The notes under the pieces are model-generated. The model was not told where the DNA came from. It ran no database searches and saw nothing but the letters and a program-made list of their open reading frames with translations. A stretch of DNA of 64,000 nucleotides. Source: a virus. Lineage: Duplodnaviria; Caudoviricetes. Below, piece after piece: positions 1 through 64,000 of this stretch. Position 1 is the stretch's first letter. Each line of letters opens with the position of its first letter. The position numbers and the translations under genes were made by a program. The stretch is from the IMG/VR virus record IMGVR_UViG_2806310702_000003, positions 1-64,000 of that record; one strand, 5' to 3'.

Positions 1-298
1 TTATAATCTCAAATTGATAACCTCTGGCCAACATATATGTTTTAACATTTTCAATTTGTCTTTCAAGGTCGTCTTTTTGTTTATGAGAACTAACTCTACA
101 ATATCCAATAGTTTTTTTATTTAGTTGTACTTCTGATTTTAAGCCCAAAAAGTGATTAAGTTGTTCTTGTGAATAATATCTTGTTCCACCATTAGTTATG
201 TGTGATGGTTTTAAAGTTTCATTTTTATCCCAGTTTCTAAGAGTTTGAACTGTTTTTCCTATTTTAGTTGCAAATTCTCCTATTGAGTAATATTTCAT
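1..298 (-). CDS. tnpA: IS607-family serine transposase TnpA, N-terminal part (cut by window edge)
   Basis: Manual translation MKYYSIGEFATKIGKTVQTLRNWDK...IGYCRVSSHKQKDDLERQ: MerR-like HTH followed by the serine recombinase YxRVSS motif; RBS GAGGTG upstream. Confidence 0.9.
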   Translation of the reverse strand, partial: MKYYSIGEFATKIGKTVQTLRNWDKNETLKPSHITNGGTRYYSQEQLNHFLGLKSEVQLNKKTIGYCRVSSHKQKDDLERQIENVKTYMLARGYQFEII

Positions 299-390
299 AC
301 TTATCACCTCAATATTATTATACAACTAAATATATAAAATAACAATATATTTTTATACATATTTATAGATTTATTTTAACAGTTATCACC
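1..390 (-). mobile_element. Left end of an IS607-family element inserted after the tail-fibre genes of module A
   Basis: tnpA plus ~90 bp AT-rich end; a GG (plus-strand CC ~389-391) fits the IS607 GG target; boundary approximate. Confidence 0.65.
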
Positions 391-426
391 CTCTCTTTTA
401 TTTTATTTATAATATTTTTAAACATC

Positions 427-657
427 TTATTTTTTAGCAACTGCAACTGTACTTGCTAATGCAGTTAGCTCTATAATACTTTGTTGACATTGTTTTAATT
501 CTTGCTTTAGTTTTTCATTTTCCTTTTCTAATTCTAAAATTGGATTTTTAGGAAGTTCTGGAATGACCTCTTTAGGTTCATCCCCATGTAAAACTTTTAC
601 TACTGCTCCGCTATCATATTCTGTTATTAAGTAATTCCCTTCTATATATTGTTTCAT
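427..657 (-). CDS. Phage tail-fibre-associated small coiled-coil protein
   Basis: 76 aa, coupled to upstream gene, typical position after fibre. Confidence 0.55.
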   Translation of the reverse strand: MKQYIEGNYLITEYDSGAVVKVLHGDEPKEVIPELPKNPILELEKENEKLKQELKQCQQSIIELTALASTVAVAKK

Positions 658-1154
658 TATTTTATCACCCCTTTACATTTTACAAGAATTTTTCCTTCAC
701 CTTTTGTTTTAATCTTAAAATCTGAAAAGAATAGAGGTTGTGGAAAAATAAAATTTTCAGGTTTTTCAATTTCCAAAGGTGTTGTTACACACTCATTTAT
801 TTCCCCATCATTCTTATATCTTGTAAATCCATATAGATGTCCAGAATATATTCGTACTGCACCGCTACTGTCGTAATCCATATTAATTTCTGCTAAATTT
901 TCATTATCAATTTGAACATTCATTTCAAATTTGTCATCACTACCTCCTCCATTAAACTTAAATTCCAAAAAATAAATATATCCTTTTCCAACAATGTGTA
1001 GAACTTCCTCTAACGACTTTGTTAATTCAAAAGAAATTTCTTTTGAAAAATAATTTTTATATTCACTCCAATCTGTACCTCCGCTAAAATTGTCTAATTT
1101 TTTCTTAACTTTATCTAAAGTTTTTTTATCAGCTATATAAATTTTTTCTGCCAT
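657..1154 (-). CDS. Putative tail-fibre/receptor-binding accessory protein
   Basis: 165 aa, start overlaps fibre stop; MAEKIYIADKKTLD N-terminus resembles clostridial tail proteins. Confidence 0.5.
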   Translation of the reverse strand: MAEKIYIADKKTLDKVKKKLDNFSGGTDWSEYKNYFSKEISFELTKSLEEVLHIVGKGYIYFLEFKFNGGGSDDKFEMNVQIDNENLAEINMDYDSSGAVRIYSGHLYGFTRYKNDGEINECVTTPLEIEKPENFIFPQPLFFSDFKIKTKGEGKILVKCKGVIK

Positions 1155-1867
1155 TATTTTTCAACCTCCTCAATATAAACAAGCCCATTTTCTACTCCCC
1201 ATTTATATTTTTTATTATTTTTAGTATCTTTAATTGTATTAGCTTCTTTCTTAAATTCTTCATATTGCGAAGTAAGATTTTCTTTAAATTTTTCTAAATT
1301 AGTACCATCTTTTGCTTTAATATCTTCTGCTTTTAGCTCTATTGCACCTGTTTTGTTATTTACAGATTGTACAGGAACTTTAATATTTCCTATTTGTTTT
1401 TCTACATTTTTAATATCTTCTTTAGTTGCAATCGTTACTGAAGGATCTAGTTTTAAAGTTACACTTTCAGTATTAGATACCTGAACAATTAATTTAATGT
1501 TTAAATCTCTGCCACTACCAGTGGAAAGTAAAGGTTTATATGTTTCTGGATATTTAGAAATTATTAATAAATTATCTTCATCATCAAAGATTCCAACTTC
1601 TCTAATAGAAAAACCACCAACGGATGCAGGTATTAATGTCTGTATAATAATCCAATTTTTATTTTTAGAATCTGTAGTAATGCTATTAATAGTTCCTTCC
1701 CATACTTTATGTTTTAAATCCTCCTGATTTTCTATAGGATTATAATAAGTACCGTTACTATCTCCTACTTTAATTTTTGCAAAATTAACCTTTGTTCCAA
1801 GTGCTGTTGCATTAGCTAATTTCGCTTGGCCTATTTTTGTTAATAGCGTATAGAATTGCTCTGCCAT
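1154..1867 (-). CDS. Phage tail fibre (tail-collar/DUF3751-type N-terminus)
   Basis: FYTLLTKIGQAKLANA...GGFSIREVGIFD...YPETYKP and VQSVNNKTGAIEL motifs. Confidence 0.85.
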   Translation of the reverse strand: MAEQFYTLLTKIGQAKLANATALGTKVNFAKIKVGDSNGTYYNPIENQEDLKHKVWEGTINSITTDSKNKNWIIIQTLIPASVGGFSIREVGIFDDEDNLLIISKYPETYKPLLSTGSGRDLNIKLIVQVSNTESVTLKLDPSVTIATKEDIKNVEKQIGNIKVPVQSVNNKTGAIELKAEDIKAKDGTNLEKFKENLTSQYEEFKKEANTIKDTKNNKKYKWGVENGLVYIEEVEK

Positions 1868-2488
1868 TTAAGAATTAACCCCCTTTGGATATATAGTAGT
1901 TTGTTCAAAGTCTATTCCATTTCCTAAACCAATGTTTAAATTTGTATTTATTTCTATAGCCTTTGGTGTATATGGATAAATAGTTGTTGTTTCTGCACTT
2001 AATAAAGTTGTGCCTAGGTACAAGTTACTATTTGTTGTAGAAATTAAATTATATGTTGCTTCTAAGTGTGCAGGTTGTATCTCTTCAATTATGTTATACA
2101 GACTATTTAAAGAATACGAAAAACCTTTATTAATACTCTCTAAAGCTAATGAAAAATAAGATTCTTTATTATGTTCTGTTACTCTTACCTTATCTGCATA
2201 AGCTTGCGCAATTTCTTCTATAACTTTTTTAGTTGTAGTACCTTGCCCTCTGAGTTTTGCTAGAATATTTGCTCTACGTTCCTCAATACTTTTACTTGTA
2301 TCTGTAGTAATACTTACAAATTCTTCCCACCAACTTAATCCCCAAGTGGCAGTTTTTACAAAGCATTGTGCTTTTAAATCCTTAACATCTAAATTTAATT
2401 TATCAATTTCCTTTTGCTGAGTACTATAGATGTTTTGCATTTCTTTAATATTAGATATAAAAAAAGGTACATAGTTTTTAAGTAACAC
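1868..2488 (-). CDS. Baseplate wedge protein (XkdU/DUF2313-like)
   Basis: TATWGLSWWE...ERRANILAKLRGQGTTT...IQPAHL motifs. Confidence 0.85.
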   Translation of the reverse strand: MLLKNYVPFFISNIKEMQNIYSTQQKEIDKLNLDVKDLKAQCFVKTATWGLSWWEEFVSITTDTSKSIEERRANILAKLRGQGTTTKKVIEEIAQAYADKVRVTEHNKESYFSLALESINKGFSYSLNSLYNIIEEIQPAHLEATYNLISTTNSNLYLGTTLLSAETTTIYPYTPKAIEINTNLNIGLGNGIDFEQTTIYPKGVNS

Positions 2489-3548
2489 TATCTACCACCA
2501 CCTCGATGTTTTTCAAAATTGCTATACTATCTTTTTCAAGCTTAATATCTTTAGTATTGCTATTTATTTTTAACTCTGTAAAGTCTGTAACTTTACCTAC
2601 ATTAAGTACACAATTAACTATACGATTGTATCTAACTGTATCAGTATTCAAGCTAATATTTTTCAAATAATCTTGTATATTAGTTTGTATATCTTTTTTA
2701 ATTTCTTCAAGATCACTTTTATTTGCAATTACTTTAATACTAATATTTAATCCAATTTCAGTTATACCTGAAACTGTAACATCTGCTCCAATTGGTCTAA
2801 CTTCCTCGATATGTTTCTTAACATTATTAATTATTTCGTTAGAAGGTGCTTTACCATTACTATCTACAATTACAACTTTTACTGTACCTCTACCTTGCCA
2901 ACGTGGAATTACAATAGCATTACCAACTCCACTTGTTTCCATAGCCCACAATTTATATTCATTTTTGTTGCCACTTGTTGCAGGCGTTCTAACTTTTAAT
3001 ATTAATCTATTATAAAGTTGCTCATCAGTCTCGGTATCTCTACCATTTTCAACATTATTTAAATTTTCAATTTTTGAGATTCCTATTAATTGTATTGGGA
3101 GTTGATTTATTTCTTTAGCTTTTACATTATATTTTGTACCTTCTTCCATAGCAATTACAGGAATAATTGTTGTTCCATTATCTTTTATAGTATCTTCTTT
3201 AGTAGTTTTAAATATAACTCCCAAAGATGTTTGTATTAAAGTACCTTCTTCAATTTTAGTACCTTTAGCACCATAAAAAGTTACATTAGTTGTTGCATGT
3301 TCCCCAAGTTTTCTAAAGACTCCATGCTCCTCGCATCTTAACTCTAGCTCTTCGGAATATCCATTTTCTAATGCAGTTTTAGCAAATACAGCATCTAAGC
3401 AATCATCTAAATCTTCTCTAGTATCTTCAAGTTCATAAGCAGCAGGTGCTAAAGCATCATGTATTAGTGTACCTTCACATTTATATACATCTGTTTCTAA
3501 ATAACTAAGCATTCGATTTAATATATCTTTACTATCTTCACTATACAT
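2478..3548 (-). CDS. Baseplate J-like protein (XkdT-like)
   Basis: GRDTETDEQL, TPATSGNKNEYKLWA, GRGTVKV, RPIGADVTV motifs. Confidence 0.9.
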   Translation of the reverse strand: MYSEDSKDILNRMLSYLETDVYKCEGTLIHDALAPAAYELEDTREDLDDCLDAVFAKTALENGYSEELELRCEEHGVFRKLGEHATTNVTFYGAKGTKIEEGTLIQTSLGVIFKTTKEDTIKDNGTTIIPVIAMEEGTKYNVKAKEINQLPIQLIGISKIENLNNVENGRDTETDEQLYNRLILKVRTPATSGNKNEYKLWAMETSGVGNAIVIPRWQGRGTVKVVIVDSNGKAPSNEIINNVKKHIEEVRPIGADVTVSGITEIGLNISIKVIANKSDLEEIKKDIQTNIQDYLKNISLNTDTVRYNRIVNCVLNVGKVTDFTELKINSNTKDIKLEKDSIAILKNIEVVVDSVT

Positions 3549-3978
3549 TTACCTCAACCCCTTTATTATAAATTGTATTTACTTTTATACTAGTTAATAG
3601 AGTATCTTTGTTAAAGTCTAAATTAAAGTTTTCTATACTAAGAATATATTTATTAACTAATAAGCATTCACTCAACATTCTATACATTTCAGATTCTATA
3701 AACTCTCTAGTAAATTGTTTGCCTATTAGCAATTCTTCAAAGTCATTTCCGTAGTTTCTAGAGTAGATTTTGAATTTATCTCTTTTTACATGTATTGCTT
3801 TCCAAATCCACACCTTTATAGCTTCATCTTTTTCTACAATAATATTTTCACCTAACTCATTTGTTAGTAAAGTTTCATTTTCAAAATCTATAGCATATTC
3901 TTTAAAAGTTTCTAATTCTCCAATATCATTAGTAACATCTATTTCATCATTTAAAATATTATCTGGAAATATACTCAA
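3541..3978 (-). CDS. Baseplate protein XkdS/DUF2634-like (start reassigned to TTG 3978)
   Basis: EAIKVWIWKAI...IYSRNYG motif; GGTGG RBS before TTG 3978, in frame with the track ORF. Confidence 0.8.
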   Translation of the reverse strand: MSIFPDNILNDEIDVTNDIGELETFKEYAIDFENETLLTNELGENIIVEKDEAIKVWIWKAIHVKRDKFKIYSRNYGNDFEELLIGKQFTREFIESEMYRMLSECLLVNKYILSIENFNLDFNKDTLLTSIKVNTIYNKGVEVNV

Positions 3979-3980
3979 TA

Positions 3981-4307
3981 CTACACCACCTTTGCAAGTA
4001 CAATATAAGTTTGTAAATCTGCAGTCGGTAATACAGCAACAGTATCTCCAGTTCTTAATATCGTTTCTAATGTGCATTTTTCTTTTGTAATACTTGTATT
4101 ATTTATAGTAATTTCTTTATCATGTTGTAATAAGTCTACATTTACTTTTAAATTATATTTTTCTAAGAGTAAATCTCCAACTTTAATTTTTAAAGAATTT
4201 GCATTTAAAACAGTCCCTAATTGTATAGGTGGAGGATTATTTTTTTCACCTGCTTCCTCCATAGCTTTCACTAGACTAATAAAAGGATCTTGTTTCATAT
4301 ATATCAC
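3981..4307 (-). CDS. XkdR/DUF2577-like baseplate spike protein
   Basis: IQLGTV...LRTGDTVAVLP...YIVLAKV; position in module. Confidence 0.75.
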   Translation of the reverse strand: MIYMKQDPFISLVKAMEEAGEKNNPPPIQLGTVLNANSLKIKVGDLLLEKYNLKVNVDLLQHDKEITINNTSITKEKCTLETILRTGDTVAVLPTADLQTYIVLAKVV

Positions 4308-5524
4308 CTTCTTTTAGATTTCTTTTTAGGTGTAACTTTTTTCTTCTTAGATTTTTCTTTGCTTTTCTTAGCCTTTTGTTTCTTCTTAGCTTCTGCTTTA
4401 GCTTTTCTTTCAGCACGTTTATTTTCTCTTATTACTTTTTTCTTTTCTCTTTCTTGTTTCTTTTCTTCTTTTATAGCTTTCTTTTCTTGCTTAGTATCAA
4501 ATTTCTGTGTATCGTCAGATTCTTTAGCGTCCATCTTACATACAAAACTTAATGTTAATTCTGTAGTATATTCTCCTGTTTGTATATCCCACGTATGAGT
4601 GTCTGCTATAATATGCATTTTTGCATTACTCAAAATATCTACATAAGGAATTTGAGTGTGTACTGCATAACCTGTTCTATAATCCCAATTACCTAATACT
4701 TTACATTCAACTTCTTTGTCCACTCCATGCAGTTTATTTTTAGCTACAACATTAGCATCTTTATCTTTTTCTTTTACATAGTTATCTTGTAAAATTCCAT
4801 AATAAGCAATTTCGCCATTAGTTTGCACTTTAGATATATAGTTATTGTTCTCATCATAGATTTTAACTTTATTTACCATGTTACCCATACTGTCTTTATA
4901 ACTAAAACTAATCAAATTGCCGTCACATACAGTTGCATTTGGATCACTTGCAGGTTTAATAATTGTATTACTTAATATTCCACCCATTTCTCCTACATTA
5001 ACTTTAATACCATCCATATATATAAAATATTGCTTTCCTGTTTGTTTACTTACTTGTGTGTAAAGTTCCATAATTGCATCGTATACTTTTTTTTGTGCTA
5101 GTAAATATCTTAGCTTTATATTACTAGTTGCAATAATTCCTGCTTCAACTCCAATTTCACTTAAAATATCTCTAGTAGCACTATCAGCTGTAATATTATT
5201 ATAATTTTTAGTTATAGTATTTTTATTTAGATAGTAAGCATAATCAAAAGCTGTAAACTCTAAAGTATCTTCACTTGTTAATGTTCTGTCTATCACAACA
5301 CCTCGGAATATTTCTTTATTGTTTAAAGTAATCCAAACTTTTGTACCTGCTCCTATTTGCATTTTCCCAAGTAGAATATTATTTTTCCTATCAGTAATAC
5401 TATAATAAATACTACAAGATAATTGTCTAGATACACTGGTCAAACTATTGCTCAAAGATACGCTTTTACATAAGTCTGTTATTTCATGAACGATATTATC
5501 ATAAGACTTTAAAATTCTTATCAT
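4304..5524 (-). CDS. XkdQ-like baseplate hub protein with Lys-rich C-terminal tail
   Basis: IFRGVVIDR...TAFDYAYYL motif, position; ~65 aa K/E/R-rich tail. Confidence 0.8.
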   Translation of the reverse strand: MIRILKSYDNIVHEITDLCKSVSLSNSLTSVSRQLSCSIYYSITDRKNNILLGKMQIGAGTKVWITLNNKEIFRGVVIDRTLTSEDTLEFTAFDYAYYLNKNTITKNYNNITADSATRDILSEIGVEAGIIATSNIKLRYLLAQKKVYDAIMELYTQVSKQTGKQYFIYMDGIKVNVGEMGGILSNTIIKPASDPNATVCDGNLISFSYKDSMGNMVNKVKIYDENNNYISKVQTNGEIAYYGILQDNYVKEKDKDANVVAKNKLHGVDKEVECKVLGNWDYRTGYAVHTQIPYVDILSNAKMHIIADTHTWDIQTGEYTTELTLSFVCKMDAKESDDTQKFDTKQEKKAIKEEKKQEREKKKVIRENKRAERKAKAEAKKKQKAKKSKEKSKKKKVTPKKKSKRR

Positions 5525-5958
5525 ATTCTGATCTCACACCCTTTTAAAGAACGCCACTCTTTAAAGCTTATTGTAAAATAAACATCTCTTGTACCATCTT
5601 GCTCTCCCCAAGAGAATTCCTCTATTGTACATTGCATATTTAACTTTGTTCCTGTTACGACACACCTGCATACTTCTTTACTAGTTCTTGCTTTTTCTAG
5701 TATATCTACATACCAATAAGGTTCAAATGGTGTATACTGTAAAAAGCTATAATCTTGCTTTGGAAAAAAACTACTAAAGCTCCAACTTTGTAAAGATTTA
5801 TTACCCATTACAGGCAATTCTCCAAAATTCATTATATTTACTGTTTTATTCATGTTTCCTGCTGCAACTTCAAATTCAGCAGGAGCTACAGGAAGTTGAA
5901 ATATCTCTCCCCCTGCTTTAATCCAAAACTGCATATCTGGGAAAACGTGTTGTTGCAT
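5521..5958 (-). CDS. XkdP-like tail tube initiator (no LysM domain)
   Basis: QLPVAP...FSSFFP...IEEFSWGEQDGTRDVYFTISFKEWR. Confidence 0.8.
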   Translation of the reverse strand: MQQHVFPDMQFWIKAGGEIFQLPVAPAEFEVAAGNMNKTVNIMNFGELPVMGNKSLQSWSFSSFFPKQDYSFLQYTPFEPYWYVDILEKARTSKEVCRCVVTGTKLNMQCTIEEFSWGEQDGTRDVYFTISFKEWRSLKGCEIRI

Positions 5959-6005
5959 TTAAAATACCTCCAAATAATAAAGATACTATAGAATCTATAG
6001 TATCT

Positions 6006-8693
6006 TTAAGTCATATTTAATTGTGCTATTTTAATTTTTCGCACTAATGCATTTGCAATTTTATCTATATCGCTTTCTTCTCTAACATGTACATCACCAA
6101 AAGTTATTGTTATGTTGCCATTATTTCCAATTAATTTATTAGTATCTTTATTGTCAAAAACTTTACTACCTTTAGGCATTTGTACTATTTCTGGACCATG
6201 CTCTCCAACTACAGAAAATCCTCCACCCCAATAGCTAGTACCTAAAGCATTTTTACCAGATATTTTATCTCCAACCCATTCTGCACCTTTTTTAACTAAG
6301 TTAACTGTACCAGTAATAGGATGTTTTAAGAACTCCTGTAAATTATTCCACCATTCTCGGATTTTATCTATTACTGCTTTTGTTTTTTCTTGTATTCCGC
6401 CCCAATTTTCTTTCCATGCTGTATATAATCCTATAACTGCTGCTACAAGTAATCCTATCCCTATAATTAACCAGCCAATAGGACTTGCACTAAATGCTGC
6501 ATTTAAAGCCCATTGTGCTACAGTTAAAGCTTTAGTAACTCCTGTTAATGCTATACTTGCAACTTTATGTGCTATTAAAACTATAGTATGTGCAGCTACA
6601 ATAGCCTTTTGAAATAACCAAGCAATTGTTTGTGCAGTTATAGCAGCTACTGTTTTCCAACCTGCTGCTGCATAGCTTATTATAGCAATTATTAATTTAC
6701 CTGTTATTATTGCTGCAGTTTTTGCAGCTTGAGCTCCTGTTTTAATTATAGCCACTATAAATGTTGCTGTTAATTTAGCACCTGAAATAGTTGCTTGAAT
6801 ACCTGTTTTTATAATAGCTCCAATAAAACTTGCTGTTAATTTAACACCACTTATAACTGCTTGAGCTCCTGTTTTAATTATAGCTACTATAAAATGTCCT
6901 GTGATTTTAGCTCCAGCAATAACTGCATGAGTCCCTGTTTTGATTAATGCTGGTCCAAAAATAACTCCTAATACTTTAGCAACTTTTTTTATAGTTGGTT
7001 CAGCTTTTTTTAGGGATTCTTTAAATTGTTTAATTTTCTTTTTAACTTCTTCAAATGCTTTTTTTACTTTATCTAAAGCATTATTTTTTAAATTAACAAA
7101 TGCCTTTTTTACTTTATTAGTAAATTCACAGATTTGTTTCCAATGTGTTATTAACACTGCTGCAACAACTGCGATAGCCAGTAAGCTTAATACTACTAAA
7201 TGTCCTGGACTGCTTAACCATGCTAAAACTCCGCCAGCATTTCTAATAGTATTTGTTAGCTTGTTTATACTTGTAATAGTATTGCTTATGCTTTTTCCAA
7301 TTTTACTAACTCCTAAAAGAATAGGACCTATTATAACTAGCCACTTTCCTACATTAGCTATTATTTTTTGTTGTGCTGGTGTTAAATTGTTTAATTTATT
7401 TGCTAAAGAGCTTATGCAACTTGTTATATTTTCTAAAGTCGGTGTTAATGCTGCACCCAGACTTATTAAAACATTATGCATTTTATTTAATGCTTTTCTA
7501 AATTTTTCTCCTGGAGTTTCCATTTTATCAACTGCATCTTGTAATGCTGTTGTATTATTTTTCATTTGCTCCATAGATTCATTATATTTTTTCATTCCTG
7601 TGTCACTTGTTAGCATTAATATCGTGTTTAATCCTTCAACACTTCCAAACATAGTAGCCATAGCACTTACATCGCTATCACCTGTTTTTGCAAGTAGTTC
7701 CATATCTTTAAGAAGACCTTTGTTTGACTTTTTTAGATTTTTATACATTTCTGTATTTTTCTTTCCTTGCTGTTCTAATTTAAACATTTCGGAACTATTT
7801 TTAGAATAATTTTTAGACATTTGATCTAGTGCAGGACTAGTTTTTCTTAATTTATCAGCTAAATCTTTTAAAAATGGCATCCAACCTTTTGTATGTATCT
7901 CACTAGATTTAAATTTTATTCCTAATATATCAGCTGCATCGGCTGCTTCTTTGGAAGGTTTTATTATGTTAGATAGTGCAGCTTTTAGTCCAGTAACAGA
8001 TTCAGCAGTATCTAATCCCTGTGCAGTGGTTACTGCCATACTACTAAATAGTTCTTCTGTTTTCATTTTTAATGCACTAGCGATAGGTGTAACTTTACCC
8101 ATACTTTTAGCTAATTCTCCAAATGTTGTTTTACCTAAATTTTGCGTTATAAGCATTTGATTTGCTATTTTATTAGCCTTATCTGCTTCATAGCCATAAG
8201 CATTTAAAACATTAGTAAGACCATTTACACTAGTTGCAGTATCAGTAAAACCACCTTTAGCAGCCTTTGTTGCTACCCCTAAAAATTCTGTTACCTTTGC
8301 AGTATCTACTGAAGCTGACAATGCTTGATATTCAGCTTCTGCTAATTCAGTTGCACTTAATCCAGTCTGATTTGATAGTTCTAAAATTCCTTTTTGTAAG
8401 TTATCCATAGATACTTTAGTAGTATCCGCTATGGTACTTACTTTTGCCATTTTGTCTCCAAATTCTACACTTGATTTTACAGCTAAAGTCCCTAAGCCAA
8501 CTAATGGCACAGTTAAACTTTTAGTCAAAGTACTTCCAAGTTTTTCAGTACTTTTAGAAACCTTTTTTATATCTTGTGAAACATATCTTGTTTGTCTTTG
8601 AAAATTAGATAGATTTTGTGTAACATGTCTTAGTTGTCCTGAAAATTGATCACGTAATTGCAATATCGCATCTATAACATGTGCAATAAACAT
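6006..8693 (-). CDS. Tape measure protein A
   Basis: 895 aa helical; TP901-type core; 22-aa repeats; C-terminal NALGT...VGEHGPE. Confidence 0.95.
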   Translation of the reverse strand: MFIAHVIDAILQLRDQFSGQLRHVTQNLSNFQRQTRYVSQDIKKVSKSTEKLGSTLTKSLTVPLVGLGTLAVKSSVEFGDKMAKVSTIADTTKVSMDNLQKGILELSNQTGLSATELAEAEYQALSASVDTAKVTEFLGVATKAAKGGFTDTATSVNGLTNVLNAYGYEADKANKIANQMLITQNLGKTTFGELAKSMGKVTPIASALKMKTEELFSSMAVTTAQGLDTAESVTGLKAALSNIIKPSKEAADAADILGIKFKSSEIHTKGWMPFLKDLADKLRKTSPALDQMSKNYSKNSSEMFKLEQQGKKNTEMYKNLKKSNKGLLKDMELLAKTGDSDVSAMATMFGSVEGLNTILMLTSDTGMKKYNESMEQMKNNTTALQDAVDKMETPGEKFRKALNKMHNVLISLGAALTPTLENITSCISSLANKLNNLTPAQQKIIANVGKWLVIIGPILLGVSKIGKSISNTITSINKLTNTIRNAGGVLAWLSSPGHLVVLSLLAIAVVAAVLITHWKQICEFTNKVKKAFVNLKNNALDKVKKAFEEVKKKIKQFKESLKKAEPTIKKVAKVLGVIFGPALIKTGTHAVIAGAKITGHFIVAIIKTGAQAVISGVKLTASFIGAIIKTGIQATISGAKLTATFIVAIIKTGAQAAKTAAIITGKLIIAIISYAAAGWKTVAAITAQTIAWLFQKAIVAAHTIVLIAHKVASIALTGVTKALTVAQWALNAAFSASPIGWLIIGIGLLVAAVIGLYTAWKENWGGIQEKTKAVIDKIREWWNNLQEFLKHPITGTVNLVKKGAEWVGDKISGKNALGTSYWGGGFSVVGEHGPEIVQMPKGSKVFDNKDTNKLIGNNGNITITFGDVHVREESDIDKIANALVRKIKIAQLNMT
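6724..6941 (-). repeat. 66-bp (22-aa) imperfect tandem repeats in TMP A
   Basis: IKTG(A/I/T)(Q/H)A recurs four times at 22-aa spacing. Confidence 0.8.
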
Positions 8694-8753
8694 TACCTCC
8701 TTTCTTTTAAAATAAAAAAAGACATCTATTACTAGACATCTTTTTCATTTAAA

Positions 8754-9119
8754 TTATTCGCTTATATTTATATCTAAAACTCTATATTTACTTAAATCTT
8801 TAGTAAATTCCAATTTTACAATAAAGTTATTCCTTAGTTTTGCTCCAAAACTATTTTCAGCATCTACATAACCAGATACATTATAAACTACCATATCTTT
8901 ATTTGTACTATTTGTTTCCTTTATATTATATTCGTTAAAGTCCCATGGGAAACTTGCCGTGTTAGGACATTTTAGTTTTTGTTTAACAACTGATTGAGTA
9001 ATTGTAACTATATTAGCTGTTATATCCTCTTTATTATCTGTCTCGTTACTTTCTCCACTACATCCAATTAAAAGAATTGTAAATATACAAATCAATAATA
9101 TACTTAAAATTTTTTTCAT
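8754..9119 (-). CDS. Moron-like lipoprotein
   Basis: MKKILSILLICIFTILLIGC signal/lipobox from ATG 9119; -10-like TATAAT upstream, terminator 8716-8744. Confidence 0.75.
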   Translation of the reverse strand: MKKILSILLICIFTILLIGCSGESNETDNKEDITANIVTITQSVVKQKLKCPNTASFPWDFNEYNIKETNSTNKDMVVYNVSGYVDAENSFGAKLRNNFIVKLEFTKDLSKYRVLDINISE

Positions 9120-9138
9120 ATAATACACCCCTAGTATA

Positions 9139-9303
9139 TTATATACCATTATTTTCTTCTCTTCTATCTTTGATTTCTTGATTTACAAAAGCATGTAGTA
9201 TTTTTTTTTCTCCTTGCTTCATCATATAAAAAGAAGATGGTGTAATGTTTTTATGTTTAAATAAATAATACATCAAACTTACTTCACCATCTTCTTTTAT
9301 TAG
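9139..9303 (-). CDS. Tail chaperone -1 frameshift extension (gpGT-like)
   Basis: A AAA AAC at 9303-9309 just before the TAC stop; -1 frame open for 54 aa (LIKEDGEVSLMYYLFKHK...). Confidence 0.75.
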   Translation of the reverse strand, partial: LIKEDGEVSLMYYLFKHKNITPSSFYMMKQGEKKILHAFVNQEIKDRREENNGI

Positions 9304-9704
9304 TTTTTTATTTCTTCTTCATCATCTTCTTTTTCATATCCATTTAATTCATTTATAACATTGTATAATTCATCTACCTCACCAGGAAGTAATAACAAAT
9401 TTAAAAGATCTTTAAAAGAAGGTAATTTATAATGCTTTAATAATTCAACATTTTTAAATACTTCTGGACATCCTTCTATTACTGTGTTTGCTCGCATATC
9501 TCCAGTTTTTAATTCTTTTAATTCACCTTTTTTATTTAAATCTAGCATTTCACTTTGTATTTCAGACATTTTCTCATTGTTTACTGCTTTGCATTGAAAA
9601 ATAAACTCTTGTCCACCCAATTTTCCTAATTTTAATTTAACTTCTTTTGTAGGTGCTTTTATTGCTCCCATATCTAATGCTAATAATCTTTCTACTGTAT
9701 TCAT
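9300..9704 (-). CDS. Tail assembly chaperone (XkdN-like)
   Basis: LLLPGEVDELYNVINELNGY...EEEIKN; between tube and TMP. Confidence 0.85.
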   Translation of the reverse strand: MNTVERLLALDMGAIKAPTKEVKLKLGKLGGQEFIFQCKAVNNEKMSEIQSEMLDLNKKGELKELKTGDMRANTVIEGCPEVFKNVELLKHYKLPSFKDLLNLLLLPGEVDELYNVINELNGYEKEDDEEEIKN

Positions 9705-9726
9705 TTATAAATTCCTCCTATTTATT

Positions 9727-10158
9727 TTATATCAAATCTAATGGTTCCCAATCTGCAAATGCAAATGGTATACTTTGTTCTCCATTCTTTCCAGCTTCCC
9801 AATCAGCAAGTGTTAATTCATCAAATGTACACTCTTTTAACCAAACACGTTCAACTCCAAAAGCATCAGGATCCTTTAAAACACTTTTTATATCAACAAC
9901 TGTTTGTTTTCCTTTTTTTAAATTGTCTGATATAAGTTTAATAAAATAACTTGTTACTTTATTAAACTTTATAGTTCCTTTACCACTTCTACCTACTATT
10001 TTTTTATGTTCTCCTAAGTCACCGCACATTTTTACGTCATTATACTTTAAACTTATTTTTGCTTGCAATGCAGTTGCCTCGGCTATTTTCTCACCGTTTA
10101 TAAAGCATTCTCCCCAAGTTCCATTTGCAACATTTTGTGCTTTATATTCCTGTGTCAT
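9727..10158 (-). CDS. Tail tube protein (XkdM-like)
   Basis: NGTWGECFING...LKDPDAFGVERV...FDELTLADWE. Confidence 0.9.
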   Translation of the reverse strand: MTQEYKAQNVANGTWGECFINGEKIAEATALQAKISLKYNDVKMCGDLGEHKKIVGRSGKGTIKFNKVTSYFIKLISDNLKKGKQTVVDIKSVLKDPDAFGVERVWLKECTFDELTLADWEAGKNGEQSIPFAFADWEPLDLI

Positions 10159-10171
10159 TTAATCACTCCTT

Positions 10172-11233
10172 TTACATAGCTATACTAAAGTTTAAGTCTT
10201 CCATAGCATCTAAAATTTTAACTTTTCCTTTTAAAAATACATTCGAACCACAAGTATTTTCTTCTATTTCTTGTTGTTTCGCAGTAGATAAATCTATTCC
10301 TCTTTTTTTCCAATATAATTTCATGGCTTCTATATTTACATGCACTTCATTTGATTTTTTAGCAAGTATAATACCTTTTTCTAATTCATCAAAATATCCT
10401 AAAACACTTAAACAAAACTCAACTTGATTATCATAACTATTTGGGTATTTACCTACATATTCATTTTCAAATGTTTTTCTTATGTCTGTGTACATTAAAT
10501 CCATAATAGATATAACTTTTATCTTTTTATAATCTTCACTCACACCTTCTCTAGTAGAAGTTAAGCTATTTACAGCTCTACCTATCTTACATTTTTCTCC
10601 GTCATTAATTAAAATTAACTCTCCCTTGTTTATTGCTTCGTTTGCATCACTTTTTTTGATATGTGGTACATCCGTAACCTCTGGTAATGCATAGTAAGTA
10701 GCACTTATATTAAGTGGTGTTCCAGCTATTATTCCAGCAATTCTTGAACAATATTGAGTATTTGTATAAGTCTTTTCTCCTACTTTTATATTTGTAGTAG
10801 TGAAATTAATAATTCCCTCGTAGTCTGCTTTACAACTAGGCAATACTGCTTGTACTTTTATACTTTCTTCTCTTAATCCTTTTATCCATGTTGCTACTTT
10901 ATCTGTTTCCCCCCTCTGGATACAAGGTACTGCTAAGTAGTCCCAAACTTCTGCTTCTAATACATTTAAAGCATCTTCTAATTTTCCTTCTTCTTTTAGA
11001 CAATAAAAAATAACTTTTTTAGGCGTTTTATATGCACCTTTAAATGCTAATTCTATTTGTTCTTTATTCCCTTCTTCTAAGCCTTCTGGAATATCTTTTA
11101 TACTTTCTAAATTAAATAATTTATCTTTTATATTTTTATCTTTTAAAATTAATGCGACTGTACTCTTAGAACCTTTTTCTATAGCGCTTTTGGCTAAAGA
11201 TTTAAAGACAATATCTATTTTAGGTAATCCCAT
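10172..11233 (-). CDS. Tail sheath protein (XkdK-like)
   Basis: MGLPKIDIVFK...SRIAGIIAG...KIGRAVNSLT...LDAMEDL. Confidence 0.9.
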   Translation of the reverse strand: MGLPKIDIVFKSLAKSAIEKGSKSTVALILKDKNIKDKLFNLESIKDIPEGLEEGNKEQIELAFKGAYKTPKKVIFYCLKEEGKLEDALNVLEAEVWDYLAVPCIQRGETDKVATWIKGLREESIKVQAVLPSCKADYEGIINFTTTNIKVGEKTYTNTQYCSRIAGIIAGTPLNISATYYALPEVTDVPHIKKSDANEAINKGELILINDGEKCKIGRAVNSLTSTREGVSEDYKKIKVISIMDLMYTDIRKTFENEYVGKYPNSYDNQVEFCLSVLGYFDELEKGIILAKKSNEVHVNIEAMKLYWKKRGIDLSTAKQQEIEENTCGSNVFLKGKVKILDAMEDLNFSIAM

Positions 11234-11237
11234 ATCA

Positions 11238-11663
11238 TCACTCCATTTCTATTTCTAATTTTCTCATTGGAGGATATTGTTTTTTATCTTCTAAGCTATC
11301 CAACCAATTAAGATTAAATCTAAAACTTAATATCCCATCAATTTCAGTGGATCTAACATTTAAAGGAACTAACTTTCTTTCTTTTATATTTATATAAGGG
11401 AAAACTTTCTTTTTTAATATATCTGACATTTTTATGTTATCCAATTGAGTTTTCTCTTTGCTAAAATAATTTATTTCTACCATATAAGAATTTTTTAGAG
11501 TATCTGATTTTAATAAATCTGTGCCGCTTATAGGCAAAATTTGAACAAAAAAAGAAGGCCTTTTAAAGCCTTCCTTTACACTATTATCTATTGTTTTAAT
11601 CCCTGTGTCTTTTAATAAATCATTAATTGCTTTTTTTATGTCTACTAAATCAATCAAGCGCAT
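11238..11663 (-). CDS. Tail terminator-like protein
   Basis: EGFKRPSFFVQ motif; upstream of sheath. Confidence 0.7.
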   Translation of the reverse strand: MRLIDLVDIKKAINDLLKDTGIKTIDNSVKEGFKRPSFFVQILPISGTDLLKSDTLKNSYMVEINYFSKEKTQLDNIKMSDILKKKVFPYINIKERKLVPLNVRSTEIDGILSFRFNLNWLDSLEDKKQYPPMRKLEIEME

Positions 11664-11666
11664 CCC

Positions 11667-12083
11667 CTACCTTAATATCTTTTTAATCATTTTTTCTATT
11701 TGTTTTGGAAATTCTTCTTCCATTTCTGCCATACTTCTTTCAACCATATGTTGTCCTTGTACAAAACCAATCTCTCGCCCAGTCTTAGTTACTAATCTGT
11801 GACCTTTTTCAATTAAATGAAAATGTGGTGCTTTATTAGTCATTTTGATATTCATACCATTACTTTCATATTCTATTGGAAATACCTTGTATGAATTCTT
11901 AATATGTCTTTTATCCTTATCCCTATAAGGAGTCTTTTCCTTTGAAAGTTTTCTTACTTTATTCATTCCTTTTTTTAAAGCCTTTTCCGAAAGGTCTGGA
12001 ACCCTTTTTTCAGCTTCTTTAAACTCTTCCATCAATTCACTTAAACCATTAAAAGAAAAATTTACATCACTCATTATTTTCAA
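11667..12083 (-). CDS. HK97 gp10-family neck/tail completion protein
   Basis: APHFHLIEKGH...FVQGQHM. Confidence 0.8.
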   Translation of the reverse strand: MKIMSDVNFSFNGLSELMEEFKEAEKRVPDLSEKALKKGMNKVRKLSKEKTPYRDKDKRHIKNSYKVFPIEYESNGMNIKMTNKAPHFHLIEKGHRLVTKTGREIGFVQGQHMVERSMAEMEEEFPKQIEKMIKKILR

Positions 12084-12399
12084 TTCTCTCAGTACACATT
12101 AATTCTAATCTTTCATTCAATTCGTAAGGATTTAAAATATAATTTATATTATATAACCTATTCTTATATTTAATAAACATATTAGTATTAATATCTTTTC
12201 TATATCTAATAGTAACTTTATATACTTGTTCTGCTTCAATCTTATTATTTTCTAAAGTTTCTTTGCCACGAAGTGGTTCTATTCTAGCATACAACTTATT
12301 TTTTATTTCTTTTAATTTTAATATAGTATCTTCAACTTCATTTTTTTCTTCAATAAAGGCCCATAAAGATACTTTTTTATTAAGTATTCCTGGATTCAC
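12067..12399 (-). CDS. Head closure protein
   Basis: MNPGILNKKV...EPLRGKE...KVTIRYR. Confidence 0.85.
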   Translation of the reverse strand: MNPGILNKKVSLWAFIEEKNEVEDTILKLKEIKNKLYARIEPLRGKETLENNKIEAEQVYKVTIRYRKDINTNMFIKYKNRLYNINYILNPYELNERLELMCTERIENNE

Positions 12400-12706
12400 T
12401 TTTAAACCTCCAGTACTCTGTTTCTAAAGAAGTTAGTATTGCTTCTAAACTAAAACTTAACTTAGCAGCATGTACACCAATTGCGTTTATACACCTATTT
12501 GAATACCATTCGCTTATAAGTAATTTTATAGCTAAGTTATATAATTCTTTAGCTTTTTCATCTAATAAATCATATATATTTTCATCTATGCCTGTAGATG
12601 TAAATATATATGATTTTGCAGCATTAAAAAAAGATGATATAGAGGAATCTTCCTCTTTATCATCTTCATCTATCCTTAAATATTGCTTTATATCTTTTAA
12701 TTCCAT
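12380..12706 (-). CDS. Head-tail connector (gp6-like)
   Basis: IKQYLRID...AIKLLISEWYSNR. Confidence 0.85.
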   Translation of the reverse strand: MELKDIKQYLRIDEDDKEEDSSISSFFNAAKSYIFTSTGIDENIYDLLDEKAKELYNLAIKLLISEWYSNRCINAIGVHAAKLSFSLEAILTSLETEYWRFKSESRNT

Positions 12707-12720
12707 AAAAATAACACCTC

Positions 12721-12903
12721 CTATTTAGCGGTGTTTATAGATTCTATTAATTCTTTTTTATTCTTAGTAGAATATCCTGGTATATTTTTTTCTTTAGCAA
12801 TATTCTTTAACTCTTCAACAGTCTTACTTTCCAAGTCTTTAGAATCAGCTAGCTCCTTTTCTTTCAATTCTGTATCTTTACTTACAGTAGGAGCCTTAGC
12901 TGG
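12721..12903 (-). CDS. Rho_N/HeH-like 60-aa domain, probable +1 frameshift extension of the capsid
   Basis: PAKAPTVSKD...KTVEELKNIAKEKNIPGYSTKNKKELIESI in the +1 frame from CCC AGC TAA; no good start of its own. Confidence 0.65.
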   Translation of the reverse strand, partial: PAKAPTVSKDTELKEKELADSKDLESKTVEELKNIAKEKNIPGYSTKNKKELIESINTAK

Positions 12904-14032
12904 GAGAATTTTTAGATTTTGCTATTCTAAAAGCAGATTTTAATTTGATTTGGTGATCAAACCATGCTGTTAATACAAAGCATTCCATACCAGTTTTAAT
13001 ATCTTTATCTCTTTCATAAAGCATATCTAAGTCATAATTAAAATGTGAAAATCTAAAGTCCCCTACAATTGGGTCCTTTGCACTGTCACAAAATATAGCT
13101 GGTTTACCTAAAACTTGTTCTGATTGAGCCGTATAAAGAGTGGCATTGCCATTAGCAAGTGTTTCTACAATCTCCATATAATCAGCATAGGTCATGACTA
13201 TTTTTGCATTTTCTCTATAGTCTTCATGTAAATCTGCTATAGCTGCTTTAATTGCTTTAAATTTATTTGCACCTTCTACAGTTTTTATTTTGTTTTGAGT
13301 TGAATAAAAGCTCATGTGTTCTTCTCCTGATTTTGGAGATGAAGCGAATGCAACTTTTCTTTCTTTTGCTGCTAAACCACTTTCTAATGCTGACTCTACA
13401 GTTTGAACAATATTTGTATTTGTTCCTCTTAGAATTGTTTCTGAAACCGGTGCAAACACCTTGAATTTGTGTCTAGCAAACTGTACCGTATCACCACTTG
13501 CTTGTAATTCCTTTGCAGTTTCAGTATCTGCTATAAAATCATCATTATCTAAAGTAAAAGTAATTTTAGGTACTTCTAAGTTTGTTTCATTTGTAAAAGT
13601 AGATATATCTCTTAATGGATTTTTAACAAATGGTTCATGTAATAATTCAGTTTGCATAGTTTTAGGTAAGAACTTTTCTCCACCAGTTGAATTATCAGCA
13701 CCTAAAGCATTTAAAATTTGTGGACTAACTGATTTATTAGCCATAGTTGCCTTTATTAATTCAGCTTTTGCATTAATAACTTTATTTTTAGGATCTTCTC
13801 CTAAATTTTTATTTTGTGCTGCTATTTTTTGTTGTTCTGCATTATCTAAAGCTTCTAATTGTGCTTTTAATCCATTAAATCTTTCTTCTAAATCTTTAAC
13901 AGTTTGTTTTTGCTCATTTCTAGCTTCTAACGTTGTTTTTGCATCTGCGTACATTTCTGTTAACTTCTTATTTTCATTTCTTAATTGTTCAGCGATACCA
14001 TCAAAAGTTTGTTGTAATACGAATCTATTCAT
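12896..14032 (-). CDS. Major capsid protein A (HK97 fold)
   Basis: N-terminal coiled-coil delta domain, GGEKFLPKT, PIVGDF. Confidence 0.92.
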   Translation of the reverse strand: MNRFVLQQTFDGIAEQLRNENKKLTEMYADAKTTLEARNEQKQTVKDLEERFNGLKAQLEALDNAEQQKIAAQNKNLGEDPKNKVINAKAELIKATMANKSVSPQILNALGADNSTGGEKFLPKTMQTELLHEPFVKNPLRDISTFTNETNLEVPKITFTLDNDDFIADTETAKELQASGDTVQFARHKFKVFAPVSETILRGTNTNIVQTVESALESGLAAKERKVAFASSPKSGEEHMSFYSTQNKIKTVEGANKFKAIKAAIADLHEDYRENAKIVMTYADYMEIVETLANGNATLYTAQSEQVLGKPAIFCDSAKDPIVGDFRFSHFNYDLDMLYERDKDIKTGMECFVLTAWFDHQIKLKSAFRIAKSKNSPS

Positions 14033-14035
14033 TTA

Positions 14036-14848
14036 TTATTCCCCCTCAAATTTTAGGTTTATTCTTTTTATTAATGCTTCTATTTCAGGATCTTTTATAA
14101 TCTTTGTATTATCTATAACTGCACTTCTCTTGTTATTATTTAAAATATTTTTAGGCACATTGTTATATTTATTAAAAAGATTTGATGCACAAGCTACTGC
14201 CTCTATATTTTCTTCTACAGTAATATTAAAATACTTAGATGCTTCTTCTCCAGTCATCCATGTTTCATTGTCCATTAATTTGGATAATTCTTCTTTAGTT
14301 ACGTCATTTTTTGCATTGGCTAAATATATATTTAATATATTTTCTTTACAACTATCTAAACAATCAGCTACTTCTCTTAGTTTTTTAGCATTATAACTGT
14401 CAAATAAAAAACATAAAGGATTATGTATCATAAAGTTTGCATAAGAAGGGATAATAACTTCATCACCTGCAAGTGCTATTACACTTGCAATACTTGCTGC
14501 TAAACCATCTACATGTACTATTTTTTTACCTTTATGTCTTTTTAACATGCTATAAATAGCAATACCAGCAAAAACAGAACCTCCCCCACTGTTAATGTAA
14601 ATATCTACATCTTTACTATTTTCTAATTCTTTAAGAAAATCCGAAACATCTTGTGGACATTTATCTTCTTCAAACCAATAGCTTTGCCAAGTTTCTGAAA
14701 CTATATCTCCATAAAAGTAAAGTTCAGCTTTATCTTCTGTTTGGTTTTTTATTTCTATTTTCCCTGTATTTTTAATTTGACCTGTCTTATCTTTTATTTT
14801 TAGTTCTAACACTTTACTCATAATTTCACCTCCTTTCAAATATATCAA
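14036..14848 (-). CDS. ClpP-type head maturation protease
   Basis: INSGGGSVFAG, DGLAASIASVI, MIHNP, ETWMT. Confidence 0.92.
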   Translation of the reverse strand: MIYLKGGEIMSKVLELKIKDKTGQIKNTGKIEIKNQTEDKAELYFYGDIVSETWQSYWFEEDKCPQDVSDFLKELENSKDVDIYINSGGGSVFAGIAIYSMLKRHKGKKIVHVDGLAASIASVIALAGDEVIIPSYANFMIHNPLCFLFDSYNAKKLREVADCLDSCKENILNIYLANAKNDVTKEELSKLMDNETWMTGEEASKYFNITVEENIEAVACASNLFNKYNNVPKNILNNNKRSAVIDNTKIIKDPEIEALIKRINLKFEGE

Positions 14849-14849
14849 G

Positions 14850-16019
14850 TTATTTTTTATCTATTAAATTACCTATTTTATCTATTGGACACATATCTCT
14901 AGATACATAATATACATTACCGCCTGGTATTGGTGGCATATCTTCAAGTGCTCTAATTTCATTAGCACAAAACCAACTTGATCTAATTCCCTTAAAATAA
15001 AAATTACCCCTGGTATTCATATCACCACGAGCAAATCCATTTAAAGACATTTTTACTTGTATTCCATTATCTCTTTGAAGTATAGTTAAACATTTTTTAC
15101 TAAATTCTTGTTCATACATTCTGGCCGTTGGTAGTATTGCATCTTTTATATATTCTAAGTCAGATTGTTCTGCACTAGAATATGCATTTTTACCAGCAGA
15201 TAATTTACCAATAGGTATATTGTAGGTTCTAGCTACTCTCGCAATAGTTATATCTTCTACTTCAAAAACTTTTGGATCTATAAAATTATTATTTTTTAAT
15301 TCTTGAATTTCTTTTCCTTGGTCGAGATACAAAATTCCATTTTTCTTAAATCTTTGTATCATTTCATCATATAAATCTAAACTTTCTTTACTTAATTTAT
15401 TTTGTAGTTTTATTACAACATTAGCTTTTAATCCATTTTTCATTTGGTTCAAAGAAAATTCTTTTATTTCCATATCATACTCTATAGTATTAGTAAGTAC
15501 ATCTAAAGGATTTATAGCAGTATAACCATCTTCACTTATATGATTTACGTTTATTACATGTGAACTATGAACATACACATCTTCATTGTTAGATTTAATT
15601 TTAAAATATAATTCTTTTGTATCTTTATCTTGTATAGGAGTAATATACTCATTTTTTAATATCCATATAGCAATTATATCATTGTAAGGGCCATATTCTT
15701 TTATTGCATATGCAGAACCTTTTATGTTTCTTATTGTTTCCATGCACCTAATAAATTGAAAAGTAGTCATATATGAGTTAGGTCCATATTCTAATAATCT
15801 AGCTAAGTTATTTTCTTTAGGAGTTAGTTTTTTATAATCCTGTCTTACAGAAATCGGTGCACTAGCAAGACTATTACTCAACATAGATACTGCTCCAAAA
15901 ATAGTTTCATTTGTTGCCAATTTTCTATTTGTAAAAGCAAAACCACTAAATCCACTGTCTATTCTTCTTACATAAGGAGTTTTAAACATAAAATTTCTTA
16001 TTTTATTAAGTATTCCCAT
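14850..16019 (-). CDS. Portal protein A (HK97 family)
   Basis: VARTYNIP, ARGDMNTR, NEIRALEDMPPIPGG. Confidence 0.92.
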   Translation of the reverse strand: MGILNKIRNFMFKTPYVRRIDSGFSGFAFTNRKLATNETIFGAVSMLSNSLASAPISVRQDYKKLTPKENNLARLLEYGPNSYMTTFQFIRCMETIRNIKGSAYAIKEYGPYNDIIAIWILKNEYITPIQDKDTKELYFKIKSNNEDVYVHSSHVINVNHISEDGYTAINPLDVLTNTIEYDMEIKEFSLNQMKNGLKANVVIKLQNKLSKESLDLYDEMIQRFKKNGILYLDQGKEIQELKNNNFIDPKVFEVEDITIARVARTYNIPIGKLSAGKNAYSSAEQSDLEYIKDAILPTARMYEQEFSKKCLTILQRDNGIQVKMSLNGFARGDMNTRGNFYFKGIRSSWFCANEIRALEDMPPIPGGNVYYVSRDMCPIDKIGNLIDKK

Positions 16020-16033
16020 GTATTCACCTCCTT

Positions 16034-17803
16034 CTATACATCAGGACTATAAAATATATCATTGCTTCCCTCGCTAAGTATTCCCATCATTCTTGCATGT
16101 GATATAGTAGTAGATACTGCCGCATCTATTCTTTCACTACTTTTCTTTTCTTTCCAAAGTTTTAAGTTTTCTTTTCTATCCTTATCTTCTACAGCACAAC
16201 TCATGCAGTAACCTAAAACCGGATTACCATCATGCAAAACTTCACCCTGATATACTTTCGCTCTAAAATCCTTTGTTGGTTCAGATAACATAGCAAAAGT
16301 TTGAGGTATTTCTATTGCAAGAACACCTAATTCTTCAAATTCATCAGCTATATCTTGACAATGCCAAGGATCATATGCTATTGAATCTAAATCAAAACCA
16401 TATTGTTTTTTCTTTTCTAAAATATAATCTATTATATATTCATTTCTAATTTTAGCACCTGGTATAACAGTTATATATCCTTGCTTTACCCATAAATCAT
16501 ACGGTACCTTATCAGTTTTTTTCTTATCTTCTAAAGTATCTTCTGGAATAAAACAGTGATTTAAAACTAATACTTTATCATTTTCTAAGTCAAATTCAAA
16601 TGTAGTAGATGTTAAATCTATTTTGTCTGACATATCTATACCAACCGTACATTTAATTCCTTTTAAATCTGGAATAGTTTCTACTTTACACTTATTCCAT
16701 TTTTCCATATCCATATATGGCTTATTCTTTTTTTGATTAGTCCATAAATTACATTGTTTTGTTAAATATTCTATTCTCTTATCTGTTCTTTCTTTAGCAG
16801 TTTTCAATTTATCCTTTAGTTTATCTAAACCTACCTTGTAGGTACTAACGATTGGATTAGCTTTAACTAAATTTAATATATCAAAAGGGTCATCCCCTTC
16901 ATCTATTTCGCAAATCATCACAAAATATTTATCATCATTTATATCTATATAGGGACTAAGTATTTTTGAGCAATGATCATATTCTTCCTTACATGGGCAA
17001 AATATTTTTCTTCCTGCTGTTGTTATTATTGCAATAAGAGGATTATACCTTGTACCCATACCACTTTCCATAACTTCGACAGGTTCACTAGTATCAAACA
17101 AATGATATTCGTCAATTACTGCTAGTTGAGGATTATACGAATCTCCTTTTCTTAAATCTTCTTTTGTAAATATTGTCATTATGCTATTGCTTTTTCTATG
17201 CAGTATTTCATTTGTACTTTCTCTTATTTTAAATTTTCTTCTTAAAATTTTATGACCTCTTATCATATTACATGCTTCATTGAATACTGCTTTAGCTTGC
17301 TTACTTACTGGAGCTAAACAATATACTTCAGAGCCTAAAACATGATATGGTGCTAATTCATAGGTTGTCATTCCAGCTAAAGTTTGCGACTTAGCGTTTT
17401 TTCTTCCTACCTGCTCATAAAATCGTTCAAATCTTCTATATCCTGTTTCTTTATTAATCCATCCATATACATTTCCTAAAACAAATTTAATAAATATATG
17501 TGATTTTATTTTTGTACCAGCTAAAGGTCCCTTACTATGTTTAAATTCCTCTAACCACGAGATAGCTCTTTGACCTTCATCTTCATCAAAATAATAAGGA
17601 AATTCCTCTGTATTTTCTCTAGACAAATCATTTAAAAATCTCTTACAAGCCCATTTATGTTTTTTACAAGCTATTATTTTTTCATCAAGTATTCTATTGC
17701 AATACTCAACTAGCTGTCCTCTTAAACTTAAAAAATTATCAAACTCAGTTGAATAATGGATATGTTCATCTAATTTACTATTAAATGTCTCCATATTTAT
17801 CAT
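16034..17803 (-). CDS. terL: Terminase large subunit
   Basis: VGRKNAKS Walker A, VIDEYH Walker B, ITTAG, GIDMS..DLT, RIDAA nuclease motifs. Confidence 0.95.
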   Translation of the reverse strand: MINMETFNSKLDEHIHYSTEFDNFLSLRGQLVEYCNRILDEKIIACKKHKWACKRFLNDLSRENTEEFPYYFDEDEGQRAISWLEEFKHSKGPLAGTKIKSHIFIKFVLGNVYGWINKETGYRRFERFYEQVGRKNAKSQTLAGMTTYELAPYHVLGSEVYCLAPVSKQAKAVFNEACNMIRGHKILRRKFKIRESTNEILHRKSNSIMTIFTKEDLRKGDSYNPQLAVIDEYHLFDTSEPVEVMESGMGTRYNPLIAIITTAGRKIFCPCKEEYDHCSKILSPYIDINDDKYFVMICEIDEGDDPFDILNLVKANPIVSTYKVGLDKLKDKLKTAKERTDKRIEYLTKQCNLWTNQKKNKPYMDMEKWNKCKVETIPDLKGIKCTVGIDMSDKIDLTSTTFEFDLENDKVLVLNHCFIPEDTLEDKKKTDKVPYDLWVKQGYITVIPGAKIRNEYIIDYILEKKKQYGFDLDSIAYDPWHCQDIADEFEELGVLAIEIPQTFAMLSEPTKDFRAKVYQGEVLHDGNPVLGYCMSCAVEDKDRKENLKLWKEKKSSERIDAAVSTTISHARMMGILSEGSNDIFYSPDV

Positions 17804-18272
17804 TTAACTCTTTTTCATCATCACTGATTAATTCAGTATTTATTTCAATTAATTTTTGCCTACTTGCTGGAGTTAATCCAAACTCCACCGAGTGTTTTTT
17901 TATTAGTTCAGAGTACTTAGTTTGAATTCTTATATATGGACTTGGAACTTCTTTAGTACTTCCATTTTTATTTGTTTCCATAACAGTTAGTGGTGAAGTA
18001 TTTAATGCAATTGTAGATTCTATAAATTTATCAAAAGCATCCGAAAGTACTGCTAAAGTATGAACATCTAAATTAGCTAATACCTGAACAGGCTCTAATT
18101 CTTTTGCTATCTCCTTAAATATTTTCTTACTTCTTTTATTTAACCATGTCGGTGGTCTTATTTTATCTTTTGGAAGTTCCCCTAAAATCTCTTCTTGTTT
18201 TTCTCTAACTTCCTTTTCGTCTTTAGTTAAATGTTTTTTTAAAGTTTCTGTTTTTTGTCTAGGTCTAGCCAA
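17781..18272 (-). CDS. terS: Terminase small subunit (P27 family)
   Basis: MARPR...KHLTK..., PPTWL, EFGLTPASR. Confidence 0.9.
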   Translation of the reverse strand: MARPRQKTETLKKHLTKDEKEVREKQEEILGELPKDKIRPPTWLNKRSKKIFKEIAKELEPVQVLANLDVHTLAVLSDAFDKFIESTIALNTSPLTVMETNKNGSTKEVPSPYIRIQTKYSELIKKHSVEFGLTPASRQKLIEINTELISDDEKELNDKYGDI

Positions 18273-18319
18273 AAATATTCCTCCTTTCTAAAAGATAACA
18301 ATTATTACTTGAAAATAAA

Positions 18320-18420
18320 AAATCCCCCTTTTACTCTGTAAAGGGAATTTTTCGTTTACTTGAGTGGGTCGCTGGTCTAGGAAACTTCCCCAAAACCTCC
18401 ACTATAGGGGGGCGTACCTA
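18320..18420 (-). other. Probable cos packaging region
   Basis: GC-rich patch (TACGCCCCCCTAT...GACCAGCGACCCAC) between HNH and terS, the usual cos position in HK97-like phages. Confidence 0.55.
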
Positions 18421-18881
18421 GTAGCCAAGTCCCTTAGCACCTCTTGCATAGCCTTACGCTCTTGTATGCCTTGCTTGTATACGCTATGTATCATGGCGTG
18501 AGTAGCTTCACTAACAGGTATGAGGTTTGTACTCTCTAGTCTAAGCTCCCAATTCTTATTTAGTTCTTCTATGTGATGTACTACACTAGCAAATACATCT
18601 TCTCTTCCATTTATATAATATTCATATAAATCAATTCCTTTGTGATCTCTTAGAACTTCTTCTCTCTTCTGCACCCATTCCTTAGTCTTGTAAAATTTAT
18701 GTTCTTTAGTATTTTTTCTTTCTTTATCATACTGTTCGTTATAAATTTTCTTTTCTATTTTTTCTATTTTTTTATGTTGAGTACAATAAACTTCTGTTTT
18801 ATCTATTAAATTATTACACCCAATTTTTCTACAAATTCTCTTAGGCATACTATTCTCCTTTTTGCAAGTTTGAAGTTCCAA
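18402..18881 (-). CDS. Terminase-associated HNH endonuclease (likely start ATG 18848)
   Basis: CRKIGC..YCTQH, FYKTKEW, VVHHI...NLIPVSEATH. Confidence 0.85.
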   Translation of the reverse strand: MELQTCKKENSMPKRICRKIGCNNLIDKTEVYCTQHKKIEKIEKKIYNEQYDKERKNTKEHKFYKTKEWVQKREEVLRDHKGIDLYEYYINGREDVFASVVHHIEELNKNWELRLESTNLIPVSEATHAMIHSVYKQGIQERKAMQEVLRDLATRYAPL

Positions 18882-18981
18882 TCTATCATATTGAGTTTAA
18901 CTATATAGGAAATTGTGTTAAATTCACACGTACTCCTCAAAGCACTTATATCACTAGCTTTCTTCTCTTTCTCAATTATCA

Positions 18982-19008
18982 ATTTAACATTATCTCATTA
19001 TGTTAAGT
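18982..19008. other. dif-like palindromic recombination site candidate
   Basis: ATTTAACATTA-TCTCA-TTATGTTAAGT just downstream of the tyrosine recombinase; right arm resembles the XerD arm TTATGTTAAAT. Confidence 0.55.
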
Positions 19009-19034
19009 TAAAGCTTGTTTTTAACAGATTTAAG

Positions 19035-19580
19035 CTATAAAAAACTCATATCTTTAACTGATTTATCTAGTTCATCTTGAAGAATTCCAATATATCTTAA
19101 TGTAACTCTTTGGTCACTGTGATTGAAAATTTCCATCAACTTTACAATATCTTTATGAGATTGATAATGCCAATATCCAAAAGTTTTTCTTAGCGTGTGA
19201 CAAGATATATGAATGTCAAAGAGCTCACCAAGTTCTATTAGAATTTGATAAGCTCTTATTCTCGTTATAGGATTATTACTGCCTTCTCTACTTGTGATTA
19301 AATACATGTAGTTTTCTTTTCCTTTGCAGTACTGATTTAATTCACCTCTAAGTTCTTTATTTATATAAAACTTTTTATTTTTTCCAGTTTTCTTTTCTAT
19401 TATTGAAATATGTGAATGTCCTCGAACATCTCTAACTCTTAATCTAAGAATATCTGATATCCTTAACCCTGTATGTATTCCAATAAAAAATAAAATATAA
19501 TCTCTTTTGTTTTCTCTTTTTAAATATCCTAAAATATCTTTTATTTTTTTCTTACTTCTAATAGGCTCAACACAATTCAA
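19035..19580 (-). CDS. Tyrosine recombinase (catalytic domain only)
   Basis: TGLRISD, EKKTGK, HTLRKTFGY, FNHS, TLRYIG. Confidence 0.92.
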   Translation of the reverse strand: MNCVEPIRSKKKIKDILGYLKRENKRDYILFFIGIHTGLRISDILRLRVRDVRGHSHISIIEKKTGKNKKFYINKELRGELNQYCKGKENYMYLITSREGSNNPITRIRAYQILIELGELFDIHISCHTLRKTFGYWHYQSHKDIVKLMEIFNHSDQRVTLRYIGILQDELDKSVKDMSFL

Positions 19581-19635
19581 TTACATCACCTTCACCTTCT
19601 CTCTACAAATATAAAAAAGCACTCAATTGAGTGCT

Positions 19636-19923
19636 TTACTTATTATCTAGCTTATTATTTATATCACTTAAAAGTTTTATTATTAAAAAGTTTTGCTCAG
19701 TTATTGCTCTTAAACAACTTATTTTTGCTATATCTTCATCTTTGCCAGTAATACTTATTCCAAAATCCATTAAACCTATTCCGGATAATCCTGTTAATAT
19801 ATCCCTAACACTTTCTTTATCTTTTAATTCTAAATTTTCAAGTCCATATTGCTTCATCTTTTTATTTAATTTTTCTAAATTCTTTTGTTGTTTATCATCT
19901 TTTCTTCCACTAAATAAACCCAT
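19636..19923 (-). CDS. Hypothetical moron protein
   Basis: 95 aa; RBS AGGAG, TTGTCT..TAAAAT promoter-like upstream, terminator 19616-19636. Confidence 0.6.
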   Translation of the reverse strand: MGLFSGRKDDKQQKNLEKLNKKMKQYGLENLELKDKESVRDILTGLSGIGLMDFGISITGKDEDIAKISCLRAITEQNFLIIKLLSDINNKLDNK

Positions 19924-19988
19924 GACATTGCTCCTATCTAAATAATATTATTTTATATATTATTCTTCATAAAAGACAATATTCCTTT

Positions 19989-20327
19989 TTATCTATTTTG
20001 TTTCCAAGCCCCTCTACTTCTCCTGTATGTATGTCCCTCCTGCATTAACTTTGAAAAATCTAGAGTACTTTCTTCTTTAAATTCTATTAGTTTTTTCTTG
20101 TATTCTTCATCCTTAGTTAATCTAACTAAATTATTAACTAACATATAGTTTCTAGGTAGCTGCTTCTTAATCGCTAGATCTATAAGTAACTTCCCAGTAT
20201 TAAAATTTTTAATATGTGTATGTCCATATTTAAATTGTTTTTCTATATTTATAACTATAAAATTATTACATACAGGAACTATTATATATTCTTCTTTCTT
20301 ATATACCTGGTTCATAAGTTTCACCAC
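19989..20327 (-). CDS. Hypothetical phage protein
   Basis: 112 aa with GHTH motif; co-oriented with neighbours. Confidence 0.55.
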   Translation of the reverse strand: MVKLMNQVYKKEEYIIVPVCNNFIVINIEKQFKYGHTHIKNFNTGKLLIDLAIKKQLPRNYMLVNNLVRLTKDEEYKKKLIEFKEESTLDFSKLMQEGHTYRRSRGAWKQNR

Positions 20328-20387
20328 CCTTATTTTTTTATGAATAGAATCTCTTAGACTTTTCTAAGTATGTTATATGTATTTATT

Positions 20388-20555
20388 TTATTTAAACAAA
20401 TACATAATAAAAAAATATGACAATGAAATATAAACTAATGTACTAATAAAATTTAATACTCTATCTCTTATCTTCTCTTGTGTAAATGTTTGTATAAGTT
20501 TTATTACTACATTTAAAGTTGTTATAATCAAACCCATCCAAGCCAATATTTTCAT
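20388..20555 (-). CDS. Small two-TM membrane protein
   Basis: MKILAWMGLII... from ATG 20555 with RBS AAGGTG. Confidence 0.55.
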   Translation of the reverse strand: MKILAWMGLIITTLNVVIKLIQTFTQEKIRDRVLNFISTLVYISLSYFFIMYLFK

Positions 20556-20598
20556 AATATCACCTTCTTTTTTTCGTAAATAAAAAACACCTGAAGTT

Positions 20599-21210
20599 TT
20601 AACTCCAAGTGCTATCAAACATTTTTATATATCTATATAAAGTCATTCTGCTAATTCCTAATATCTTAGCCATATCATTTTTAGTTATTTCTTTTTTTAA
20701 TACTTTTTTATAATACTTTTCAAAATCTTTTGGAAGAGTAGCTTTTGGTCTGCCTAACTTCACTCCATTGGCCTTAGCATTTTTCAATCCTTCTTTTACT
20801 CTTCTTTGTATTTTTTCACGTTCTTTCTGTGCTACATATCCCATTATAGAAATAATCATGTCTTGTAATACAGTATATAATAGTTCATCATTTATGCCTT
20901 GTAATATAGGAAGGTCTAATATTACTATTTTAATTTTTTTGTCTTTAAAATATTGAAGTTCTTTTTTTATTTCATCATAATTTCTTCCCAGACGATCTAA
21001 TTCTTTTATTACAATAACATCTCCAGGTCTAACTACTTGTTTCATTATTTTATATTGAGGTCTATCAAAATTTTTTCCAGATATTTTATCCTCAAATATA
21101 CATTCAAATTTTATATTATTATCTTTCTCATAATTTTTTAGAGCATCTAATTGTCTAGCAATATTTTGACTTAAAGTTGAAACTCTTAAATACCCATATA
21201 TTTTACTCAT
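20599..21210 (-). CDS. Serine resolvase/invertase
   Basis: YGYLRVST, DRLGRN, GRP, C-terminal HTH ISRMTLYRY. Confidence 0.93.
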   Translation of the reverse strand: MSKIYGYLRVSTLSQNIARQLDALKNYEKDNNIKFECIFEDKISGKNFDRPQYKIMKQVVRPGDVIVIKELDRLGRNYDEIKKELQYFKDKKIKIVILDLPILQGINDELLYTVLQDMIISIMGYVAQKEREKIQRRVKEGLKNAKANGVKLGRPKATLPKDFEKYYKKVLKKEITKNDMAKILGISRMTLYRYIKMFDSTWS

Positions 21211-21241
21211 ATTATCCCTCCTAGTATAATTTTATTATACT

Positions 21242-21372
21242 ATGTAACATAAAACTTTTAAATCTTTATGTTACATTTAAAGAGGTTTATAATTGAGTTT
21301 TTATGTTAATTCATTGATATATATACATTGTAAGTAACATATAAAATATCTATAGTTTTTTGATACATAAAA
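21242..21372. other. res-like site upstream of the resolvase
   Basis: Perfect 12-bp IR ATGTAACATAAA (21242-21253)/TTTATGTTACAT (21265-21276) plus related half-sites near 21300, 21335, 21362. Confidence 0.6.
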
Positions 21373-21401
21373 AACACTAGTTAGATAATAACTAGTGTTT
21401 T
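21371..21401. terminator. Intrinsic terminator
   Basis: AAAACACTAGTTA/TAACTAGTGTTTT stem flanked by A/T tracts. Confidence 0.75.
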
Positions 21402-21491
21402 TATGGAATTTTGTTGGCGTAAATATTTATTTTTCTCACAATATAATTATAACATTTATTCTTAATTTTAAAATTCATTTTTAATGCATTT

Positions 21492-22019
21492 TTAATGCAC
21501 GTTTTTTAATAGTTCTTCCCATCTTGCAACATCTTCTACCAGCCTTTGTCTTTGTCTTGTAGCTGTAGATTGTGCCATCCCTAGTTCTTCTCCAACTTGC
21601 CAATCCTTTTTACTCTCTCCATACTTTAACTTTAAAAATGATTTATCTTCTTCACATAAGTCTTTTACATTAAGTTCAATTATTATATTGTCTGCTTCTA
21701 TGCTTCTTATTTCTTCTTCTAGTTCACTTATTTCTTCTTCTTTTCTTGCCTTTTCTTTTATAAGTCTATCATTAATTCTTATAAGTGTTCTTTCCGCATA
21801 GCTTGAATAATCACTTGATGTTTGTACCTTTTCTTCATATGTTATTGCTCTGCTTTCTTCTGGAATATCAATATCTACATTTTTTATTTTTCTCTCAATC
21901 TCCACTATCTGATTTTTTAATAAAATTATCTTTCTTTTCAAGCTTTCTATTTTTCTATCTTTTCCAAAATAATTGTATAGCTTTTTTTCAGTCTTTCTAA
22001 AAATATCTTTATCTATCAT
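21492..22019 (-). CDS. ArpU/RinA-like late transcription regulator
   Basis: Coiled-coil N-terminus and sigma-4-like HTH (WQVGEELGMAQST); last early gene before packaging. Confidence 0.7.
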   Translation of the reverse strand: MIDKDIFRKTEKKLYNYFGKDRKIESLKRKIILLKNQIVEIERKIKNVDIDIPEESRAITYEEKVQTSSDYSSYAERTLIRINDRLIKEKARKEEEISELEEEIRSIEADNIIIELNVKDLCEEDKSFLKLKYGESKKDWQVGEELGMAQSTATRQRQRLVEDVARWEELLKNVH

Positions 22020-22177
22020 AAATTTCCCCCATTATTTTTTATCTATTTCTATTAGATCTGGTCTATTTAATTTTTCAGTATCTTCTTTTGTATTGTCTTT
22101 AACTACAACTAAAATTAATGCTTCTAAAAAAATTACTATTCCAGATATAACAACCAATGCTGCTAATGCCCACGCCA

Positions 22178-22360
22178 TCAATTACACCTCCTCAGAACTT
22201 GTCCACTAAGGCTATATATAATTTTATTTTTAAAATCTATTTTTGCTTTTACTCTTTTTCCTTCTTTTAAGTAGATGCAAGATACTCCATGTACATAATC
22301 TTCCTCAAACAGTTTTAATTCTCCATCTAGTAACTTATTTAGTTTTTCCCTCCATTCCAC
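22178..22360 (-). CDS. Hypothetical phage protein
   Basis: 60 aa with RBS AAGGA. Confidence 0.55.
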   Translation of the reverse strand: MEWREKLNKLLDGELKLFEEDYVHGVSCIYLKEGKRVKAKIDFKNKIIYSLSGQVLRRCN

Positions 22361-22760
22361 ATCCTTCTCCCCCTTAAAATCCTTATATATGTTCCATTAT
22401 TGATTTTCTTATATCTATTAATTCCTTTATTCTTTTCTTATTTCTTTTAGAGCCTTTGCGCTGTTCTTTTAATATTTCTTTTCCTAAATTGCAATATTTT
22501 TTAGCATTCATCTTATAGTAAGAATTATCTTTTACATCTTTCCAATTCCTATATTTAATCATCTTATACCCTCATTTTTAGTTCTTGGTACTTCCAACCC
22601 TTACTCTCTTTTACTACTCCACCTTTAACTACTTCTTTTTTCTCCTTCTTCTCTTTTTTCTTTTCCTCCATTTCTTCTCCCCCAAATCACTATCATTTGA
22701 ATGTCATATGAGAATATGATTTTATAACAATACTCTCATATGACATTAGTATCTATTAAA

Positions 22761-23321
22761 TTAATATCCCTGCTCCTGTCTCCTGTAGTTTTCTTTATGT
22801 TTCTTTAAGTAAGCTTCTTGTAACTCTTCTAATGTAAATCCCATCATTAAAATGCTATATGCTAATTCTACAATAACTATTAACCATTTTTCTTTTTCTG
22901 CATATTGAAATAATAAATTAAATTGAATTATTAATTTTTCTCTCAATACAGTGTAATCACTTTCTTTTTTTATATCTAAACCTTTTGAAATCATATTGTT
23001 TGTCTTTTCCAGCTTTACAGTTTCTATATTTTCTAAATTTATAATACTTAATATAAAATGTAATACATCTGCTGCTTCATCCAAAATACGTTCCTTGCTT
23101 TCTGGTCCCTTATTGCTCCAATATTTAAAACAGCGTGTTGCATTTGCTAATTCAGCTATTTCTACCTTTAAAGCTAAAATTCTACTTTTTAAAAACTTTT
23201 TATCATACGGATCTCCTAATTCTTTTTCTTTAGATATAAAACTGTCTAACTTTTTTTGCATACTTGCTAACTTTATTAAATCCACAACTGTTCCCCCTAT
23301 CCTATATGTGCCATACCACAA
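22761..23321 (-). CDS. Dimeric all-alpha dUTPase
   Basis: VEIAELAN..RCFKYWS, DEAADVLHF, AYLKKHKENYRRQ. Confidence 0.88.
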   Translation of the reverse strand: MWYGTYRIGGTVVDLIKLASMQKKLDSFISKEKELGDPYDKKFLKSRILALKVEIAELANATRCFKYWSNKGPESKERILDEAADVLHFILSIINLENIETVKLEKTNNMISKGLDIKKESDYTVLREKLIIQFNLLFQYAEKEKWLIVIVELAYSILMMGFTLEELQEAYLKKHKENYRRQEQGY

Positions 23322-23698
23322 TAAAAATCTCTTATTAAAAAGCTTTCTTTATAGTGTTTTGATTGAACTGTTATAAAGTTTTTATTTTTACTTATAACCT
23401 TTCCTCTAAGCTTATTTATTTGCTTGTATTCTCTAGTTGTAATTAATACTTTTTCTCCAATATTAATTTTAAAATTAAATTCTTTCATTTTTCTTCTTCC
23501 GTTACTCTCTAGTTTTGCTTCTGCTCTAAGCATTTTTATATCTCTACTTTCTTTTTTATTTAACCCAATTGTTTTAGCTTTCGCAGCAACAGCATTAACA
23601 CTCCTATTAAGTTTTCTTGCTAATTTTTCATAAGTCATTATATTAATATTATCTTCTAAAAATCTCTCTTGTTCTTCTGTCCAAGTCTTTTTCCCCAT
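23297..23698 (-). CDS. Hypothetical protein with Myb-like HTH N-terminus
   Basis: WTEEQERFL...LARKLNRSVNAV. Confidence 0.6.
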   Translation of the reverse strand: MGKKTWTEEQERFLEDNINIMTYEKLARKLNRSVNAVAAKAKTIGLNKKESRDIKMLRAEAKLESNGRRKMKEFNFKINIGEKVLITTREYKQINKLRGKVISKNKNFITVQSKHYKESFLIRDFYCGMAHIG

Positions 23699-23809
23699 TT
23701 TCTTTTCTCCTTTCTTTCACTATAGCTATAGCAAAATTTACTGCATGCCCTTTGTTGTATAATCTTATAACTTCATCTATCTCGCTTTTCAATTCCATAT
23801 ACTCATCTC

Positions 23810-24217
23810 CTAAAATGGTGTATCTTCTCCATCATTTACTGGTATTACATCAGGATCCAAATATTCTTCACTTGAACTAGAACCAGTACTTTGACTACTA
23901 TTTTTAGAATCTAAGAACTGTACTTCATCAGCCACTATTTCAGTTATATATCTTTTATTTCCATCTTTAGCTTCATAGCTTCTAGTACGTATAGAACCAC
24001 TTACCCCAATTTTACTTCCTTTTCTAACATAGTTTGCTGTGTTCTCCGCTATTTTTCCCCAAACTACGATAGGTAAAAAATCTGCTTCTGGTTGGCCATC
24101 TTTTTTATATCTACGATTTACAGCTAATATAAATTTAGTTACTGCCTTGCCAGCTCCTGGTGTAAATTGCAGTTCTGGATCCTTAGTTGGTCTCCCAATA
24201 AGTACAACTCTATTCAT
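23810..24217 (-). CDS. ssb: Single-stranded DNA-binding protein
   Basis: [18 protein letters not shown], acidic DTPF tail. Confidence 0.95.
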
Positions 24218-24228
24218 TGTATTTCCCC

Positions 24229-25266
24229 CTACTTTTCTATATAATTTGAAACATGTTTTATAACCATATTTATAGTGCCATCACCATTTCTCTTTATTTC
24301 AAATCTGCTATTATCGTTATAAGCATCTTCATTTAAATAAATATCTATATCCTTATCAATTTTAAGTCTTATTCTTTTAAACTTCTTATCCACCCATTCT
24401 TTATCTACAGCTACTTTTTCAACTCCGCCTTCTTCTTTAATAAAATTTACAAAGCTTTCTTTACCAACCGTTTCATCTCCAAACAACTCTTCAGCAATTT
24501 CTTTTACGTCAAACTCTTCTTTCTCTTTTAATTTATCTTTTATAGTCTTTCTAACCTTTTCTTGCATTTCTGCATTTTCTTTTAAATTTGTCCTTGTCCA
24601 TCTTTCTGCTGCATGAACAAAACTTTTTGTTAAATCTCTTTCGTTATTTATTAATTTGCATCCTAAATAATAGTTTGTAAAATAACTAGATCCATATTCT
24701 TCACTTTTCTTATTTTTAGTTTGTTTATCTATGACCATAAGATCATATTCATTATCATCTCTAATTGGCTTAATAAAAGCACATTTATTTATTTTTTGCC
24801 CACTTGCTGGTAATCCTGTATGTTGTGAAATTATATTAATATCTATTTTTTCATCTATAACCTCTACTGTGTGAAAATAACTTTTTACATAATCCATTTT
24901 CATAACTCCAAGCATTGAACCATACTCTGTAGATATATGAACCACAACAAAGTCACATGATGATATACTTCCTTTTGACCTCATGAGTATAAACATTTGT
25001 TTTGCAAGCTCTTTTGAAGCTTCTAAAAAATCACACTCTTTATTTAAAAATTCCTGTGAAATATCTTTAACAATATTTCTTTCCTTATTAAAAACAGCAT
25101 ATTTAAGTTCTTCATCTTTAAAACATTTTTGTATATGCTTAGTTAAAAATGTATATACCTCATCATTTAACTCTAACTTATAACCATTTAAAATTGGTTC
25201 ATCAGCATTGTTATCAAGAACATGTACCACAGCTTCATTTATGGTTACGTCATTTATATACTCCAT
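24229..25266 (-). CDS. Nucleoid-associated (NdpA/YejK-like) protein
   Basis: AVVHVLD...GVMKMDY...[14 protein letters not shown]; 345 aa. Confidence 0.7.
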
Positions 25267-25547
25267 TACTTTTCACTCCTTTTAACATTAGGATCTATCA
25301 ATTTTAATTGAAGCCCCCTGAAGGATAACCCCATGAATTCGCTACTTATATGATGCTTTAACTCTTCTTTTGCTCCAGTTACATCTAAATCTTTCTTAAA
25401 GTCTTCTAAGCTTTTGTTATTGTTAAAGCTAACTTCCATGTTGTTTTTCACATTTCTATTAACTTTTTTTATTTCTTTAGTTATTACTGCTCCAGTTGTA
25501 ACTATTGCTGCTGCATTTACTAATAATGCAATTGCTACTATGTTCAT
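25266..25547 (-). CDS. Hypothetical protein with N-terminal TM segment
   Basis: 93 aa, translationally coupled. Confidence 0.55.
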   Translation of the reverse strand: MNIVAIALLVNAAAIVTTGAVITKEIKKVNRNVKNNMEVSFNNNKSLEDFKKDLDVTGAKEELKHHISSEFMGLSFRGLQLKLIDPNVKRSEK

Positions 25548-25796
25548 TTATATTTCCTCCTTTAATTTTTGTAAACATTCCTTACAAATGTTCTTGCCTT
25601 TATAGTTAATTACATCTCTAGCATTTCCACAGAATATACAAGCTGGCTGATACTTCTTTAAAATTATCTGTTCTCCTTCAATAAAAATTTCCATGCTTGT
25701 TTCATTTTCAGCAATATCTAAAGTTCTTCTTAATTCTTTTGGTAAAACAACCCTGCCTAGCTGGTCCACTTTTCTAACTACTCCTGTATTTTTCAT
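25548..25796 (-). CDS. abrB: AbrB-family transition-state regulator
   Basis: MKNTGVVRKVDQLGRVVLPKELRRTL with C-terminal CIFC/ICKEC. Confidence 0.92.
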   Translation of the reverse strand: MKNTGVVRKVDQLGRVVLPKELRRTLDIAENETSMEIFIEGEQIILKKYQPACIFCGNARDVINYKGKNICKECLQKLKEEI

Positions 25797-26044
25797 TTTT
25801 AATCCTCCTATTTACATTTTTATATTAAATTTTAGGCTATCGTACTAAACATATAATTTTTATTAGTCTACTTCCTCATTTAACCATTCCAATTGTGCTT
25901 TATGTCTTTCTTTCCACCATGCTAAATCAATATCATAATTTTCTTGTATATATGCAATTATCATTTTGAGAGATTGTTCTTCAGCACCTTCTTGTACATT
26001 AAGCTCTTTATTAAACCACTCATATCTTTTCATATTTTACCCTC

Positions 26045-26395
26045 TTATTTTGCATAAAGTATGCCACCCATACATGTCTTTACAATCTCCATATTCTCAT
26101 AACCTTCTTTTTTCCAATTTAAATTTCTAACAAGATTATCTACATCTTCTCTATCTATTCTTAAAAGTTGTTCTATCTCATCCTTGTGATAATATTTCTT
26201 GCTAAATAATTTAAATAGCTTCTTTTGCAAATACAGCTTAGATCTAACATCTAGTGCATATCTACTATGTTTAGAGCATAAACATACTTTATTTATTGGT
26301 GCTTGTGACATTACACTGCATTGATTTCTTTTTATTATGTCATGTACCTTTATGTCTAAATTTTTTCCACAAACCTTACACTGTTCCATTATCAA
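26045..26395 (-). CDS. Degenerate HNH/Zn-binding phage protein
   Basis: CKVC...H...LCSKH. Confidence 0.5.
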   Translation of the reverse strand: MIMEQCKVCGKNLDIKVHDIIKRNQCSVMSQAPINKVCLCSKHSRYALDVRSKLYLQKKLFKLFSKKYYHKDEIEQLLRIDREDVDNLVRNLNWKKEGYENMEIVKTCMGGILYAK

Positions 26396-26408
26396 ATTTC
26401 ACCTTCCT

Positions 26409-26879
26409 TTATTTTTGCGAATTAAATTTCATGAAAACTAACCAATGCGTCTTTGCTCTTTTATTTCCCAATAAAGGTTTATGATCTATAACCTTTAAAA
26501 TTTCTTTTAGCTTTATTTGTTCCTCATTCCACTTAAAAATTAATACTCCATAGTTGTCTAAAACTCTCATGCATTCTTCAAACCCTTTTTTAATATCTAT
26601 TGGCCAATCATTATTTAACTTTCCATATTTCTTGGCCAACCAAGAATTTTCTCCAACTTTAATTAAATGTGGTGGATCAAAAACTACTAGCTTGAAAGTA
26701 TTATCTTTATATGGAATATGTCTAAAATCTCCTACCACATCTGGTTTAATTATTAATTTTCTTCCGTCACATAATGTATCTTCCAATTCTCTATTATCCA
26801 TAAAAATTGCATCTTTATTTTCTTTATCAAACCAAAACATTCTGCTTCCACAACATACATCTAATATAGGCTTTTCCAA
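26409..26879 (-). CDS. SAM-dependent (amino-)DNA methyltransferase-like protein
   Basis: ILDVCCGSRMFWF SAM motif and DPPH catalytic motif. Confidence 0.85.
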   Translation of the reverse strand: MEKPILDVCCGSRMFWFDKENKDAIFMDNRELEDTLCDGRKLIIKPDVVGDFRHIPYKDNTFKLVVFDPPHLIKVGENSWLAKKYGKLNNDWPIDIKKGFEECMRVLDNYGVLIFKWNEEQIKLKEILKVIDHKPLLGNKRAKTHWLVFMKFNSQK

Positions 26880-26901
26880 ACTCTCACCCCTTCACAATCT
26901 A

Positions 26902-27498
26902 CTATTTTTGTACATGTTTATTTACTTCTGATATCTTCTTATATATATCTGCTATAAGAATTCCTGTTCTTGTTAAATTAGCATCGTTTTTTATTAACTT
27001 CTTTTTATTCAATATTAATAACTGGTGTTTTGACACTAATATTAAATTATTAATATTAAAATTAGCTCTGTTACCATCTCCAAATATGATCATATGTCCT
27101 TTGGGAATTGGACCATTATGTTTTTCCCAAATTAGATGGTGTTTTAATCTCCATTTATTTGGTTCTTTTATTTTAATTTCTGTATATCCATCTGCTGTTA
27201 TTCTTTCACTTCCTACTTCTTTGTGGTTATGGGGTTTATGTCCATTTTTAAACCATGTTTTTTCGCAGCCTTTGTTGTATACACCCTTAATTCCTTTATT
27301 CCATGGTTTATAACCTTTTGGGAATTGCCCAGTTAATCCACTTTTAAGTTTATGTCTTTTTTTAAAAGCTTCTATCTGGTTAATTGTTAAATTCAATAAA
27401 AAATGTTTGTTAAATTTAGCAGTAAGTTCCTTGGTGCTTATACCTTTAACATTGTTTTTTATAAAATCCGACTGTTCTGCTGTAAATACATGAGCCAC
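26902..27498 (-). CDS. HNH endonuclease
   Basis: PWNKG repeat, KHHLIWE..GPIP..FGDGNRAN..NL. Confidence 0.8.
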   Translation of the reverse strand: MAHVFTAEQSDFIKNNVKGISTKELTAKFNKHFLLNLTINQIEAFKKRHKLKSGLTGQFPKGYKPWNKGIKGVYNKGCEKTWFKNGHKPHNHKEVGSERITADGYTEIKIKEPNKWRLKHHLIWEKHNGPIPKGHMIIFGDGNRANFNINNLILVSKHQLLILNKKKLIKNDANLTRTGILIADIYKKISEVNKHVQK

Positions 27499-27500
27499 TT

Positions 27501-27734
27501 TTATCCCTCCAGCATTTTAGGTAATTCTGTAGTTTCTCTTCCTAATGTTTCAGCTTGTACTTTTTTAGCGTTTAAAATTAATACTCCATTACTTATTATC
27601 TTATTAGCTACATCTGTAACTGCTTTTGCTCTGTTTATCTCTTGTTTTAATTCTTCTCCTGTTAAATCTTCATCACTCAATCTTTCTAATTGAGCAAATA
27701 AATGATTATTTAAATCACCAAGTGTGTTTCTCAT
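27501..27734 (-). CDS. Conserved phage hypothetical protein
   Basis: MRNTLGDLNNHLFAQLERL, a recurring phage motif; strong RBS. Confidence 0.7.
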   Translation of the reverse strand: MRNTLGDLNNHLFAQLERLSDEDLTGEELKQEINRAKAVTDVANKIISNGVLILNAKKVQAETLGRETTELPKMLEG

Positions 27735-28108
27735 AATACCTCCTATAACTATTTTAGTTTCTTTTTGTGCGAAATTACTTGTTTTTGTAAGTAAAAAATT
27801 TGCTATTTTTTAAGCATTCTTTCTTAGTTGTTACAGAAATGTTTAACTGCTTTCGAATAGCTTGTACTACAAGTATAACAAACTATATTGTCTTTGTTAA
27901 ATGCTATTTAAGCATTTTGAAGGTATTAATACATTAAAAAGAGTTATTTGAACTAAATAGCTTGTATTTTCTTTTAATATAGCGAAATTACTTTCTTTTT
28001 TTATTGAATTGGTGTTTATAGGTATGATATAATGTTCTTGCGGCATACTTTATAATAAAGTATACTGATTTATAAAATAATTTGATATAAAGAAAAGAGA
28101 GGGTTACA

Positions 28109-28522
28109 ATGGCAATTTTAAAGAAGGAAAGTAAAAAAAGTGAAATGAAAACATTAGGACAGAAAATAAGGGAACAGAGAAAATCAAAGGGTTTGACAAT
28201 AAGAGATTTAGCACAACTTTGTGAAGTATCATCTTCATTTATAGGTTCTATAGAACGAGGTGATAATATGCCTAGCATGATAAGAATTAAGCAATTAGCA
28301 CACATACTAGGTCTAAGCATAACTTATTTACTAGGTGAAAAAGAAATGGAGATAAATGAAAAAGAAGTGCTTGATCGTTTAAAAGATGGAAATGACAATT
28401 ATGAAAATTTCTTAAAAAATCATGTATTTCCTAACGGATTAACTTATGACCAAATGTGTGATAAAATAAAAACATTTGAGCAGTTCCAAATTTTACTTGA
28501 AAATGCAAATAAAAAGAAATAA
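28109..28522 (+). CDS. XRE-family HTH repressor (CI-like)
   Basis: LGQKIREQRKSKGLTIRDLAQ..VSSSFIGSIERG; divergent from early genes. Confidence 0.88.
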   Translation: MAILKKESKKSEMKTLGQKIREQRKSKGLTIRDLAQLCEVSSSFIGSIERGDNMPSMIRIKQLAHILGLSITYLLGEKEMEINEKEVLDRLKDGNDNYENFLKNHVFPNGLTYDQMCDKIKTFEQFQILLENANKKK

Positions 28523-28593
28523 TATATAAAATTAAACATACAGAAATAGGACAAGTTGAAAAATAACTTTATCCTATTTCTTTTTTTATTAAA

Positions 28594-29553
28594 TTATTTT
28601 TTATTATCATACCATCCTAATAATTTTTTTTCTAAATCATTATAATCATAAGAACGCTGCTCGTAGTTATTAAATGAATCAACATTATTTTCTTTTTTAT
28701 CTTCAACAATTATATTGGTTGTATTTTGCTTATCGATATTATTTAATGTCGCAAGTAAATAGGTATCATAATTTTTTATATCCGTAGAAACTGTAGAAGC
28801 AGTTATTATTGCTTTTGCTATATTCATATAATCATATACTAATAGTAATTTTTCTATAGTAGTACGTTTAACTTTATAATTACATTTTTGAGCAATACAT
28901 AAAATGTATTTAATCTTTTCTTCTTCATCTGTAGAAGAAGAAGATTTATTATCAGTATTTGTTATATTTTTAGTATTAGTATTAATAAGTATTTGTTGTC
29001 CTTCCTTTTCTATATATAGTTTTTCTACTTGTACCTTTTGGGAAAGTAGTTCAAACGCAGATGTTTCCTTGCTTTCTTCTAGTTTTCCCTTTTGGCAAAG
29101 TAGTATTTCTTCTCTTTCAAGCACAATAGGAATTTGTCTTGTAAATTTACCTACAGTTATTTTTTTAGTTACTATGTTTCCAGTTTCATCTTTTAGATAC
29201 TTTTCTTTTACAGAAGCAATAATAAGATGATCCTCAAAAGGTTCTTCTGATACTAGAGTTTCCCAATGATGAACCTTGCCTGTTTCCATATCGTACACTC
29301 TATACCTTTGCATATATTTGTTTTCTATTAATTCATTTATTCCACTTCTAACTGATTTTTCTTTATCTCCAAAACGGATTAAGTCTGATATATACACTTG
29401 CCAATCATTCGGTTTTGAAAGAATATATGTAGCTATTCCAAGTGCTTTATATGATAAATTTTTATTATTTATTAGATTATTTGAGATTTGAGCGAATTTA
29501 TCTTCCTTTTTTGCTTTTCTAAAGATGCTTTGATTTAAATTGTTTATTGACAT
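28594..29553 (-). CDS. Replication initiator protein
   Basis: wHTH N-terminus (LSYKALGI..YILSKP.DW) and C-terminal FNNYEQRSYDYNDLEKKLLGW typical of clostridial phage Rep. Confidence 0.8.
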   Translation of the reverse strand: MSINNLNQSIFRKAKKEDKFAQISNNLINNKNLSYKALGIATYILSKPNDWQVYISDLIRFGDKEKSVRSGINELIENKYMQRYRVYDMETGKVHHWETLVSEEPFEDHLIIASVKEKYLKDETGNIVTKKITVGKFTRQIPIVLEREEILLCQKGKLEESKETSAFELLSQKVQVEKLYIEKEGQQILINTNTKNITNTDNKSSSSTDEEEKIKYILCIAQKCNYKVKRTTIEKLLLVYDYMNIAKAIITASTVSTDIKNYDTYLLATLNNIDKQNTTNIIVEDKKENNVDSFNNYEQRSYDYNDLEKKLLGWYDNKK

Positions 29554-29618
29554 AAAAAGTCCTCCTATTATGTATCTAAAAAAGCTTACACAAATAAGAG
29601 GTTTTTACCTAAAATCTA

Positions 29619-29647
29619 TTGACTATTATATATACATATAATATAAT
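29619..29647 (+). promoter_or_regulatory. Sigma-A promoter pointing away from rep
   Basis: TTGACT-17 bp-TATAAT. Confidence 0.8.
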
Positions 29648-29653
29648 TATGTA

Positions 29654-29749
29654 TATAATAAGTATATAGAAAAAGGTTAAACCTTTATTGTGCATCCGTA
29701 TCAATTTTAGCGGTCAAACTAATGGATTGATACGGGTTTGTTCTTTTTT
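29654..29749 (+). ncRNA. Putative antisense copy-control RNA (~95 nt)
   Basis: Lies between the promoter and a CCGTATCAAT/ATTGATACGG hairpin with T tract; antisense to the rep leader. Confidence 0.6.
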
Positions 29750-29912
29750 GATATTTATTTTTTATTTTCGATTATTTTTGTATTTATATTGTAATTTTAC
29801 AACATAATATAATAGTTTGTAAAGCGCTAGTTAAAAAACTGGTGCTTTTATTTTTATTTTACTTTTTATGGGATTTATTATAACATAGTAGATATAGATG
29901 TTATTAATATTC

Positions 29913-30150
29913 TATTATAAATCTATTAGGAAAATATCAAGCACACATTTTATAAAAACTTAATATTATAATTATTATAAATCTATCAGAAAGCTATCAT
30001 ATTTATACTTGGAATTAGTTATAAATATGATACAAACTTTATTTTAATAGAAAAACAATGAAAATATATTAGAAATATGTTGAATAAGTAGCATAAAAAA
30101 TATATACTATAAGTATTATTAGAATAAAAATAGTTTTCTAATAGAAATAT
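29913..30150 (+). repeat. parC-like repeats upstream of parM
   Basis: TATTATAAATCTAT at 29913 and 29973 (60-bp spacing) plus degenerate TATTAGAA/AATAGAAA copies. Confidence 0.5.
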
Positions 30151-30170
30151 ATTAAATTGGGGGAAGTAAT

Positions 30171-31094
30171 ATGGGAATTGAAAAAGAAATACAAATTATA
30201 GGATTGGACATAGGAAGAGGATATGTCAAGGGGTATTCTGAAATAAACGAAATGAAGAAAGAAGTACTTTTTAAATCTATAATAAGTGAAGGAAGATCAC
30301 TTAATTTTGATGAATTTGAAAATCCAATATATGTAGAAGCAGTTGGAGAAAAATATTTTGCAGGATTATTAGCTGAAAAGGAAGGGTATACACCTATTAG
30401 AAATAGTAAAGACAGCAAAGTATCTGATACAGTTGAAAAACTTGTTTACGCTGCATTAAATTCATTAGCAGTTAAAGAAAAAGTAAGTATAATGTTTGGT
30501 GTTCCTTATAAGCTTTTTAAAAAAAGTACATTAGAAGAAGTTGTATCAAAATATTCTAATAAAAATATTAAAATAAAAGATAATATAACTGGAGCATATA
30601 AAAATATAACAATATGTAATGTAAGTATATTTAGAGAAGCTGATGCAGCAGCTATGTGGGAAGTTAGAAATAACATGGAAAATGCTAAACCTATTGGAAT
30701 TGCAAATATAGGATTTAGAACAACAGAACTAAGTTATTTTGACAAAGGATTGAGGTTTAACGATAAATATTCTAAGACAATAGAACTGGGAAATAGAACT
30801 GCTTTAAAGATGATACAAGACCACCTCGAAAGTAATAATATAATGAAAGAATTACAAGAAATAGATAGTTCTGATGATTATGAAAATTTGAAAAGAAAAG
30901 CTTATAAAGTACTATCTGAAAGAGTTAGCCAAGATATTGAAGATAACTGGATTAACTTAGACGAAATGGAGATATTAATAGCAGGTGGAACTGCTAAACA
31001 CATGAAATTTGATGAAGGATTTAGAATAATAGATGAACCTCAAATGGCAACTGCTAAAGGGTTGTACTTAGTAGGTACTAGAGTTTTTAAATAG
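30171..31094 (+). CDS. parM: ParM/StbA actin-like partition ATPase
   Basis: IGLDIGRGYVK, NIGFRTT, AGGTA, ATAKGL actin-fold motifs. Confidence 0.9.
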   Translation: MGIEKEIQIIGLDIGRGYVKGYSEINEMKKEVLFKSIISEGRSLNFDEFENPIYVEAVGEKYFAGLLAEKEGYTPIRNSKDSKVSDTVEKLVYAALNSLAVKEKVSIMFGVPYKLFKKSTLEEVVSKYSNKNIKIKDNITGAYKNITICNVSIFREADAAAMWEVRNNMENAKPIGIANIGFRTTELSYFDKGLRFNDKYSKTIELGNRTALKMIQDHLESNNIMKELQEIDSSDDYENLKRKAYKVLSERVSQDIEDNWINLDEMEILIAGGTAKHMKFDEGFRIIDEPQMATAKGLYLVGTRVFK

Positions 31095-31102
31095 GTGATA
31101 TT

Positions 31103-31402
31103 ATGAAAAAAAGTATAAGTTTTAATTTAGAAGAAGATATTATAGAAAAGATAGAGCAATATCAAAAAGAAAAAAGGCTAAGTTCCAGAAGTGCTGCTCT
31201 TGAAAGAATAATTTTATCTATGGATCATATTAATATTAATAACATGTTAGAGATTTTCAAAAATACATTACAAAATAATAATATAGATACACAAGTAAAA
31301 AAAGAAGATGTAATAGTAGAAGAACCTTTAAAAGAAGAAATAAAAAACAACAAAATAGAAAATAGTGTAAATGATATATTTAGTAGTATGCCCCAAGATT
31401 AA
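31103..31402 (+). CDS. ParR-like RHH adaptor
   Basis: KKSISFNL...SRSAALERII RHH, directly after parM. Confidence 0.8.
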   Translation: MKKSISFNLEEDIIEKIEQYQKEKRLSSRSAALERIILSMDHININNMLEIFKNTLQNNNIDTQVKKEDVIVEEPLKEEIKNNKIENSVNDIFSSMPQD

Positions 31403-31504
31403 CTTGGGGTTTTGTTTTGAAAAAGTATAGGTATTTGATAATTTTAACTAGTTTATTTATATGTAAAAAAATGCTCTGGAGTATATTCCAGAGCATTCAA
31501 AATA

Positions 31505-33859
31505 TCATCTTATTGGTGCTGGTAATTTAGTTATAAATCTAGCATATCCATTTGTTGTTTTTATAAGATTTAAACTACTATACCTTTTCAAATTAAGCAA
31601 ATCTTCTAATTGAAACGGTTGTAATTCTTCTTCTAATTCTTTATAATTTTTCTTATCTGTACCTTGCAATAACATATAAGATGCTCCAGAAGCTTTTAAA
31701 GATTCTCTAATAGTTTCTATTTGACTTAAATAATGTGCTGATATAATAAATTTAAGTTGGAATTTACGACATTGAGGTAATATATCTTTAAGCATATTTT
31801 CGCTTGTAGGTGCTTGAAATATTTCATCTAATAATACATGAGTTCTCAATGGCTTATCATGTATTTTACCTCTAATTTGAGAAGCTAACCAAATTTTTGT
31901 TGTGAAATAAGTTACTATTACATTTTTAACATATTTAAGTGGATATTTATGTTCTGGAATTTTAATTAAGATTACTTTCCCTTGTTCTAGTTGTTCTACA
32001 AAATCTATATTATTTTCTAAGGATTTATTAAACATAAATTTTAATTTGAAATCTTCTTTTAATAAATTTATTCTATCTAATATGTGTTCTATTTTACTAT
32101 CTTTATTACTAAATCTTAGTGTTTTTACTTCTTTTGTTGTAGGGTCCTTAATTTCTTTTACTTCATTTAATTCATCTAGTGCTTTTATTTCATCTTCCAA
32201 AAACTTTTTTAAATTTTCTGGAGTTTCTTCATATAATTTATCTCTAGTAGCAGGATATTGTAATGCATTTATAACATCTCTAAGACTTTTATTTTCTTTT
32301 AAATGCACTATATTAGCTGCTGCACTTAAATACCTTCTCATTCTAGAAGTTAAAGGAGCACCATCACTGTTTATTGCATCTATTAAAGCCATATCTTGTT
32401 GTGCTATTAAATTAGCAGTTTCTAAAATTTCAAACTCTGTCATATTCTCCTTAAATTTAATTTCGTTGTAACCAAACCCTTGTAGGTCCTGTTCTTTTGA
32501 CATATCTATAATTAGTAGCTTTTCTTTAGGTACTACTGTTTCAATATCACTAGACAACTCACAGTTTTTAATAAAATCTAAAACTATAAGGTTTTCTCCA
32601 GCTTTAATTACATCACTTGCATAATTTTTGAAGTATTCGGACTTTCCAGAACCCTGTGGACCCATAACTACTAATCCTAAATTTGCTAAGTTTTTATCAC
32701 TGCTCATATACGCTAGTTTCTTATTGCCTTTATAATCATTTTCTCCTAGTTTTATATATCCATTTTGCAATTCTTGTGAAAGTTGATTTTCCAGTATATT
32801 TCTATGTTGAATACAACTATATTTTTCTAGTAAATCTCTAGCTGGTAACTGGATAAAATTATGACATTCCTCTGTGCTTATTCTGTTTTCTTCAACTCTT
32901 GCAATTTTAAAATCAGTTGCATTAAATATATGTTTTTTAGAAATTTTTCTATATGAAAGTTCATTATCTTCTGAAATAGAGTTATAAGATTCCATAATTG
33001 AAATGATATTATTACGTTTCCTAATAATTTCTGTACTATCTGATAAAACTAAAATTTGAGTATTTAAGATAGTAGCTTCTTTTTTATTTAGTGTATGTGT
33101 AGAAAGTTTTTTATTAGAATTTAACAAACATGTTGCAAGTTCAAGCAAAGTTTCCTTATTATCTTTTTTTATTTCACCTCCTATAAAATCCAGAATGCTT
33201 TCTGTAAGCATCTGCATAAATTCTAATGCATAAGTGAATATAGTTTTTATTATAAATGCACTACTTCTTTTTTCCCGTTCTAGAGGTAAATTTCTTTTGA
33301 ATTTATTTAGAGTTTCATTATAATTCTTTTTCCATGACAATTGACAACAAGGCATGAAATTATAAAATATTCCTATACGATCATCATCTTTTAATATATC
33401 CAATACATTTAAAATTTGATTAAGAGGTGTATTAGATTTTTTATTGATATTTAAAGATAAAGCATCTTCTTTTTTATAATTTAATTGATATTTAAGAACA
33501 TCTTGAGAAAAGGATTTAACTTCCTTTACTTCTTCTATAGTTATTTGTGACCAAGTTTGAAGAATTTTATCTTTTATAAGAGTTGCATATTGTTCTGGAA
33601 CTATAAAATAAAAACTAGTATTATCTTTTGTTATATCTATAAAATAACTGCACTTTACTTGTGTTTCTATAAAATATTTTTTTTCAACCTTTTTAATTCT
33701 CTGATTAATGGTTTTATACATACTTTGAATTGATTTTGCTATATTGGAACTATCATAATTTCTTATAGATGAATGTGGAATAAGTTTTAAATAAATATAC
33801 TTTGGTTTAATTATTTCAAAGTAGTTAGATATTTTAATACTAACTTTTTTCTTAAACAT
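31505..33859 (-). CDS. HerA/FtsK/VirD4-superfamily ATPase
   Basis: GPQGSGKS Walker A, LLDE Walker B, CRKF arginine-finger-like motif; 784 aa. Confidence 0.75.
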   Translation of the reverse strand: MFKKKVSIKISNYFEIIKPKYIYLKLIPHSSIRNYDSSNIAKSIQSMYKTINQRIKKVEKKYFIETQVKCSYFIDITKDNTSFYFIVPEQYATLIKDKILQTWSQITIEEVKEVKSFSQDVLKYQLNYKKEDALSLNINKKSNTPLNQILNVLDILKDDDRIGIFYNFMPCCQLSWKKNYNETLNKFKRNLPLEREKRSSAFIIKTIFTYALEFMQMLTESILDFIGGEIKKDNKETLLELATCLLNSNKKLSTHTLNKKEATILNTQILVLSDSTEIIRKRNNIISIMESYNSISEDNELSYRKISKKHIFNATDFKIARVEENRISTEECHNFIQLPARDLLEKYSCIQHRNILENQLSQELQNGYIKLGENDYKGNKKLAYMSSDKNLANLGLVVMGPQGSGKSEYFKNYASDVIKAGENLIVLDFIKNCELSSDIETVVPKEKLLIIDMSKEQDLQGFGYNEIKFKENMTEFEILETANLIAQQDMALIDAINSDGAPLTSRMRRYLSAAANIVHLKENKSLRDVINALQYPATRDKLYEETPENLKKFLEDEIKALDELNEVKEIKDPTTKEVKTLRFSNKDSKIEHILDRINLLKEDFKLKFMFNKSLENNIDFVEQLEQGKVILIKIPEHKYPLKYVKNVIVTYFTTKIWLASQIRGKIHDKPLRTHVLLDEIFQAPTSENMLKDILPQCRKFQLKFIISAHYLSQIETIRESLKASGASYMLLQGTDKKNYKELEEELQPFQLEDLLNLKRYSSLNLIKTTNGYARFITKLPAPIR

Positions 33860-33860
33860 A

Positions 33861-34139
33861 TTACACCTCCATAAAACTTGCTATTGCTTGTATTAATGCG
33901 TATCCAGTAATACTAATAGGTATTAACTTTCTTCCTTTTTTGCTACCACACATATATAAAAAGATTGAACCAAAACATATTACCAAAGCTATGTTGTAAG
34001 AAGCTCCTGCACCTTTTAAAAATAAGACCTTACAACCTTTAATTGGATGAAACATATAATAAAATCCATTTACAAGTGTATCTAAACTATTTTTTATTTG
34101 ATTTAAAGTTTCTAACACATAAACTCCTCCCTTAAGCAA
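33861..34139 (-). CDS. Small membrane protein
   Basis: Two hydrophobic segments; operon with the ATPase. Confidence 0.6.
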   Translation of the reverse strand: MLKGGVYVLETLNQIKNSLDTLVNGFYYMFHPIKGCKVLFLKGAGASYNIALVICFGSIFLYMCGSKKGRKLIPISITGYALIQAIASFMEV

Positions 34140-34542
34140 ATATATCCTTTATAATATCGAGAATCCAAGGCAATAGGTAAAGACTACTAAAAGCCAAAGC
34201 GTATTTTGTAATTATTTTAGCAATACTTTTTGTATCTCCTTGAAGCAATTCTTTTATAATGCTAGTAATACACATAATAATACAAGTCCAGTAACCAATA
34301 GTTCTACAAATTCCCAAAATAGTATTTCCAGCTTGATCTATTTTTGCAACGCTAGCAGTTGATTTTGCTAATGCATTCTTGCAATATAACATATTTGCTA
34401 ATACGAAAATACTTAGCTTTTTTAATTTTGAATTATTATTAATTTCTTTTGCTATTAGCTCCAAATTATTTAATTTCTTTTGTTCCTTTCTATCTTTTAA
34501 ATTCTGTAAAAAACTAGAATGGTAAACACAAATTATCTGCAT
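34132..34542 (-). CDS. Pilin-like (VirB2/TrbC-like) membrane protein, start ATG 34542
   Basis: AAGGAGG RBS; ALA cleavage-like site followed by two TM helices. Confidence 0.5.
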   Translation of the reverse strand: MQIICVYHSSFLQNLKDRKEQKKLNNLELIAKEINNNSKLKKLSIFVLANMLYCKNALAKSTASVAKIDQAGNTILGICRTIGYWTCIIMCITSIIKELLQGDTKSIAKIITKYALAFSSLYLLPWILDIIKDIFA

Positions 34543-34600
34543 AAAAACCTCCTTATTGTAAATAATAAAAATAAATTGATTCGGAAACGAGGGATATAAA

Positions 34601-34684
34601 ATGGATGTATTTTTTGCAATTACATTATTCATGGGTGGTATTCAAGTTGGAGCAGAAACAGTTTGTAAATTTTTAGGAATGTAA
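34601..34684 (+). CDS. 27-aa hydrophobic peptide
   Basis: MDVFFAITLFMGGIQVGAETVCKFLGM, RBS GAGGG, terminator 34801-34834. Confidence 0.5.
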   Translation: MDVFFAITLFMGGIQVGAETVCKFLGM

Positions 34685-34875
34685 ACAATATGTTAATAAT
34701 TACAAAGTAAGTCGCAAAAGAGTAAACTTTTAGAAAGTTATAACATACGCTAGGAGTATACGAGGAAGCGTAGCAAGGAGTAACTCATAGCTTTCCTAGG
34801 CAAAGCCTAACCATTAATGGAAGGCTTTGTTTTTATATATTTTTGATTAATGTTGGAGCAATTTTTATATAAAAT

Positions 34876-35028
34876 TTACTCCTTATTTTCTTTTTGCTTT
34901 TTTAAATACTTTATATAGTATTCTATTGCATTTTTAATAAAGTTACTTTTTTCTTCCTGCCCCTGTACTTCTAAATATAAATTCATATCTCTAGTAGTTT
35001 GTTTAAAGCTAACAGGTATTTTAGGCAT
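34876..35028 (-). CDS. 50-aa RHH-like DNA-binding protein (not in ORF track)
   Basis: MPKIPVSFKQ...KSNFIKNAIEYY; RBS AAGGAGG. Confidence 0.7.
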   Translation of the reverse strand: MPKIPVSFKQTTRDMNLYLEVQGQEEKSNFIKNAIEYYIKYLKKQKENKE

Positions 35029-35271
35029 ATATTTTAATACCTCCTTACATCTTATTTAATACTAATGTATACAAAAAGGGTTCAAATTGTTACTAATTTC
35101 ATTGACAAATTAAATAAAAATATTTAATATTTATATATAATTAACTATGTGGTATGTAAATTATGTTTATTATTATATTTACAATGAACTTTTATATTAA
35201 CTATGTGAGAAGTTATTTTCTATAAAAAAAACAAGGATACCTAAAATATAGTATCCTTAAAAATTATTATT

Positions 35272-36420
35272 TTAAATAAGTTTTATATAATCTGCGCTTA
35301 CATATCCTCCGTGTGATCCATAATAAATTTCATACCAATTTCCAACCTTTTTAAAAATCTTAACAGTATCATTTTTATTTAAAATTCCTAAAATATTATT
35401 ATTAGTTGTAGTGTCCATAGCACTTCTTATTCTTACTCCGTTTCCTGTGCAAGAACCTATGCGGCTATCTAAAGAACCACTAGAGTTATTGCTAGTTGTT
35501 GTAGCTTTACCATTTTTGAAATTATTTAATGGGAAATACTTCCCTGGGCAATTAGAACTTCCAACCTCTCTATGTCCATATATACCCATGTTTCCATATT
35601 TATTTTTGAGATAAGATATTAATTGTAATCCAGCATTAAATTGTGTATCAGGCATGCTTTTATCCGTATTATGATAATCACCCTCGAATGCAATACCAAT
35701 AGAATTTTTATTAAATCCCTTGCAGTGTGAACCTAGTGTCCACTCTGGTCTACCTCTATAAATAGAACCGTCTTTCCTAATATAAAAATGATAGCCTATA
35801 CCTACCCAGCCATTTCCTAAATGTAATTGATGTAGCCTTTCTATGTTCCAGCCAGTACATTCAGTATGATGTAGTACAATATTTCTCGGACTATTATTGT
35901 TAGGTAATCCATTTCTAAAATTTAAATTTGTATCTATAATATTCATAAAATTACTTCCCTTCATATCATATTGATTTAAATTATAATAGTTTATTAATTT
36001 TAAAATCTTATCTATATAATTAGGATCACTTGTATATCCTCCATTAAAAATTGCTTGTATTTGCTCCTTATAGTCTTTAGCCGTAAAAACACTTGCTTCT
36101 ACATACCATTTCTTTTTCAAAAACAAAGCATGATCAAGTATACTTTCTGACCAACTATTATAAATCCTAAAAGGTTGTTTAACAGTAATTATTCCACTGC
36201 GTGTGTATTCTCTAGTATCTATATTAGCAATAGGTCCACTCCAATCTCTTAACGCTTTAATTCCAAAAAGGTTATTATATTTTTTAGCTAAGACACTTGA
36301 ACCCCAGCCACTCTCTAATATTGCTTGTGCTATAGATACACTAGCAAATATTTTATATTTAATTTGTGTATCTATAGCACTATCTTTTATTTTATTTATA
36401 AATTCTAGCTGTTCACACAT
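35272..36420 (-). CDS. Endolysin: glucosaminidase + amidase_2 + SH3
   Basis: AQAILESGWG/NNLFGIK; VLHHT, GIGYHF, SIGI, GHRE..CPG; SH3 GYVSADYI. Confidence 0.93.
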   Translation of the reverse strand: MCEQLEFINKIKDSAIDTQIKYKIFASVSIAQAILESGWGSSVLAKKYNNLFGIKALRDWSGPIANIDTREYTRSGIITVKQPFRIYNSWSESILDHALFLKKKWYVEASVFTAKDYKEQIQAIFNGGYTSDPNYIDKILKLINYYNLNQYDMKGSNFMNIIDTNLNFRNGLPNNNSPRNIVLHHTECTGWNIERLHQLHLGNGWVGIGYHFYIRKDGSIYRGRPEWTLGSHCKGFNKNSIGIAFEGDYHNTDKSMPDTQFNAGLQLISYLKNKYGNMGIYGHREVGSSNCPGKYFPLNNFKNGKATTTSNNSSGSLDSRIGSCTGNGVRIRSAMDTTTNNNILGILNKNDTVKIFKKVGNWYEIYYGSHGGYVSADYIKLI

Positions 36421-36437
36421 ACATTACTCCTTTGAAT

Positions 36438-36695
36438 TTATTTTTTATTTGTACTTTGTTTTACAAGTTGATTAGCATAAACAGTTACACCTGTTACTAA
36501 AACACCTTGAATAATAGCACTTGCATTAAAGCCCATCAATGCAGTAGCCCCAATAACCCCAAATATAAGAAGCAGCCATGGTATTACCCAATCTTTAATT
36601 TTTTCTGTTGATTTAAGCATTATACCTAGTATGTATAAAACAGGTATTAGTATAAAAGATTGTTGTACTATGTAATTCATAATATTTACTTCCAA
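36438..36695 (-). CDS. Phage holin
   Basis: LIPVLYILG..LK...IIQGVLVTG..VYANQL. Confidence 0.85.
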   Translation of the reverse strand: MEVNIMNYIVQQSFILIPVLYILGIMLKSTEKIKDWVIPWLLLIFGVIGATALMGFNASAIIQGVLVTGVTVYANQLVKQSTNKK

Positions 36696-36705
36696 AATAT
36701 CACCT

Positions 36706-36927
36706 CTATTTTATTTTTTCTTTAATATCCTCAACATCTTTTTTTATTTCCTCAACCACATTGAATTTATCAGTTAATTTTCTTATGATGCCTTGATAGT
36801 TTTCCTCTCTTTGTTCTTGCTTAGCATCTCTTTTCTCTTGCGCTCTTAAAATATAAAATATTAAAGCTACACTAAGCGCTGCCCATACACCTTGTGATGA
36901 TGCAAGTTTTAAGATCTCATTATCCAT
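36706..36927 (-). CDS. BhlA/UviB-family holin-like protein
   Basis: SQGVWAALSVALIFYIL...REENYQ. Confidence 0.88.
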   Translation of the reverse strand: MDNEILKLASSQGVWAALSVALIFYILRAQEKRDAKQEQREENYQGIIRKLTDKFNVVEEIKKDVEDIKEKIK

Positions 36928-37069
36928 TCGTCACCTCCATATTTTTGTATTGAACGAAATTAGTTGTTATTTAAATTATATCATTTTTAGAAAAAACATA
37001 AGATAATTGGTAATTCACACTAGAATTTCTCTATAAATATGATAATATAATTAATAGGAGGGATAGATT

Positions 37070-37675
37070 ATGGAAATTAAATCTAAAGAAAATTTAAAGG
37101 GAAAAAAGGTTTATGGGAAAATATGGTTTATAGTGCTTATGTTAATTTTTTTCTTCCCAGTTGGAATATATTTAATGTATAAATATAAAAAGTTTTCATC
37201 TAAAACAAGAGGATGTATTGTTACTATTATAGTTATACTAGGTATAATAGGGGTGTTTACAGAAGATAAACAAAAGGTATTTGATAAAGAATCTAAGCAA
37301 ATAACGCAAGAATATAAAGAAGAAACTGGAGAAGAAGATATTCAAGATTGGCAAAAAAATATATCTCTTTATGGAAATATATTATCTAAAAAATTTAATA
37401 GTTTTAGTGATGCAGCAAATAAACTTGATATTGAAAAAATGAATGTCTATTCAAAAAGTATAGTTGAATACTCTTATAAGTTAAAAGAAGTAAAATTACC
37501 AGTTGAATATAGAAATGCTAAAAATAAAATAAATGAAGCTTGTGATATATACATTGAAATATATGGAGAAATGCCAAAGAAATGCATGGATATAGAATGG
37601 GTTAATAAAAGTGAACCTAGATTAAATAAAGCAAATGATTTAATTAGAGAAGCTTCAAAAGAGTTTAAAAGCTAG
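37070..37675 (+). CDS. Moron membrane protein
   Basis: WFIVLMLIFFFPVGIYLM TM motif; own promoter and terminator 37669-37696. Confidence 0.7.
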   Translation: MEIKSKENLKGKKVYGKIWFIVLMLIFFFPVGIYLMYKYKKFSSKTRGCIVTIIVILGIIGVFTEDKQKVFDKESKQITQEYKEETGEEDIQDWQKNISLYGNILSKKFNSFSDAANKLDIEKMNVYSKSIVEYSYKLKEVKLPVEYRNAKNKINEACDIYIEIYGEMPKKCMDIEWVNKSEPRLNKANDLIREASKEFKS

Positions 37676-37752
37676 TAGAAATTAATCTACTAGCTTATTT
37701 TTATGTATTAATTGTTTTATTGTTTACTTCGTAATATTTTTCTATTACGCAA

Positions 37753-37887
37753 TTAATCTTCTGTGTATTCTTGTCCTGTTATCTTTTTGAATTCTTCTTT
37801 AGTTATACAATTCCACTTACACGCTTCTTTCACTAATTCAAATTTTAACATTCCTTGTTTATAAAAAACATTATAAAAATCAAACAT
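37753..37887 (-). CDS. XkdX-family protein (not in ORF track)
   Basis: MFDFYNVFYKQG...ITKEEFKKITGQEY, 44 aa. Confidence 0.85.
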   Translation of the reverse strand: MFDFYNVFYKQGMLKFELVKEACKWNCITKEEFKKITGQEYTED

Positions 37888-38306
37888 TATTTAACACCTT
37901 CCTTAATTTTATTTATTTCTATATTCATTGTTGCTACTGTACTAGCTAATTGAGTAGCTAACATATCTTTTTTCTTACTGTCTATAGTAAGTTTTGCTAT
38001 CGTTTCTGTTAAAACTTCATTATTTTTCTTTAAATTTTCTAATTCTATTTCTTGTAGTTCTTCTTTTGTTTTTGGAATATATTTATATTCATAGAAAATT
38101 TCTTTTTTGATAGGATTCCAATACATTATTGGTTGTTTACACTCTATTTGTTTAGATTTCGGAATACTTTCTATAAGTACACCTTCTTGTTCTAATTGCT
38201 CTTTTGATTTATTCAATCCATTTTCTTTATCAAATGGTATATAATGTATAAACCCTATGCTATATTTTTCATCTGTTATTTTATTTAAATTACCTAAAAA
38301 TATCAT
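37887..38306 (-). CDS. Tail-fibre assembly-like protein
   Basis: FIHYIPFD..NGL.KS.EQLEQEG; position after fibre. Confidence 0.65.
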   Translation of the reverse strand: MIFLGNLNKITDEKYSIGFIHYIPFDKENGLNKSKEQLEQEGVLIESIPKSKQIECKQPIMYWNPIKKEIFYEYKYIPKTKEELQEIELENLKKNNEVLTETIAKLTIDSKKKDMLATQLASTVATMNIEINKIKEGVK

Positions 38307-38316
38307 TTCATCACCT

Positions 38317-39786
38317 CTATATTTCTATTTCACATTTGTATTTGTTTAAAACCTGTCTATGATATGACCCTGCTGTTTCATATTCTAGTCTATATATATA
38401 CCCATCATTAGATATATCCCAATTTATCGTAGTATAATCCTCTGGATAAGAACTACTATAAGTAAAATTGCCTAGAGAAATACTTAAATTAGAATTTACG
38501 ATATAAACTATTTCATTTTTATTTAAATTTAATCTATTATTTTTATGTTTTTTATCTATATATCCATATTCACCTTCGTGATTAGATTTTAAATTAAAAT
38601 CTTTATCGAAAATATAAGTGTAAAAAGTAGAATCACTTGTACTTCCAGTTGAAAACAGACCAATTGCACATATATAGTTATCATTTACATTTATTTTTTG
38701 AAGATAAATACTACTTCTATCATCAATATTTGTTTTTACAGTTTTTTGGAGTGTGCCATCTATGCTATATATATCAATTTCGTTACTATAATATTTTATA
38801 TAATACGCTAGATTATCATATACATCTAAAAATGTATAATTCTTTTCATTTTTAAATTTTTTTATATATTTATCAGCTTTTAAATCATATATGGATTTCG
38901 TAGTAAACAAAGTATCATTTTTAGAAATACTAGGTGACTCACCTGCAACACAACATAAAAATTTTAAAGTATCTTTATTAAAAACAAAGCAATAATCTTC
39001 TCTGTTCACCTCCCCTTCTACGACTAAATATTTATTGAATTGAGAAATTGTACCTAATTTAGATCCGCTATCAACACATTCAGTTTTTATTGTTTGAAAA
39101 TCATTTGCGGATACTATATTTATATAATTAGAATTAGTCGTTGTATAAATTTTAGAACTATCTGTGTTATCACATGAAAAACTTGCTAGATGTTCAACTT
39201 TATCGTATAAAGATGAAATTTTTTTTATATCTACTTTAGGGTTTAAAGTGTTTAAATTTGCAAAATTATATATTTTTTTTGTTTCTACTGTTTCTATACC
39301 GTTTTTCAATTCTTCAAAGCTTGCTATGTCTTTACTTTTAGAAACTTTTCCACCTCTGTCAATAATGGTTGTTTCTAAAAGTTTTTTTCCATTACTGACA
39401 TAGGTAAAATTTTCCTTAATATCTTTCTTAAAATCTTCATATTGCGAATTAACTTCTTGCTTAAAATCTTTAATTTCTTGTGTAGTTTTTCTTTCTAAAT
39501 TTGTAATTTTACTATCTGTATCCTTCTTATTTTCTTCGAGTGTAGCTTTAGTGTTATTTTTAAATTCTTCAATTTCTTGTGTGTTTTTTATTTTTAATGT
39601 TTCTATATCTTTGCTATTTTGAAAAATCCCTTCCTCGAGGTGATTAAGATTTTCAGCGTTGAGGTTCGATCCTTCTTCTTTAACGCCTGTATTATCTTTT
39701 TCTATAATTGTCGGTTTACCATCAACTAAATAAGTAGTTGGCTTTGTATCTATTCTATCTTTAAAATTTATTTTTTTATAAACCAC
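38317..39786 (-). CDS. Tail fibre/receptor-binding protein B
   Basis: GSNLNAENLNHLEEGI anchor, coiled coil, VSNGKK motif, beta-rich C-terminus. Confidence 0.75.
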   Translation of the reverse strand: MVYKKINFKDRIDTKPTTYLVDGKPTIIEKDNTGVKEEGSNLNAENLNHLEEGIFQNSKDIETLKIKNTQEIEEFKNNTKATLEENKKDTDSKITNLERKTTQEIKDFKQEVNSQYEDFKKDIKENFTYVSNGKKLLETTIIDRGGKVSKSKDIASFEELKNGIETVETKKIYNFANLNTLNPKVDIKKISSLYDKVEHLASFSCDNTDSSKIYTTTNSNYINIVSANDFQTIKTECVDSGSKLGTISQFNKYLVVEGEVNREDYCFVFNKDTLKFLCCVAGESPSISKNDTLFTTKSIYDLKADKYIKKFKNEKNYTFLDVYDNLAYYIKYYSNEIDIYSIDGTLQKTVKTNIDDRSSIYLQKINVNDNYICAIGLFSTGSTSDSTFYTYIFDKDFNLKSNHEGEYGYIDKKHKNNRLNLNKNEIVYIVNSNLSISLGNFTYSSSYPEDYTTINWDISNDGYIYRLEYETAGSYHRQVLNKYKCEIEI

Positions 39787-40082
39787 TATTTTTCACCTTC
39801 TTTCATGAATAAAAATGGAAATTCTATTATAATTTCATCATTAGTTTTTTGAAAATTTAAAATTTTTGTGGCATAAACAGTTTTGTTCTTACCTATCAAT
39901 TTAAAATTATCAAATGTACCAATTTCCGAACTATCTATTTTAAATAAAATCTCAACATTACCATTTTTAACATATGATTTAAATATTTTTTTCTCTTTAG
40001 GAGAATCATTAACTGTATAAGTTAACTTTTCTATATCATTTAAAAATAAATTTGCTATTCTTTCTATTGCTTCTTCTGTCAT
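39786..40082 (-). CDS. Baseplate/fibre-associated protein
   Basis: 98 aa; position. Confidence 0.55.
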   Translation of the reverse strand: MTEEAIERIANLFLNDIEKLTYTVNDSPKEKKIFKSYVKNGNVEILFKIDSSEIGTFDNFKLIGKNKTVYATKILNFQKTNDEIIIEFPFLFMKEGEK

Positions 40083-40107
40083 TAAATATCACCTCCTTAT
40101 ATATATT

Positions 40108-40923
40108 TTATAATAAAATTCCCATCTTTGCAGAAATTGAAGTTATTCCACATTTTAAGAAATTTTGCTTGAAATAAAATGGATTACTTTTGATTTTTAT
40201 AATTTCAATTGGATTTTTAAAAGTAATTTTATAAGGATTTTTAGTCATCTTTATTTTTTTAACAGTATCTTTAAAAGTAATGTTGGGCTTTAACTTTATT
40301 TTTACAGTTTCTTTATTGTTGTTAATTCTGTACTGGAGTCTTACTCCAGAACTAACTGCTGATTGAAGTTCTGGAATAAATATGGGTTTATATTTTTTTA
40401 TTGTTTGTTTAGTTAAAGGAATAGATTGCATTCCATTACCTAAACAAGAAACTCCAGTGTTAACTGTCCCGCATTTTAAAGTGTGATAAGCATTATCTAA
40501 TATATAATTTTTTAATTTATTAGAGCTTAAATTTACTTCTAACATAGCTGGCTCATGGGCTAAATCTTTAAATTGATACCCTTGTCTTATTCCTATAAAA
40601 TTTTCTCCTAAAAAAGCACTAGCTAAATTATTTACATCTTCTATATATCCCCTAGAATTATTTTGCATTATTCTAGTTTTAATTCTATTTCTATATTTTT
40701 CATCATCTTTATATTTTTCAGTTCTTTTTTGTCCTACAATATCCCCTATAATATCAAGCCCATATAATTCAGCGTTGTTTATATCTCGATTATCAATAAT
40801 TTCATTAAATACATCTATAAGTTCATCATAGAAAAATGATAAAACTTCATAGTATTTATTTATATTTTCTCCATTTTCAAGGTAATAAGGTAATAAACTT
40901 ATTAATCTTTCTTTTGTATGCAT
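40108..40923 (-). CDS. Baseplate wedge protein (DUF2612-like)
   Basis: LDIIGDIVGQKR...DDEKYR..IK. Confidence 0.75.
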   Translation of the reverse strand: MHTKERLISLLPYYLENGENINKYYEVLSFFYDELIDVFNEIIDNRDINNAELYGLDIIGDIVGQKRTEKYKDDEKYRNRIKTRIMQNNSRGYIEDVNNLASAFLGENFIGIRQGYQFKDLAHEPAMLEVNLSSNKLKNYILDNAYHTLKCGTVNTGVSCLGNGMQSIPLTKQTIKKYKPIFIPELQSAVSSGVRLQYRINNNKETVKIKLKPNITFKDTVKKIKMTKNPYKITFKNPIEIIKIKSNPFYFKQNFLKCGITSISAKMGILL

Positions 40924-42086
40924 TATTTCACCTCGATTTTTTCTAATTCCGTTGTAGCAACCTCTAAATCTTTAACGGTTATATTTTTATTGTTATAAGT
41001 TTTTCCATCTATGCTTACTTCAATATCTATATCTTCTATACCATCTATGTTTGCTTTATCTATGATGGAAATAATTTTATAAAGTATGATATTTTGACCT
41101 ATTTTAAAGCTATCAAAATAAGCTTTAACAATATTTTTTATAGATTTATCACCATCTTCTGGATAATTAGTTCCTTTAGTTATTTTCAATTTAATCCATA
41201 TATTTTTAAATTTAGGTCTACTAAATCCTATTAAATGCTTTTGTTTTTGGCTATCTTTTATTTCAACTATAGTAGTTCCATATGGTTGTATTCCTCCGGC
41301 GTATTTTTCAAATATTGCTTGTGCTATAGCTTTATCTTCTCCACCAAAAACAACTACATGAAATGACTTAGGTGGTACATCTCCTTTCTTTTCCATAGTG
41401 TAATTAACATCAACAAATACATCTTTAACTCCTGTTACTTCACTTATTCTTGCTTTTATGCTATCAAATATATTAGTAGCACGTAAACTTACACTTTTAT
41501 CATATCTTTCTCTAAATTCTGGATCACTTTCTCTATATTCTCCATTTTCAGTTTTAGATTTATTAGTAACACTTTTAACTCCTAAAATTGGTTTAATAAT
41601 TTCTGTAATAGTTCCTTCTGGAACGTTACTTTGTTCGCCTATTTCTTCAGCTATAATATTTATATCAACTGTACCACCTTCAGGTATAATTTTTGTTTCT
41701 ATTGTGGTAAATAAGATGTTATCTTTTGTACCAATAATAAACCCTTTTGGTACTTCTATATCTTTATCTCCTGTAACTGTAATAATCCCTGTAGCCTTAT
41801 TACCTTGTTTTCTTGCTATTCCTATGTAATTACCTTTGCTGCTTAAAATATTGCCTTCAGCCATCTTAGGAGAAGCACTATAAAAACTATGTTCAGCCAC
41901 TTCCCATAATTCACTTAATAAATAAATATAAGGTAATGAGAATTGATACAAAGGGTCTTGTTCTGTAAAATCTATATTTTCTCCAAAACTATCTTGACTT
42001 TTTAATCTATCTCTAAATTCTTCTATAAGTTCAACAAAACTTTTCTTTTTAAAACCATTTTTAGTTATTCCATATCCATTAATCAA
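40923..42086 (-). CDS. Baseplate J-like protein B
   Basis: YGITKNGF, GEYRESDPEFRER, PPKSFHVVV.GG. Confidence 0.9.
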   Translation of the reverse strand: MINGYGITKNGFKKKSFVELIEEFRDRLKSQDSFGENIDFTEQDPLYQFSLPYIYLLSELWEVAEHSFYSASPKMAEGNILSSKGNYIGIARKQGNKATGIITVTGDKDIEVPKGFIIGTKDNILFTTIETKIIPEGGTVDINIIAEEIGEQSNVPEGTITEIIKPILGVKSVTNKSKTENGEYRESDPEFRERYDKSVSLRATNIFDSIKARISEVTGVKDVFVDVNYTMEKKGDVPPKSFHVVVFGGEDKAIAQAIFEKYAGGIQPYGTTIVEIKDSQKQKHLIGFSRPKFKNIWIKLKITKGTNYPEDGDKSIKNIVKAYFDSFKIGQNIILYKIISIIDKANIDGIEDIDIEVSIDGKTYNNKNITVKDLEVATTELEKIEVK

Positions 42087-42447
42087 ATTGAATACCTCCT
42101 ACATCTATTATTTCATCATATCCTTTATATTTAATTTTTAAATTTATAGTGTCTTTTCTTGTTTTTTTATTAGTTTTTATATCTACAAGCTTAATTTTTT
42201 CTATATTATCATCTTTAGATAAACATTCTCTTATAGCCATTCTTTTTCTATCTTCACTTATTACTTTATCTTCTATGCTTAATACTTCTTTCATATTTAA
42301 TCCTATATCGGCATTGTAAAATAACTCACCTAAACTAATTTGTAATAAACCTTTTGTTCTTTGTATTTTCTGTTCTAGTTCATCAACCAGTGTTAATCTT
42401 TTAGATGTAAAAACTATATCACCGTTTTCTATTTTTATAGATTTCAT
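42079..42447 (-). CDS. Baseplate gp25/DUF2634-like protein
   Basis: ENGDIV...LGELFYNADIG. Confidence 0.7.
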   Translation of the reverse strand: MKSIKIENGDIVFTSKRLTLVDELEQKIQRTKGLLQISLGELFYNADIGLNMKEVLSIEDKVISEDRKRMAIRECLSKDDNIEKIKLVDIKTNKKTRKDTINLKIKYKGYDEIIDVGGIQFD

Positions 42448-42486
42448 TTAATCACTCCTTTCTAAACCCATTCGACGGGTTTGAAA

Positions 42487-43044
42487 TTATTCAGCGTATA
42501 CTTTACTAGAAGTTGTATAGCTATTCCCATTTTCAAGCATTACTCTTTTAGTAGCATTTTCTCCTAATTTTATAGTGCTAGAATTTAATATAATATCACC
42601 ATTGCTTTTTATTTTTACATAAGTATTAGTACCTTCTTTAGCTATTGTTAAATCCTCTGTAGCATTAAAAGAATTGTTTAAAAAATTAATACTTAATGGT
42701 AATGCAATAGCATCTTCTAATGCATGTGTTCTGCTTGTATTAGGTTTTTTTGTTTTACTATCAATTAATAAATTATCTATATCATAATCAGTAAACATAA
42801 TAAGCATTATGTCGTTAATTTTAGGCTTGATTTTAATGTTATATCCTCCAATATTAAAACAGCCTATAGGCACATTTATAAGTGGAGTATAAGGCTTTTC
42901 AGTAGTAGGAAAATAATGCATAGGTTCAATAGTAGCAGTGTTATTTGTAGCATTATAAGACGTTATTTTACCTATCATAAGTACATTTAAATTATTGTTC
43001 ATATTAATTTGAAAATTATGAAATAAATTAGCAATATTTTTCAT
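42487..43044 (-). CDS. Baseplate spike (Gp138-like)
   Basis: LINVP...FTDYDID...RTHALEDAIA. Confidence 0.75.
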   Translation of the reverse strand: MKNIANLFHNFQINMNNNLNVLMIGKITSYNATNNTATIEPMHYFPTTEKPYTPLINVPIGCFNIGGYNIKIKPKINDIMLIMFTDYDIDNLLIDSKTKKPNTSRTHALEDAIALPLSINFLNNSFNATEDLTIAKEGTNTYVKIKSNGDIILNSSTIKLGENATKRVMLENGNSYTTSSKVYAE

Positions 43045-43826
43045 AGTGCCATGACCTCCACTTCTGTTGTAAAATCGCTTTTATGTTCTCCTTCAATAAC
43101 CATTACCGTTCCATTTAAATTAGTAGACTCTACTTGTATTAAACTGTATGGAGCAATAGCATGATTAAGCAACATTTCTATTTTATGTGTAGCAACGCTA
43201 TCATTTTTATCTATCTTTTCAACTTTTATAAGTCCTGTTTTAGAATTTAATAAAAATCCTAAAGTTATTCCCTGTTTTTTAGGTATAACACTTATAGAAG
43301 GACCATGCACAAGCAATCTAGAGTCACTTTCTATTACAACACGCCTCAATACATCTATTATTTTTCCATATGCTTGAAATCCTCGTGAATAAGTTAGATT
43401 GTTAGTAGGATTATTTATATTAGCTTTTAAATTTCCAGCTGATTGTAATAAATCTTTAACTAAATAAGTTGTAGTTGCACCTGGAGCATATGTATAACTT
43501 ATGGGTTTATTTAGATATTCCCAAGTTATATTTAAAGCTTTTATTTTAGTTACTGTATCTACTCCTTCTCGATAAGTTTCTACATCTGTTATAACCCCAT
43601 CTAATATACTTCCTAAATCATCACCATACCCAGCGTTTAATACTATTCCGTTTTTTTTATTGATCCTTGCAATACTATCTGGACTAAGATTATATATAGA
43701 TACTTCCCCTTCGTCTGGGATAGTATCAGAATCAAATTTAATATTAAATTCCATATGTAAATCTGGAAAATTATATTTCCTAGTTGCAATTATAGCTTCA
43801 GCTTTTCTTTTAAATTGTTCATTCAT
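43041..43826 (-). CDS. Baseplate hub protein
   Basis: VSIYNLS...LNAGY...LNSKTGLI. Confidence 0.75.
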   Translation of the reverse strand: MNEQFKRKAEAIIATRKYNFPDLHMEFNIKFDSDTIPDEGEVSIYNLSPDSIARINKKNGIVLNAGYGDDLGSILDGVITDVETYREGVDTVTKIKALNITWEYLNKPISYTYAPGATTTYLVKDLLQSAGNLKANINNPTNNLTYSRGFQAYGKIIDVLRRVVIESDSRLLVHGPSISVIPKKQGITLGFLLNSKTGLIKVEKIDKNDSVATHKIEMLLNHAIAPYSLIQVESTNLNGTVMVIEGEHKSDFTTEVEVMAL

Positions 43827-44181
43827 TTAAATCACCTTCTAATTCTATAGGATTTATACAATATAAGTTTACTTCTTCTCCTAAATTATCAAATGTTAAA
43901 CGTATTACATTGTTATCATTACTTCCAAAATATAAAAGTTCCTTTGGAAATTCTTCATTAAAATTATGTTCTTTATCTATATAAAATTCTTTAAATAATA
44001 TTTCATTTAATACTGCTTTTTCTGTTGCTAATACTTTATCATTTAATTTCAAAGTAACAGTTAGAAAATCAAACATAAAATTATAATCTATTTCAAAAGT
44101 ATATATTCTATTAGATAATTCTAGTTCAAATTCATAGGGTATCATGTTTTTATCTATATCTATAATTTCTATAGTAGTCAC
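43819..44181 (-). CDS. Baseplate plug-like protein
   Basis: IDIDKNMIPYEFE..YN..DF..LTFDNLG. Confidence 0.65.
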   Translation of the reverse strand: MTTIEIIDIDKNMIPYEFELELSNRIYTFEIDYNFMFDFLTVTLKLNDKVLATEKAVLNEILFKEFYIDKEHNFNEEFPKELLYFGSNDNNVIRLTFDNLGEEVNLYCINPIELEGDLNE

Positions 44182-44184
44182 CTC

Positions 44185-44850
44185 CTAAAATCTATTTCTT
44201 ATTTTTTGCAATACACTTTTCTTACCTTTAGAACTATTTTTAACTGCTTTTTTCGCTTGCCTTCCTTTTTTAGTTTTCTTTTTCACTTTAGTTTGTGCTT
44301 TTTTCTTTTCTTGTTCTTTAGCTTTTGCGGCTTTTTCTGCTGCTTTCTTTTTATCTTTTTCAGCTTGTTTAATTGCTTGTTTAGCTTCTCGTTTTGCATC
44401 TTTTTTATCTTGCTTAGCATCTTGAATTTGCTCTTTTAATTTTTCTATATCCGGAATAGTGAATCCACCTGTATTTATATTTACATAACTTTTTTTAGTT
44501 ACTTGTATTTGCTGTAGTGTCATTTCAAATTCAATACCGTTTCTAAGAGTATTTGTATAAGTGTTTCTAAAACTTGTAACTACAACATTTCCCCAGTGTT
44601 CCATGCCTATGTATGTTACTACTTGCTTATCTTTCCATATCTTCCTAAGTTCATTTATATGCCAATCTGGTAAAACTTTTCTATGAAATATTGCACCTTT
44701 TATATTTAAAATTATTGGTTTATTTTGAATATGATCTGTAATAGTAGAACCATCCTCAACGGGTTTATCAGTTACTTCATTCTCGAAATTCACTTGTTCT
44801 TCTTCTACTAAGTTGAAATAAATATCTCCGAGTTTACACCATGAATCCAT
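44185..44850 (-). CDS. Dit-like/tube-initiator baseplate protein with Lys/Ala-rich tail
   Basis: VTDKPVEDGSTITDHI motif; ~80 aa K/A-rich C-terminus. Confidence 0.75.
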   Translation of the reverse strand: MDSWCKLGDIYFNLVEEEQVNFENEVTDKPVEDGSTITDHIQNKPIILNIKGAIFHRKVLPDWHINELRKIWKDKQVVTYIGMEHWGNVVVTSFRNTYTNTLRNGIEFEMTLQQIQVTKKSYVNINTGGFTIPDIEKLKEQIQDAKQDKKDAKREAKQAIKQAEKDKKKAAEKAAKAKEQEKKKAQTKVKKKTKKGRQAKKAVKNSSKGKKSVLQKIRNRF

Positions 44851-44909
44851 GTTTTCACCTCCTATCTTTATTATACTAAAAATAAAGAAAACCCTCTTAA
44901 AATGAGGGT

Positions 44910-47408
44910 TTATATACTTCCATAACCTAATTGTAAATTTACAGTTGAAAATATACTTTCTATTTGTTTTCTTACTTCTCGTGCTACTTGTTTAGGATCG
45001 TTAGTACCATTTATATTTATAGTTAAATTTACATTAGCTGGTGTTTCTGGTTTAGCTTCTTTCCTGCCTTGTTCTCTAGCCATGGAAACACTTTTATCAT
45101 GTGGAAATACTCTTGAACCTCCTGGAAGGTCTATTATTTCTCCACCTTTTTCATGTACTTGAACTATACCACCTTGCCAATTATTTGTACCCTTTGCCAA
45201 ACGTGGTATTTTGGGGATATTTAAGCCATCAAATCCCTTACCACCTAAACCTGGAACCCAATCGGGTACTTTAAAATGAATTCCATTTATAGCACCTATT
45301 AAGGTATTAATTCCACTTGTAATAAAATTAATTACACCTTTAAATACACCTTTTATACTTTCACATATTCCAGAAAAAATTTCTTTTATTCCATTCCACG
45401 CCCTTGACCAATTGCCTGTAAATACTCCAATTATAAAATCTATAACACCATTAAGTACCGTTATAAGTCCTCCTATAACTTGAATTATATTGTTAAATAT
45501 TGCTTTAGCACTTTCAAACAAAGAACTAAAAGCACCACTTATAACAGGCACTACATAAGACATAATAAAACTAGCTATTTCTTGCAATTTACTCCATAAT
45601 TTTTGCACTTGCGCTCTAAATTTTTCTGAATGCTTATATGCATATATTAATCCAGCTACAAGTGCTGCAATAGCTATAACAGCTAAACCAATTGGACTGG
45701 TTAATAACGTAGCTGCTGCTTTTATTCCAGTTAAAGCTATTTTAAATCCATTTATAATAGCTATAACTTTTTTTATTGCTTTAAAAGCTACAAAAGAACC
45801 TACAATAGCCATTATAGCTGGAACAACTATTTTCTTATGTTTAGAAAGAAAACTAAAAGTTTTACCTATACCATTAGCAAAATTCGTTAAAACTTTTTTA
45901 ACTTGTGGAATATGTGCTGTTATCCATCTTATAGCTTTTTGTAATCCCTTTCCATTGCCCTTAGTGCTAAATAATTCTATTTGAACATCTTGTATAGCAC
46001 TTTGAAGTTCTAGTAAAGCACCTTTAACTGTACTATTCTGTGTATCAGCCATTTGTTTAGATGCTCCGGTACTATCTAATATTTTCTTCTTTAAATTATC
46101 ATACTCTTTACCAGAACTTTTTAATAAGATATTTAATGCTCTAACATTTTCTTTTCCACCTATTGTTGCTAAAATTGCTTGTTGTTCAGCTTCTGTATAG
46201 TTGCCTAATTTCCCTTTTAAGTCAACTAAAATACTATTTAAAGGCCTTATTTTGCCATGTGTAGCTATATGTACTCCCATTTCTTTAAATAATTGTGCAA
46301 CTTTGTCTTGTGGTGCAGTTAAGTTTAATAATACGTTTCTTAAAGCGGTTCCTCCTTCTGCACCTTTTAATCCGGAATTTGCTAGTATTCCTAACTCTGT
46401 ATCTAATTCCGCAGTTGACATTTTAGCTTGTTTTGCTATTGCCCCAACAGTGAGTATTCCTTCTCCTAATTGTTCTATATTAGTATTAGTTTTTTGAGAA
46501 GTTTTTGCCATCTGATCCGAAAACATATTTAAATCTTTAAATTCTAGTCCCAGTGCTGACATTGCATCTGTTACTAAATCTGAACTTTTTTGAATTTGCA
46601 TATTTCCTGCTGCTGCTAAATTTAATATTGATGGAAGTGCTTCTGTAGATTGTTTTACATTCCAACCAGCCAACGCTTCATAGTTAAGGGCTTCTGCCGC
46701 ATCAGCAGCCGTATATTTCGTAGTACGACCTGCTTCCCTTGCTGCATTAGTTAAATTTTGCATATCTTTATCTGTTAAATTGCCCATCGTTGCGTGAACA
46801 TTTGCCATACTTTGTTCAAAATCCATAAAAGTTTTAGCTGAAGCTTTTCCAAAATCAATAGCTTTTTTTATTACAAATGCTCCAGCCATAGCCTTTGCGA
46901 CTTTTTTAAATGTACTTTCTGTTTGACTTGCAGTTCTATTTAAATCCTCTGTACTTCCACGGGTTCTTCGTACTGTATCATCTACACCTCTAGCACTTTC
47001 ATTTATTCTAACAAATCTTCCACGAGCATCTCTAAGCCTACCATTTATATCTCTATAAGTACCATTTAAATTCCTAGTAGCACTATTTACGCCTTCCGTG
47101 CTTCCAGATATATTTCTTATATTATTATCAGTTTCTCTAGCATTATTGCTAGTTTCCCTTAAATTATTTTGAACATTATTTACATTGTTAGAAACTTCTC
47201 TAGCACTATTACTAGCATTTCTTAAGTTATTATCTGTATTATTTACACCACTAGCTACATCTCTAATACTACTATTTACATTTCTAGAGTTATTATTTAG
47301 TTCATTCATATTTCTATCTATGTTTTGTGTAGCCTGTTCAATACTGTTTAATTGTCCTAAATCGCTTTGAAAATTAATTGAATACACTAAATCTGTTAAA
47401 CTATCCAT
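44910..47408 (-). CDS. Tape measure protein B
   Basis: FEQSMANV, TTKYTA, GLKGAEGGTAL; Asn-rich N-terminus; IPRLAKGT. Confidence 0.95.
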   Translation of the reverse strand: MDSLTDLVYSINFQSDLGQLNSIEQATQNIDRNMNELNNNSRNVNSSIRDVASGVNNTDNNLRNASNSAREVSNNVNNVQNNLRETSNNARETDNNIRNISGSTEGVNSATRNLNGTYRDINGRLRDARGRFVRINESARGVDDTVRRTRGSTEDLNRTASQTESTFKKVAKAMAGAFVIKKAIDFGKASAKTFMDFEQSMANVHATMGNLTDKDMQNLTNAAREAGRTTKYTAADAAEALNYEALAGWNVKQSTEALPSILNLAAAGNMQIQKSSDLVTDAMSALGLEFKDLNMFSDQMAKTSQKTNTNIEQLGEGILTVGAIAKQAKMSTAELDTELGILANSGLKGAEGGTALRNVLLNLTAPQDKVAQLFKEMGVHIATHGKIRPLNSILVDLKGKLGNYTEAEQQAILATIGGKENVRALNILLKSSGKEYDNLKKKILDSTGASKQMADTQNSTVKGALLELQSAIQDVQIELFSTKGNGKGLQKAIRWITAHIPQVKKVLTNFANGIGKTFSFLSKHKKIVVPAIMAIVGSFVAFKAIKKVIAIINGFKIALTGIKAAATLLTSPIGLAVIAIAALVAGLIYAYKHSEKFRAQVQKLWSKLQEIASFIMSYVVPVISGAFSSLFESAKAIFNNIIQVIGGLITVLNGVIDFIIGVFTGNWSRAWNGIKEIFSGICESIKGVFKGVINFITSGINTLIGAINGIHFKVPDWVPGLGGKGFDGLNIPKIPRLAKGTNNWQGGIVQVHEKGGEIIDLPGGSRVFPHDKSVSMAREQGRKEAKPETPANVNLTININGTNDPKQVAREVRKQIESIFSTVNLQLGYGSI

Positions 47409-47520
47409 TCATAAACCACCTCCTATGTCAAGTGATAAATAACAGTATATTCTACTATAATTTTATCACAAACAAAAAAAAAGACGAGGTTTTCTCGTCT
47501 TTTGGTGATTATTTGTCGTT

Positions 47521-47772
47521 TTAATTAAAAAGTTCTTTTATTTTATTAGAATCTTCTATTCCGCATATATAAAGAGTATGATTTCTTTCCCAATCCATTG
47601 CTGTTTCAACTTCCTCTAATTCGTTTAATAATTCACAATCTTTGGGTAAAAGTTTTCCTATTTCATCTAATATCTGCTTATGTTCTTCTAATAATTCATT
47701 TTTTTGTTCCAATTCAAATAATATTTCGTTGACACGTTCATTTATTATTTCTAATGCTGAATTTTTTACCAT
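47521..47772 (-). CDS. Hypothetical protein (moron)
   Basis: 83 aa; RBS GGGGAG; terminator 47480-47503. Confidence 0.6.
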   Translation of the reverse strand: MVKNSALEIINERVNEILFELEQKNELLEEHKQILDEIGKLLPKDCELLNELEEVETAMDWERNHTLYICGIEDSNKIKELFN

Positions 47773-47980
47773 TTTATCTCCCCCATTTGTAAAATTATAC
47801 TTTATTTTTAAAATTCAATAAGGTATAATATAAATTGTAAATTGTAAATTGTTCCAAAAAAAATAACATGTGTTCAGATTACGAACCTATAGAATATTAT
47901 ATTATAGAAAATATTTTGTGTCAAGTTTAGGAATCATAAGTTTTTTTTTCTATTTTATAGTATATTTAGGGGGAATAAAA

Positions 47981-48493
47981 ATGAATTTGAATAAAAAAAT
48001 AAGATACTTACGAGAAAAAAACAGTCTTGCGCAATCCCAAATTGCTGACCTGCTTAATAAGAGTAGACCAACTGTTGCTGGTTATGAATCTGGAGATAGA
48101 GAACCAGACCTAGAAACGTTAAAAAAAATAGCTGTATTTTTTAATGTTTCTACAGACTATTTATTATTTGATGAAAGAGATATTGAAATAGAAGGTGGAT
48201 ATATCTCTGAAAATACAGTAGAATATTCTAATGATGTTTTAGATGAGATAGATAATAAAAGAATTCTTGAAAAACACAGCATATTAACTTCTAACGTTGA
48301 TAAAGCAAGAAGAAAAATGAACAAGGCTATTAAAAATAATGATGATGAAAAAAGAAGAAAATGGAATAAAAAATATAGAGAAGCTTTGATTGAACGTAAG
48401 CTTTTTGAGCAAAGTGAAGAATATCAAGCTTTTTATAAAATCTTTCTTGAAGAAATCAGAAGAGAAGCACTTAAAAAAATAATAGAACAGTAG
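47981..48493 (+). CDS. XRE-family HTH regulator (start ATG 47981)
   Basis: IRYLREKNSLAQSQIA...YESGDREP..VSTDYLL; RBS AGGGGG. Confidence 0.85.
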   Translation: MNLNKKIRYLREKNSLAQSQIADLLNKSRPTVAGYESGDREPDLETLKKIAVFFNVSTDYLLFDERDIEIEGGYISENTVEYSNDVLDEIDNKRILEKHSILTSNVDKARRKMNKAIKNNDDEKRRKWNKKYREALIERKLFEQSEEYQAFYKIFLEEIRREALKKIIEQ

Positions 48494-48499
48494 TTAATT

Positions 48500-48691
48500 C
48501 TACTGTTCTTCTTTTTCTCTCTGTTTTTCTTCTATGAGATAACTTGCTTCAAGCATCTCATAATATTCTTCCTTACTCATTTGTTTAACTTCTGTCAATG
48601 TTATGTTTGGAAGTATTAAACTCCATATTCTCAACTTTTTCTTTGCATTCTCTCTCAACCTTTTTAAGGTGATAGCATCTGGGATTGTCAC
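48500..48691 (-). CDS. Tail chaperone frameshift extension (module B)
   Basis: +1 frame overlapping the TAC; LRENAKKKLRIW...EVKQMS.EEY.E. Confidence 0.6.
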   Translation of the reverse strand: MTIPDAITLKRLRENAKKKLRIWSLILPNITLTEVKQMSKEEYYEMLEASYLIEEKQREKEEQ

Positions 48692-48983
48692 AAAAGTTCC
48701 TTAATTCTGTACTAACTTTAGTTATTAATTCTGTAGCATTCTCAGCCTTTTCTATTTGTTCTTTTAAATTTTTAGGACTAATAACTAATTCATCTATAAG
48801 CATTTCTGTAAGCATACCTACTTTATAAGCACCATTTTCCAAATTCAAAGCACTAGAAAGTATATCTGTAACTCTAAAAGGACTTATTTCTTGTACTACT
48901 ACATTAACTTTCTTTTTTTCTTCCTTTCCTTCTTTATTTGTTATTATTTCTATATCAAAATTACTTTGTACCATATTATTCAT
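48585..48983 (-). CDS. Tail assembly chaperone B
   Basis: Directly downstream of tube; LVISPK motif. Confidence 0.6.
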   Translation of the reverse strand: MNNMVQSNFDIEIITNKEGKEEKKKVNVVVQEISPFRVTDILSSALNLENGAYKVGMLTEMLIDELVISPKNLKEQIEKAENATELITKVSTELRNFCDNPRCYHLKKVERECKEKVENMEFNTSKHNIDRS

Positions 48984-49389
48984 CTCCCATTTCTAAATTA
49001 GGTACTAATATTACCCATTTTCTATCTTTTATTTCGTTACTTCTTGACCAATCAGCTTGTTTGTTAATAACACAATCTTTTCCATTAGCTTCACCCTTAG
49101 TTGTATCATTACCATCAACAACTTCTATATCAAAGGTTTCATCCTCTTTACAAATTCTATCAAATAAAGCATTTGAAGGACTATCTGTTTTCAATGAAAG
49201 TTCTATTTTACCAGAATCATCGTTTGTTGCCGCAAAAGTAGTATCTCCTTTCATTCCTGTATGTCCTTTATATTTATCGCTATTTTTACTACACTTTATC
49301 TCAGAACCTTTAGAAAAGCCTGTTACAAAGTGTTTTTCACCTTTATATGTAACTATAACATTAACTAACTTAGCATTATAAGCTTTCAT
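48976..49389 (-). CDS. Tail tube protein (DUF3277-like)
   Basis: YNAKLV...VTGF..GS...G.KGD...LKTDSPSN. Confidence 0.8.
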   Translation of the reverse strand: MKAYNAKLVNVIVTYKGEKHFVTGFSKGSEIKCSKNSDKYKGHTGMKGDTTFAATNDDSGKIELSLKTDSPSNALFDRICKEDETFDIEVVDGNDTTKGEANGKDCVINKQADWSRSNEIKDRKWVILVPNLEMGDE

Positions 49390-49400
49390 TTAACCACCTC

Positions 49401-50423
49401 CTATAAATTCATGACAACAGAACCATTCACAACAGTTCCATGTATTGCTCCAGCTTCAACATACTTAAATGTAATTCCAGTTAAAATTCTTGCTTTTCTA
49501 TTCTGTTCTGATATTTTATCTACTGTTTTATAATCTATTTTAAAATCACCTGTTCCCTCAGAAGTTTCTGCAATTATGCCTTTATCAAAGGCTCTATTCA
49601 AAGCAGTTTTTACTGCACTAACTATTTTTTGTATTCCATTATCTGTATAAGGGATTTTATCACTATTCATGAGTACATTTGCAATTTCATATTCAATTTG
49701 ATTTTTAATATAATCTCTACTTTCAATTTGGTCTATATATATACCACTAGCCATTTTCCCATCATCTAATTGTGCAATCCCATATTTTTTTACATATGCA
49801 TTCATATTAGATTTTCTAATTTTAGTTAATTCAGTATTTGTTAAAACATCAGCAGTAATATTATTAAGATGTTTAAATTTAAAAGTAAAACTTCCAGCAG
49901 TTCTAGTTGTTGCATATCCTACTGTTGCTGCATCTAATCTTTCATCACTTTTATCTTTTTTAAATTGTATACAGGTTCTGTTTTTACCAGAAAAATCTCC
50001 TTTTAAATTTTCTTTAACTACTGTATAAAATGTTTTCTCATTACCTTCTGCAAAATCACTTACAACTTTTATTAACTCTTCTGTTTTATCATCTAAAAGT
50101 ATTCTGTAGAAATCATTATGTTCTGCAATAAGCGTATTTAATGCATCTTTTAGATCAGTAGCTTTTTTCATACTACTGCTTAAATTTTTACCAAAAATAG
50201 CAACCGTGTCCGGTCTAGGTTCTTGGCTTGCTAAAGTTTCTACTATTTTATAAATTTCAGTTTCAGTATCAAAATCTTTTTTTACTTCTGATATATCCTC
50301 ACTTATATCAAATTCTTTATATTTATAATCTTTATTTGTAGCTATCACTAAAGTAAGACCAAAGCCAGCTATACTAATAGCTTTACTTGCATCAGTAATA
50401 TCTACTTTTATATCACTACTCAT
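49401..50423 (-). CDS. Tail sheath protein (DUF3383-like)
   Basis: GSFTFKFK, DGKMASGIYID, KIPYTDNGI, AGAIH. Confidence 0.88.
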   Translation of the reverse strand: MSSDIKVDITDASKAISIAGFGLTLVIATNKDYKYKEFDISEDISEVKKDFDTETEIYKIVETLASQEPRPDTVAIFGKNLSSSMKKATDLKDALNTLIAEHNDFYRILLDDKTEELIKVVSDFAEGNEKTFYTVVKENLKGDFSGKNRTCIQFKKDKSDERLDAATVGYATTRTAGSFTFKFKHLNNITADVLTNTELTKIRKSNMNAYVKKYGIAQLDDGKMASGIYIDQIESRDYIKNQIEYEIANVLMNSDKIPYTDNGIQKIVSAVKTALNRAFDKGIIAETSEGTGDFKIDYKTVDKISEQNRKARILTGITFKYVEAGAIHGTVVNGSVVMNL

Positions 50424-50444
50424 TTATACAACCTCCTTTAAGTG

Positions 50445-50948
50445 TTACTGCAATTCTATTTCTTCTATTGTATCTACTTGTGTTTCTACAATATCTCCAA
50501 CTCTTAATCTTATATCGAACCCCCATTTATACACATAACCTGTTTCTAAAATAGAAGTTTTATCAACTAATTTCGTACAATCTAATAGTATTATATCACA
50601 TTTGTACGAAATTAGTTGTTTTTGAGTTTGTAAAAAAGACATAGTGTTTGTAGCAAATATCATAGCTTCTTCTTGTTTATCTGAATAAAAAGTTAAGGAG
50701 AAAGTCATTTGAGGTTCTGTAAATCTAGTTATCTTTACACCATTTTTAGTAGAAGTTTCTATAATAGTGCCTTCAAAAGTATCATTGTCTTGTATATATC
50801 CTACAAGAACATTAGTTATGCAATAAGGATAAGACGGTAAATTATGAATACTATTTCCTTTTATAAATTTATAATTTTTATTTATTTCTTTCATGTTTTT
50901 ATTAAGGTATGCATTTATCTCAGTCCATACTTCAAATAAATTAACCAT
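50445..50948 (-). CDS. Neck/tail terminator protein
   Basis: PSYPY...GFDIRLR; upstream of sheath. Confidence 0.65.
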   Translation of the reverse strand: MVNLFEVWTEINAYLNKNMKEINKNYKFIKGNSIHNLPSYPYCITNVLVGYIQDNDTFEGTIIETSTKNGVKITRFTEPQMTFSLTFYSDKQEEAMIFATNTMSFLQTQKQLISYKCDIILLDCTKLVDKTSILETGYVYKWGFDIRLRVGDIVETQVDTIEEIELQ

Positions 50949-51279
50949 TTATATTTTCAATCCTTTTCATAAAATATCTCTTAAAATCTGATATAATATC
51001 ATATTTTCTAGCACCATATATTTTATATTTAATCCCTTTTACAGTTTCAATAACTGTGTTACTTTGTAAATCTTCATCAGTATATAATTTCATATCCTCT
51101 ATGTCATATGTTCCTTCCGGAAGATATTGCATATCTCTTTCACTTAAAGGAAGTATAGCACCTGTAAAAGTAATTTCCTTTTCTTCTCCTTCTATATAAT
51201 CTCCACCATCATTATAACTTCCTTCTGTAGCTAATTTATATTTTAATTTTTGCTTAATGCTATCTGGTATTAAATTCAT
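50941..51279 (-). CDS. Head closure-like neck protein
   Basis: GAILPLS..MQY.PEGTY..DMKLYT. Confidence 0.65.
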   Translation of the reverse strand: MNLIPDSIKQKLKYKLATEGSYNDGGDYIEGEEKEITFTGAILPLSERDMQYLPEGTYDIEDMKLYTDEDLQSNTVIETVKGIKYKIYGARKYDIISDFKRYFMKRIENING

Positions 51280-51546
51280 TTAATCAACCCTTTCATATGT
51301 TTTCTCAAATATATCTGGTTTACAAGGGTAAAACTCTCCATTAACCCCTTTTATAATATAATCACCTGTATTTGCTAACATATCTCCTTCTAAGGTTTTA
51401 ATAATTAATGCTATAGGTCCTGTTGTTCCCATGCCTTTAATCTCAATGTTTTCCTTCGCAAACTCTTTTATCTTGTTATAACTAGCAAAATCACCTACAA
51501 ATTGCATTGCTTCAATTTCCACTGGTTTCTTTCTATATTTACTCAT
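51280..51546 (-). CDS. Conserved small phage protein (YRKKPV...[22 protein letters not shown] family)
   Basis: Highly recognisable phage motif; function not established. Confidence 0.75.
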
Positions 51547-51633
51547 TTATCCAACCTCTTTCTATTAAAATTTTTATTTTTAAAATATTTTTAAATTTAT
51601 AATTGTACCTTTAATTAATTTTAAAATTTGTTT

Positions 51634-52146
51634 TTATTCTACTTTCCAAGTTATGCTTTCTCTTAATCTCCCACTATCAATAAGAGGATTTGATTTACCT
51701 TTTTTTCTTTCTATAGTAAAAGGGTGATTGGGTGGAGAAGATACTTCTGTTAGGACCTCTTGTGTAAGTCCAGCCAAAAACTGTCCTACTCTATCACAGA
51801 ATATATTTACATCTATTCTAAAAGTTAATAATTCCGTTAATCCTTCTTTTATGATCTTATTCAATTCATCTTTTCTTTCCTGTGTGGTCCTTCTAATAAA
51901 ACTTCTTTCTGGTATATGTATTTGAGAAGTACTCTTGTTAACATGTAATCCATTATAGTGTAACCATGCCCTCATCTTAGGTGTTATATTTATATCACAA
52001 CCAAATTCTTGTACCCTTGCAACCATAAGAATGTGGCTATCATCTGCACCAAATATACCTATCTTTATTTTCTTAGACTTCAATTCTTCTATAGTTTGTT
52101 TTAATCTAGGTAAATCATCTTTTCTTACTGTTTTAGTAACTCTCAT
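51634..52146 (-). CDS. Neck/tail completion protein
   Basis: QEFG...IPERSFIR...PLIDSGRL. Confidence 0.8.
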   Translation of the reverse strand: MRVTKTVRKDDLPRLKQTIEELKSKKIKIGIFGADDSHILMVARVQEFGCDINITPKMRAWLHYNGLHVNKSTSQIHIPERSFIRRTTQERKDELNKIIKEGLTELLTFRIDVNIFCDRVGQFLAGLTQEVLTEVSSPPNHPFTIERKKGKSNPLIDSGRLRESITWKVE

Positions 52147-52757
52147 TAAATCCTAATGCTCCTGTATTTTTTAATAGTTGCCAGTTGCATTTCTGATAAT
52201 CTAATATTACTTTTCCACTCTAGTTTTACATCTGAAATAGAATAAGACCTTAATCCTTTATTAACTGCTTCTGAATTATCTAGTCCCATCTGTTCCTTTA
52301 ATAACTGGAGAAGCAATAATTTTAAATCTCCTGGTATTTCCTTATATCCAGCATTGTATTCAACCCTTATATACCTTTGTGGAAAATTAATTCTACCACT
52401 CATTAAATTACTGCTACCTACTTGCCACCAAGCTAAGTCCCTATACAGTATTCCAGCCTTTGTATTTATATCGTACTCATGTTCTTCTAATGATTTTTCT
52501 ATAGAACCATTGCAAATATACTTAATGCTATTAATAGAATTTATAGGGTATTGTTTTAAAATTAAAGAGTTTGAATTTGTTCCAGGATATTTTTCTACAT
52601 AGTCTTTAGCCAGAATATCTCTGCCTATTTCTCCTTCGATTATTTCTGTTATTCCTTCCATATATAGTTTCAAAATTAAATCTTTACTTGTATCTTCTTT
52701 ATCTATATTTAAGAACTGTTTAACTTCTTCTAATGTACATAAATTCAATATTTGCAC
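52146..52757 (-). CDS. Head-tail connector B
   Basis: LCTLEEVKQFL...VEYNAGY..IPGDL. Confidence 0.8.
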   Translation of the reverse strand: MQILNLCTLEEVKQFLNIDKEDTSKDLILKLYMEGITEIIEGEIGRDILAKDYVEKYPGTNSNSLILKQYPINSINSIKYICNGSIEKSLEEHEYDINTKAGILYRDLAWWQVGSSNLMSGRINFPQRYIRVEYNAGYKEIPGDLKLLLLQLLKEQMGLDNSEAVNKGLRSYSISDVKLEWKSNIRLSEMQLATIKKYRSIRI

Positions 52758-52825
52758 CTCCTATAAACTAATTTTATCATAAATAAAAAAGAGGGTGTGT
52801 TTTCCCTCTTTTTCTTAATAGTTCT

Positions 52826-53188
52826 TTATTTTTGCGAATTAATTTCTAAATCTTCTTTATTGAAATATAACTGCTCATAATATTCATCATGACTAATTAT
52901 TTCTAAGAATAAACTAAATACTGCAGCACACGTTCCTATAAACAGTAACCCCAACATAACAACCCACGCTATAGGATTAAGTTTATTAAAACCTATCTCA
53001 TATTCAACTCTAGCTAAGTTTATTGGTTCTTCTCTTTTTTTTAATAATGTTGTAATTTTAGTTATCTTAATGGTTGTAATCTTAAAAATATTATCTAATT
53101 TCCCAATAAAACCATTATTGTGCTTTAGACGTATATCTTTTTTAAATTTTCTTTTAATTTTTTTATTCATAAACATTCCCTTTTTCAT
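52826..53188 (-). CDS. Hypothetical membrane protein
   Basis: One TM segment. Confidence 0.5.
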   Translation of the reverse strand: MKKGMFMNKKIKRKFKKDIRLKHNNGFIGKLDNIFKITTIKITKITTLLKKREEPINLARVEYEIGFNKLNPIAWVVMLGLLFIGTCAAVFSLFLEIISHDEYYEQLYFNKEDLEINSQK

Positions 53189-53375
53189 ACTCCTTTATTT
53201 CCTTTCCATCGGAATCTAAAGTTATCTCAAAACCACATTTACAACTTCTTTTGAAGATGTCACCATCAATTAGTATTTTACCTTCAATATCTCCAACTTT
53301 ATAACTACCACAAACTGGACATTTTTCATATTTTCTTATTAAACTTACAACTTTAAATGCTTCCATCTTAATCAC
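53163..53375 (-). CDS. Zn-ribbon protein (DUF3797-like)
   Basis: CPVCG...FKRSCKCG. Confidence 0.65.
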   Translation of the reverse strand: MIKMEAFKVVSLIRKYEKCPVCGSYKVGDIEGKILIDGDIFKRSCKCGFEITLDSDGKEIKEYEKGNVYE

Positions 53376-53542
53376 TCCTATATAATTTTAAATTTTCTTA
53401 ACACTCTACCTAAAAAGGTTAAATTCTCTTTAAATGCTACTTTGCAATCCCAACACTCATACTCTTTGTGACCATCTTTAAATTCAATTTCTATCATTTC
53501 TTCTTTACAATTAGGGCACTTTATTGTTAACACCTACTTCCC

Positions 53543-53767
53543 TTACTTCATGCATATACCTGTTAGTTGTCCGTACTTTTCGTATAATCTTTTAAGATTA
53601 TCAATTTCTAAATCCATAATGAATATATCTTCTCCACATTCGTTGCAAACGCCTATATTTTCTATTACATTTACTTTTACACCTTTGTATTCTGCCATAA
53701 GTTCTTTTCTTATCGTATAATTAACTTCTTTATTGCATTTAGCACAAAAAATTCTATCTTCTTTCAT
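53543..53767 (-). CDS. YgiT/MqsA-type Zn-finger protein
   Basis: CAKC...YKG..V.V....VCNECGE. Confidence 0.7.
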   Translation of the reverse strand: MKEDRIFCAKCNKEVNYTIRKELMAEYKGVKVNVIENIGVCNECGEDIFIMDLEIDNLKRLYEKYGQLTGICMK

Positions 53768-53820
53768 ATATCAATGCCCCTTCACAATCTACTATTTTTC
53801 TTTACTTTATTTTTGCGAAA

Positions 53821-54567
53821 CTAATCTAATTCATTTCTTACAATTTCTTTTACTATTTTTAATAGAAATTGATTAGTTTTTTCATTTGGTTTTTGTGTTT
53901 TATATTTTTCTTCATGTTCTTTAGCAATACTTAACATATATTCCGCCATGCTTTCAAAATCTGATTTAGAATATACTCCATTTTTTATATTTAACAGCCA
54001 TTTTCTATTACATTCATCTTTTTCATACCATATTGCTTTTTTAAAATCTGTAAAATTATTATTAGCAAATCTTATTAAAAAATCTAATATCCTTATACTA
54101 TGCATAGCTTGTTTGGTATCATATCCATATTTATTAACTAAATGTTGTGTTCCCTGTGTCCCTTTATCTACTTGCTTCTTTTTATTAATGTGCATACCAA
54201 TACAAGCATTATATAAATAAGGTAGATTCATTTTTACAATTTCATTTCTCATATTATAAATTTCAGTTATTAAAAACTTTGTTTTTATATCAATATTGTC
54301 AGGTATTAAAAATTTTTTACTAAACAATACTTCGAGAAAATTTACATTAGACTTCCACCACAAACTTGATATTTTCCTTATATCATGTACATCATAATCC
54401 TCTGTTTCTCCTATATAGGATTTACTAAATTGATTATTGAAATATAAATCATTAAATGTTGGAGCTACAAATAATTTATAATCCTTATCACTTGTCTCTG
54501 TATTAAGATTATAATTATGAGAACCTACTAAAACCCTAAATAATTCTTTTCTTCCTTCAAAATCCAT
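53821..54567 (-). CDS. DNA polymerase beta-superfamily nucleotidyltransferase
   Basis: GSHNYNLNTETSDKD (GS..Y.....SDxD), N.NFLEVLFS, YDTKQAMH.IR. Confidence 0.85.
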   Translation of the reverse strand: MDFEGRKELFRVLVGSHNYNLNTETSDKDYKLFVAPTFNDLYFNNQFSKSYIGETEDYDVHDIRKISSLWWKSNVNFLEVLFSKKFLIPDNIDIKTKFLITEIYNMRNEIVKMNLPYLYNACIGMHINKKKQVDKGTQGTQHLVNKYGYDTKQAMHSIRILDFLIRFANNNFTDFKKAIWYEKDECNRKWLLNIKNGVYSKSDFESMAEYMLSIAKEHEEKYKTQKPNEKTNQFLLKIVKEIVRNELD

Positions 54568-54617
54568 TTTGCCTTCTCTCCTTCACAATCTACTATTTTT
54601 TGTACATGTATTGAAGC

Positions 54618-55868
54618 TTAAAATATTGATTTAATTTCTTGCAATTCTTTAATGAATAAATCTAATTTAGATTTTTCTATAGCAATAGCACCTATTTTTT
54701 TTACATTTTTATCTTCTATACAAATAACTTCATCATCTTTTATATACTTCATTAATCCTTCTACTGTTGTAGGTTTAAGAAGTGGTTTCTGTTCTTCAAT
54801 ATCTTTTTCTAATGTTTTATGTACATATTCTGTTACTTCTTTACAATTTATATTATCAGTGTTAATTACTTTATTTTCATTTTTTTTAGGTTCTTGAGCA
54901 TATATTTTAGTTCCTTTTGGAATTTCTATTTCTTCTATTTCTTTTGGTTTAAATGATATATTTTTTTTATTATAATAACTTCTATACGTTGTTACAGTAG
55001 ACATTGTTATTCCTAATGTCTTTACTACTTCTGTGTTTGTAAGTCCTTTCTTAAATAGTTCAAAAGCTTTTTCTTTCTTTGACATTTCTCCTTCTCTCCT
55101 TCTATATCTTTTATTTTCTTTATATTCTTTTACACTTAGTATTTCTCTAAGTTTATTAAGTGCTTTCTTTTCTTGTCTTGAAACATGTACTTGAGTAATC
55201 CCAAGCAATTTGGCTGTTTCTACTTGTGTCTTATCTTTAAAATATCTTAATTCAATAATTGCTCTAAGTTGAGGGTTTAGTTGTTTTATAGCTTCTTGTA
55301 CTAGGATATTATTCAATACAGTATCTTCTTTAAATACATTTCCTTCAATATTATCAGCTAATGTTATAAAAGTAGAGCCATCACTATGTATGATTTTTTC
55401 TATACTCTGTACTAAGTTAGTATTTGATAATTTCAAGCCTTCTTGAACTTCTTCTACTGTAAACCCTGTTTCCTTTACTATTTCTTCTATAGTTGGACTT
55501 CTATTAAATTTTCTTTCCAATAAATATTCTATATATTTAATTTTATTTCTTATATCTAAAAGTGGTCTTGGAATTTTTATAGGGTTTGTATCTCTTAAAA
55601 ATCTTTGTACTTCTCCCATAATCATAGGAACTGCATAACTCGAAAATTTAACATCGTATTCTTTAGGATTGAAATTCTTAATTGCTTTAACAAGTCCAAT
55701 ATTGCCCATTTGTATTATATCCTCAGCTTCATGTTCTTTATTAAAGAACTTTTTACATGTACTTATCACTAACGGCTTATTAAGTTCAAAACTTAATTCA
55801 AATGCATTCTTATCACCTTTTTGAGCTTTTTCAATTAATGCATTATTATCATTATATGTTAATTCCAT
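54618..55868 (-). CDS. SigF/SigG/SigB-like sigma factor with C-terminal HTH extension
   Basis: EDIIQMGNIGLVKAI..F..FSSYAVPMIMGEVQRFLRD; region 4 TQVETAKLLGITQVHVSRQEKK; ~165 extra aa. Confidence 0.9.
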   Translation of the reverse strand: MELTYNDNNALIEKAQKGDKNAFELSFELNKPLVISTCKKFFNKEHEAEDIIQMGNIGLVKAIKNFNPKEYDVKFSSYAVPMIMGEVQRFLRDTNPIKIPRPLLDIRNKIKYIEYLLERKFNRSPTIEEIVKETGFTVEEVQEGLKLSNTNLVQSIEKIIHSDGSTFITLADNIEGNVFKEDTVLNNILVQEAIKQLNPQLRAIIELRYFKDKTQVETAKLLGITQVHVSRQEKKALNKLREILSVKEYKENKRYRRREGEMSKKEKAFELFKKGLTNTEVVKTLGITMSTVTTYRSYYNKKNISFKPKEIEEIEIPKGTKIYAQEPKKNENKVINTDNINCKEVTEYVHKTLEKDIEEQKPLLKPTTVEGLMKYIKDDEVICIEDKNVKKIGAIAIEKSKLDLFIKELQEIKSIF

Positions 55869-55985
55869 TTATACCTCCTAGAATTTTACTATATAATTAA
55901 TATATCATTTTACGAATAAAAAACAAGTAATTTCGTACAAACTACTTGTTTTTTTACGAAATTACTTGTTTGAAAAGCTAAATTT

Positions 55986-56312
55986 TTATTTAACTGGTTC
56001 TGAATGTGCATGACCTAAAATAGCTATTGCAGTAGTTCCAACTCCTGTTAGTTTTACTGCTACATATCTTTTAGTTCCTCTATAACCTACCTTATACACT
56101 CCGTTTTCTTTTATGTCTAATTCTGTTCCTAAATAATCTTCTGCCGAAATTTCTTTAAGAGATTTTGAAGTATCTCCCTCATATATTTTTGCAGTTGCTG
56201 TACTAGTTGCAGTTACCGCAAACACGATACTTCCGAATCCAGCTGTATCTATTGCCGTATCCGTTTTAGCTTCTACTACTTTAATTGAATTATATAAATC
56301 TTTATTAATCAT
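55986..56312 (-). CDS. Capsid decoration-like protein
   Basis: IDTAGF...KVGYRGTKRYV; directly after capsid. Confidence 0.65.
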   Translation of the reverse strand: MINKDLYNSIKVVEAKTDTAIDTAGFGSIVFAVTATSTATAKIYEGDTSKSLKEISAEDYLGTELDIKENGVYKVGYRGTKRYVAVKLTGVGTTAIAILGHAHSEPVK

Positions 56313-56322
56313 TTGAATCCTC

Positions 56323-57432
56323 CTATTTGTTTTGTTTCAACACTTTAATAGCTTCTGGTCTTATTACTCCACCACCAACTCTTTTTGTTGTATAAAATAA
56401 AATATTAGGTTTTGCAGTTAAATTATCTCTTATGAAGTTAATTCCAGCTTTATCTACTATTAAATATCCATCTTTAAAATTACCAAATGCAATTGGTGTA
56501 TTTCCTACCTTACTTTCTGGCATATCATCTGCTTCTACTACTTTATATCCTAAAATTGTTGCTGGTTCTCCTATCTGTGTAGAAGGTTGCCATAAATAAT
56601 GTCCGTCATTGTCTTTAAGCAATCTTAAATCCCTTACTGATGTTCTTTTTGCTAGTAATACTGCTCCATTACTAAACTTTGCATCAAGAGAATAAATAAG
56701 ATTCATTATTCCATCAAAATCTAGTTTCCCAGAAATCTGCTCTATTTCTTTATTATTTAAAAATCCTTCTGGTTGTTTTACTCCATCTCCACTTATAAAC
56801 GCTGAACCTTCAACTTGTGCAAATCTATTAGCTACTCTTTCTTTTATATATCCTTCAATATTAAATGCTGCATCATCTATTAAAATTTGAGTTGCTGAAG
56901 GTTGAGCATACATTTCATGAACTGGTATTCTAATGCTTTCAAAAGTATCTGTTGCAGTTTCTTTTCTTGGTTGTCTTTCTCCTACCCAACCATATTCATA
57001 GGCGTTATTTGCTTCCCTAACTGCTTGATAATCATTTCCTTTACTAATAGTAACTGTACTACAAATTTGACGCATAGGACTTATTTTTCTTACTCTAGTT
57101 ATAATTCCACTAGCCATATTTTGAGGTAAGAAAATACCTCCATTTGGAGAAGAATCTGAACTCATAGCCTTTTTATTTAACTCGTTAAGTCCTTCTCCTA
57201 TAACTCCACTTCTAGCATAGTCCTTAAACTCTGACATTTCTTTTTTTTCTATTTCTGATAATTCGCCTTCTTGTGATCCTGTTCCAAATTTTACTCTTTG
57301 TGATTTTGCTTCTAACTCATCTAATCTTTTCTGTATTCTTTCTACAACTTCCGGATCTGCTTTTTTATCTACTGCTTCTTTCAAATCAGCAAATGTTTTG
57401 TTCATTTCTTCAATCATTGATTTTATTTCCAT
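56323..57432 (-). CDS. Major capsid protein B (HK97 fold)
   Basis: GGIFLP, FISGDG.KQPEG, IAFGNF, FYTTKRVGGGV..PEAIKVL. Confidence 0.95.
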   Translation of the reverse strand: MEIKSMIEEMNKTFADLKEAVDKKADPEVVERIQKRLDELEAKSQRVKFGTGSQEGELSEIEKKEMSEFKDYARSGVIGEGLNELNKKAMSSDSSPNGGIFLPQNMASGIITRVRKISPMRQICSTVTISKGNDYQAVREANNAYEYGWVGERQPRKETATDTFESIRIPVHEMYAQPSATQILIDDAAFNIEGYIKERVANRFAQVEGSAFISGDGVKQPEGFLNNKEIEQISGKLDFDGIMNLIYSLDAKFSNGAVLLAKRTSVRDLRLLKDNDGHYLWQPSTQIGEPATILGYKVVEADDMPESKVGNTPIAFGNFKDGYLIVDKAGINFIRDNLTAKPNILFYTTKRVGGGVIRPEAIKVLKQNK

Positions 57433-57448
57433 CTATTCATCTTCCCTT

Positions 57449-57775
57449 CTATTTTAAATTTTTTCCTTGAACATCTCTTAAATATCTTTCATATTGTCTT
57501 GCTCTAGTTGTTGCTAGTGCATCATTTAAATGTCTTAATGTAGCTTCATTTTCTTTACATTTAAACTGACTAGCTTGAAAATGTTCTAATTGATCTATGC
57601 AAATTAAAAGTAAATCTTCAATAAAAATTCCATTAAGCCCGTTTTCCTTTACTGGTCCTTTCTGAATATTTATTGTTTGTGCTACTTCTCCAGTAGTTTT
57701 ATGTATTACTTTATAAGATGAAGGAGAATTAAAATTGATTTCTCCTGAAATTATTTTAGTATGTAATGTTTGCAT
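57449..57775 (-). CDS. tad1: Tad1-like cyclic-nucleotide sponge (anti-Thoeris/CBASS candidate)
   Basis: QKGP.KE.G.NG...DLL.I..D.L..FQ...F.C.EN...L.H...AL...R...R..R.V.G matches my recollection of the Tad1 pattern. Confidence 0.72.
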   Translation of the reverse strand: MQTLHTKIISGEINFNSPSSYKVIHKTTGEVAQTINIQKGPVKENGLNGIFIEDLLLICIDQLEHFQASQFKCKENEATLRHLNDALATTRARQYERYLRDVQGKNLK

Positions 57776-58566
57776 TAATTATTTACCTCCTTGGTTTTCA
57801 TGTTTTTATATAATTTTTGTAATGCTTTTATTTCATCTTTTCCAAGTTCTTCCTTTGTTTCTGGCTCTTCCTCAATTCCAAAACTTTTCTTGAAAATATC
57901 TTTAATTTCTTCTAAAGTTTTTTCATCTTTTATAGAAGATATAAACACTTTCATTTCTTCTATCTTGTTTTTAGTTTCTTTTTCTTCTTTTGTAGGTTGT
58001 AGAAGTGTTTTTAATTCCTCTATTTCCTTCTCCATGCCTTCTATTCTCTTTTGCCAATCTTCTTTTATTTGTTGTTCTTTAACATCTGTTATTTGTGCTT
58101 TTGGGTTCATGGGAAAAGTAACGCAACTAACTTCTACTATATCTATATCTTTTAGATCACGAACAGTCTGTTTTTCTTCTTTGACATATTCATACTCTTT
58201 TATGTAATAGCCTATAGAAAGCTTTAAAATTCCTTTCTTGGCAAGTAAATAAGCTTCTGCTGCCTTTGGTAACATATAATTACCATCTGTATCTTTATCT
58301 AAAAAGAATTTAGCTTCACATTCTACACCTTTGGTCCCATTGCTCAGTATCATCTCTCCAATAGGCTGATGCGTATCATGTTGATAAAGCATAGGTACTC
58401 TTTTGCCATCGTTTTTCTTACCAACAGAAGGTAAAACTCTGTCATTCCCTAAATCTATATTATTATAAGGACTTGCAATGCCTTTAAAAGTACCTGTTTC
58501 ATCAACAGCTTTTACTTCTATTTGCTTAAATTCTAAATCCATTTTTTCACCACCTTCAATAGTCAA
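57775..58566 (-). CDS. HK97-family prohead protease with coiled-coil C-terminus
   Basis: FKGIASPYN.ID..D, MLYQHD..PIG, LSIGY, EVSCVTFPMN. Confidence 0.92.
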   Translation of the reverse strand: MTIEGGEKMDLEFKQIEVKAVDETGTFKGIASPYNNIDLGNDRVLPSVGKKNDGKRVPMLYQHDTHQPIGEMILSNGTKGVECEAKFFLDKDTDGNYMLPKAAEAYLLAKKGILKLSIGYYIKEYEYVKEEKQTVRDLKDIDIVEVSCVTFPMNPKAQITDVKEQQIKEDWQKRIEGMEKEIEELKTLLQPTKEEKETKNKIEEMKVFISSIKDEKTLEEIKDIFKKSFGIEEEPETKEELGKDEIKALQKLYKNMKTKEVNN

Positions 58567-58657
58567 AACTAATTTCGTTCAATCTACATTAGTTATTATA
58601 TCACAAAATTAAATTACTTGTTTTTTTACAATAAAAAAGCTGACAATTAGTCAGCTT

Positions 58658-58888
58658 TTAAACTTTCAATCCACATTCTCTAGCTATATGTATAAGATCA
58701 TTGCAAGTTATATTATCGCACCAGTTTTTACGTTGTATCTGTAATCTTGCAAACCAATCTATTAACTGTCTTTTATTAATATTTCTATTTATCTCATTAA
58801 GCATTAACCCAAGCCTTATTTCTTTTATTACTTCCATTTCTTCTCCATCGGTGTATTTAACTTCTTCTAAGTCATATTCTAAATCCAT
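58658..58888 (-). CDS. Hypothetical protein
   Basis: 76 aa; RBS GAGGTG; C-terminus resembles the N-terminal part of 60141-60662. Confidence 0.55.
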   Translation of the reverse strand: MDLEYDLEEVKYTDGEEMEVIKEIRLGLMLNEINRNINKRQLIDWFARLQIQRKNWCDNITCNDLIHIARECGLKV

Positions 58889-59120
58889 TAAATTCTAATC
58901 ACCTCACTTCTAATTTTAATTGGGAAATGCTCTATGTAAAAACAATTCCCAAGATCGCTAACCTTTTTAAATTTATTTTGTTTTCTTTCTTTTTCTAATG
59001 TTTTAGCTAATTCATGTCTTTCATCTAATCTTTTATAAGGTATTACTTCAACTCTAATCATTTTAAACTCCCCTTTTTTGTACGAAATTAGTTGTTTTTT
59101 TACAAGTAAAAAACTTTAAA

Positions 59121-59519
59121 TTAAAATGGTATATCAGAAGTATCTACTTCTTTAAAATCTTCTTCATATTCTTTTGAATTATGTTCTGGAGAAGCACTAT
59201 TTTTCTTACTATCTAAAAACTGTACTTCATCAGCATTTATTTCAGTAACATATCTTTTAGTTCCATCTTTAGCTTCATAGCTTCTTGTTTGTATTGAACC
59301 ACTTATTCCAACTTGACTTCCTTTTCCAACATAAGTTGCTACATTCTCAGCTTGTTTTCCCCACACTACTATAGGTAAAAAATCAGCTTCTGGTTGACCT
59401 TCGCTTTTAAATCTTCTATTTACTGCTAAAGTAAATGTAGCAACTGCTGTTCCTTTTCCGGCTGTAAATTTCAAATCTGCATCTTTTGTTAATCTTCCAA
59501 CTAAAACAACTCTATTCAT
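59121..59519 (-). CDS. ssb: Single-stranded DNA-binding protein (second copy)
   Basis: [13 protein letters not shown]...DIPF. Confidence 0.95.
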
Positions 59520-59731
59520 TTATTTTCTCCTATTCCCCATTTATTTTTTGAAACTATTTTTATTATTTTCTCTTTATATTTTTTCGTTATACCCTCGTTA
59601 ATATCTTCTAATATTAGTATGTTTAAAAGTTCAAATGAAAAAACCTCTCTATGATTAATTACAATATATTTATCTTTATCCGTTATAATTAAATCTCCTT
59701 TAGTCATTTTTACTCTACCTCTATATACCAT
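59516..59731 (-). CDS. Hypothetical protein
   Basis: Coupled in the minus-strand cluster. Confidence 0.45.
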
Positions 59732-60129
59732 TTGCCATTTTTGATTATGTCTTTAAAAAACCCACTCGCACAGTGGCAACTCAATACCCTTAAGATTTCA
59801 TATATATCAATTGCTTCTTTTTTTAATAATTTTTCGGTGTTTTTTTTTATGGTTGAATCAATATCTTTGCATAGTTTCAAGTATTTAAAATCTCTGTGTT
59901 CAACCCAACACTTTTTGCCACTTTCTAATGCTTCCATAAAGCTAACAGGTTGCTGCACTAATTCCCATTCCATTCCAATTATTAACCCGCACATTGGTGC
60001 ATATTCGCCATTTTCAACAAATAAAAATTCCCCATTTACGTTTTCTATGCCAAAATTTTTACACTTGAATTCTTTTGCTTTCTCTTCTTCTAACATTTTA
60101 ATTACTTCCCAAGTTTTATACTTTCTCAT
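59710..60129 (-). CDS. Hypothetical phage protein (WELV.QPVSFMEA motif)
   Basis: Recurring clostridial phage motif; RBS GAGGGG. Confidence 0.6.
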   Translation of the reverse strand: MRKYKTWEVIKMLEEEKAKEFKCKNFGIENVNGEFLFVENGEYAPMCGLIIGMEWELVQQPVSFMEALESGKKCWVEHRDFKYLKLCKDIDSTIKKNTEKLLKKEAIDIYEILRVLSCHCASGFFKDIIKNGKWYIEVE

Positions 60130-60140
60130 CTAATCCCCTC

Positions 60141-60662
60141 CTAAGCTATTCTTCTCTTTTTTTTATTTTTTCTTTTTATATTGTAGCTATCTAGTATTCT
60201 ATATATTTTTTGCACTGACATATTTAACAAACTTGCTATTTCATCTATCATGTAGTTATTGTATAAGTGTTCCATTTCTTTTCTGCTAGGTATAGACTTC
60301 TTTGGAACTTTTAATCTATATTCATTTATTAATCTCATTATTGTTTTATAGTCTACACCCTTTATTGTTGCTATTGCATTTACTGTATTGTTTTTTAGAA
60401 GTATTTCAAGTTCTTCTTTAGTACAACATTCTGATGTTTTTATTTTTTCTCTTTTATTCATGTATCCTTTAATTTTAAATCCTTCTTCTTTAGCAATCTG
60501 TATAAGTTCATTTATTTGTACTTCTGCACAAAAGTGCATGTTGTAATTTTGTTTTTTAATGAACCAATTACAAAGTTTATCTTTAGTTAAAACCTCATTT
60601 TTGTTTAATTCTTCTTGCATTAAACTTATTAATTTTTTCTTTCTTTTAAACTTATCATACAT
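60141..60662 (-). CDS. Tandem-HTH DNA-binding protein
   Basis: IATIKGVDYKTIMRL and IASLLNMSVQKIYRIL. Confidence 0.65.
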   Translation of the reverse strand: MYDKFKRKKKLISLMQEELNKNEVLTKDKLCNWFIKKQNYNMHFCAEVQINELIQIAKEEGFKIKGYMNKREKIKTSECCTKEELEILLKNNTVNAIATIKGVDYKTIMRLINEYRLKVPKKSIPSRKEMEHLYNNYMIDEIASLLNMSVQKIYRILDSYNIKRKNKKKRRIA

Positions 60663-60765
60663 TCACCTCGAACGAAATTACTTTTTATTAATTTAATTTT
60701 ACACTATTAAATGGTAATTTTCAATAGTTTTGTACGAAATTAGTTATAAAAAACAAGAGAAGGAC

Positions 60766-61530
60766 TTATTCTTCCTTCTCCATTAAATATCTCACTATAC
60801 ATCTACATCTTATAGTTTCTCTTTTATCGGCCCTAGGATCACCTGGATAACTTAGACCTGGTTTAAAATCTTCATTAATTCCAACTACTTTCCCATCTAA
60901 TGTTTGGTGTGTAGACCTAACTGCATTATCTCTACAAGTAATCCACTTCTTATATTTAAATCCAGAAGCATTAGCACTAAACATATTTGCTCTCATAAAC
61001 GTATTATGCATTTCTGTATTAGCTATTCTTAATGCTCTATGCTTACTGTAATCTTCTATTAAACTACTTAATGTATTTGCTATCTTATCCGTACTATCTC
61101 CAGCTAATAAGCCTTTTTTTAGTATCTGTCTTGTTATTTCTTTTGTTGTTCTACTTACCATAACTATTCTTTCGCAACCATATGTATTTAGCCAGTTCAT
61201 ATAATCATCTCGAATTATATTATATATAGTGCCTTCTTGGTTTGTTACATGTATATTTTCAAAAAATTCTGCCCCAAGTTTTCCAGCTTCTATATAGAAG
61301 GGTAATAGTGCAGCTAATGTAGTTTGCACTCCTTCATCTTCTTTGAATATCTTATCTGATATTTCTTCTGCTTTCTTCTCCGCTTCTTCTTCTGTTATAT
61401 CTTCATTATCTTTATTTTCTTTTACATACTTTAGATAAGCTTGTGCTATAGCTTCACCTTGTGCTATTAATATCTTTTTTATTTTATTTTCAAATTTCTT
61501 CTCTAAAGGTCCTATCATTTTTTCATACAT
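60766..61530 (-). CDS. Minor head protein (MuF/SPP1 gp7-like)
   Basis: RALRIANTE, KKW...D..VRSTH..LDG, PGDP....IRCRC. Confidence 0.88.
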   Translation of the reverse strand: MYEKMIGPLEKKFENKIKKILIAQGEAIAQAYLKYVKENKDNEDITEEEAEKKAEEISDKIFKEDEGVQTTLAALLPFYIEAGKLGAEFFENIHVTNQEGTIYNIIRDDYMNWLNTYGCERIVMVSRTTKEITRQILKKGLLAGDSTDKIANTLSSLIEDYSKHRALRIANTEMHNTFMRANMFSANASGFKYKKWITCRDNAVRSTHQTLDGKVVGINEDFKPGLSYPGDPRADKRETIRCRCIVRYLMEKEE

Positions 61531-61571
61531 CTGAAGAAGTTTTTGCTTTTCTTTATCAACCTCCTTCCTTT

Positions 61572-62843
61572 TTAATAAAGAAAATCCAGGCTTTTTTCTT
61601 CTCCCTCAGACGTTATATTTTTCCCAACAACTTCTTTTTCTTCTCCAAATTCAACTAAATTCATTGGCAACATTATTTTATCACCATTTTTTATAGGTTC
61701 TAGTCCTACTTTTTCTCTTTTCTCATTAATAGTCATAAATGTACTGTTATTAACCCTATCAAACATTTCTTTTATATCTTCTTGCAAACAGGGAATATGA
61801 CTATAATCTATTTCTAAATACTCATTTTCTTGTAATTCTAAAAAGTTTTGAAGATGCTGTGCAAGGTCTTGCATTAAAGGTATAACAGTTTTAGTGTAAA
61901 GTCCTTTTTCAGCTTCATTTTTGTTATTATAAGAAGATTGTTCGTTAAATCCTATAACTATAGGATCAACCCCCATGCCTATGCATATATCCAACATAGT
62001 ATTTCTTTTACCCTCGTTCCAATCCATGTCTTTAGGATTAACACCTGTTGAAATATAAGACATTCCACCCTCTAATAACATAAATTTACCAACGTTTCTA
62101 CTACCTTGGTGACTATTTCTTAATTCTGTTTTAGTTCTTTCATACTCTGCATCTCCTAACGTATCTGGAGTAGTAAAAACACCACTTAAATTACCACCAT
62201 TTTGGAGAAGAGATACGTTCCAATTGACTAATTCGTTAAGTAAATCTCCATTTTTTAGCACGGGCTCCAGCATACTCATACCATGGCCTAAACCGTCCAG
62301 GTAATCTGTTGGATTAAATTCTTTCCACAACATAAAATCTTTTGCTTCTATAGGAATTTCATTATATTTTATTTCTATATAAGGCTTTTCAGTATCTCCT
62401 GTAGGCGTAAATTTGACCATGTCCGGTCTATATACATATAATTCTTTTACTTTTCCACTTGCTTTAACTCTATGAAATGGTACTTCTCCACCTATATATT
62501 TATAAGCTATTGCTCTTTTAATTAATTCAGAACGACTATATAAGGGATTGGGTTTTTCTAATACACTTAATGCTGGATGTCCTTTTATTTCTTCTTTTTC
62601 GCCATTCTGGTTAACTTTAACGACTTTAAAATGTAATTGTATTGCTCCTTTTATAATCTCTTGCATACATCTAAATATAATCCAGTTACGTCTATATCCC
62701 TCTGTTGCTATTGCTTTGTAATTTACATCTGTATAAACTGCCGACTTTCCCATTTGTTGCACTATCTTAGAATATATTGTCTTATCTTTACTTGCTTTAA
62801 GTTCAAATATGTTTTTTAATCTCATGTTATCACTTCCTTTCAA
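61572..62843 (-). CDS. Portal protein B (HK97 family)
   Basis: LEKPNP, GMSMLEP, LLEGG, PKDMDW, TINEKR..GLEP..GD. Confidence 0.92.
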   Translation of the reverse strand: MKGSDNMRLKNIFELKASKDKTIYSKIVQQMGKSAVYTDVNYKAIATEGYRRNWIIFRCMQEIIKGAIQLHFKVVKVNQNGEKEEIKGHPALSVLEKPNPLYSRSELIKRAIAYKYIGGEVPFHRVKASGKVKELYVYRPDMVKFTPTGDTEKPYIEIKYNEIPIEAKDFMLWKEFNPTDYLDGLGHGMSMLEPVLKNGDLLNELVNWNVSLLQNGGNLSGVFTTPDTLGDAEYERTKTELRNSHQGSRNVGKFMLLEGGMSYISTGVNPKDMDWNEGKRNTMLDICIGMGVDPIVIGFNEQSSYNNKNEAEKGLYTKTVIPLMQDLAQHLQNFLELQENEYLEIDYSHIPCLQEDIKEMFDRVNNSTFMTINEKREKVGLEPIKNGDKIMLPMNLVEFGEEKEVVGKNITSEGEEKSLDFLY

Positions 62844-63081
62844 TTATAATTATTTTTCCATTGTCATACTTAACATTATAGAAAGGTATTTTTTCTCCTT
62901 CTTGTATATTTTTAAATTCTTTACATAAACATTTGTATGTTAATATTCCATTTCCCATATCTTTCACATCTAAAATAATCAATTCCCTATAAATTTTTAA
63001 TAATTCTTTTGAATTATTTCGGATTAAATCTTTAGTTATTTGTATAAAGCCGACTTGATTCATACCTATATATGCTTTCAT
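62830..63081 (-). CDS. Hypothetical protein
   Basis: 83 aa; EF..IQEGEKIPFY. Confidence 0.55.
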   Translation of the reverse strand: MKAYIGMNQVGFIQITKDLIRNNSKELLKIYRELIILDVKDMGNGILTYKCLCKEFKNIQEGEKIPFYNVKYDNGKIIIIERK

Positions 63082-63275
63082 TCTTCCATTACTCCCTTTT
63101 TAATTTTTTCAGCTAATAATAAAGGAATCCAGAACATTCCATAGTATATTCCTAATACTAATCCCATTATTATTTTTCCAGACAAGTGTTTTAATAAACT
63201 GTAACTTATCTTAATTCCTAAGAATACACCTGTCATTATGTATATATATAATAAAAATGCTAGTAAATATTTCAT
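63078..63275 (-). CDS. Small two-TM membrane protein
   Basis: 65 aa hydrophobic; RBS GAGGTG. Confidence 0.6.
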   Translation of the reverse strand: MKYLLAFLLYIYIMTGVFLGIKISYSLLKHLSGKIIMGLVLGIYYGMFWIPLLLAEKIKKGVMEE

Positions 63276-63346
63276 TATTTATCACCTCAATATTATTATA
63301 CTGTTTTCGGCGTAACCTCGCTTAAATCAACACTTTATAAAAATGT

Positions 63347-63374
63347 TTAAGACATAAGAATTGTTATGTCTTGT
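63347..63374. other. dif-like 11-6-11 site candidate
   Basis: TTAAGACATAA-GAATTG-TTATGTCTTGT; 9-bp perfect IR around a 6-bp spacer. Confidence 0.55.
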
Positions 63375-63597
63375 ATATGGAGATGGTAAGGGCTGAAAGT
63401 GGCTATTCTCAACGCTTTACGGTTTAAATATAAAAAAATAAAGCAGTGTGGTAACTGCTTTATTGATAGATTATTTAATTATGGAATAATATCTTACGAT
63501 CTAAATCGTATATGAATGGAAAGTACAATATGTTGTAAGGTTAGGAGGATACACCTCCTTTATAATTTTATTTTTTAAACTAGATTAGTAACAATAT

Positions 63598-63859
63598 TAT
63601 TGATTCACTGCTTAAAGCAAAGTTGCGACCTTACACTTTAAGTCTTACCGTAAAGAGCAATAATGGTAGATAATCAACAATAAATCTGGTCACTGTTAAC
63701 GTACAGTTAAACGTTTCTTTATACTCGAAAGACCAGTGCTTATTTCGAGTTATGTTATACGGGTATCTACACCCCAAGCTTACCGACCAATTTGGTAGCA
63801 TTTATAGCGTTAAGCTAACGGTCATTATTTTTTTAGTATTGTCCCACACGTGAACAATA
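63598..63859 (-). ncRNA. Structured ncRNA candidate (~260 nt)
   Basis: Terminal stem, several hairpins and two loop-pairing pseudoknots; G-U pairs favour the minus strand. Confidence 0.65.
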
Positions 63860-63866
63860 TAATTGT

Positions 63867-63925
63867 TATTGCATACTGGCTTCGAACCAGTAACCCGCGC
63901 GTTTCTTCCTTGAGTTAATGCAATA
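63867..63925 (-). ncRNA. tRNA-like element lacking an anticodon arm
   Basis: 8-bp acceptor-like stem, TAACTCAAGG D-loop-like segment, T arm ACTGG-TTCGAAG-CCAGT. Confidence 0.55.
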
Positions 63926-64000
63926 TTTACGTAAAATATAAGTTGGCGTAAATTTATATTTTACAACTTTTGTTGTTGTCAATTTTGTCTTATTTTTTAG

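What the first reader, a model, noticed from the sequence alone, without database searches (positions are those of the whole stretch)
1245..39448. 27-bp direct repeat inside both tail-fibre genes brackets a complete-looking 38.2-kb phage-plasmid
Seen: TCTTTCTTAAA(T/A)TCTTCATATTGCGAA occurs at 1245-1271 and 39422-39448 (26/27 identical), in the same reading frame (SQYEEFKK / SQYEDFKK). In both otherwise unrelated fibre genes it marks the switch from the anchoring N-terminus to the variable C-terminus. Inference: a crossover would excise a 38,177-bp circle in canonical order (lysis, ATPase, par, rep, repressor, early genes, terminase, head, tail). Its fibre would join the A N-terminus to the long B receptor domain, and module B would be left with the short A tip. 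One phage may therefore integrate into the fibre gene of another, so that integration and excision swap host-range modules.
Basis: partly seen in the sequence, partly recalled or inferred. Interest (0 to 1): 0.85.

Follow-up and report, generated by a model that had tools for sequence, protein, structure and literature searches.

The report
Tail-fibre tip swapping joint, Clostridium phage-plasmids
The 27-base repeat is a real, conserved recombination joint at which related Clostridium phage-plasmids exchange the receptor-binding ends of their tail fibres, but the 38 kb between its two copies is made of parts of two phages, not one inserted phage.

Summary
The repeat is real: 1245-1271 and 39422-39448 match 26/27, in frame (SQYEEFKK/SQYEDFKK), and 0 of 100 shuffles reproduce it. 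It marks a module boundary. 12 of 13 related fibre proteins carry QYE there, with 2 upstream stalk types and at least 7 downstream tips. Two natural recombinants exist. Another protein is fibre A residues 1-203 plus a third tip. The reciprocal A-N/B-C hybrid was not found. The "38.2-kb phage-plasmid" is not a natural unit. The window is part of an 89,378-bp contig holding two collinear phage-plasmids. A complete C. novyi phage record (G001) joins DnaD/DnaC (contig 74.3-76.4 kb) directly to the early genes at 26.4-20 kb. The A-type phage therefore runs across a 503-bp perfect methyltransferase repeat, not across the fibre repeat. Best reading: the 27-mer is the proximal joint of a swappable distal-fibre cassette, exchanged between co-resident phage-plasmids by short-homology recombination. 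This is a known kind of mechanism in a new setting. Read-level tests could not be run.

The parts
1245..1271 (-). Joint copy A: 27-nt conserved sequence encoding SQYEEFKKE (fibre A residues 199-207)
39422..39448 (-). Joint copy B: 27-nt conserved sequence encoding SQYEDFKKD (fibre B residues 113-121)
1157..1867 (-). Fibre A, 237 aa: tail-collar N-terminal domain (PF12571, residues 1-149), stalk, QYE joint, 34-aa tip
430..1154 (-). Rest of distal cassette A: 165-aa ORF (660-1154) and 76-aa ORF (430-657). No family assigned. Inferred to be receptor-binding or assembly partners of the short fibre A tip
   Evidence: function is inference from position
1..415 (-). 5' part of an ISCbo6-like IS607-family element (tnpA N-terminus 2-325). 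Its 3' end is the other end of the contig (89238-89378)
38320..39786 (-). Fibre B, 489 aa: N-terminal anchor shared with 57-59-kb C. botulinum phage-plasmids, coiled stalk, QYE joint, 368-aa orphan C-terminal domain
37756..38306 (-). Rest of distal cassette B: 139-aa ORF (37890-38306) and 44-aa XkdX-family protein (37756-37887, PF09693)
37700..37794 (.). Candidate distal (right-hand) joint just downstream of XkdX: 75% over 95 bp, 90% over 40 bp, to contig 89012-89100, which lies just downstream of the other XkdX gene. Contains a hairpin kept by compensatory changes
26407..26909 (-). 503-bp perfect direct repeat (methyltransferase gene 26412-26879). The second copy is at contig 72933-73435, outside the window. 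Likely true junction between the two phage-plasmids
1871..26395 (-). A-type phage: early genes, serine recombinase 20602-21210, 181-aa tyrosine recombinase 19038-19580, terminase, head, contractile tail, baseplate. Collinear with G001 at 74-97% DNA identity in blocks
26905..37672 (.). HNH, repressor (28109-28519 +), Rep (28597-29553), ParM-like (30171-31091 +), 784-aa protein, endolysin/holin/BhlA-like (35275-36927), 201-aa ORF (+).
39789..62843 (-). B-type structural module: baseplate, tape measure, sheath, connectors, capsid, protease, portal. Morons are inserted in it (sigma factor 54621-55868, nucleotidyltransferase, SSB)

Best explanation
The 27-mer is the proximal recombination joint of an exchangeable distal tail-fibre cassette in phage-plasmids of the Clostridium novyi / C. 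botulinum group III kind. Its invariant core is the 13 nt CGCAATATGAAGA, inside the codons for (S/T)QYE(D/E). Upstream of the joint lie the anchor and stalk, which fit the phage's own baseplate. Downstream lie the tip and its accessory genes: A has the tip, a 165-aa ORF, a 76-aa ORF and XkdX; B has a 368-aa domain, a 139-aa ORF and XkdX. The contig carries two collinear phage-plasmids. P1 holds the A structural genes and is collinear with G001. P2 holds the B structural genes plus Rep/ParM at 28-31 kb. They are joined at a 503-bp perfect methyltransferase repeat. Because both fibre genes keep the same short in-frame sequence at the domain boundary, recombination there yields functional fibres with a new tip. 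The recombination would run on short homology, possibly helped by the Erf/Gam genes of the B-type unit. Shown: the joint, its conservation, module shuffling among relatives, two near-isogenic natural recombinants, and P1 collinearity. Inferred: the enzyme, the second crossover near XkdX, and that the tips set host range.
For: Joint and significance. Module boundary: 12 of 13 fibre proteins examined carry QYE at the boundary, with 2 stalk types upstream and at least 7 different tips downstream. The same tip occurs behind both stalk types: the A tip in P0001 and P0015, and the DCVKK tip in P0006 and p6CSt. DNA level: 13 invariant nt in 4 of 4 fibre genes aligned, with a rare NCG codon. Natural recombinants: P0015 is fibre B 1-117 plus fibre A last 38, both 100%, overlapping at SQYE; P0009 is fibre A 1-203 at 100% plus another tip. 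The shared exact stretch at the crossover is only about 15 nt, too short for a k-mer assembly chimera. Cassette replacement: of 24 contig proteins looked up (exact sequence, or the Met-start form in the case of fibre B), four are on one contig only: fibre B, the 139-aa ORF, XkdX-44, and the 589-aa terminase A, for which a 552-aa form is listed on a contig of the same length. The flanking 201-aa ORF and 98-aa ORF are on 2 contigs; the 165-aa and 76-aa ORFs are on 3. P0015's contig is 34,882 bp. The path contig start, joint, B genes, then 127 nt into the exact methyltransferase repeat gives 34,881 bp (arithmetic). Natural units: G001 is rated 100% complete by CheckV. It matches contig 76390-74286 at 97%, and 463 bp further on it matches 26422-26043 at 97%. 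It then matches 25827-19987, the tail, and 6344-1246, ending at the joint. p6CSt shows the same linkage. Relatives with this layout are circular plasmids.
Against: No DNA context for P0015 could be fetched, so cassette replacement cannot be told from a 38,177-bp deletion by sequence. The reading of the contig counts is my own, and the tool does not say which contigs they are. The 165-aa and 76-aa ORFs also sit on a 177,653-bp contig that I cannot place. P2 as a unit rests only on distant synteny with pRSJ22_2 (27-80% aa identity across 27 matched minus-strand proteins; repressor 36%, Erf 33%). About 15 nt of exact identity is short for RecA-type recombination, and the enzyme is unknown. Whether the tips bind receptors is inferred from position, variability and a CBM domain (PF02018) in one relative's tip. 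No reads could be laid.
Confidence: 0.62

Rival explanations
1. A 38.2-kb phage-plasmid (1272-39448) is integrated into the fibre gene of a 51-kb phage-plasmid by crossover at the 27-mer. Excision restores a B-N/A-C fibre and releases a circle with an A-N/B-C fibre.
For: The B-N/A-C fibre exists (P0015). Its contig length (34,882) also fits a clean 38,177-bp deletion of this contig. The bracketed DNA holds a full gene set.
Against: The bracketed DNA is not one unit. G001 and p6CSt link the A early and structural genes to contig 74-80 kb, outside the bracket. The A-N/B-C fibre was not found: 0 of 3 hits in a search that covered 268-856 aa. The 139-aa ORF and XkdX-44, which the circle would carry, are on one contig only. 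P0015's contig ends 127 nt into the methyltransferase repeat, which suggests a second copy of that repeat is still present in that strain. There is no recombinase gene at the joint, no dyad symmetry and no inverted copy.
Confidence: 0.13
2. The tandem itself is an assembly path artefact. P1 (about 43 kb plus the IS) and P2 (46.5 kb) are separate circles sharing a 503-bp perfect repeat, and the assembler threaded both into one contig. The two 27-mers then sit on different replicons and bracket nothing. This is compatible with the joint being real.
For: 503 bp are 100% identical at 26407-26909 and 72933-73435. Swapping the exits of this repeat gives two units, each collinear with independent relatives. 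The contig breaks in an IS at both ends, as short-read assemblies do. The P0015 contig appears to break at this same repeat.
Against: The assembler did pass the repeat twice in the cointegrate order, which paired reads may have supported. Homologous recombination across 503 identical bp would in any case interconvert the two states in the cell. I had no reads to test this.
Confidence: 0.35
3. Site-specific switching of fibre ends by a phage recombinase, as with Gin/Cin invertases or a shufflon, with the 27-mer as the crossover site.
For: The site sits at the constant/variable boundary of fibre genes, as crossover sites do in those systems (recalled knowledge). The contig encodes a 203-aa serine recombinase (20602-21210; PF00239 and an HTH), a 181-aa tyrosine recombinase, and a 346-aa tyrosine integrase between fibre A's cassette and the lysis genes.
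Against: There is no inverted copy of the 27-mer (6 or fewer mismatches) or of its 16-nt core (2 or fewer mismatches) anywhere in the 89 kb. All fibre and tip genes point the same way. The recombinase genes are 18 kb away or across an IS. Best self-complementarity of the site is 10/16. The serine recombinase is conserved at 99% in G001, whose fibre has one tip only.
Confidence: 0.05
4. Chance, or convergent protein motif with no recombination.
For: Both regions are AT-rich and rich in K and E.
Against: 0 of 100 shuffles reproduce it. The rare TCG and AAG codons are shared. The 100%-identical flanks in P0015 and P0009 switch exactly there.
Confidence: 0.01

Closest known systems
Recombination between conserved motifs in the distal tail-fibre locus of T-even phages, which swaps adhesin specificity (Tetart, Desplats & Krisch 1998, J Mol Biol 282:543). 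I saw it only as reference 25 in the reference list of PMC10879196; the content is recalled.
   Same: Short conserved sequences inside otherwise diverged fibre genes act as crossover points. The product is an in-frame fibre with a new receptor-binding end. The exchange occurs between co-infecting or co-resident phages.
   Different: Here the elements are temperate phage-plasmids of Clostridium. There is a single joint with a 13-27-nt core, not repeated His-box or G-rich motifs. The swapped unit seems to include accessory genes up to XkdX. Near-isogenic natural recombinants are seen in databases, not in crosses.
Mosaic tail-fibre genes of P2, Mu, P1 and lambda-like phages (horizontal transfer of fibre segments; recalled, no paper read here)
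   Same: A constant N-terminal anchor is combined with interchangeable C-terminal parts and their assembly proteins.
   Different: In Mu, P1 and p15B the alternation is by invertase on inverted sites within one genome. Here the sites are direct, on two phage units, and no inverted copy exists.
Modular exchange among circular prophages and plasmids of C. novyi sensu lato (Skarin & Segerman 2014, PMC4177856; passages read)
   Same: The same host group. Circular prophages swap about 20-kb structural modules and keep segregation modules. IS elements and recombinases lie nearby.
   Different: That paper, in the passages I read, describes module-scale exchange and suggests integrase-mediated recombination. 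It has 0 occurrences of 'tail fiber'. The fibre joint and the tip cassette are a finer scale.
Phage-plasmid recombination and co-integration (Pfeifer & Rocha 2024, PMC10879196; abstract and three passages read)
   Same: Phage-plasmids exchange genes often, and co-integrates are acknowledged.
   Different: Their method excludes co-integrates by design. They give no fibre joint.

Membership tests
Fibre module-shuffling joint (recombination between conserved motifs) | Short conserved in-frame sequence at a domain boundary in otherwise dissimilar fibre genes | tested here: met
   26/27 nt. The proteins otherwise share only 18/47 locally. 13 nt are invariant in 4 of 4 genes.
Fibre module-shuffling joint (recombination between conserved motifs) | Relatives share one side of the motif but not the other, in several combinations | tested here: met
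   12 of 13 proteins carry QYE, with 2 upstream types and at least 7 downstream types. Two tips are found behind both stalk types.
Fibre module-shuffling joint (recombination between conserved motifs) | Recent recombinants whose two halves are near-identical to two parents | tested here: met
   P0015 (117 aa + 38 aa, both 100%) and P0009 (203 aa at 100% + another tip).
Fibre module-shuffling joint (recombination between conserved motifs) | Recombination at the motif and a change of host range shown experimentally | not testable with these tools
Site-specific prophage integration (attL/attR around one element) | The DNA between the repeats is one coherent element | tested here: not met
   G001 and p6CSt link the A genes to contig 74-80 kb, outside the bracket.
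Site-specific prophage integration (attL/attR around one element) | Integrase gene next to an att site | tested here: not met
   The nearest recombinase genes are at 19038-21210 (18 kb away) and at contig 87766-88803, across an IS.
Site-specific prophage integration (attL/attR around one element) | Both empty-site and excised-circle junctions exist | tested here: inconclusive
   B-N/A-C was found (P0015). A-N/B-C was not found in a protein search: 0 of 3 hits. No DNA-level test was possible.
Invertase or shufflon fibre switch | Inverted crossover sites flanking alternative tips in opposite orientation | tested here: not met
   No minus-strand copy in 89 kb. All genes are co-oriented.
Phage-plasmid | Complete tailed-phage gene set plus plasmid partition and replication genes | tested here: met
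   Two sets of terminase, portal, capsid, sheath, tape measure, baseplate, holin and endolysin. Two ParM-like proteins (phrog_691) and Rep/DnaD-like proteins.
Phage-plasmid | Extrachromosomal circular state | tested here: inconclusive
   No terminal overlap. Both contig ends lie in one IS607-type element in the same orientation, with about 1.47 kb of the IS missing. Relatives with the same layout are circular plasmids.

The most novel reading that the evidence does not exclude
The QYE joint, with a second joint just past XkdX, is the target of a dedicated phage-encoded activity such as Erf/Gam annealing or a nuclease nick. Co-resident phage-plasmids would then trade distal-fibre cassettes at high frequency. 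This would be a 'shufflon in trans' between replicons, diversifying host range within one lysogen. Cointegration and resolution between the two elements would be part of the cycle.
Probability: 0.12. Interest if true: 0.75.

Novelty: new member of a known kind. Interest (0 to 1): 0.42.

Why it matters
Phage-plasmids of the C. novyi / C. botulinum group III complex move traits between lineages, and which cells they can enter depends on their fibres. This locus shows, with near-isogenic natural recombinants, that two phage-plasmids sharing a cell can exchange the receptor-binding end of the fibre at a 13-27-nt joint. It gives a precise marker for tracking such swaps in genome surveys. It is also a caution: in tandem or co-assembled collinear phages, any shared repeat brackets a 'complete phage', so completeness alone says nothing about integration.

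Tried and rejected
1. Exact 27-mer in viral contigs: 0 matches.
2. Megablast of 1-20000 and 20001-45000 against phages: no match, and 2 short matches. Against plasmids: only partial matches.
3. Fibre B against phages by tblastn: no match. Fibre B in viral contigs: 0 relatives among 16 pattern matches.
4. B baseplate protein (271 aa) in genome contigs and viral contigs: 0 relatives.
5. DNA context of P0015: viral contigs gave 3 distant loci only. Genome contigs gave 0 of 128. Metagenome contigs gave 0 of 216. Plasmids gave 4 distant records.
7. Reads: 16 runs were listed, one holding 0.75 of the sampled words of 34000-41000. No run was laid. One search was one base too long. One search was stopped by a filter and still counted. 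So no read-level statement is made, in either direction.
8. My first idea, that the unit boundary lies at 37.7-37.9 kb as tandem prophages with att sites, was dropped. The 95-bp likeness there is better read as the distal cassette joint, and G001 collinearity puts the inter-phage junction at the methyltransferase repeat.
9. Circular closure by an ORF reading across the contig ends was rejected: the tnpA frame does not continue. Closure through a partly missing IS remains possible.
10. CP026602.1 (38.8-kb circular plasmid) shares the A tail and some early genes at 40-89% aa identity. It is too distant to fix boundaries.


Full report
OBSERVATION. Positions 1245-1271 and 39422-39448 match 26/27 in direct orientation, 38,177 bp apart. 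With up to three mismatches allowed on both strands, these are the only two sites in the window, and 0 of 100 dinucleotide-preserving shuffles gave two sites. Self-blastn extends the match to about 50 bp at 84%. Both copies lie in the coding frame of minus-strand genes. One is fibre A (1157-1867, 237 aa; residues 199-207, SQYEEFKKE). The other is fibre B (38320-39786, 489 aa; residues 113-121, SQYEDFKKD). Outside an 18/47 local match around this spot the two proteins are unrelated. Fibre A has the tail-collar N-terminal domain PF12571 and many PHROG tail-fibre hits. Fibre B has no PHROG hit at 1e-5, no Pfam hit above a family's cutoff, and no tblastn match in 50,697 phage records.

SETTING. 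The window is the first 64 kb of a single 89,378-bp virus record. PHROG scans of 51, 32 and 40 ORFs show two complete, collinear sets of genes, nearly all on the minus strand. Each set runs lysis, ParM-like partition, a 774/784-aa protein, repressor switch, replication and early genes, terminase, head, contractile tail, baseplate, fibre, small accessory ORFs, XkdX. No host genes are present. Circular plasmids and phages of C. botulinum and relatives have the same layout: p6CSt 55 kb, CWou-2020a 35 kb, CP026602.1 38.8 kb, pRSJ22_2 56.8 kb. These are therefore phage-plasmids of that kind. Names on protein hits point to C. novyi and C. botulinum C. Both contig ends fall in one ISCbo6-like IS607-family element, in the same orientation. 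Positions 1-415 match its 5' part and 89238-89378 match the stretch just past tnpB, with about 1.47 kb of the IS missing. This fits a circle of about 90.8 kb broken by a multicopy IS, or a segment between two IS copies. The tnpA frame does not read across the ends, and there is no terminal overlap.

THE JOINT IS A MODULE BOUNDARY. I collected 13 fibre proteins: the two of the window, L003/G001, p6CSt and nine database hits. Twelve carry QYE at the point where similarity switches. Upstream there are two stalk types...KTG..L.A.DI...DGT.LE.FK... and ...NLERKTTQEIKDFKQEV... Downstream there are at least seven unrelated tips, one of them with a carbohydrate-binding module (PF02018). The same tip is found behind both stalk types. 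At DNA level, four of four fibre genes aligned share an invariant 13-nt core, CGCAATATGAAGA. The codon before it is TCG or ACG, which are 2.3% of Ser codons and 5.6% of Thr codons in 59 ORFs of the contig. So the DNA itself, not just the peptide, is conserved. DNA similarity between the contig and G001 runs from 6344 down to 1246 and stops at the joint.

NATURAL RECOMBINANTS. A region search with the C-terminal part of fibre A returned P0015 (151 aa). Its first 117 residues are identical to fibre B and its last 38 are identical to fibre A, overlapping at SQYE. P0009 (from Logan assemblies, 222 aa) is identical to fibre A for 203 residues and then carries a different tip. The exact identity at the P0015 crossover is about 15 nt, too short to be a de Bruijn chimera. 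The reciprocal A-N/B-C fibre (about 575 aa) did not appear in a search that covered 268-856 aa. That search gave three hits, none with the B C-terminal domain.

THE 38.2 KB IS NOT ONE PHAGE. In two collinear units, every shared direct repeat brackets a full gene set. One search lists six collinear pairs: methyltransferase, endolysin, the 774/784-aa gene, a region near 34.7 kb, the XkdX-proximal region and the fibre joint. A seventh direct pair, the SSB genes, is not collinear. The strongest pair is a methyltransferase repeat that is 100% identical over 503 bp, at 26407-26909 and contig 72933-73435. G001 is a 52,765-bp C. novyi phage record rated 100% complete. It matches contig 76390-74286 (DnaD 98%, DnaC 99.6% aa) at 97% DNA identity. 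Then, 463 bp further on, it matches contig 26422-26043 at 97%, followed by 25827-19987, the tail genes and 6344-1246. Its lysis and 285-aa regions match contig 87.2-86.9 kb and 80.2-79.0 kb. p6CSt shows the same linkage: 97.5% to 76198-78292 and 99% to 26027-26421. So the A-type phage (P1) is contig 72.9-89.4 kb, plus the IS, plus 1-26.9 kb. The block 26.9-72.9 kb (P2, 46.5 kb) holds HNH, repressor, Rep, ParM, the 784-aa gene, the lysis genes at 35-37 kb, fibre B's cassette and all B structural and early genes. Distant synteny with pRSJ22_2 agrees with this: its repressor homologue sits next to Erf. P1 and P2 meet at the methyltransferase repeat. This is either a true cointegrate or an assembler's path through a figure-of-eight, and I could not test which.

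WHAT HAPPENED IN THE P0015 STRAIN. I looked up 24 proteins of the contig by exact sequence (fibre B through its Met-start form, P0017). Four are on one contig only: fibre B, the 139-aa ORF, XkdX-44, and the 589-aa terminase A, for which a 552-aa form is listed on a contig of the same length. Their neighbours, the 201-aa and 98-aa ORFs, and every other gene tested on both sides are on two contigs; the integrase was not in the collection with my start codon. The 165-aa and 76-aa ORFs and the A baseplate protein are on three. The three neighbouring single-contig genes are bounded on one side by the 27-mer. On the other side they are bounded by a 95-bp likeness (90% over 40 bp) just downstream of both XkdX genes, at 37700-37794 and 89012-89100. 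That likeness contains a hairpin kept by compensatory changes. The length 34,882 equals, to one base, the following path: contig start in the IS, through the 76-aa ORF, the 165-aa ORF and the A tip to the joint, then B-N through all B genes to 127 nt inside the exact methyltransferase repeat (1271 + 33,610 = 34,881). This fits a strain in which P2 has received P1's distal cassette in place of its own while P1 is still present. It is an inference from counts and lengths.

MECHANISM. Shown: a conserved in-frame DNA core at a domain boundary, combinatorial tips, two recent recombinants, and two co-resident or co-integrated phage-plasmids carrying different tips. Inferred: recombination on very short homology between the two fibre loci, with a second exchange near XkdX, moves the tip and its accessory genes. 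Only in-frame products at the domain boundary survive, which sharpens the apparent hot spot. P2's Erf-like annealing protein and Gam-like protein (contig 71.7-72.9 kb) are candidate catalysts. Site-specific inversion or integration is unlikely. The 89 kb holds no inverted copy and the site has weak dyad symmetry. The recombinase genes are far from the joint. The serine recombinase is 99% conserved in G001, which has a single tip.

COMPARISON AND VERDICT. This works like the exchange of adhesin modules at conserved motifs in T-even distal fibre genes, and like the mosaic fibres of P2/Mu/P1-type phages (recalled; the T-even paper was seen only in a reference list). It fits the module exchange already described for circular prophages of C. 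novyi sensu lato (passages of PMC4177856), at a finer scale. The text search of that paper for 'tail fiber' found 0 occurrences. My two literature searches were not designed to show absence from print. The integration/excision story and the 38.2-kb 'phage-plasmid' are not supported. It is a new, well-documented member of a known kind, of moderate interest.

Noticed in passing
window 26407-26909 and contig 72933-73435 (L001 12933-13435): A 503-bp perfect direct repeat covering a 156-aa DNA methyltransferase gene, with sharp edges. It is the same gene family found at about 87% in many C. botulinum and C. sporogenes plasmids and at 76% in a Fusobacterium phage. It looks like a mobile cassette and is the likely junction of the two phage-plasmids.
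   Followed up: partly
window 1-415 and contig 89238-89378: An ISCbo6-like IS607-family element is inserted between the 76-aa ORF and an XkdX gene. The contig breaks inside it at both ends.
   Followed up: yes
window 52843-53799: A block of small early-type genes, 80-86% identical to early genes of plasmid p6CSt, sits in the middle of the B structural operon. Next to it are a nucleotidyltransferase (53824-54567) and a 416-aa sigma factor (54621-55868). These look like morons, or a footprint of an earlier module exchange.
   Followed up: no
window 37722-37741 and contig 89034-89053: A 7-bp-stem hairpin just downstream of both XkdX genes is kept by compensatory base changes (CGTAATA/TATTACG versus GCATAAT/ATTATGC). 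Its function is unknown, and no T-run follows on either strand.
   Followed up: partly
window 63266-63301 versus 289-323: A 36-bp match (94%) to the start of the IS607 tnpA gene lies at the start of a 65-aa ORF between the B portal and terminase genes. No other part of the IS is found there. It may be a related MerR-type HTH gene or an IS remnant.
   Followed up: partly
window 6677-6940: Three to four tandem 66-bp units (70-81% alike) lie inside the A tape-measure gene.
   Followed up: no
window 19038-19580: A 181-aa tyrosine recombinase with the catalytic domain only (PF00589) is conserved at 53% in the 38.8-kb circular plasmid CP026602.1 and at 37% in CWou-2020a. So it is a real short recombinase of these phage-plasmids, perhaps for dimer resolution, and not a gene fragment.
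   Followed up: partly
window 31508-33859 and contig 80193-82514: Both units carry a 774-784-aa protein of PHROG 5156, with no Pfam hit and unknown function, between the partition genes and the lysogeny switch.
   Followed up: no

Follow-up and report, generated by a model that had tools for sequence, protein, structure and literature searches.

The window, the whole stretch of 64,000 nucleotides that was analysed, covers positions 1 to 64,000 of the 89378-bp virus record IMGVR_UViG_2806310702_000003, and it holds two arrays of accessory genes in which short repeated elements, here called M1 and M2, lie at the gene junctions. One array belongs to phage A and the other forms an island in phage B, the two phage genomes of this record. 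In the order in which the genes are read, the features are as follows.

26902..27498, minus strand: HNH endonuclease gene, upstream of the M1 element
26889..26917, minus strand: M1 element opening the phage-A array, ACATGTAC-AAAAATAGTAGATTGTGAAGG on the coding strand, containing the TAG stop of the HNH gene
26409..26879, minus strand: DNA methyltransferase cassette gene, 156 aa (phrog_954, E 5e-84), whose last residues, NSQK and stop, are encoded by M2
26407..26421, minus strand: M2 element, followed by GAAGGTGAAAT and then the TTG start of the next gene
26045..26395, minus strand: 116-aa gene behind M2; different genes lie upstream of the same gene in the related records G004 and G016
54618..55868, minus strand: sigma-70-family gene, 416 aa, heading the island within the structural genes of phage B
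54580..54609, minus strand: M1 element opening the island array, directly behind the sigma-factor gene
53821..54567, minus strand: nucleotidyltransferase cassette gene, 248 aa (phrog_388; RlaP is a weak match)
53779..53819, minus strand: composite junction of M2 (53805-53819), TAAAG and M1 (53779-53799)
52826..53767, minus strand: four-gene block encoding a 74-aa CxxC protein, a 51-aa zinc-ribbon protein, a 70-aa DUF3797 protein and a 120-aa protein ending in NSQK and stop
52824..52838, minus strand: terminal M2 element of the island array
52785..52814, minus strand: hairpin resembling a terminator, with a T run, directly after the last M2

On the coding (minus) strand M1 reads TACGYAAAAATAGTAGATTGTGAA and M2 reads TTCGCAAAAATAAAG. 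Their first 12 letters are identical, and the two are forms of one junction element with the common core TWCGCAAAAATA; the division into separate 5′ and 3′ motif classes in a preliminary description of this DNA is not supported. That description had placed the first motif at three boundaries, each time with a ribosome-binding-site-like GAAGG ahead of an unrelated gene, and this was confirmed: CCTTCACAATCTACTATTTTT occurs exactly three times in the window (26889-26909, 53779-53799 and 54580-54600, vs 0.01 expected), GTACATGT comes after two of these copies, and on the coding strand each M1 copy ends in GAAGG, 8-14 nt ahead of the start codon of the methyltransferase (26409-26879), the 74-aa CxxC protein (53543-53767) or the nucleotidyltransferase (53821-54567). 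The second motif was likewise found where it had been reported, at the ends of open reading frames on the minus strand, with three exact copies of TTCGCAAAAATAAAG (26407-26421, 52824-52838 and 53805-53819, vs 0.00 expected), two of which encode NSQK and stop as the C-terminus of their frames, while the third lies directly behind a stop codon. A fourth exact copy of each form lies outside the window, M1 at 73415-73435 and M2 at 72933-72947.

The reading that an AT-rich genome produced the repeats by chance, practically negligible in probability, is refuted. Second-motif matches at two mismatches are indeed no commoner than in shuffled sequence (3 found vs 1.91 expected, with 28 of 100 shuffles reaching 3), a threshold at which the scan is uninformative; for exact copies, however, 0 of 100 shuffles reached three with either motif, so both exceed the AT-rich background that the preliminary description had named as the yardstick. 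Moreover, 17 records have the 15-mer M2 at gene junctions, in a single orientation, and 0 matches to a reversed control pattern turned up in the 11 further records scanned with it. Conservation of M2 falls off sharply at either edge of its 15 nt, and the copies are nearly exact: over 566 junction windows, in which background begins at four mismatches, we counted 19 exact copies, 4 with one mismatch, 1 with two and 3 with three. Variants such as TACGCA..TATGAA and TACTCA..TGTCAA occur among the copies. The part of the element upstream of the ribosome-binding site is TTCGCAAAA, and the GTGA of the element also belongs to that site.

Besides 17 records of related phages, the comparison took in two named Clostridium genomes. 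The 36 M2 copies in the 17 records (at most one mismatch) are all oriented with the genes, and no reversed M1 or M2 was found in 20 sequences. The elements are confined to arrays of non-structural genes, and in all 19 arrays with at least two elements (a count that omits L262, a near copy of G005) M1 comes first and M2 then follows each gene; five M2 copies are single and stand alone. Composite M2+M1 junctions of the same build as 53779-53819 also occur in G003, G012 and G014, and in G005 the same methyltransferase gene as in this record is flanked by M2 on both sides. A ribosome-binding site and start codon follow within 25 nt in 23 of the 36 M2 copies, those near a start lying 4-25 nt before it, most often at 10-11 nt, whereas 5 copies, all of them ending an array, have no start codon within 60 nt. 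The phages that carry the elements probably reside as plasmid prophages in clostridia allied to C. botulinum group III. An 18-mer scan with one genome per species gave 71 matches, of which only L262, L281 and L292 (C. niameyense, C. massiliodielmoense) were judged genuine; the 76 matches of a 16-mer scan of the same kind were set aside, on a judgement that covers the low-GC loci, where all 24 matches read had contexts unlike the motif.

The junctions that carry the element are broken between relatives. The flanks were compared for 597 pairs of M2 copies, each pair drawn from two different records: 13 pairs were alike only in the upstream 60 nt, 6 only in the downstream 60 nt, and none in both. 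No motif junction type was conserved in another record (0/22), whereas 26/77 ordinary junctions no more than 4 kb away were (Fisher p 6.5e-4), as were 71/190 of all ordinary junctions. Homology blocks end within 25 nt of an element in 38 of 156 cases, whereas only 38 of 905 gene starts lie that near one. The homology of the window with G004 and G016 starts exactly at the M2 edge, 26422, and a three-way junction was seen at 73435, where G003 matches phage B without a difference as far as ...ACGTAAAAATAGTA, and the identity of copy A begins at AAAAATAGTA. The clearest case is a methyltransferase cassette of 513 bp, bounded by M1 and M2, that sits in both phage genomes of the record (26397-26909 and 72923-73435) with 99.6% identity between unrelated flanks. 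From the one-sided sharing of flanks (19 pairs vs 0), the 0/22 conservation and this cassette, it follows that the earlier inference of cassette swapping holds; the related expectation, that breakpoints between relatives fall at the motifs, was borne out for the junction types and the one-sided pairs but not for the majority of block ends (118/156), which lie away from any element. These alignments show that genes bounded by the elements are exchanged between phages.

The element itself belongs to neither neighbouring gene. Of the downstream gene families that have the motif at least once, 16 of 28 members carry it; for the upstream families the figure is 16 of 24. A plasmid (pCLD) homologue of the methyltransferase, 87% identical, has no motif, ends in ...FMKK and stop, and lacks the NSQK tail. 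The 74-aa CxxC, 51-aa zinc-ribbon and 70-aa DUF3797 genes recur as a block, at 80% identity, in the early region of G016, and the counterpart site of phage A carries no motif:

22376..22573, minus strand: phage-A site of a 59-aa ORF (22383-22562), where G016 has a motif-bounded four-gene block instead

For the G005 cassette, a scan for an empty site, with its flanks joined to M2, matched only G005 itself. A tandem duplication in G016, the only M2 pair with both flanks alike, has a 419-bp unit that does not end at the motif and is therefore no evidence for exchange there. Homing by a neighbouring HNH gene was also rejected, an HNH endonuclease being only 1 of 55 flanking gene families scanned, as was a link to the 13-nt operator-like repeat TAATTTCGYACAA, because that repeat is absent from 14 of 16 other records.

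We give an even chance to the reading that the element is a compact linker between accessory genes in one-directional arrays, within which phages cross over by short homology. In one of its reading frames the element would provide a stop codon, which would account for the NSQK tails, and its 3′ end would merge into the extended ribosome-binding site of the next gene. When phages recombine in one cell, crossover may occur within the element, guided by short homology, since identical letters stand at otherwise unrelated junctions; strand-annealing proteins encoded by the phages may assist. A gene between two elements could then be replaced or copied as a cassette, and a recent example would be the methyltransferase cassette, of which one phage genome of the record would hold a copy from the other. 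Genes for annealing proteins are present in phage B (Erf and Gam), in G001, G002 and G011 (RecT), in G006 (Erf) and in G005 (Sak4-like); in the phage-A lineage none was found among the 59 proteins scanned of 123 candidates. The shortness of M2 counts against this reading: its 15 nt fall below the minimum lengths of identity quoted for efficient exchange, 23-27 bp with Red-beta and 31-34 bp with RecA (PMC3945230). The near-exactness of the copies counts against passive recombination alone as the explanation and, as a pattern of conservation, points to selection or an active process. The conservation of TTCGC lies outside what the linker explanation accounts for.

In a rival reading the element is mainly a regulatory signal of early accessory genes, for instance a site in mRNA or DNA at which a translational regulator, processing enzyme or repressor acts, perhaps akin to the start-associated sequences or stoperators of mycobacteriophages. 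In that case breakpoints would fall at the element because viable recombinants must break between genes. We regard this as possible but doubtful. The asymmetry of the element, its constant orientation with the genes and restriction to non-structural arrays, the placement of 23/36 M2 copies just ahead of a start with the 3′ end fused to the ribosome-binding site, and the nearly exact, sharply bounded copies are all in its favor. Yet neighbouring gene junctions are conserved where motif junctions are not (26/77 vs 0/22), so the status of gene boundary alone is insufficient to explain the breakpoints; the element is no more tied to the downstream than to the upstream gene, and the 5/36 array-ending copies have no start codon within 60 nt. 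No protein family is present in more than 6 of the 17 motif-bearing records, which makes a phage-encoded binding factor unlikely. Neither hairpin nor covariation was found, and no sigma-70-like promoter was found overlapping any of the six window elements. An RNA hairpin TTCGC...GTGAA was rejected: folding energies equal those of controls, the TACGCA..TATGAA and TACTCA..TGTCAA variants break the pairing, and GTGA has a second role in the ribosome-binding site. No Rfam family matched in the window, where the sole terminator-like hairpin lies behind the last M2, outside any element.

Stoperators are asymmetric 13-15 bp sites between genes, in one orientation relative to transcription, and they match the repressor's operator at the early promoter. 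The clostridial elements are likewise asymmetric intergenic sites of similar size in one orientation, but we found no copy of M2 (exact or core) or of the M1 cores in the repressor/early-gene interval 27734-28109 of this record, within which the operator is assumed to lie, and stoperators are not known to act as mosaic breakpoints. Pope et al. 2011 (PMC3203893), who mention the stoperators of cluster A mycobacteriophages, describe the start-associated sequence (SAS) of cluster K, which has the consensus GGGATAGGAGCCC and lies 3-7 bp ahead of start codons. The likeness of SAS and ESAS to our element, a further point for the regulatory reading, is that each is short, asymmetric and repeated in one orientation, restricted to non-structural genes, just 5′ of start codons, overlapping the ribosome-binding site, sometimes holding the stop codon of the upstream gene, and preceding genes of different families. 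The clostridial sequence differs, however, and its gap from M2 to the start is mostly 10-11 nt; every informative motif junction is broken between relatives, some copies close an array with no gene behind, and, whereas ESAS are tied to their gene family according to Pope et al. (PMC3203893), the clostridial element is tied to neither neighbour.

A second rival reading is dedicated site-specific recombination, an integron analogue in which M1 is a fixed entry site, M2 accompanies each cassette, and a phage or host recombinase acts on both; we consider this rather unlikely. Two recombinase genes of the window had been put forward as agents.

19035..19580, minus strand: tyrosine recombinase, 181 aa, catalytic domain only, a candidate of the preliminary description
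20599..21210, minus strand: serine recombinase of resolvase/invertase type, the other candidate

The first is encoded ~7 kb away from the array; among solved structures its best match is XerC-like (E 7e-9), and IntI4 matches much more weakly (E 2.8e-5). Relatives of the two occur in only 9/17 and 6/17 records, and G002, a whole genome with both motifs, has no match to any tyrosine-recombinase query, which speaks against either as the agent. What recommends the analogy is the polar order of the arrays (19/19, none reversed), with a head site different from the site after each gene, the same-direction arrangement of small genes whose junction elements lack promoter-like sites, and cassettes common to different elements. 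In addition, the exact, sharply bounded 15-nt sites are below the homology length for efficient recombination, a tyrosine recombinase of 181-283 aa that keeps the catalytic-domain motifs lies 2-4 kb downstream of arrays in 9/17 records, and the M1 variant type is alike, by eye, in records with common backbone genes. Against this, integron attC sites are about 57-141 nt long and the clostridial sites 15-26 nt, without dyad symmetry, inverted repeats or an attC-type hairpin: 55-nt windows (38 M2, 21 M1) fold at a mean of about -3 kcal/mol, with z of -0.23 and -0.41, as do 117 control junctions (z -0.30). No IntI-type integrase adjoins the array head, the small recombinase was not found in G001, G002 (whole), G005, G006, G007, G011 or G014, and no recombinase or other protein family was found that accompanies the motif throughout the records. 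The M2-left/M1-right hybrid TTCGCAAAAATAGTAKWTT gave 6 matches in the virus collection, all in unrelated contexts, and the relative that lacks the motif at the site of one cassette block, noted above, also counts against the analogy. The earlier proposal of crossover sites for integron-like exchange thus stands for exchange points between relatives and falls for the integron mechanism; "integron-like" holds only as a description of architecture. A quite unlikely variant is an undescribed cassette-array system of clostridial plasmid prophages, with an M1 leader, a hairpin-less 15-nt M2 per cassette and a dedicated enzyme, perhaps the downstream catalytic-domain-only tyrosine recombinase or a host factor. 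If true, it would be a phage counterpart of the integron acting on double-stranded sites without symmetry.

To return to the linker reading, we consider recombination by short homology the likeliest mechanism, acting at a conserved linker of stop codon and ribosome-binding site that compares with the promoter-early stem-loops (PeSLs) of T4-type phages. PeSLs combine a sigma-70-like promoter with a terminator stem-loop, and mini-circles were shown for them (Arbiol et al. 2010, PMC2839356). Like the clostridial elements, they are short and conserved, separate small non-essential genes in hypervariable regions and mark the ends of insertions, deletions and replacements between relatives, and in both cases gene shuffling is attributed to recombination between copies. 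The clostridial elements differ in having neither promoter nor terminator stem-loop, in being shorter (15-26 nt), in forming a stop/ribosome-binding-site linker within an operon, and in occurring in two forms in fixed order.

The mosaic accessory genes of tailed phages are debated as products of random illegitimate joining plus selection vs recombination at conserved linkers. Here, phages among which no protein family extends beyond 6 of 17 records have their exchange points marked by a single 12-26-nt element, and its polar arrays together with a recently copied cassette offer a concrete sequence for testing the linker model. The element-bearing phages probably come from the pool of plasmids and prophages in the C. 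novyi / C. botulinum group III lineage, where module exchange is known to reshuffle traits (PMC4177856). A full-text literature search for the 15-mer found no paper, and the words motif, intergenic and cassette occur 0 times each in PMC4177856.

The preliminary description had further extended the motif to the tail-fibre region, where the sites were thought to bracket a receptor cassette; this was not upheld. The TTCGCAA cores at the fibre junctions (1265-1271 and 39442-39448) are intragenic, lying in a 49-nt repeat that is 82% alike, and continue ...TATG rather than ...AAAATA. The supposed variant behind xkdX, TTGCGTAATAG (37742-37752), is one arm of a hairpin, CGTAATA..TATTACG, behind a stop codon, and no variant of the motif.

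Both short motifs occur in the window exactly where the preliminary description had placed them, and in copy numbers far over chance: The first, a 21-mer, is present in three exact copies (0.01 expected), and the second, a 15-mer, likewise in three (0.00 expected), with one further exact copy of each, the fourth, in the part of the record beyond the window. A looser search for the second motif, allowing up to two mismatches, was uninformative (3 found versus 1.91 expected). Read on the coding strand, the first motif is AAAAATAGTAGATTGTGAAGG, and its end lies 8 to 14 nt upstream of the start codon of genes for a methyltransferase, a 74-aa CxxC protein, and a nucleotidyltransferase. The second, TTCGCAAAAATAAAG, includes the stop codon of two open reading frames (ORFs), both of which consequently end in NSQK (stop), while its third copy in the window is located immediately 3′ of a stop codon. 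With the upstream context included, the full first motif is TACGYAAAAATAGTA(GA/TT)TTGTGAA, hereafter M1, whose first 12 letters are those of the second motif, hereafter M2. Judged by its letters, M2 reads like M1 minus about 12 to 15 of them.

We examined 17 IMG/VR records that were chosen for carrying the motifs (G000 to G005 taken whole, G003 minus its last 82 bases, and G006 to G016 as 20-kb pieces), together with added loci from named genomes (L262 from C. niameyense; L281 and L292 from C. massiliodielmoense), where genes were simple longest-ORF calls. With up to one mismatch allowed, M2 has 36 copies, all of which run with the genes (0 reversed), and patterns for both forms detected no reversed element in any of the 20 sequences. 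The elements form arrays that reach seven successive junctions (G015), and in 19 of 19 arrays with at least two elements, M1 opens and M2 continues (L262, being nearly a duplicate of G005, was not counted). Five M2 copies are solitary. The window holds two arrays:

26909–26407, minus strand: array 1, consisting of M1, methyltransferase, M2
54600–52824, minus strand: array 2, consisting of M1, nucleotidyltransferase, M2 joined to M1, four small genes, M2, terminator

In relatives, the usual position of the arrays is immediately after the replication genes. Their genes, which encode methyltransferases, PAPS-reductase-like proteins, dUTPase/MazG, DUF1064, DUF3797, an HNH endonuclease, and many small unassigned proteins, are early accessory genes of the usual kind. 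A ribosome-binding site and a start codon are found within 25 nt of 23 of the 36 M2 copies.

The full record measures 89378 bp, of which the window is bases 1 to 64000 (G+C of the window, 27.8%), and the minus strand holds nearly all genes of the window. PHROG and Pfam scans and a self-comparison revealed two complete phage genomes in tandem and in one orientation in this 89-kb record, each with its own repressor, replication, structural, and lysis genes, and then a protein of 774 to 784 aa:

29553 (replication initiator) down to tail genes near base 1, resuming from the record's end: phage A
~80000 down to the endolysin at 35272: phage B
31505–33859 and record 80190–82514: the 774- to 784-aa proteins, function unassigned, 63% alike at the DNA level
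30171–31094: actin-like partition gene (ALP_N), between the two phage genomes

The partition gene suggests a plasmid prophage, and the whole record is probably a composite plasmid prophage; its named relatives are Clostridium phages and plasmids of the C. botulinum group III lineage. Between its head genes and its head-tail adaptor gene, phage B carries a transcription-unit-like island (52785–55986) made up of genes for a sigma-70-family protein (416 aa) and a nucleotidyltransferase, four small genes, and a terminator. The phage-B head genes also have an SSB gene (59121–59519) in their midst.

The proposal that the motifs mark points of gene exchange was borne out by the comparison across records. 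Defining a shared flank as at least 75% identity over 60 nt, we compared M2 copies across different records (597 pairs): 13 pairs share the upstream 60 nt alone, 6 the downstream 60 nt alone, and 0 share both. A single upstream gene end occurs with four different genes behind it (G003, G010, G012, and G015), and three different upstream genes precede one downstream gene (G006, G007, and G011). The sole M2 pair alike on both flanks is a 419-bp tandem duplication in G016, which ends away from the motif. This duplication (~13042–13880) takes in the last part of a 202-aa gene, M2, and the initial 254 bp of a 116-aa gene; the 116-aa gene is thereby present twice, once truncated and once in full. 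Junction types told the same story: 0 of 22 informative motif types were conserved in another record, versus 26 of 77 ordinary types within 4 kb (Fisher p 6.5e-4) and 71 of 190 ordinary types in all. Counted pairwise, with counts that are non-independent, motif junctions were conserved in 0 cases and broken in 45, versus 186 conserved and 186 broken for ordinary ones. Ends of homology blocks fell within 25 nt of an element in 38 of 156 cases, as compared to 38 of 905 gene starts; since the remaining 118 block ends lie away from elements, exchange at the elements is not the sole process.

Single cases display such exchange points directly. The 513-bp methyltransferase cassette at 26397–26909 (copy A) recurs at 72923–73435 with 99.6% identity between unrelated flanks; at the junction at 73435, G003 equals phage B up to ...ACGTAAAAATAGTA, and copy A matches from AAAAATAGTA on. 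In G005 this same methyltransferase gene has M2 at either side, and G004 and G016 are homologous to phage A starting exactly at M2, position 26422. A block of the phage-B island (53799–53189) is found again, beginning at base 1 of M1, in the G016 early region, where it stands in place of a 198-bp stretch of phage A (22376–22573); phage A carries no motif at this stretch, which counts against a simple exchange picture. A methyltransferase homologue on a plasmid, 87% identical, lacks the motif and has the C terminus ...FMKK (stop). The motif is found with 16 of the 28 members of the downstream gene families and with 16 of the 24 of the upstream ones: The element belongs to neither neighboring gene.

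Integrons, to whose mechanism the exchange had been likened, resemble the arrays here in architecture, but neither their defining site structure nor their integrase is present. Integron-type sites are excluded by structure, as the elements contain no inverted repeat and their folding energies equal those of control junctions. A dedicated recombination system of whatever type serving the elements appears quite improbable to us: No protein family (at least 50% identity) is common to more than 6 of the 17 records, and the two recombinases that the preliminary description had put forward do not accompany the motif. The first of these is

19035–19580: short tyrosine recombinase (181 aa) that lacks an N-terminal domain but has a catalytic one, located where the early genes give way to the HNH/terminase genes

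Its catalytic-domain motifs are kept, and matching proteins of 181 to 283 aa occur at the same place, 2 to 4 kb downstream of the arrays, in 9 of the 17 records; relatives were not found in G001, G002 (taken whole), G005, G006, G007, G011, and G014. The second, a serine recombinase (20599), has relatives in 6 of 17. General recombination genes vary, with Erf and Gam in phage B and G006, RecT in G001, G002, and G011, and a Sak4-like protein in G005, while none was recognized in the phage-A lineage among the 59 of 123 candidate proteins scanned. In many phages, a gene for a strand-annealing protein lies next to the SSB gene. The phage-A SSB gene is adjoined by a 345-aa homologue of NA37, the 37-kD nucleoid-associated protein (24229–25266, E 4e-79).

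The exclusion of integron sites, the lack of a common protein family, the recombinases that do not accompany the motif, and the varied recombination genes together lead us to favor recombination guided by the short shared element. The element would guide crossover between phages, as proposed for the promoter-early stem-loops (PeSLs) of T4-type phages in PMC2839356 (a second PeSL paper is PMC4122927), and its role as a linker of stop codon and ribosome-binding site would make the recombinants viable. PeSLs show the same behavior as the elements here with a different build. The start-associated sequences of cluster K mycobacteriophages share their placement and asymmetry but differ in sequence and, unlike the elements here, stay with their gene, according to the available text of PMC3203893. 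A full-text literature search for the 15-mer found no paper. In the accessible portion of the main paper on this plasmid/prophage pool (PMC4177856), module exchange is credited to integrases and IS elements, and "motif," "intergenic," and "cassette" have 0 occurrences each.

Two observations hold our confidence in element-guided recombination at about even. With 15 nt, M2 is below the shortest lengths of 23 to 27 bp for Red-beta and 31 to 34 bp for RecA that are stated in the available part of PMC3945230, which speaks against plain homologous recombination. Furthermore, among 566 junction windows, 19 copies are exact, and one, two, and three mismatches occur in 4, 1, and 3 copies, respectively, after which background sets in; this near-exactness suggests selection or an active process and also weighs against plain homologous recombination. 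The element might instead be a regulatory signal, an explanation that we consider less likely.

Two further sites that had been linked to the motifs turned out to be of a different nature. The TTCGCAA heptamers said to mark the fiber junctions fall within fiber-gene ORFs, as part of a 49-nt stretch (1245–1293 and 39422–39470; 82% alike) within both tail-fiber genes. Phage A ceases to be homologous to G004 and G003 right at this stretch (1246 and 1248), which may be a linker that allows distal fiber parts to be exchanged. The supposed variant behind xkdX, at 37742, is one arm of a small hairpin, CGTAATA-gaaaaa-TATTACG (37715–37760), directly 3′ of the stop codon of a small ORF and upstream of the lysis region.

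A separate 13-nt repeat, TAATTTCGYACAA, has 10 copies, nine in the window and one at 64284 outside, and was not found in 14 of the 16 other records. The copies in the window start at

60742, 59090, 55964, 50614, 36962, and 27777, minus strand
50568, 55928, and 58570, plus strand

By appearance, this repeat looks like an operator. One inverted pair surrounds a promoter-like site, TGTGATATAAT, near 50568–50620, and a second (55922–55971) lies immediately upstream of the sigma-factor gene.
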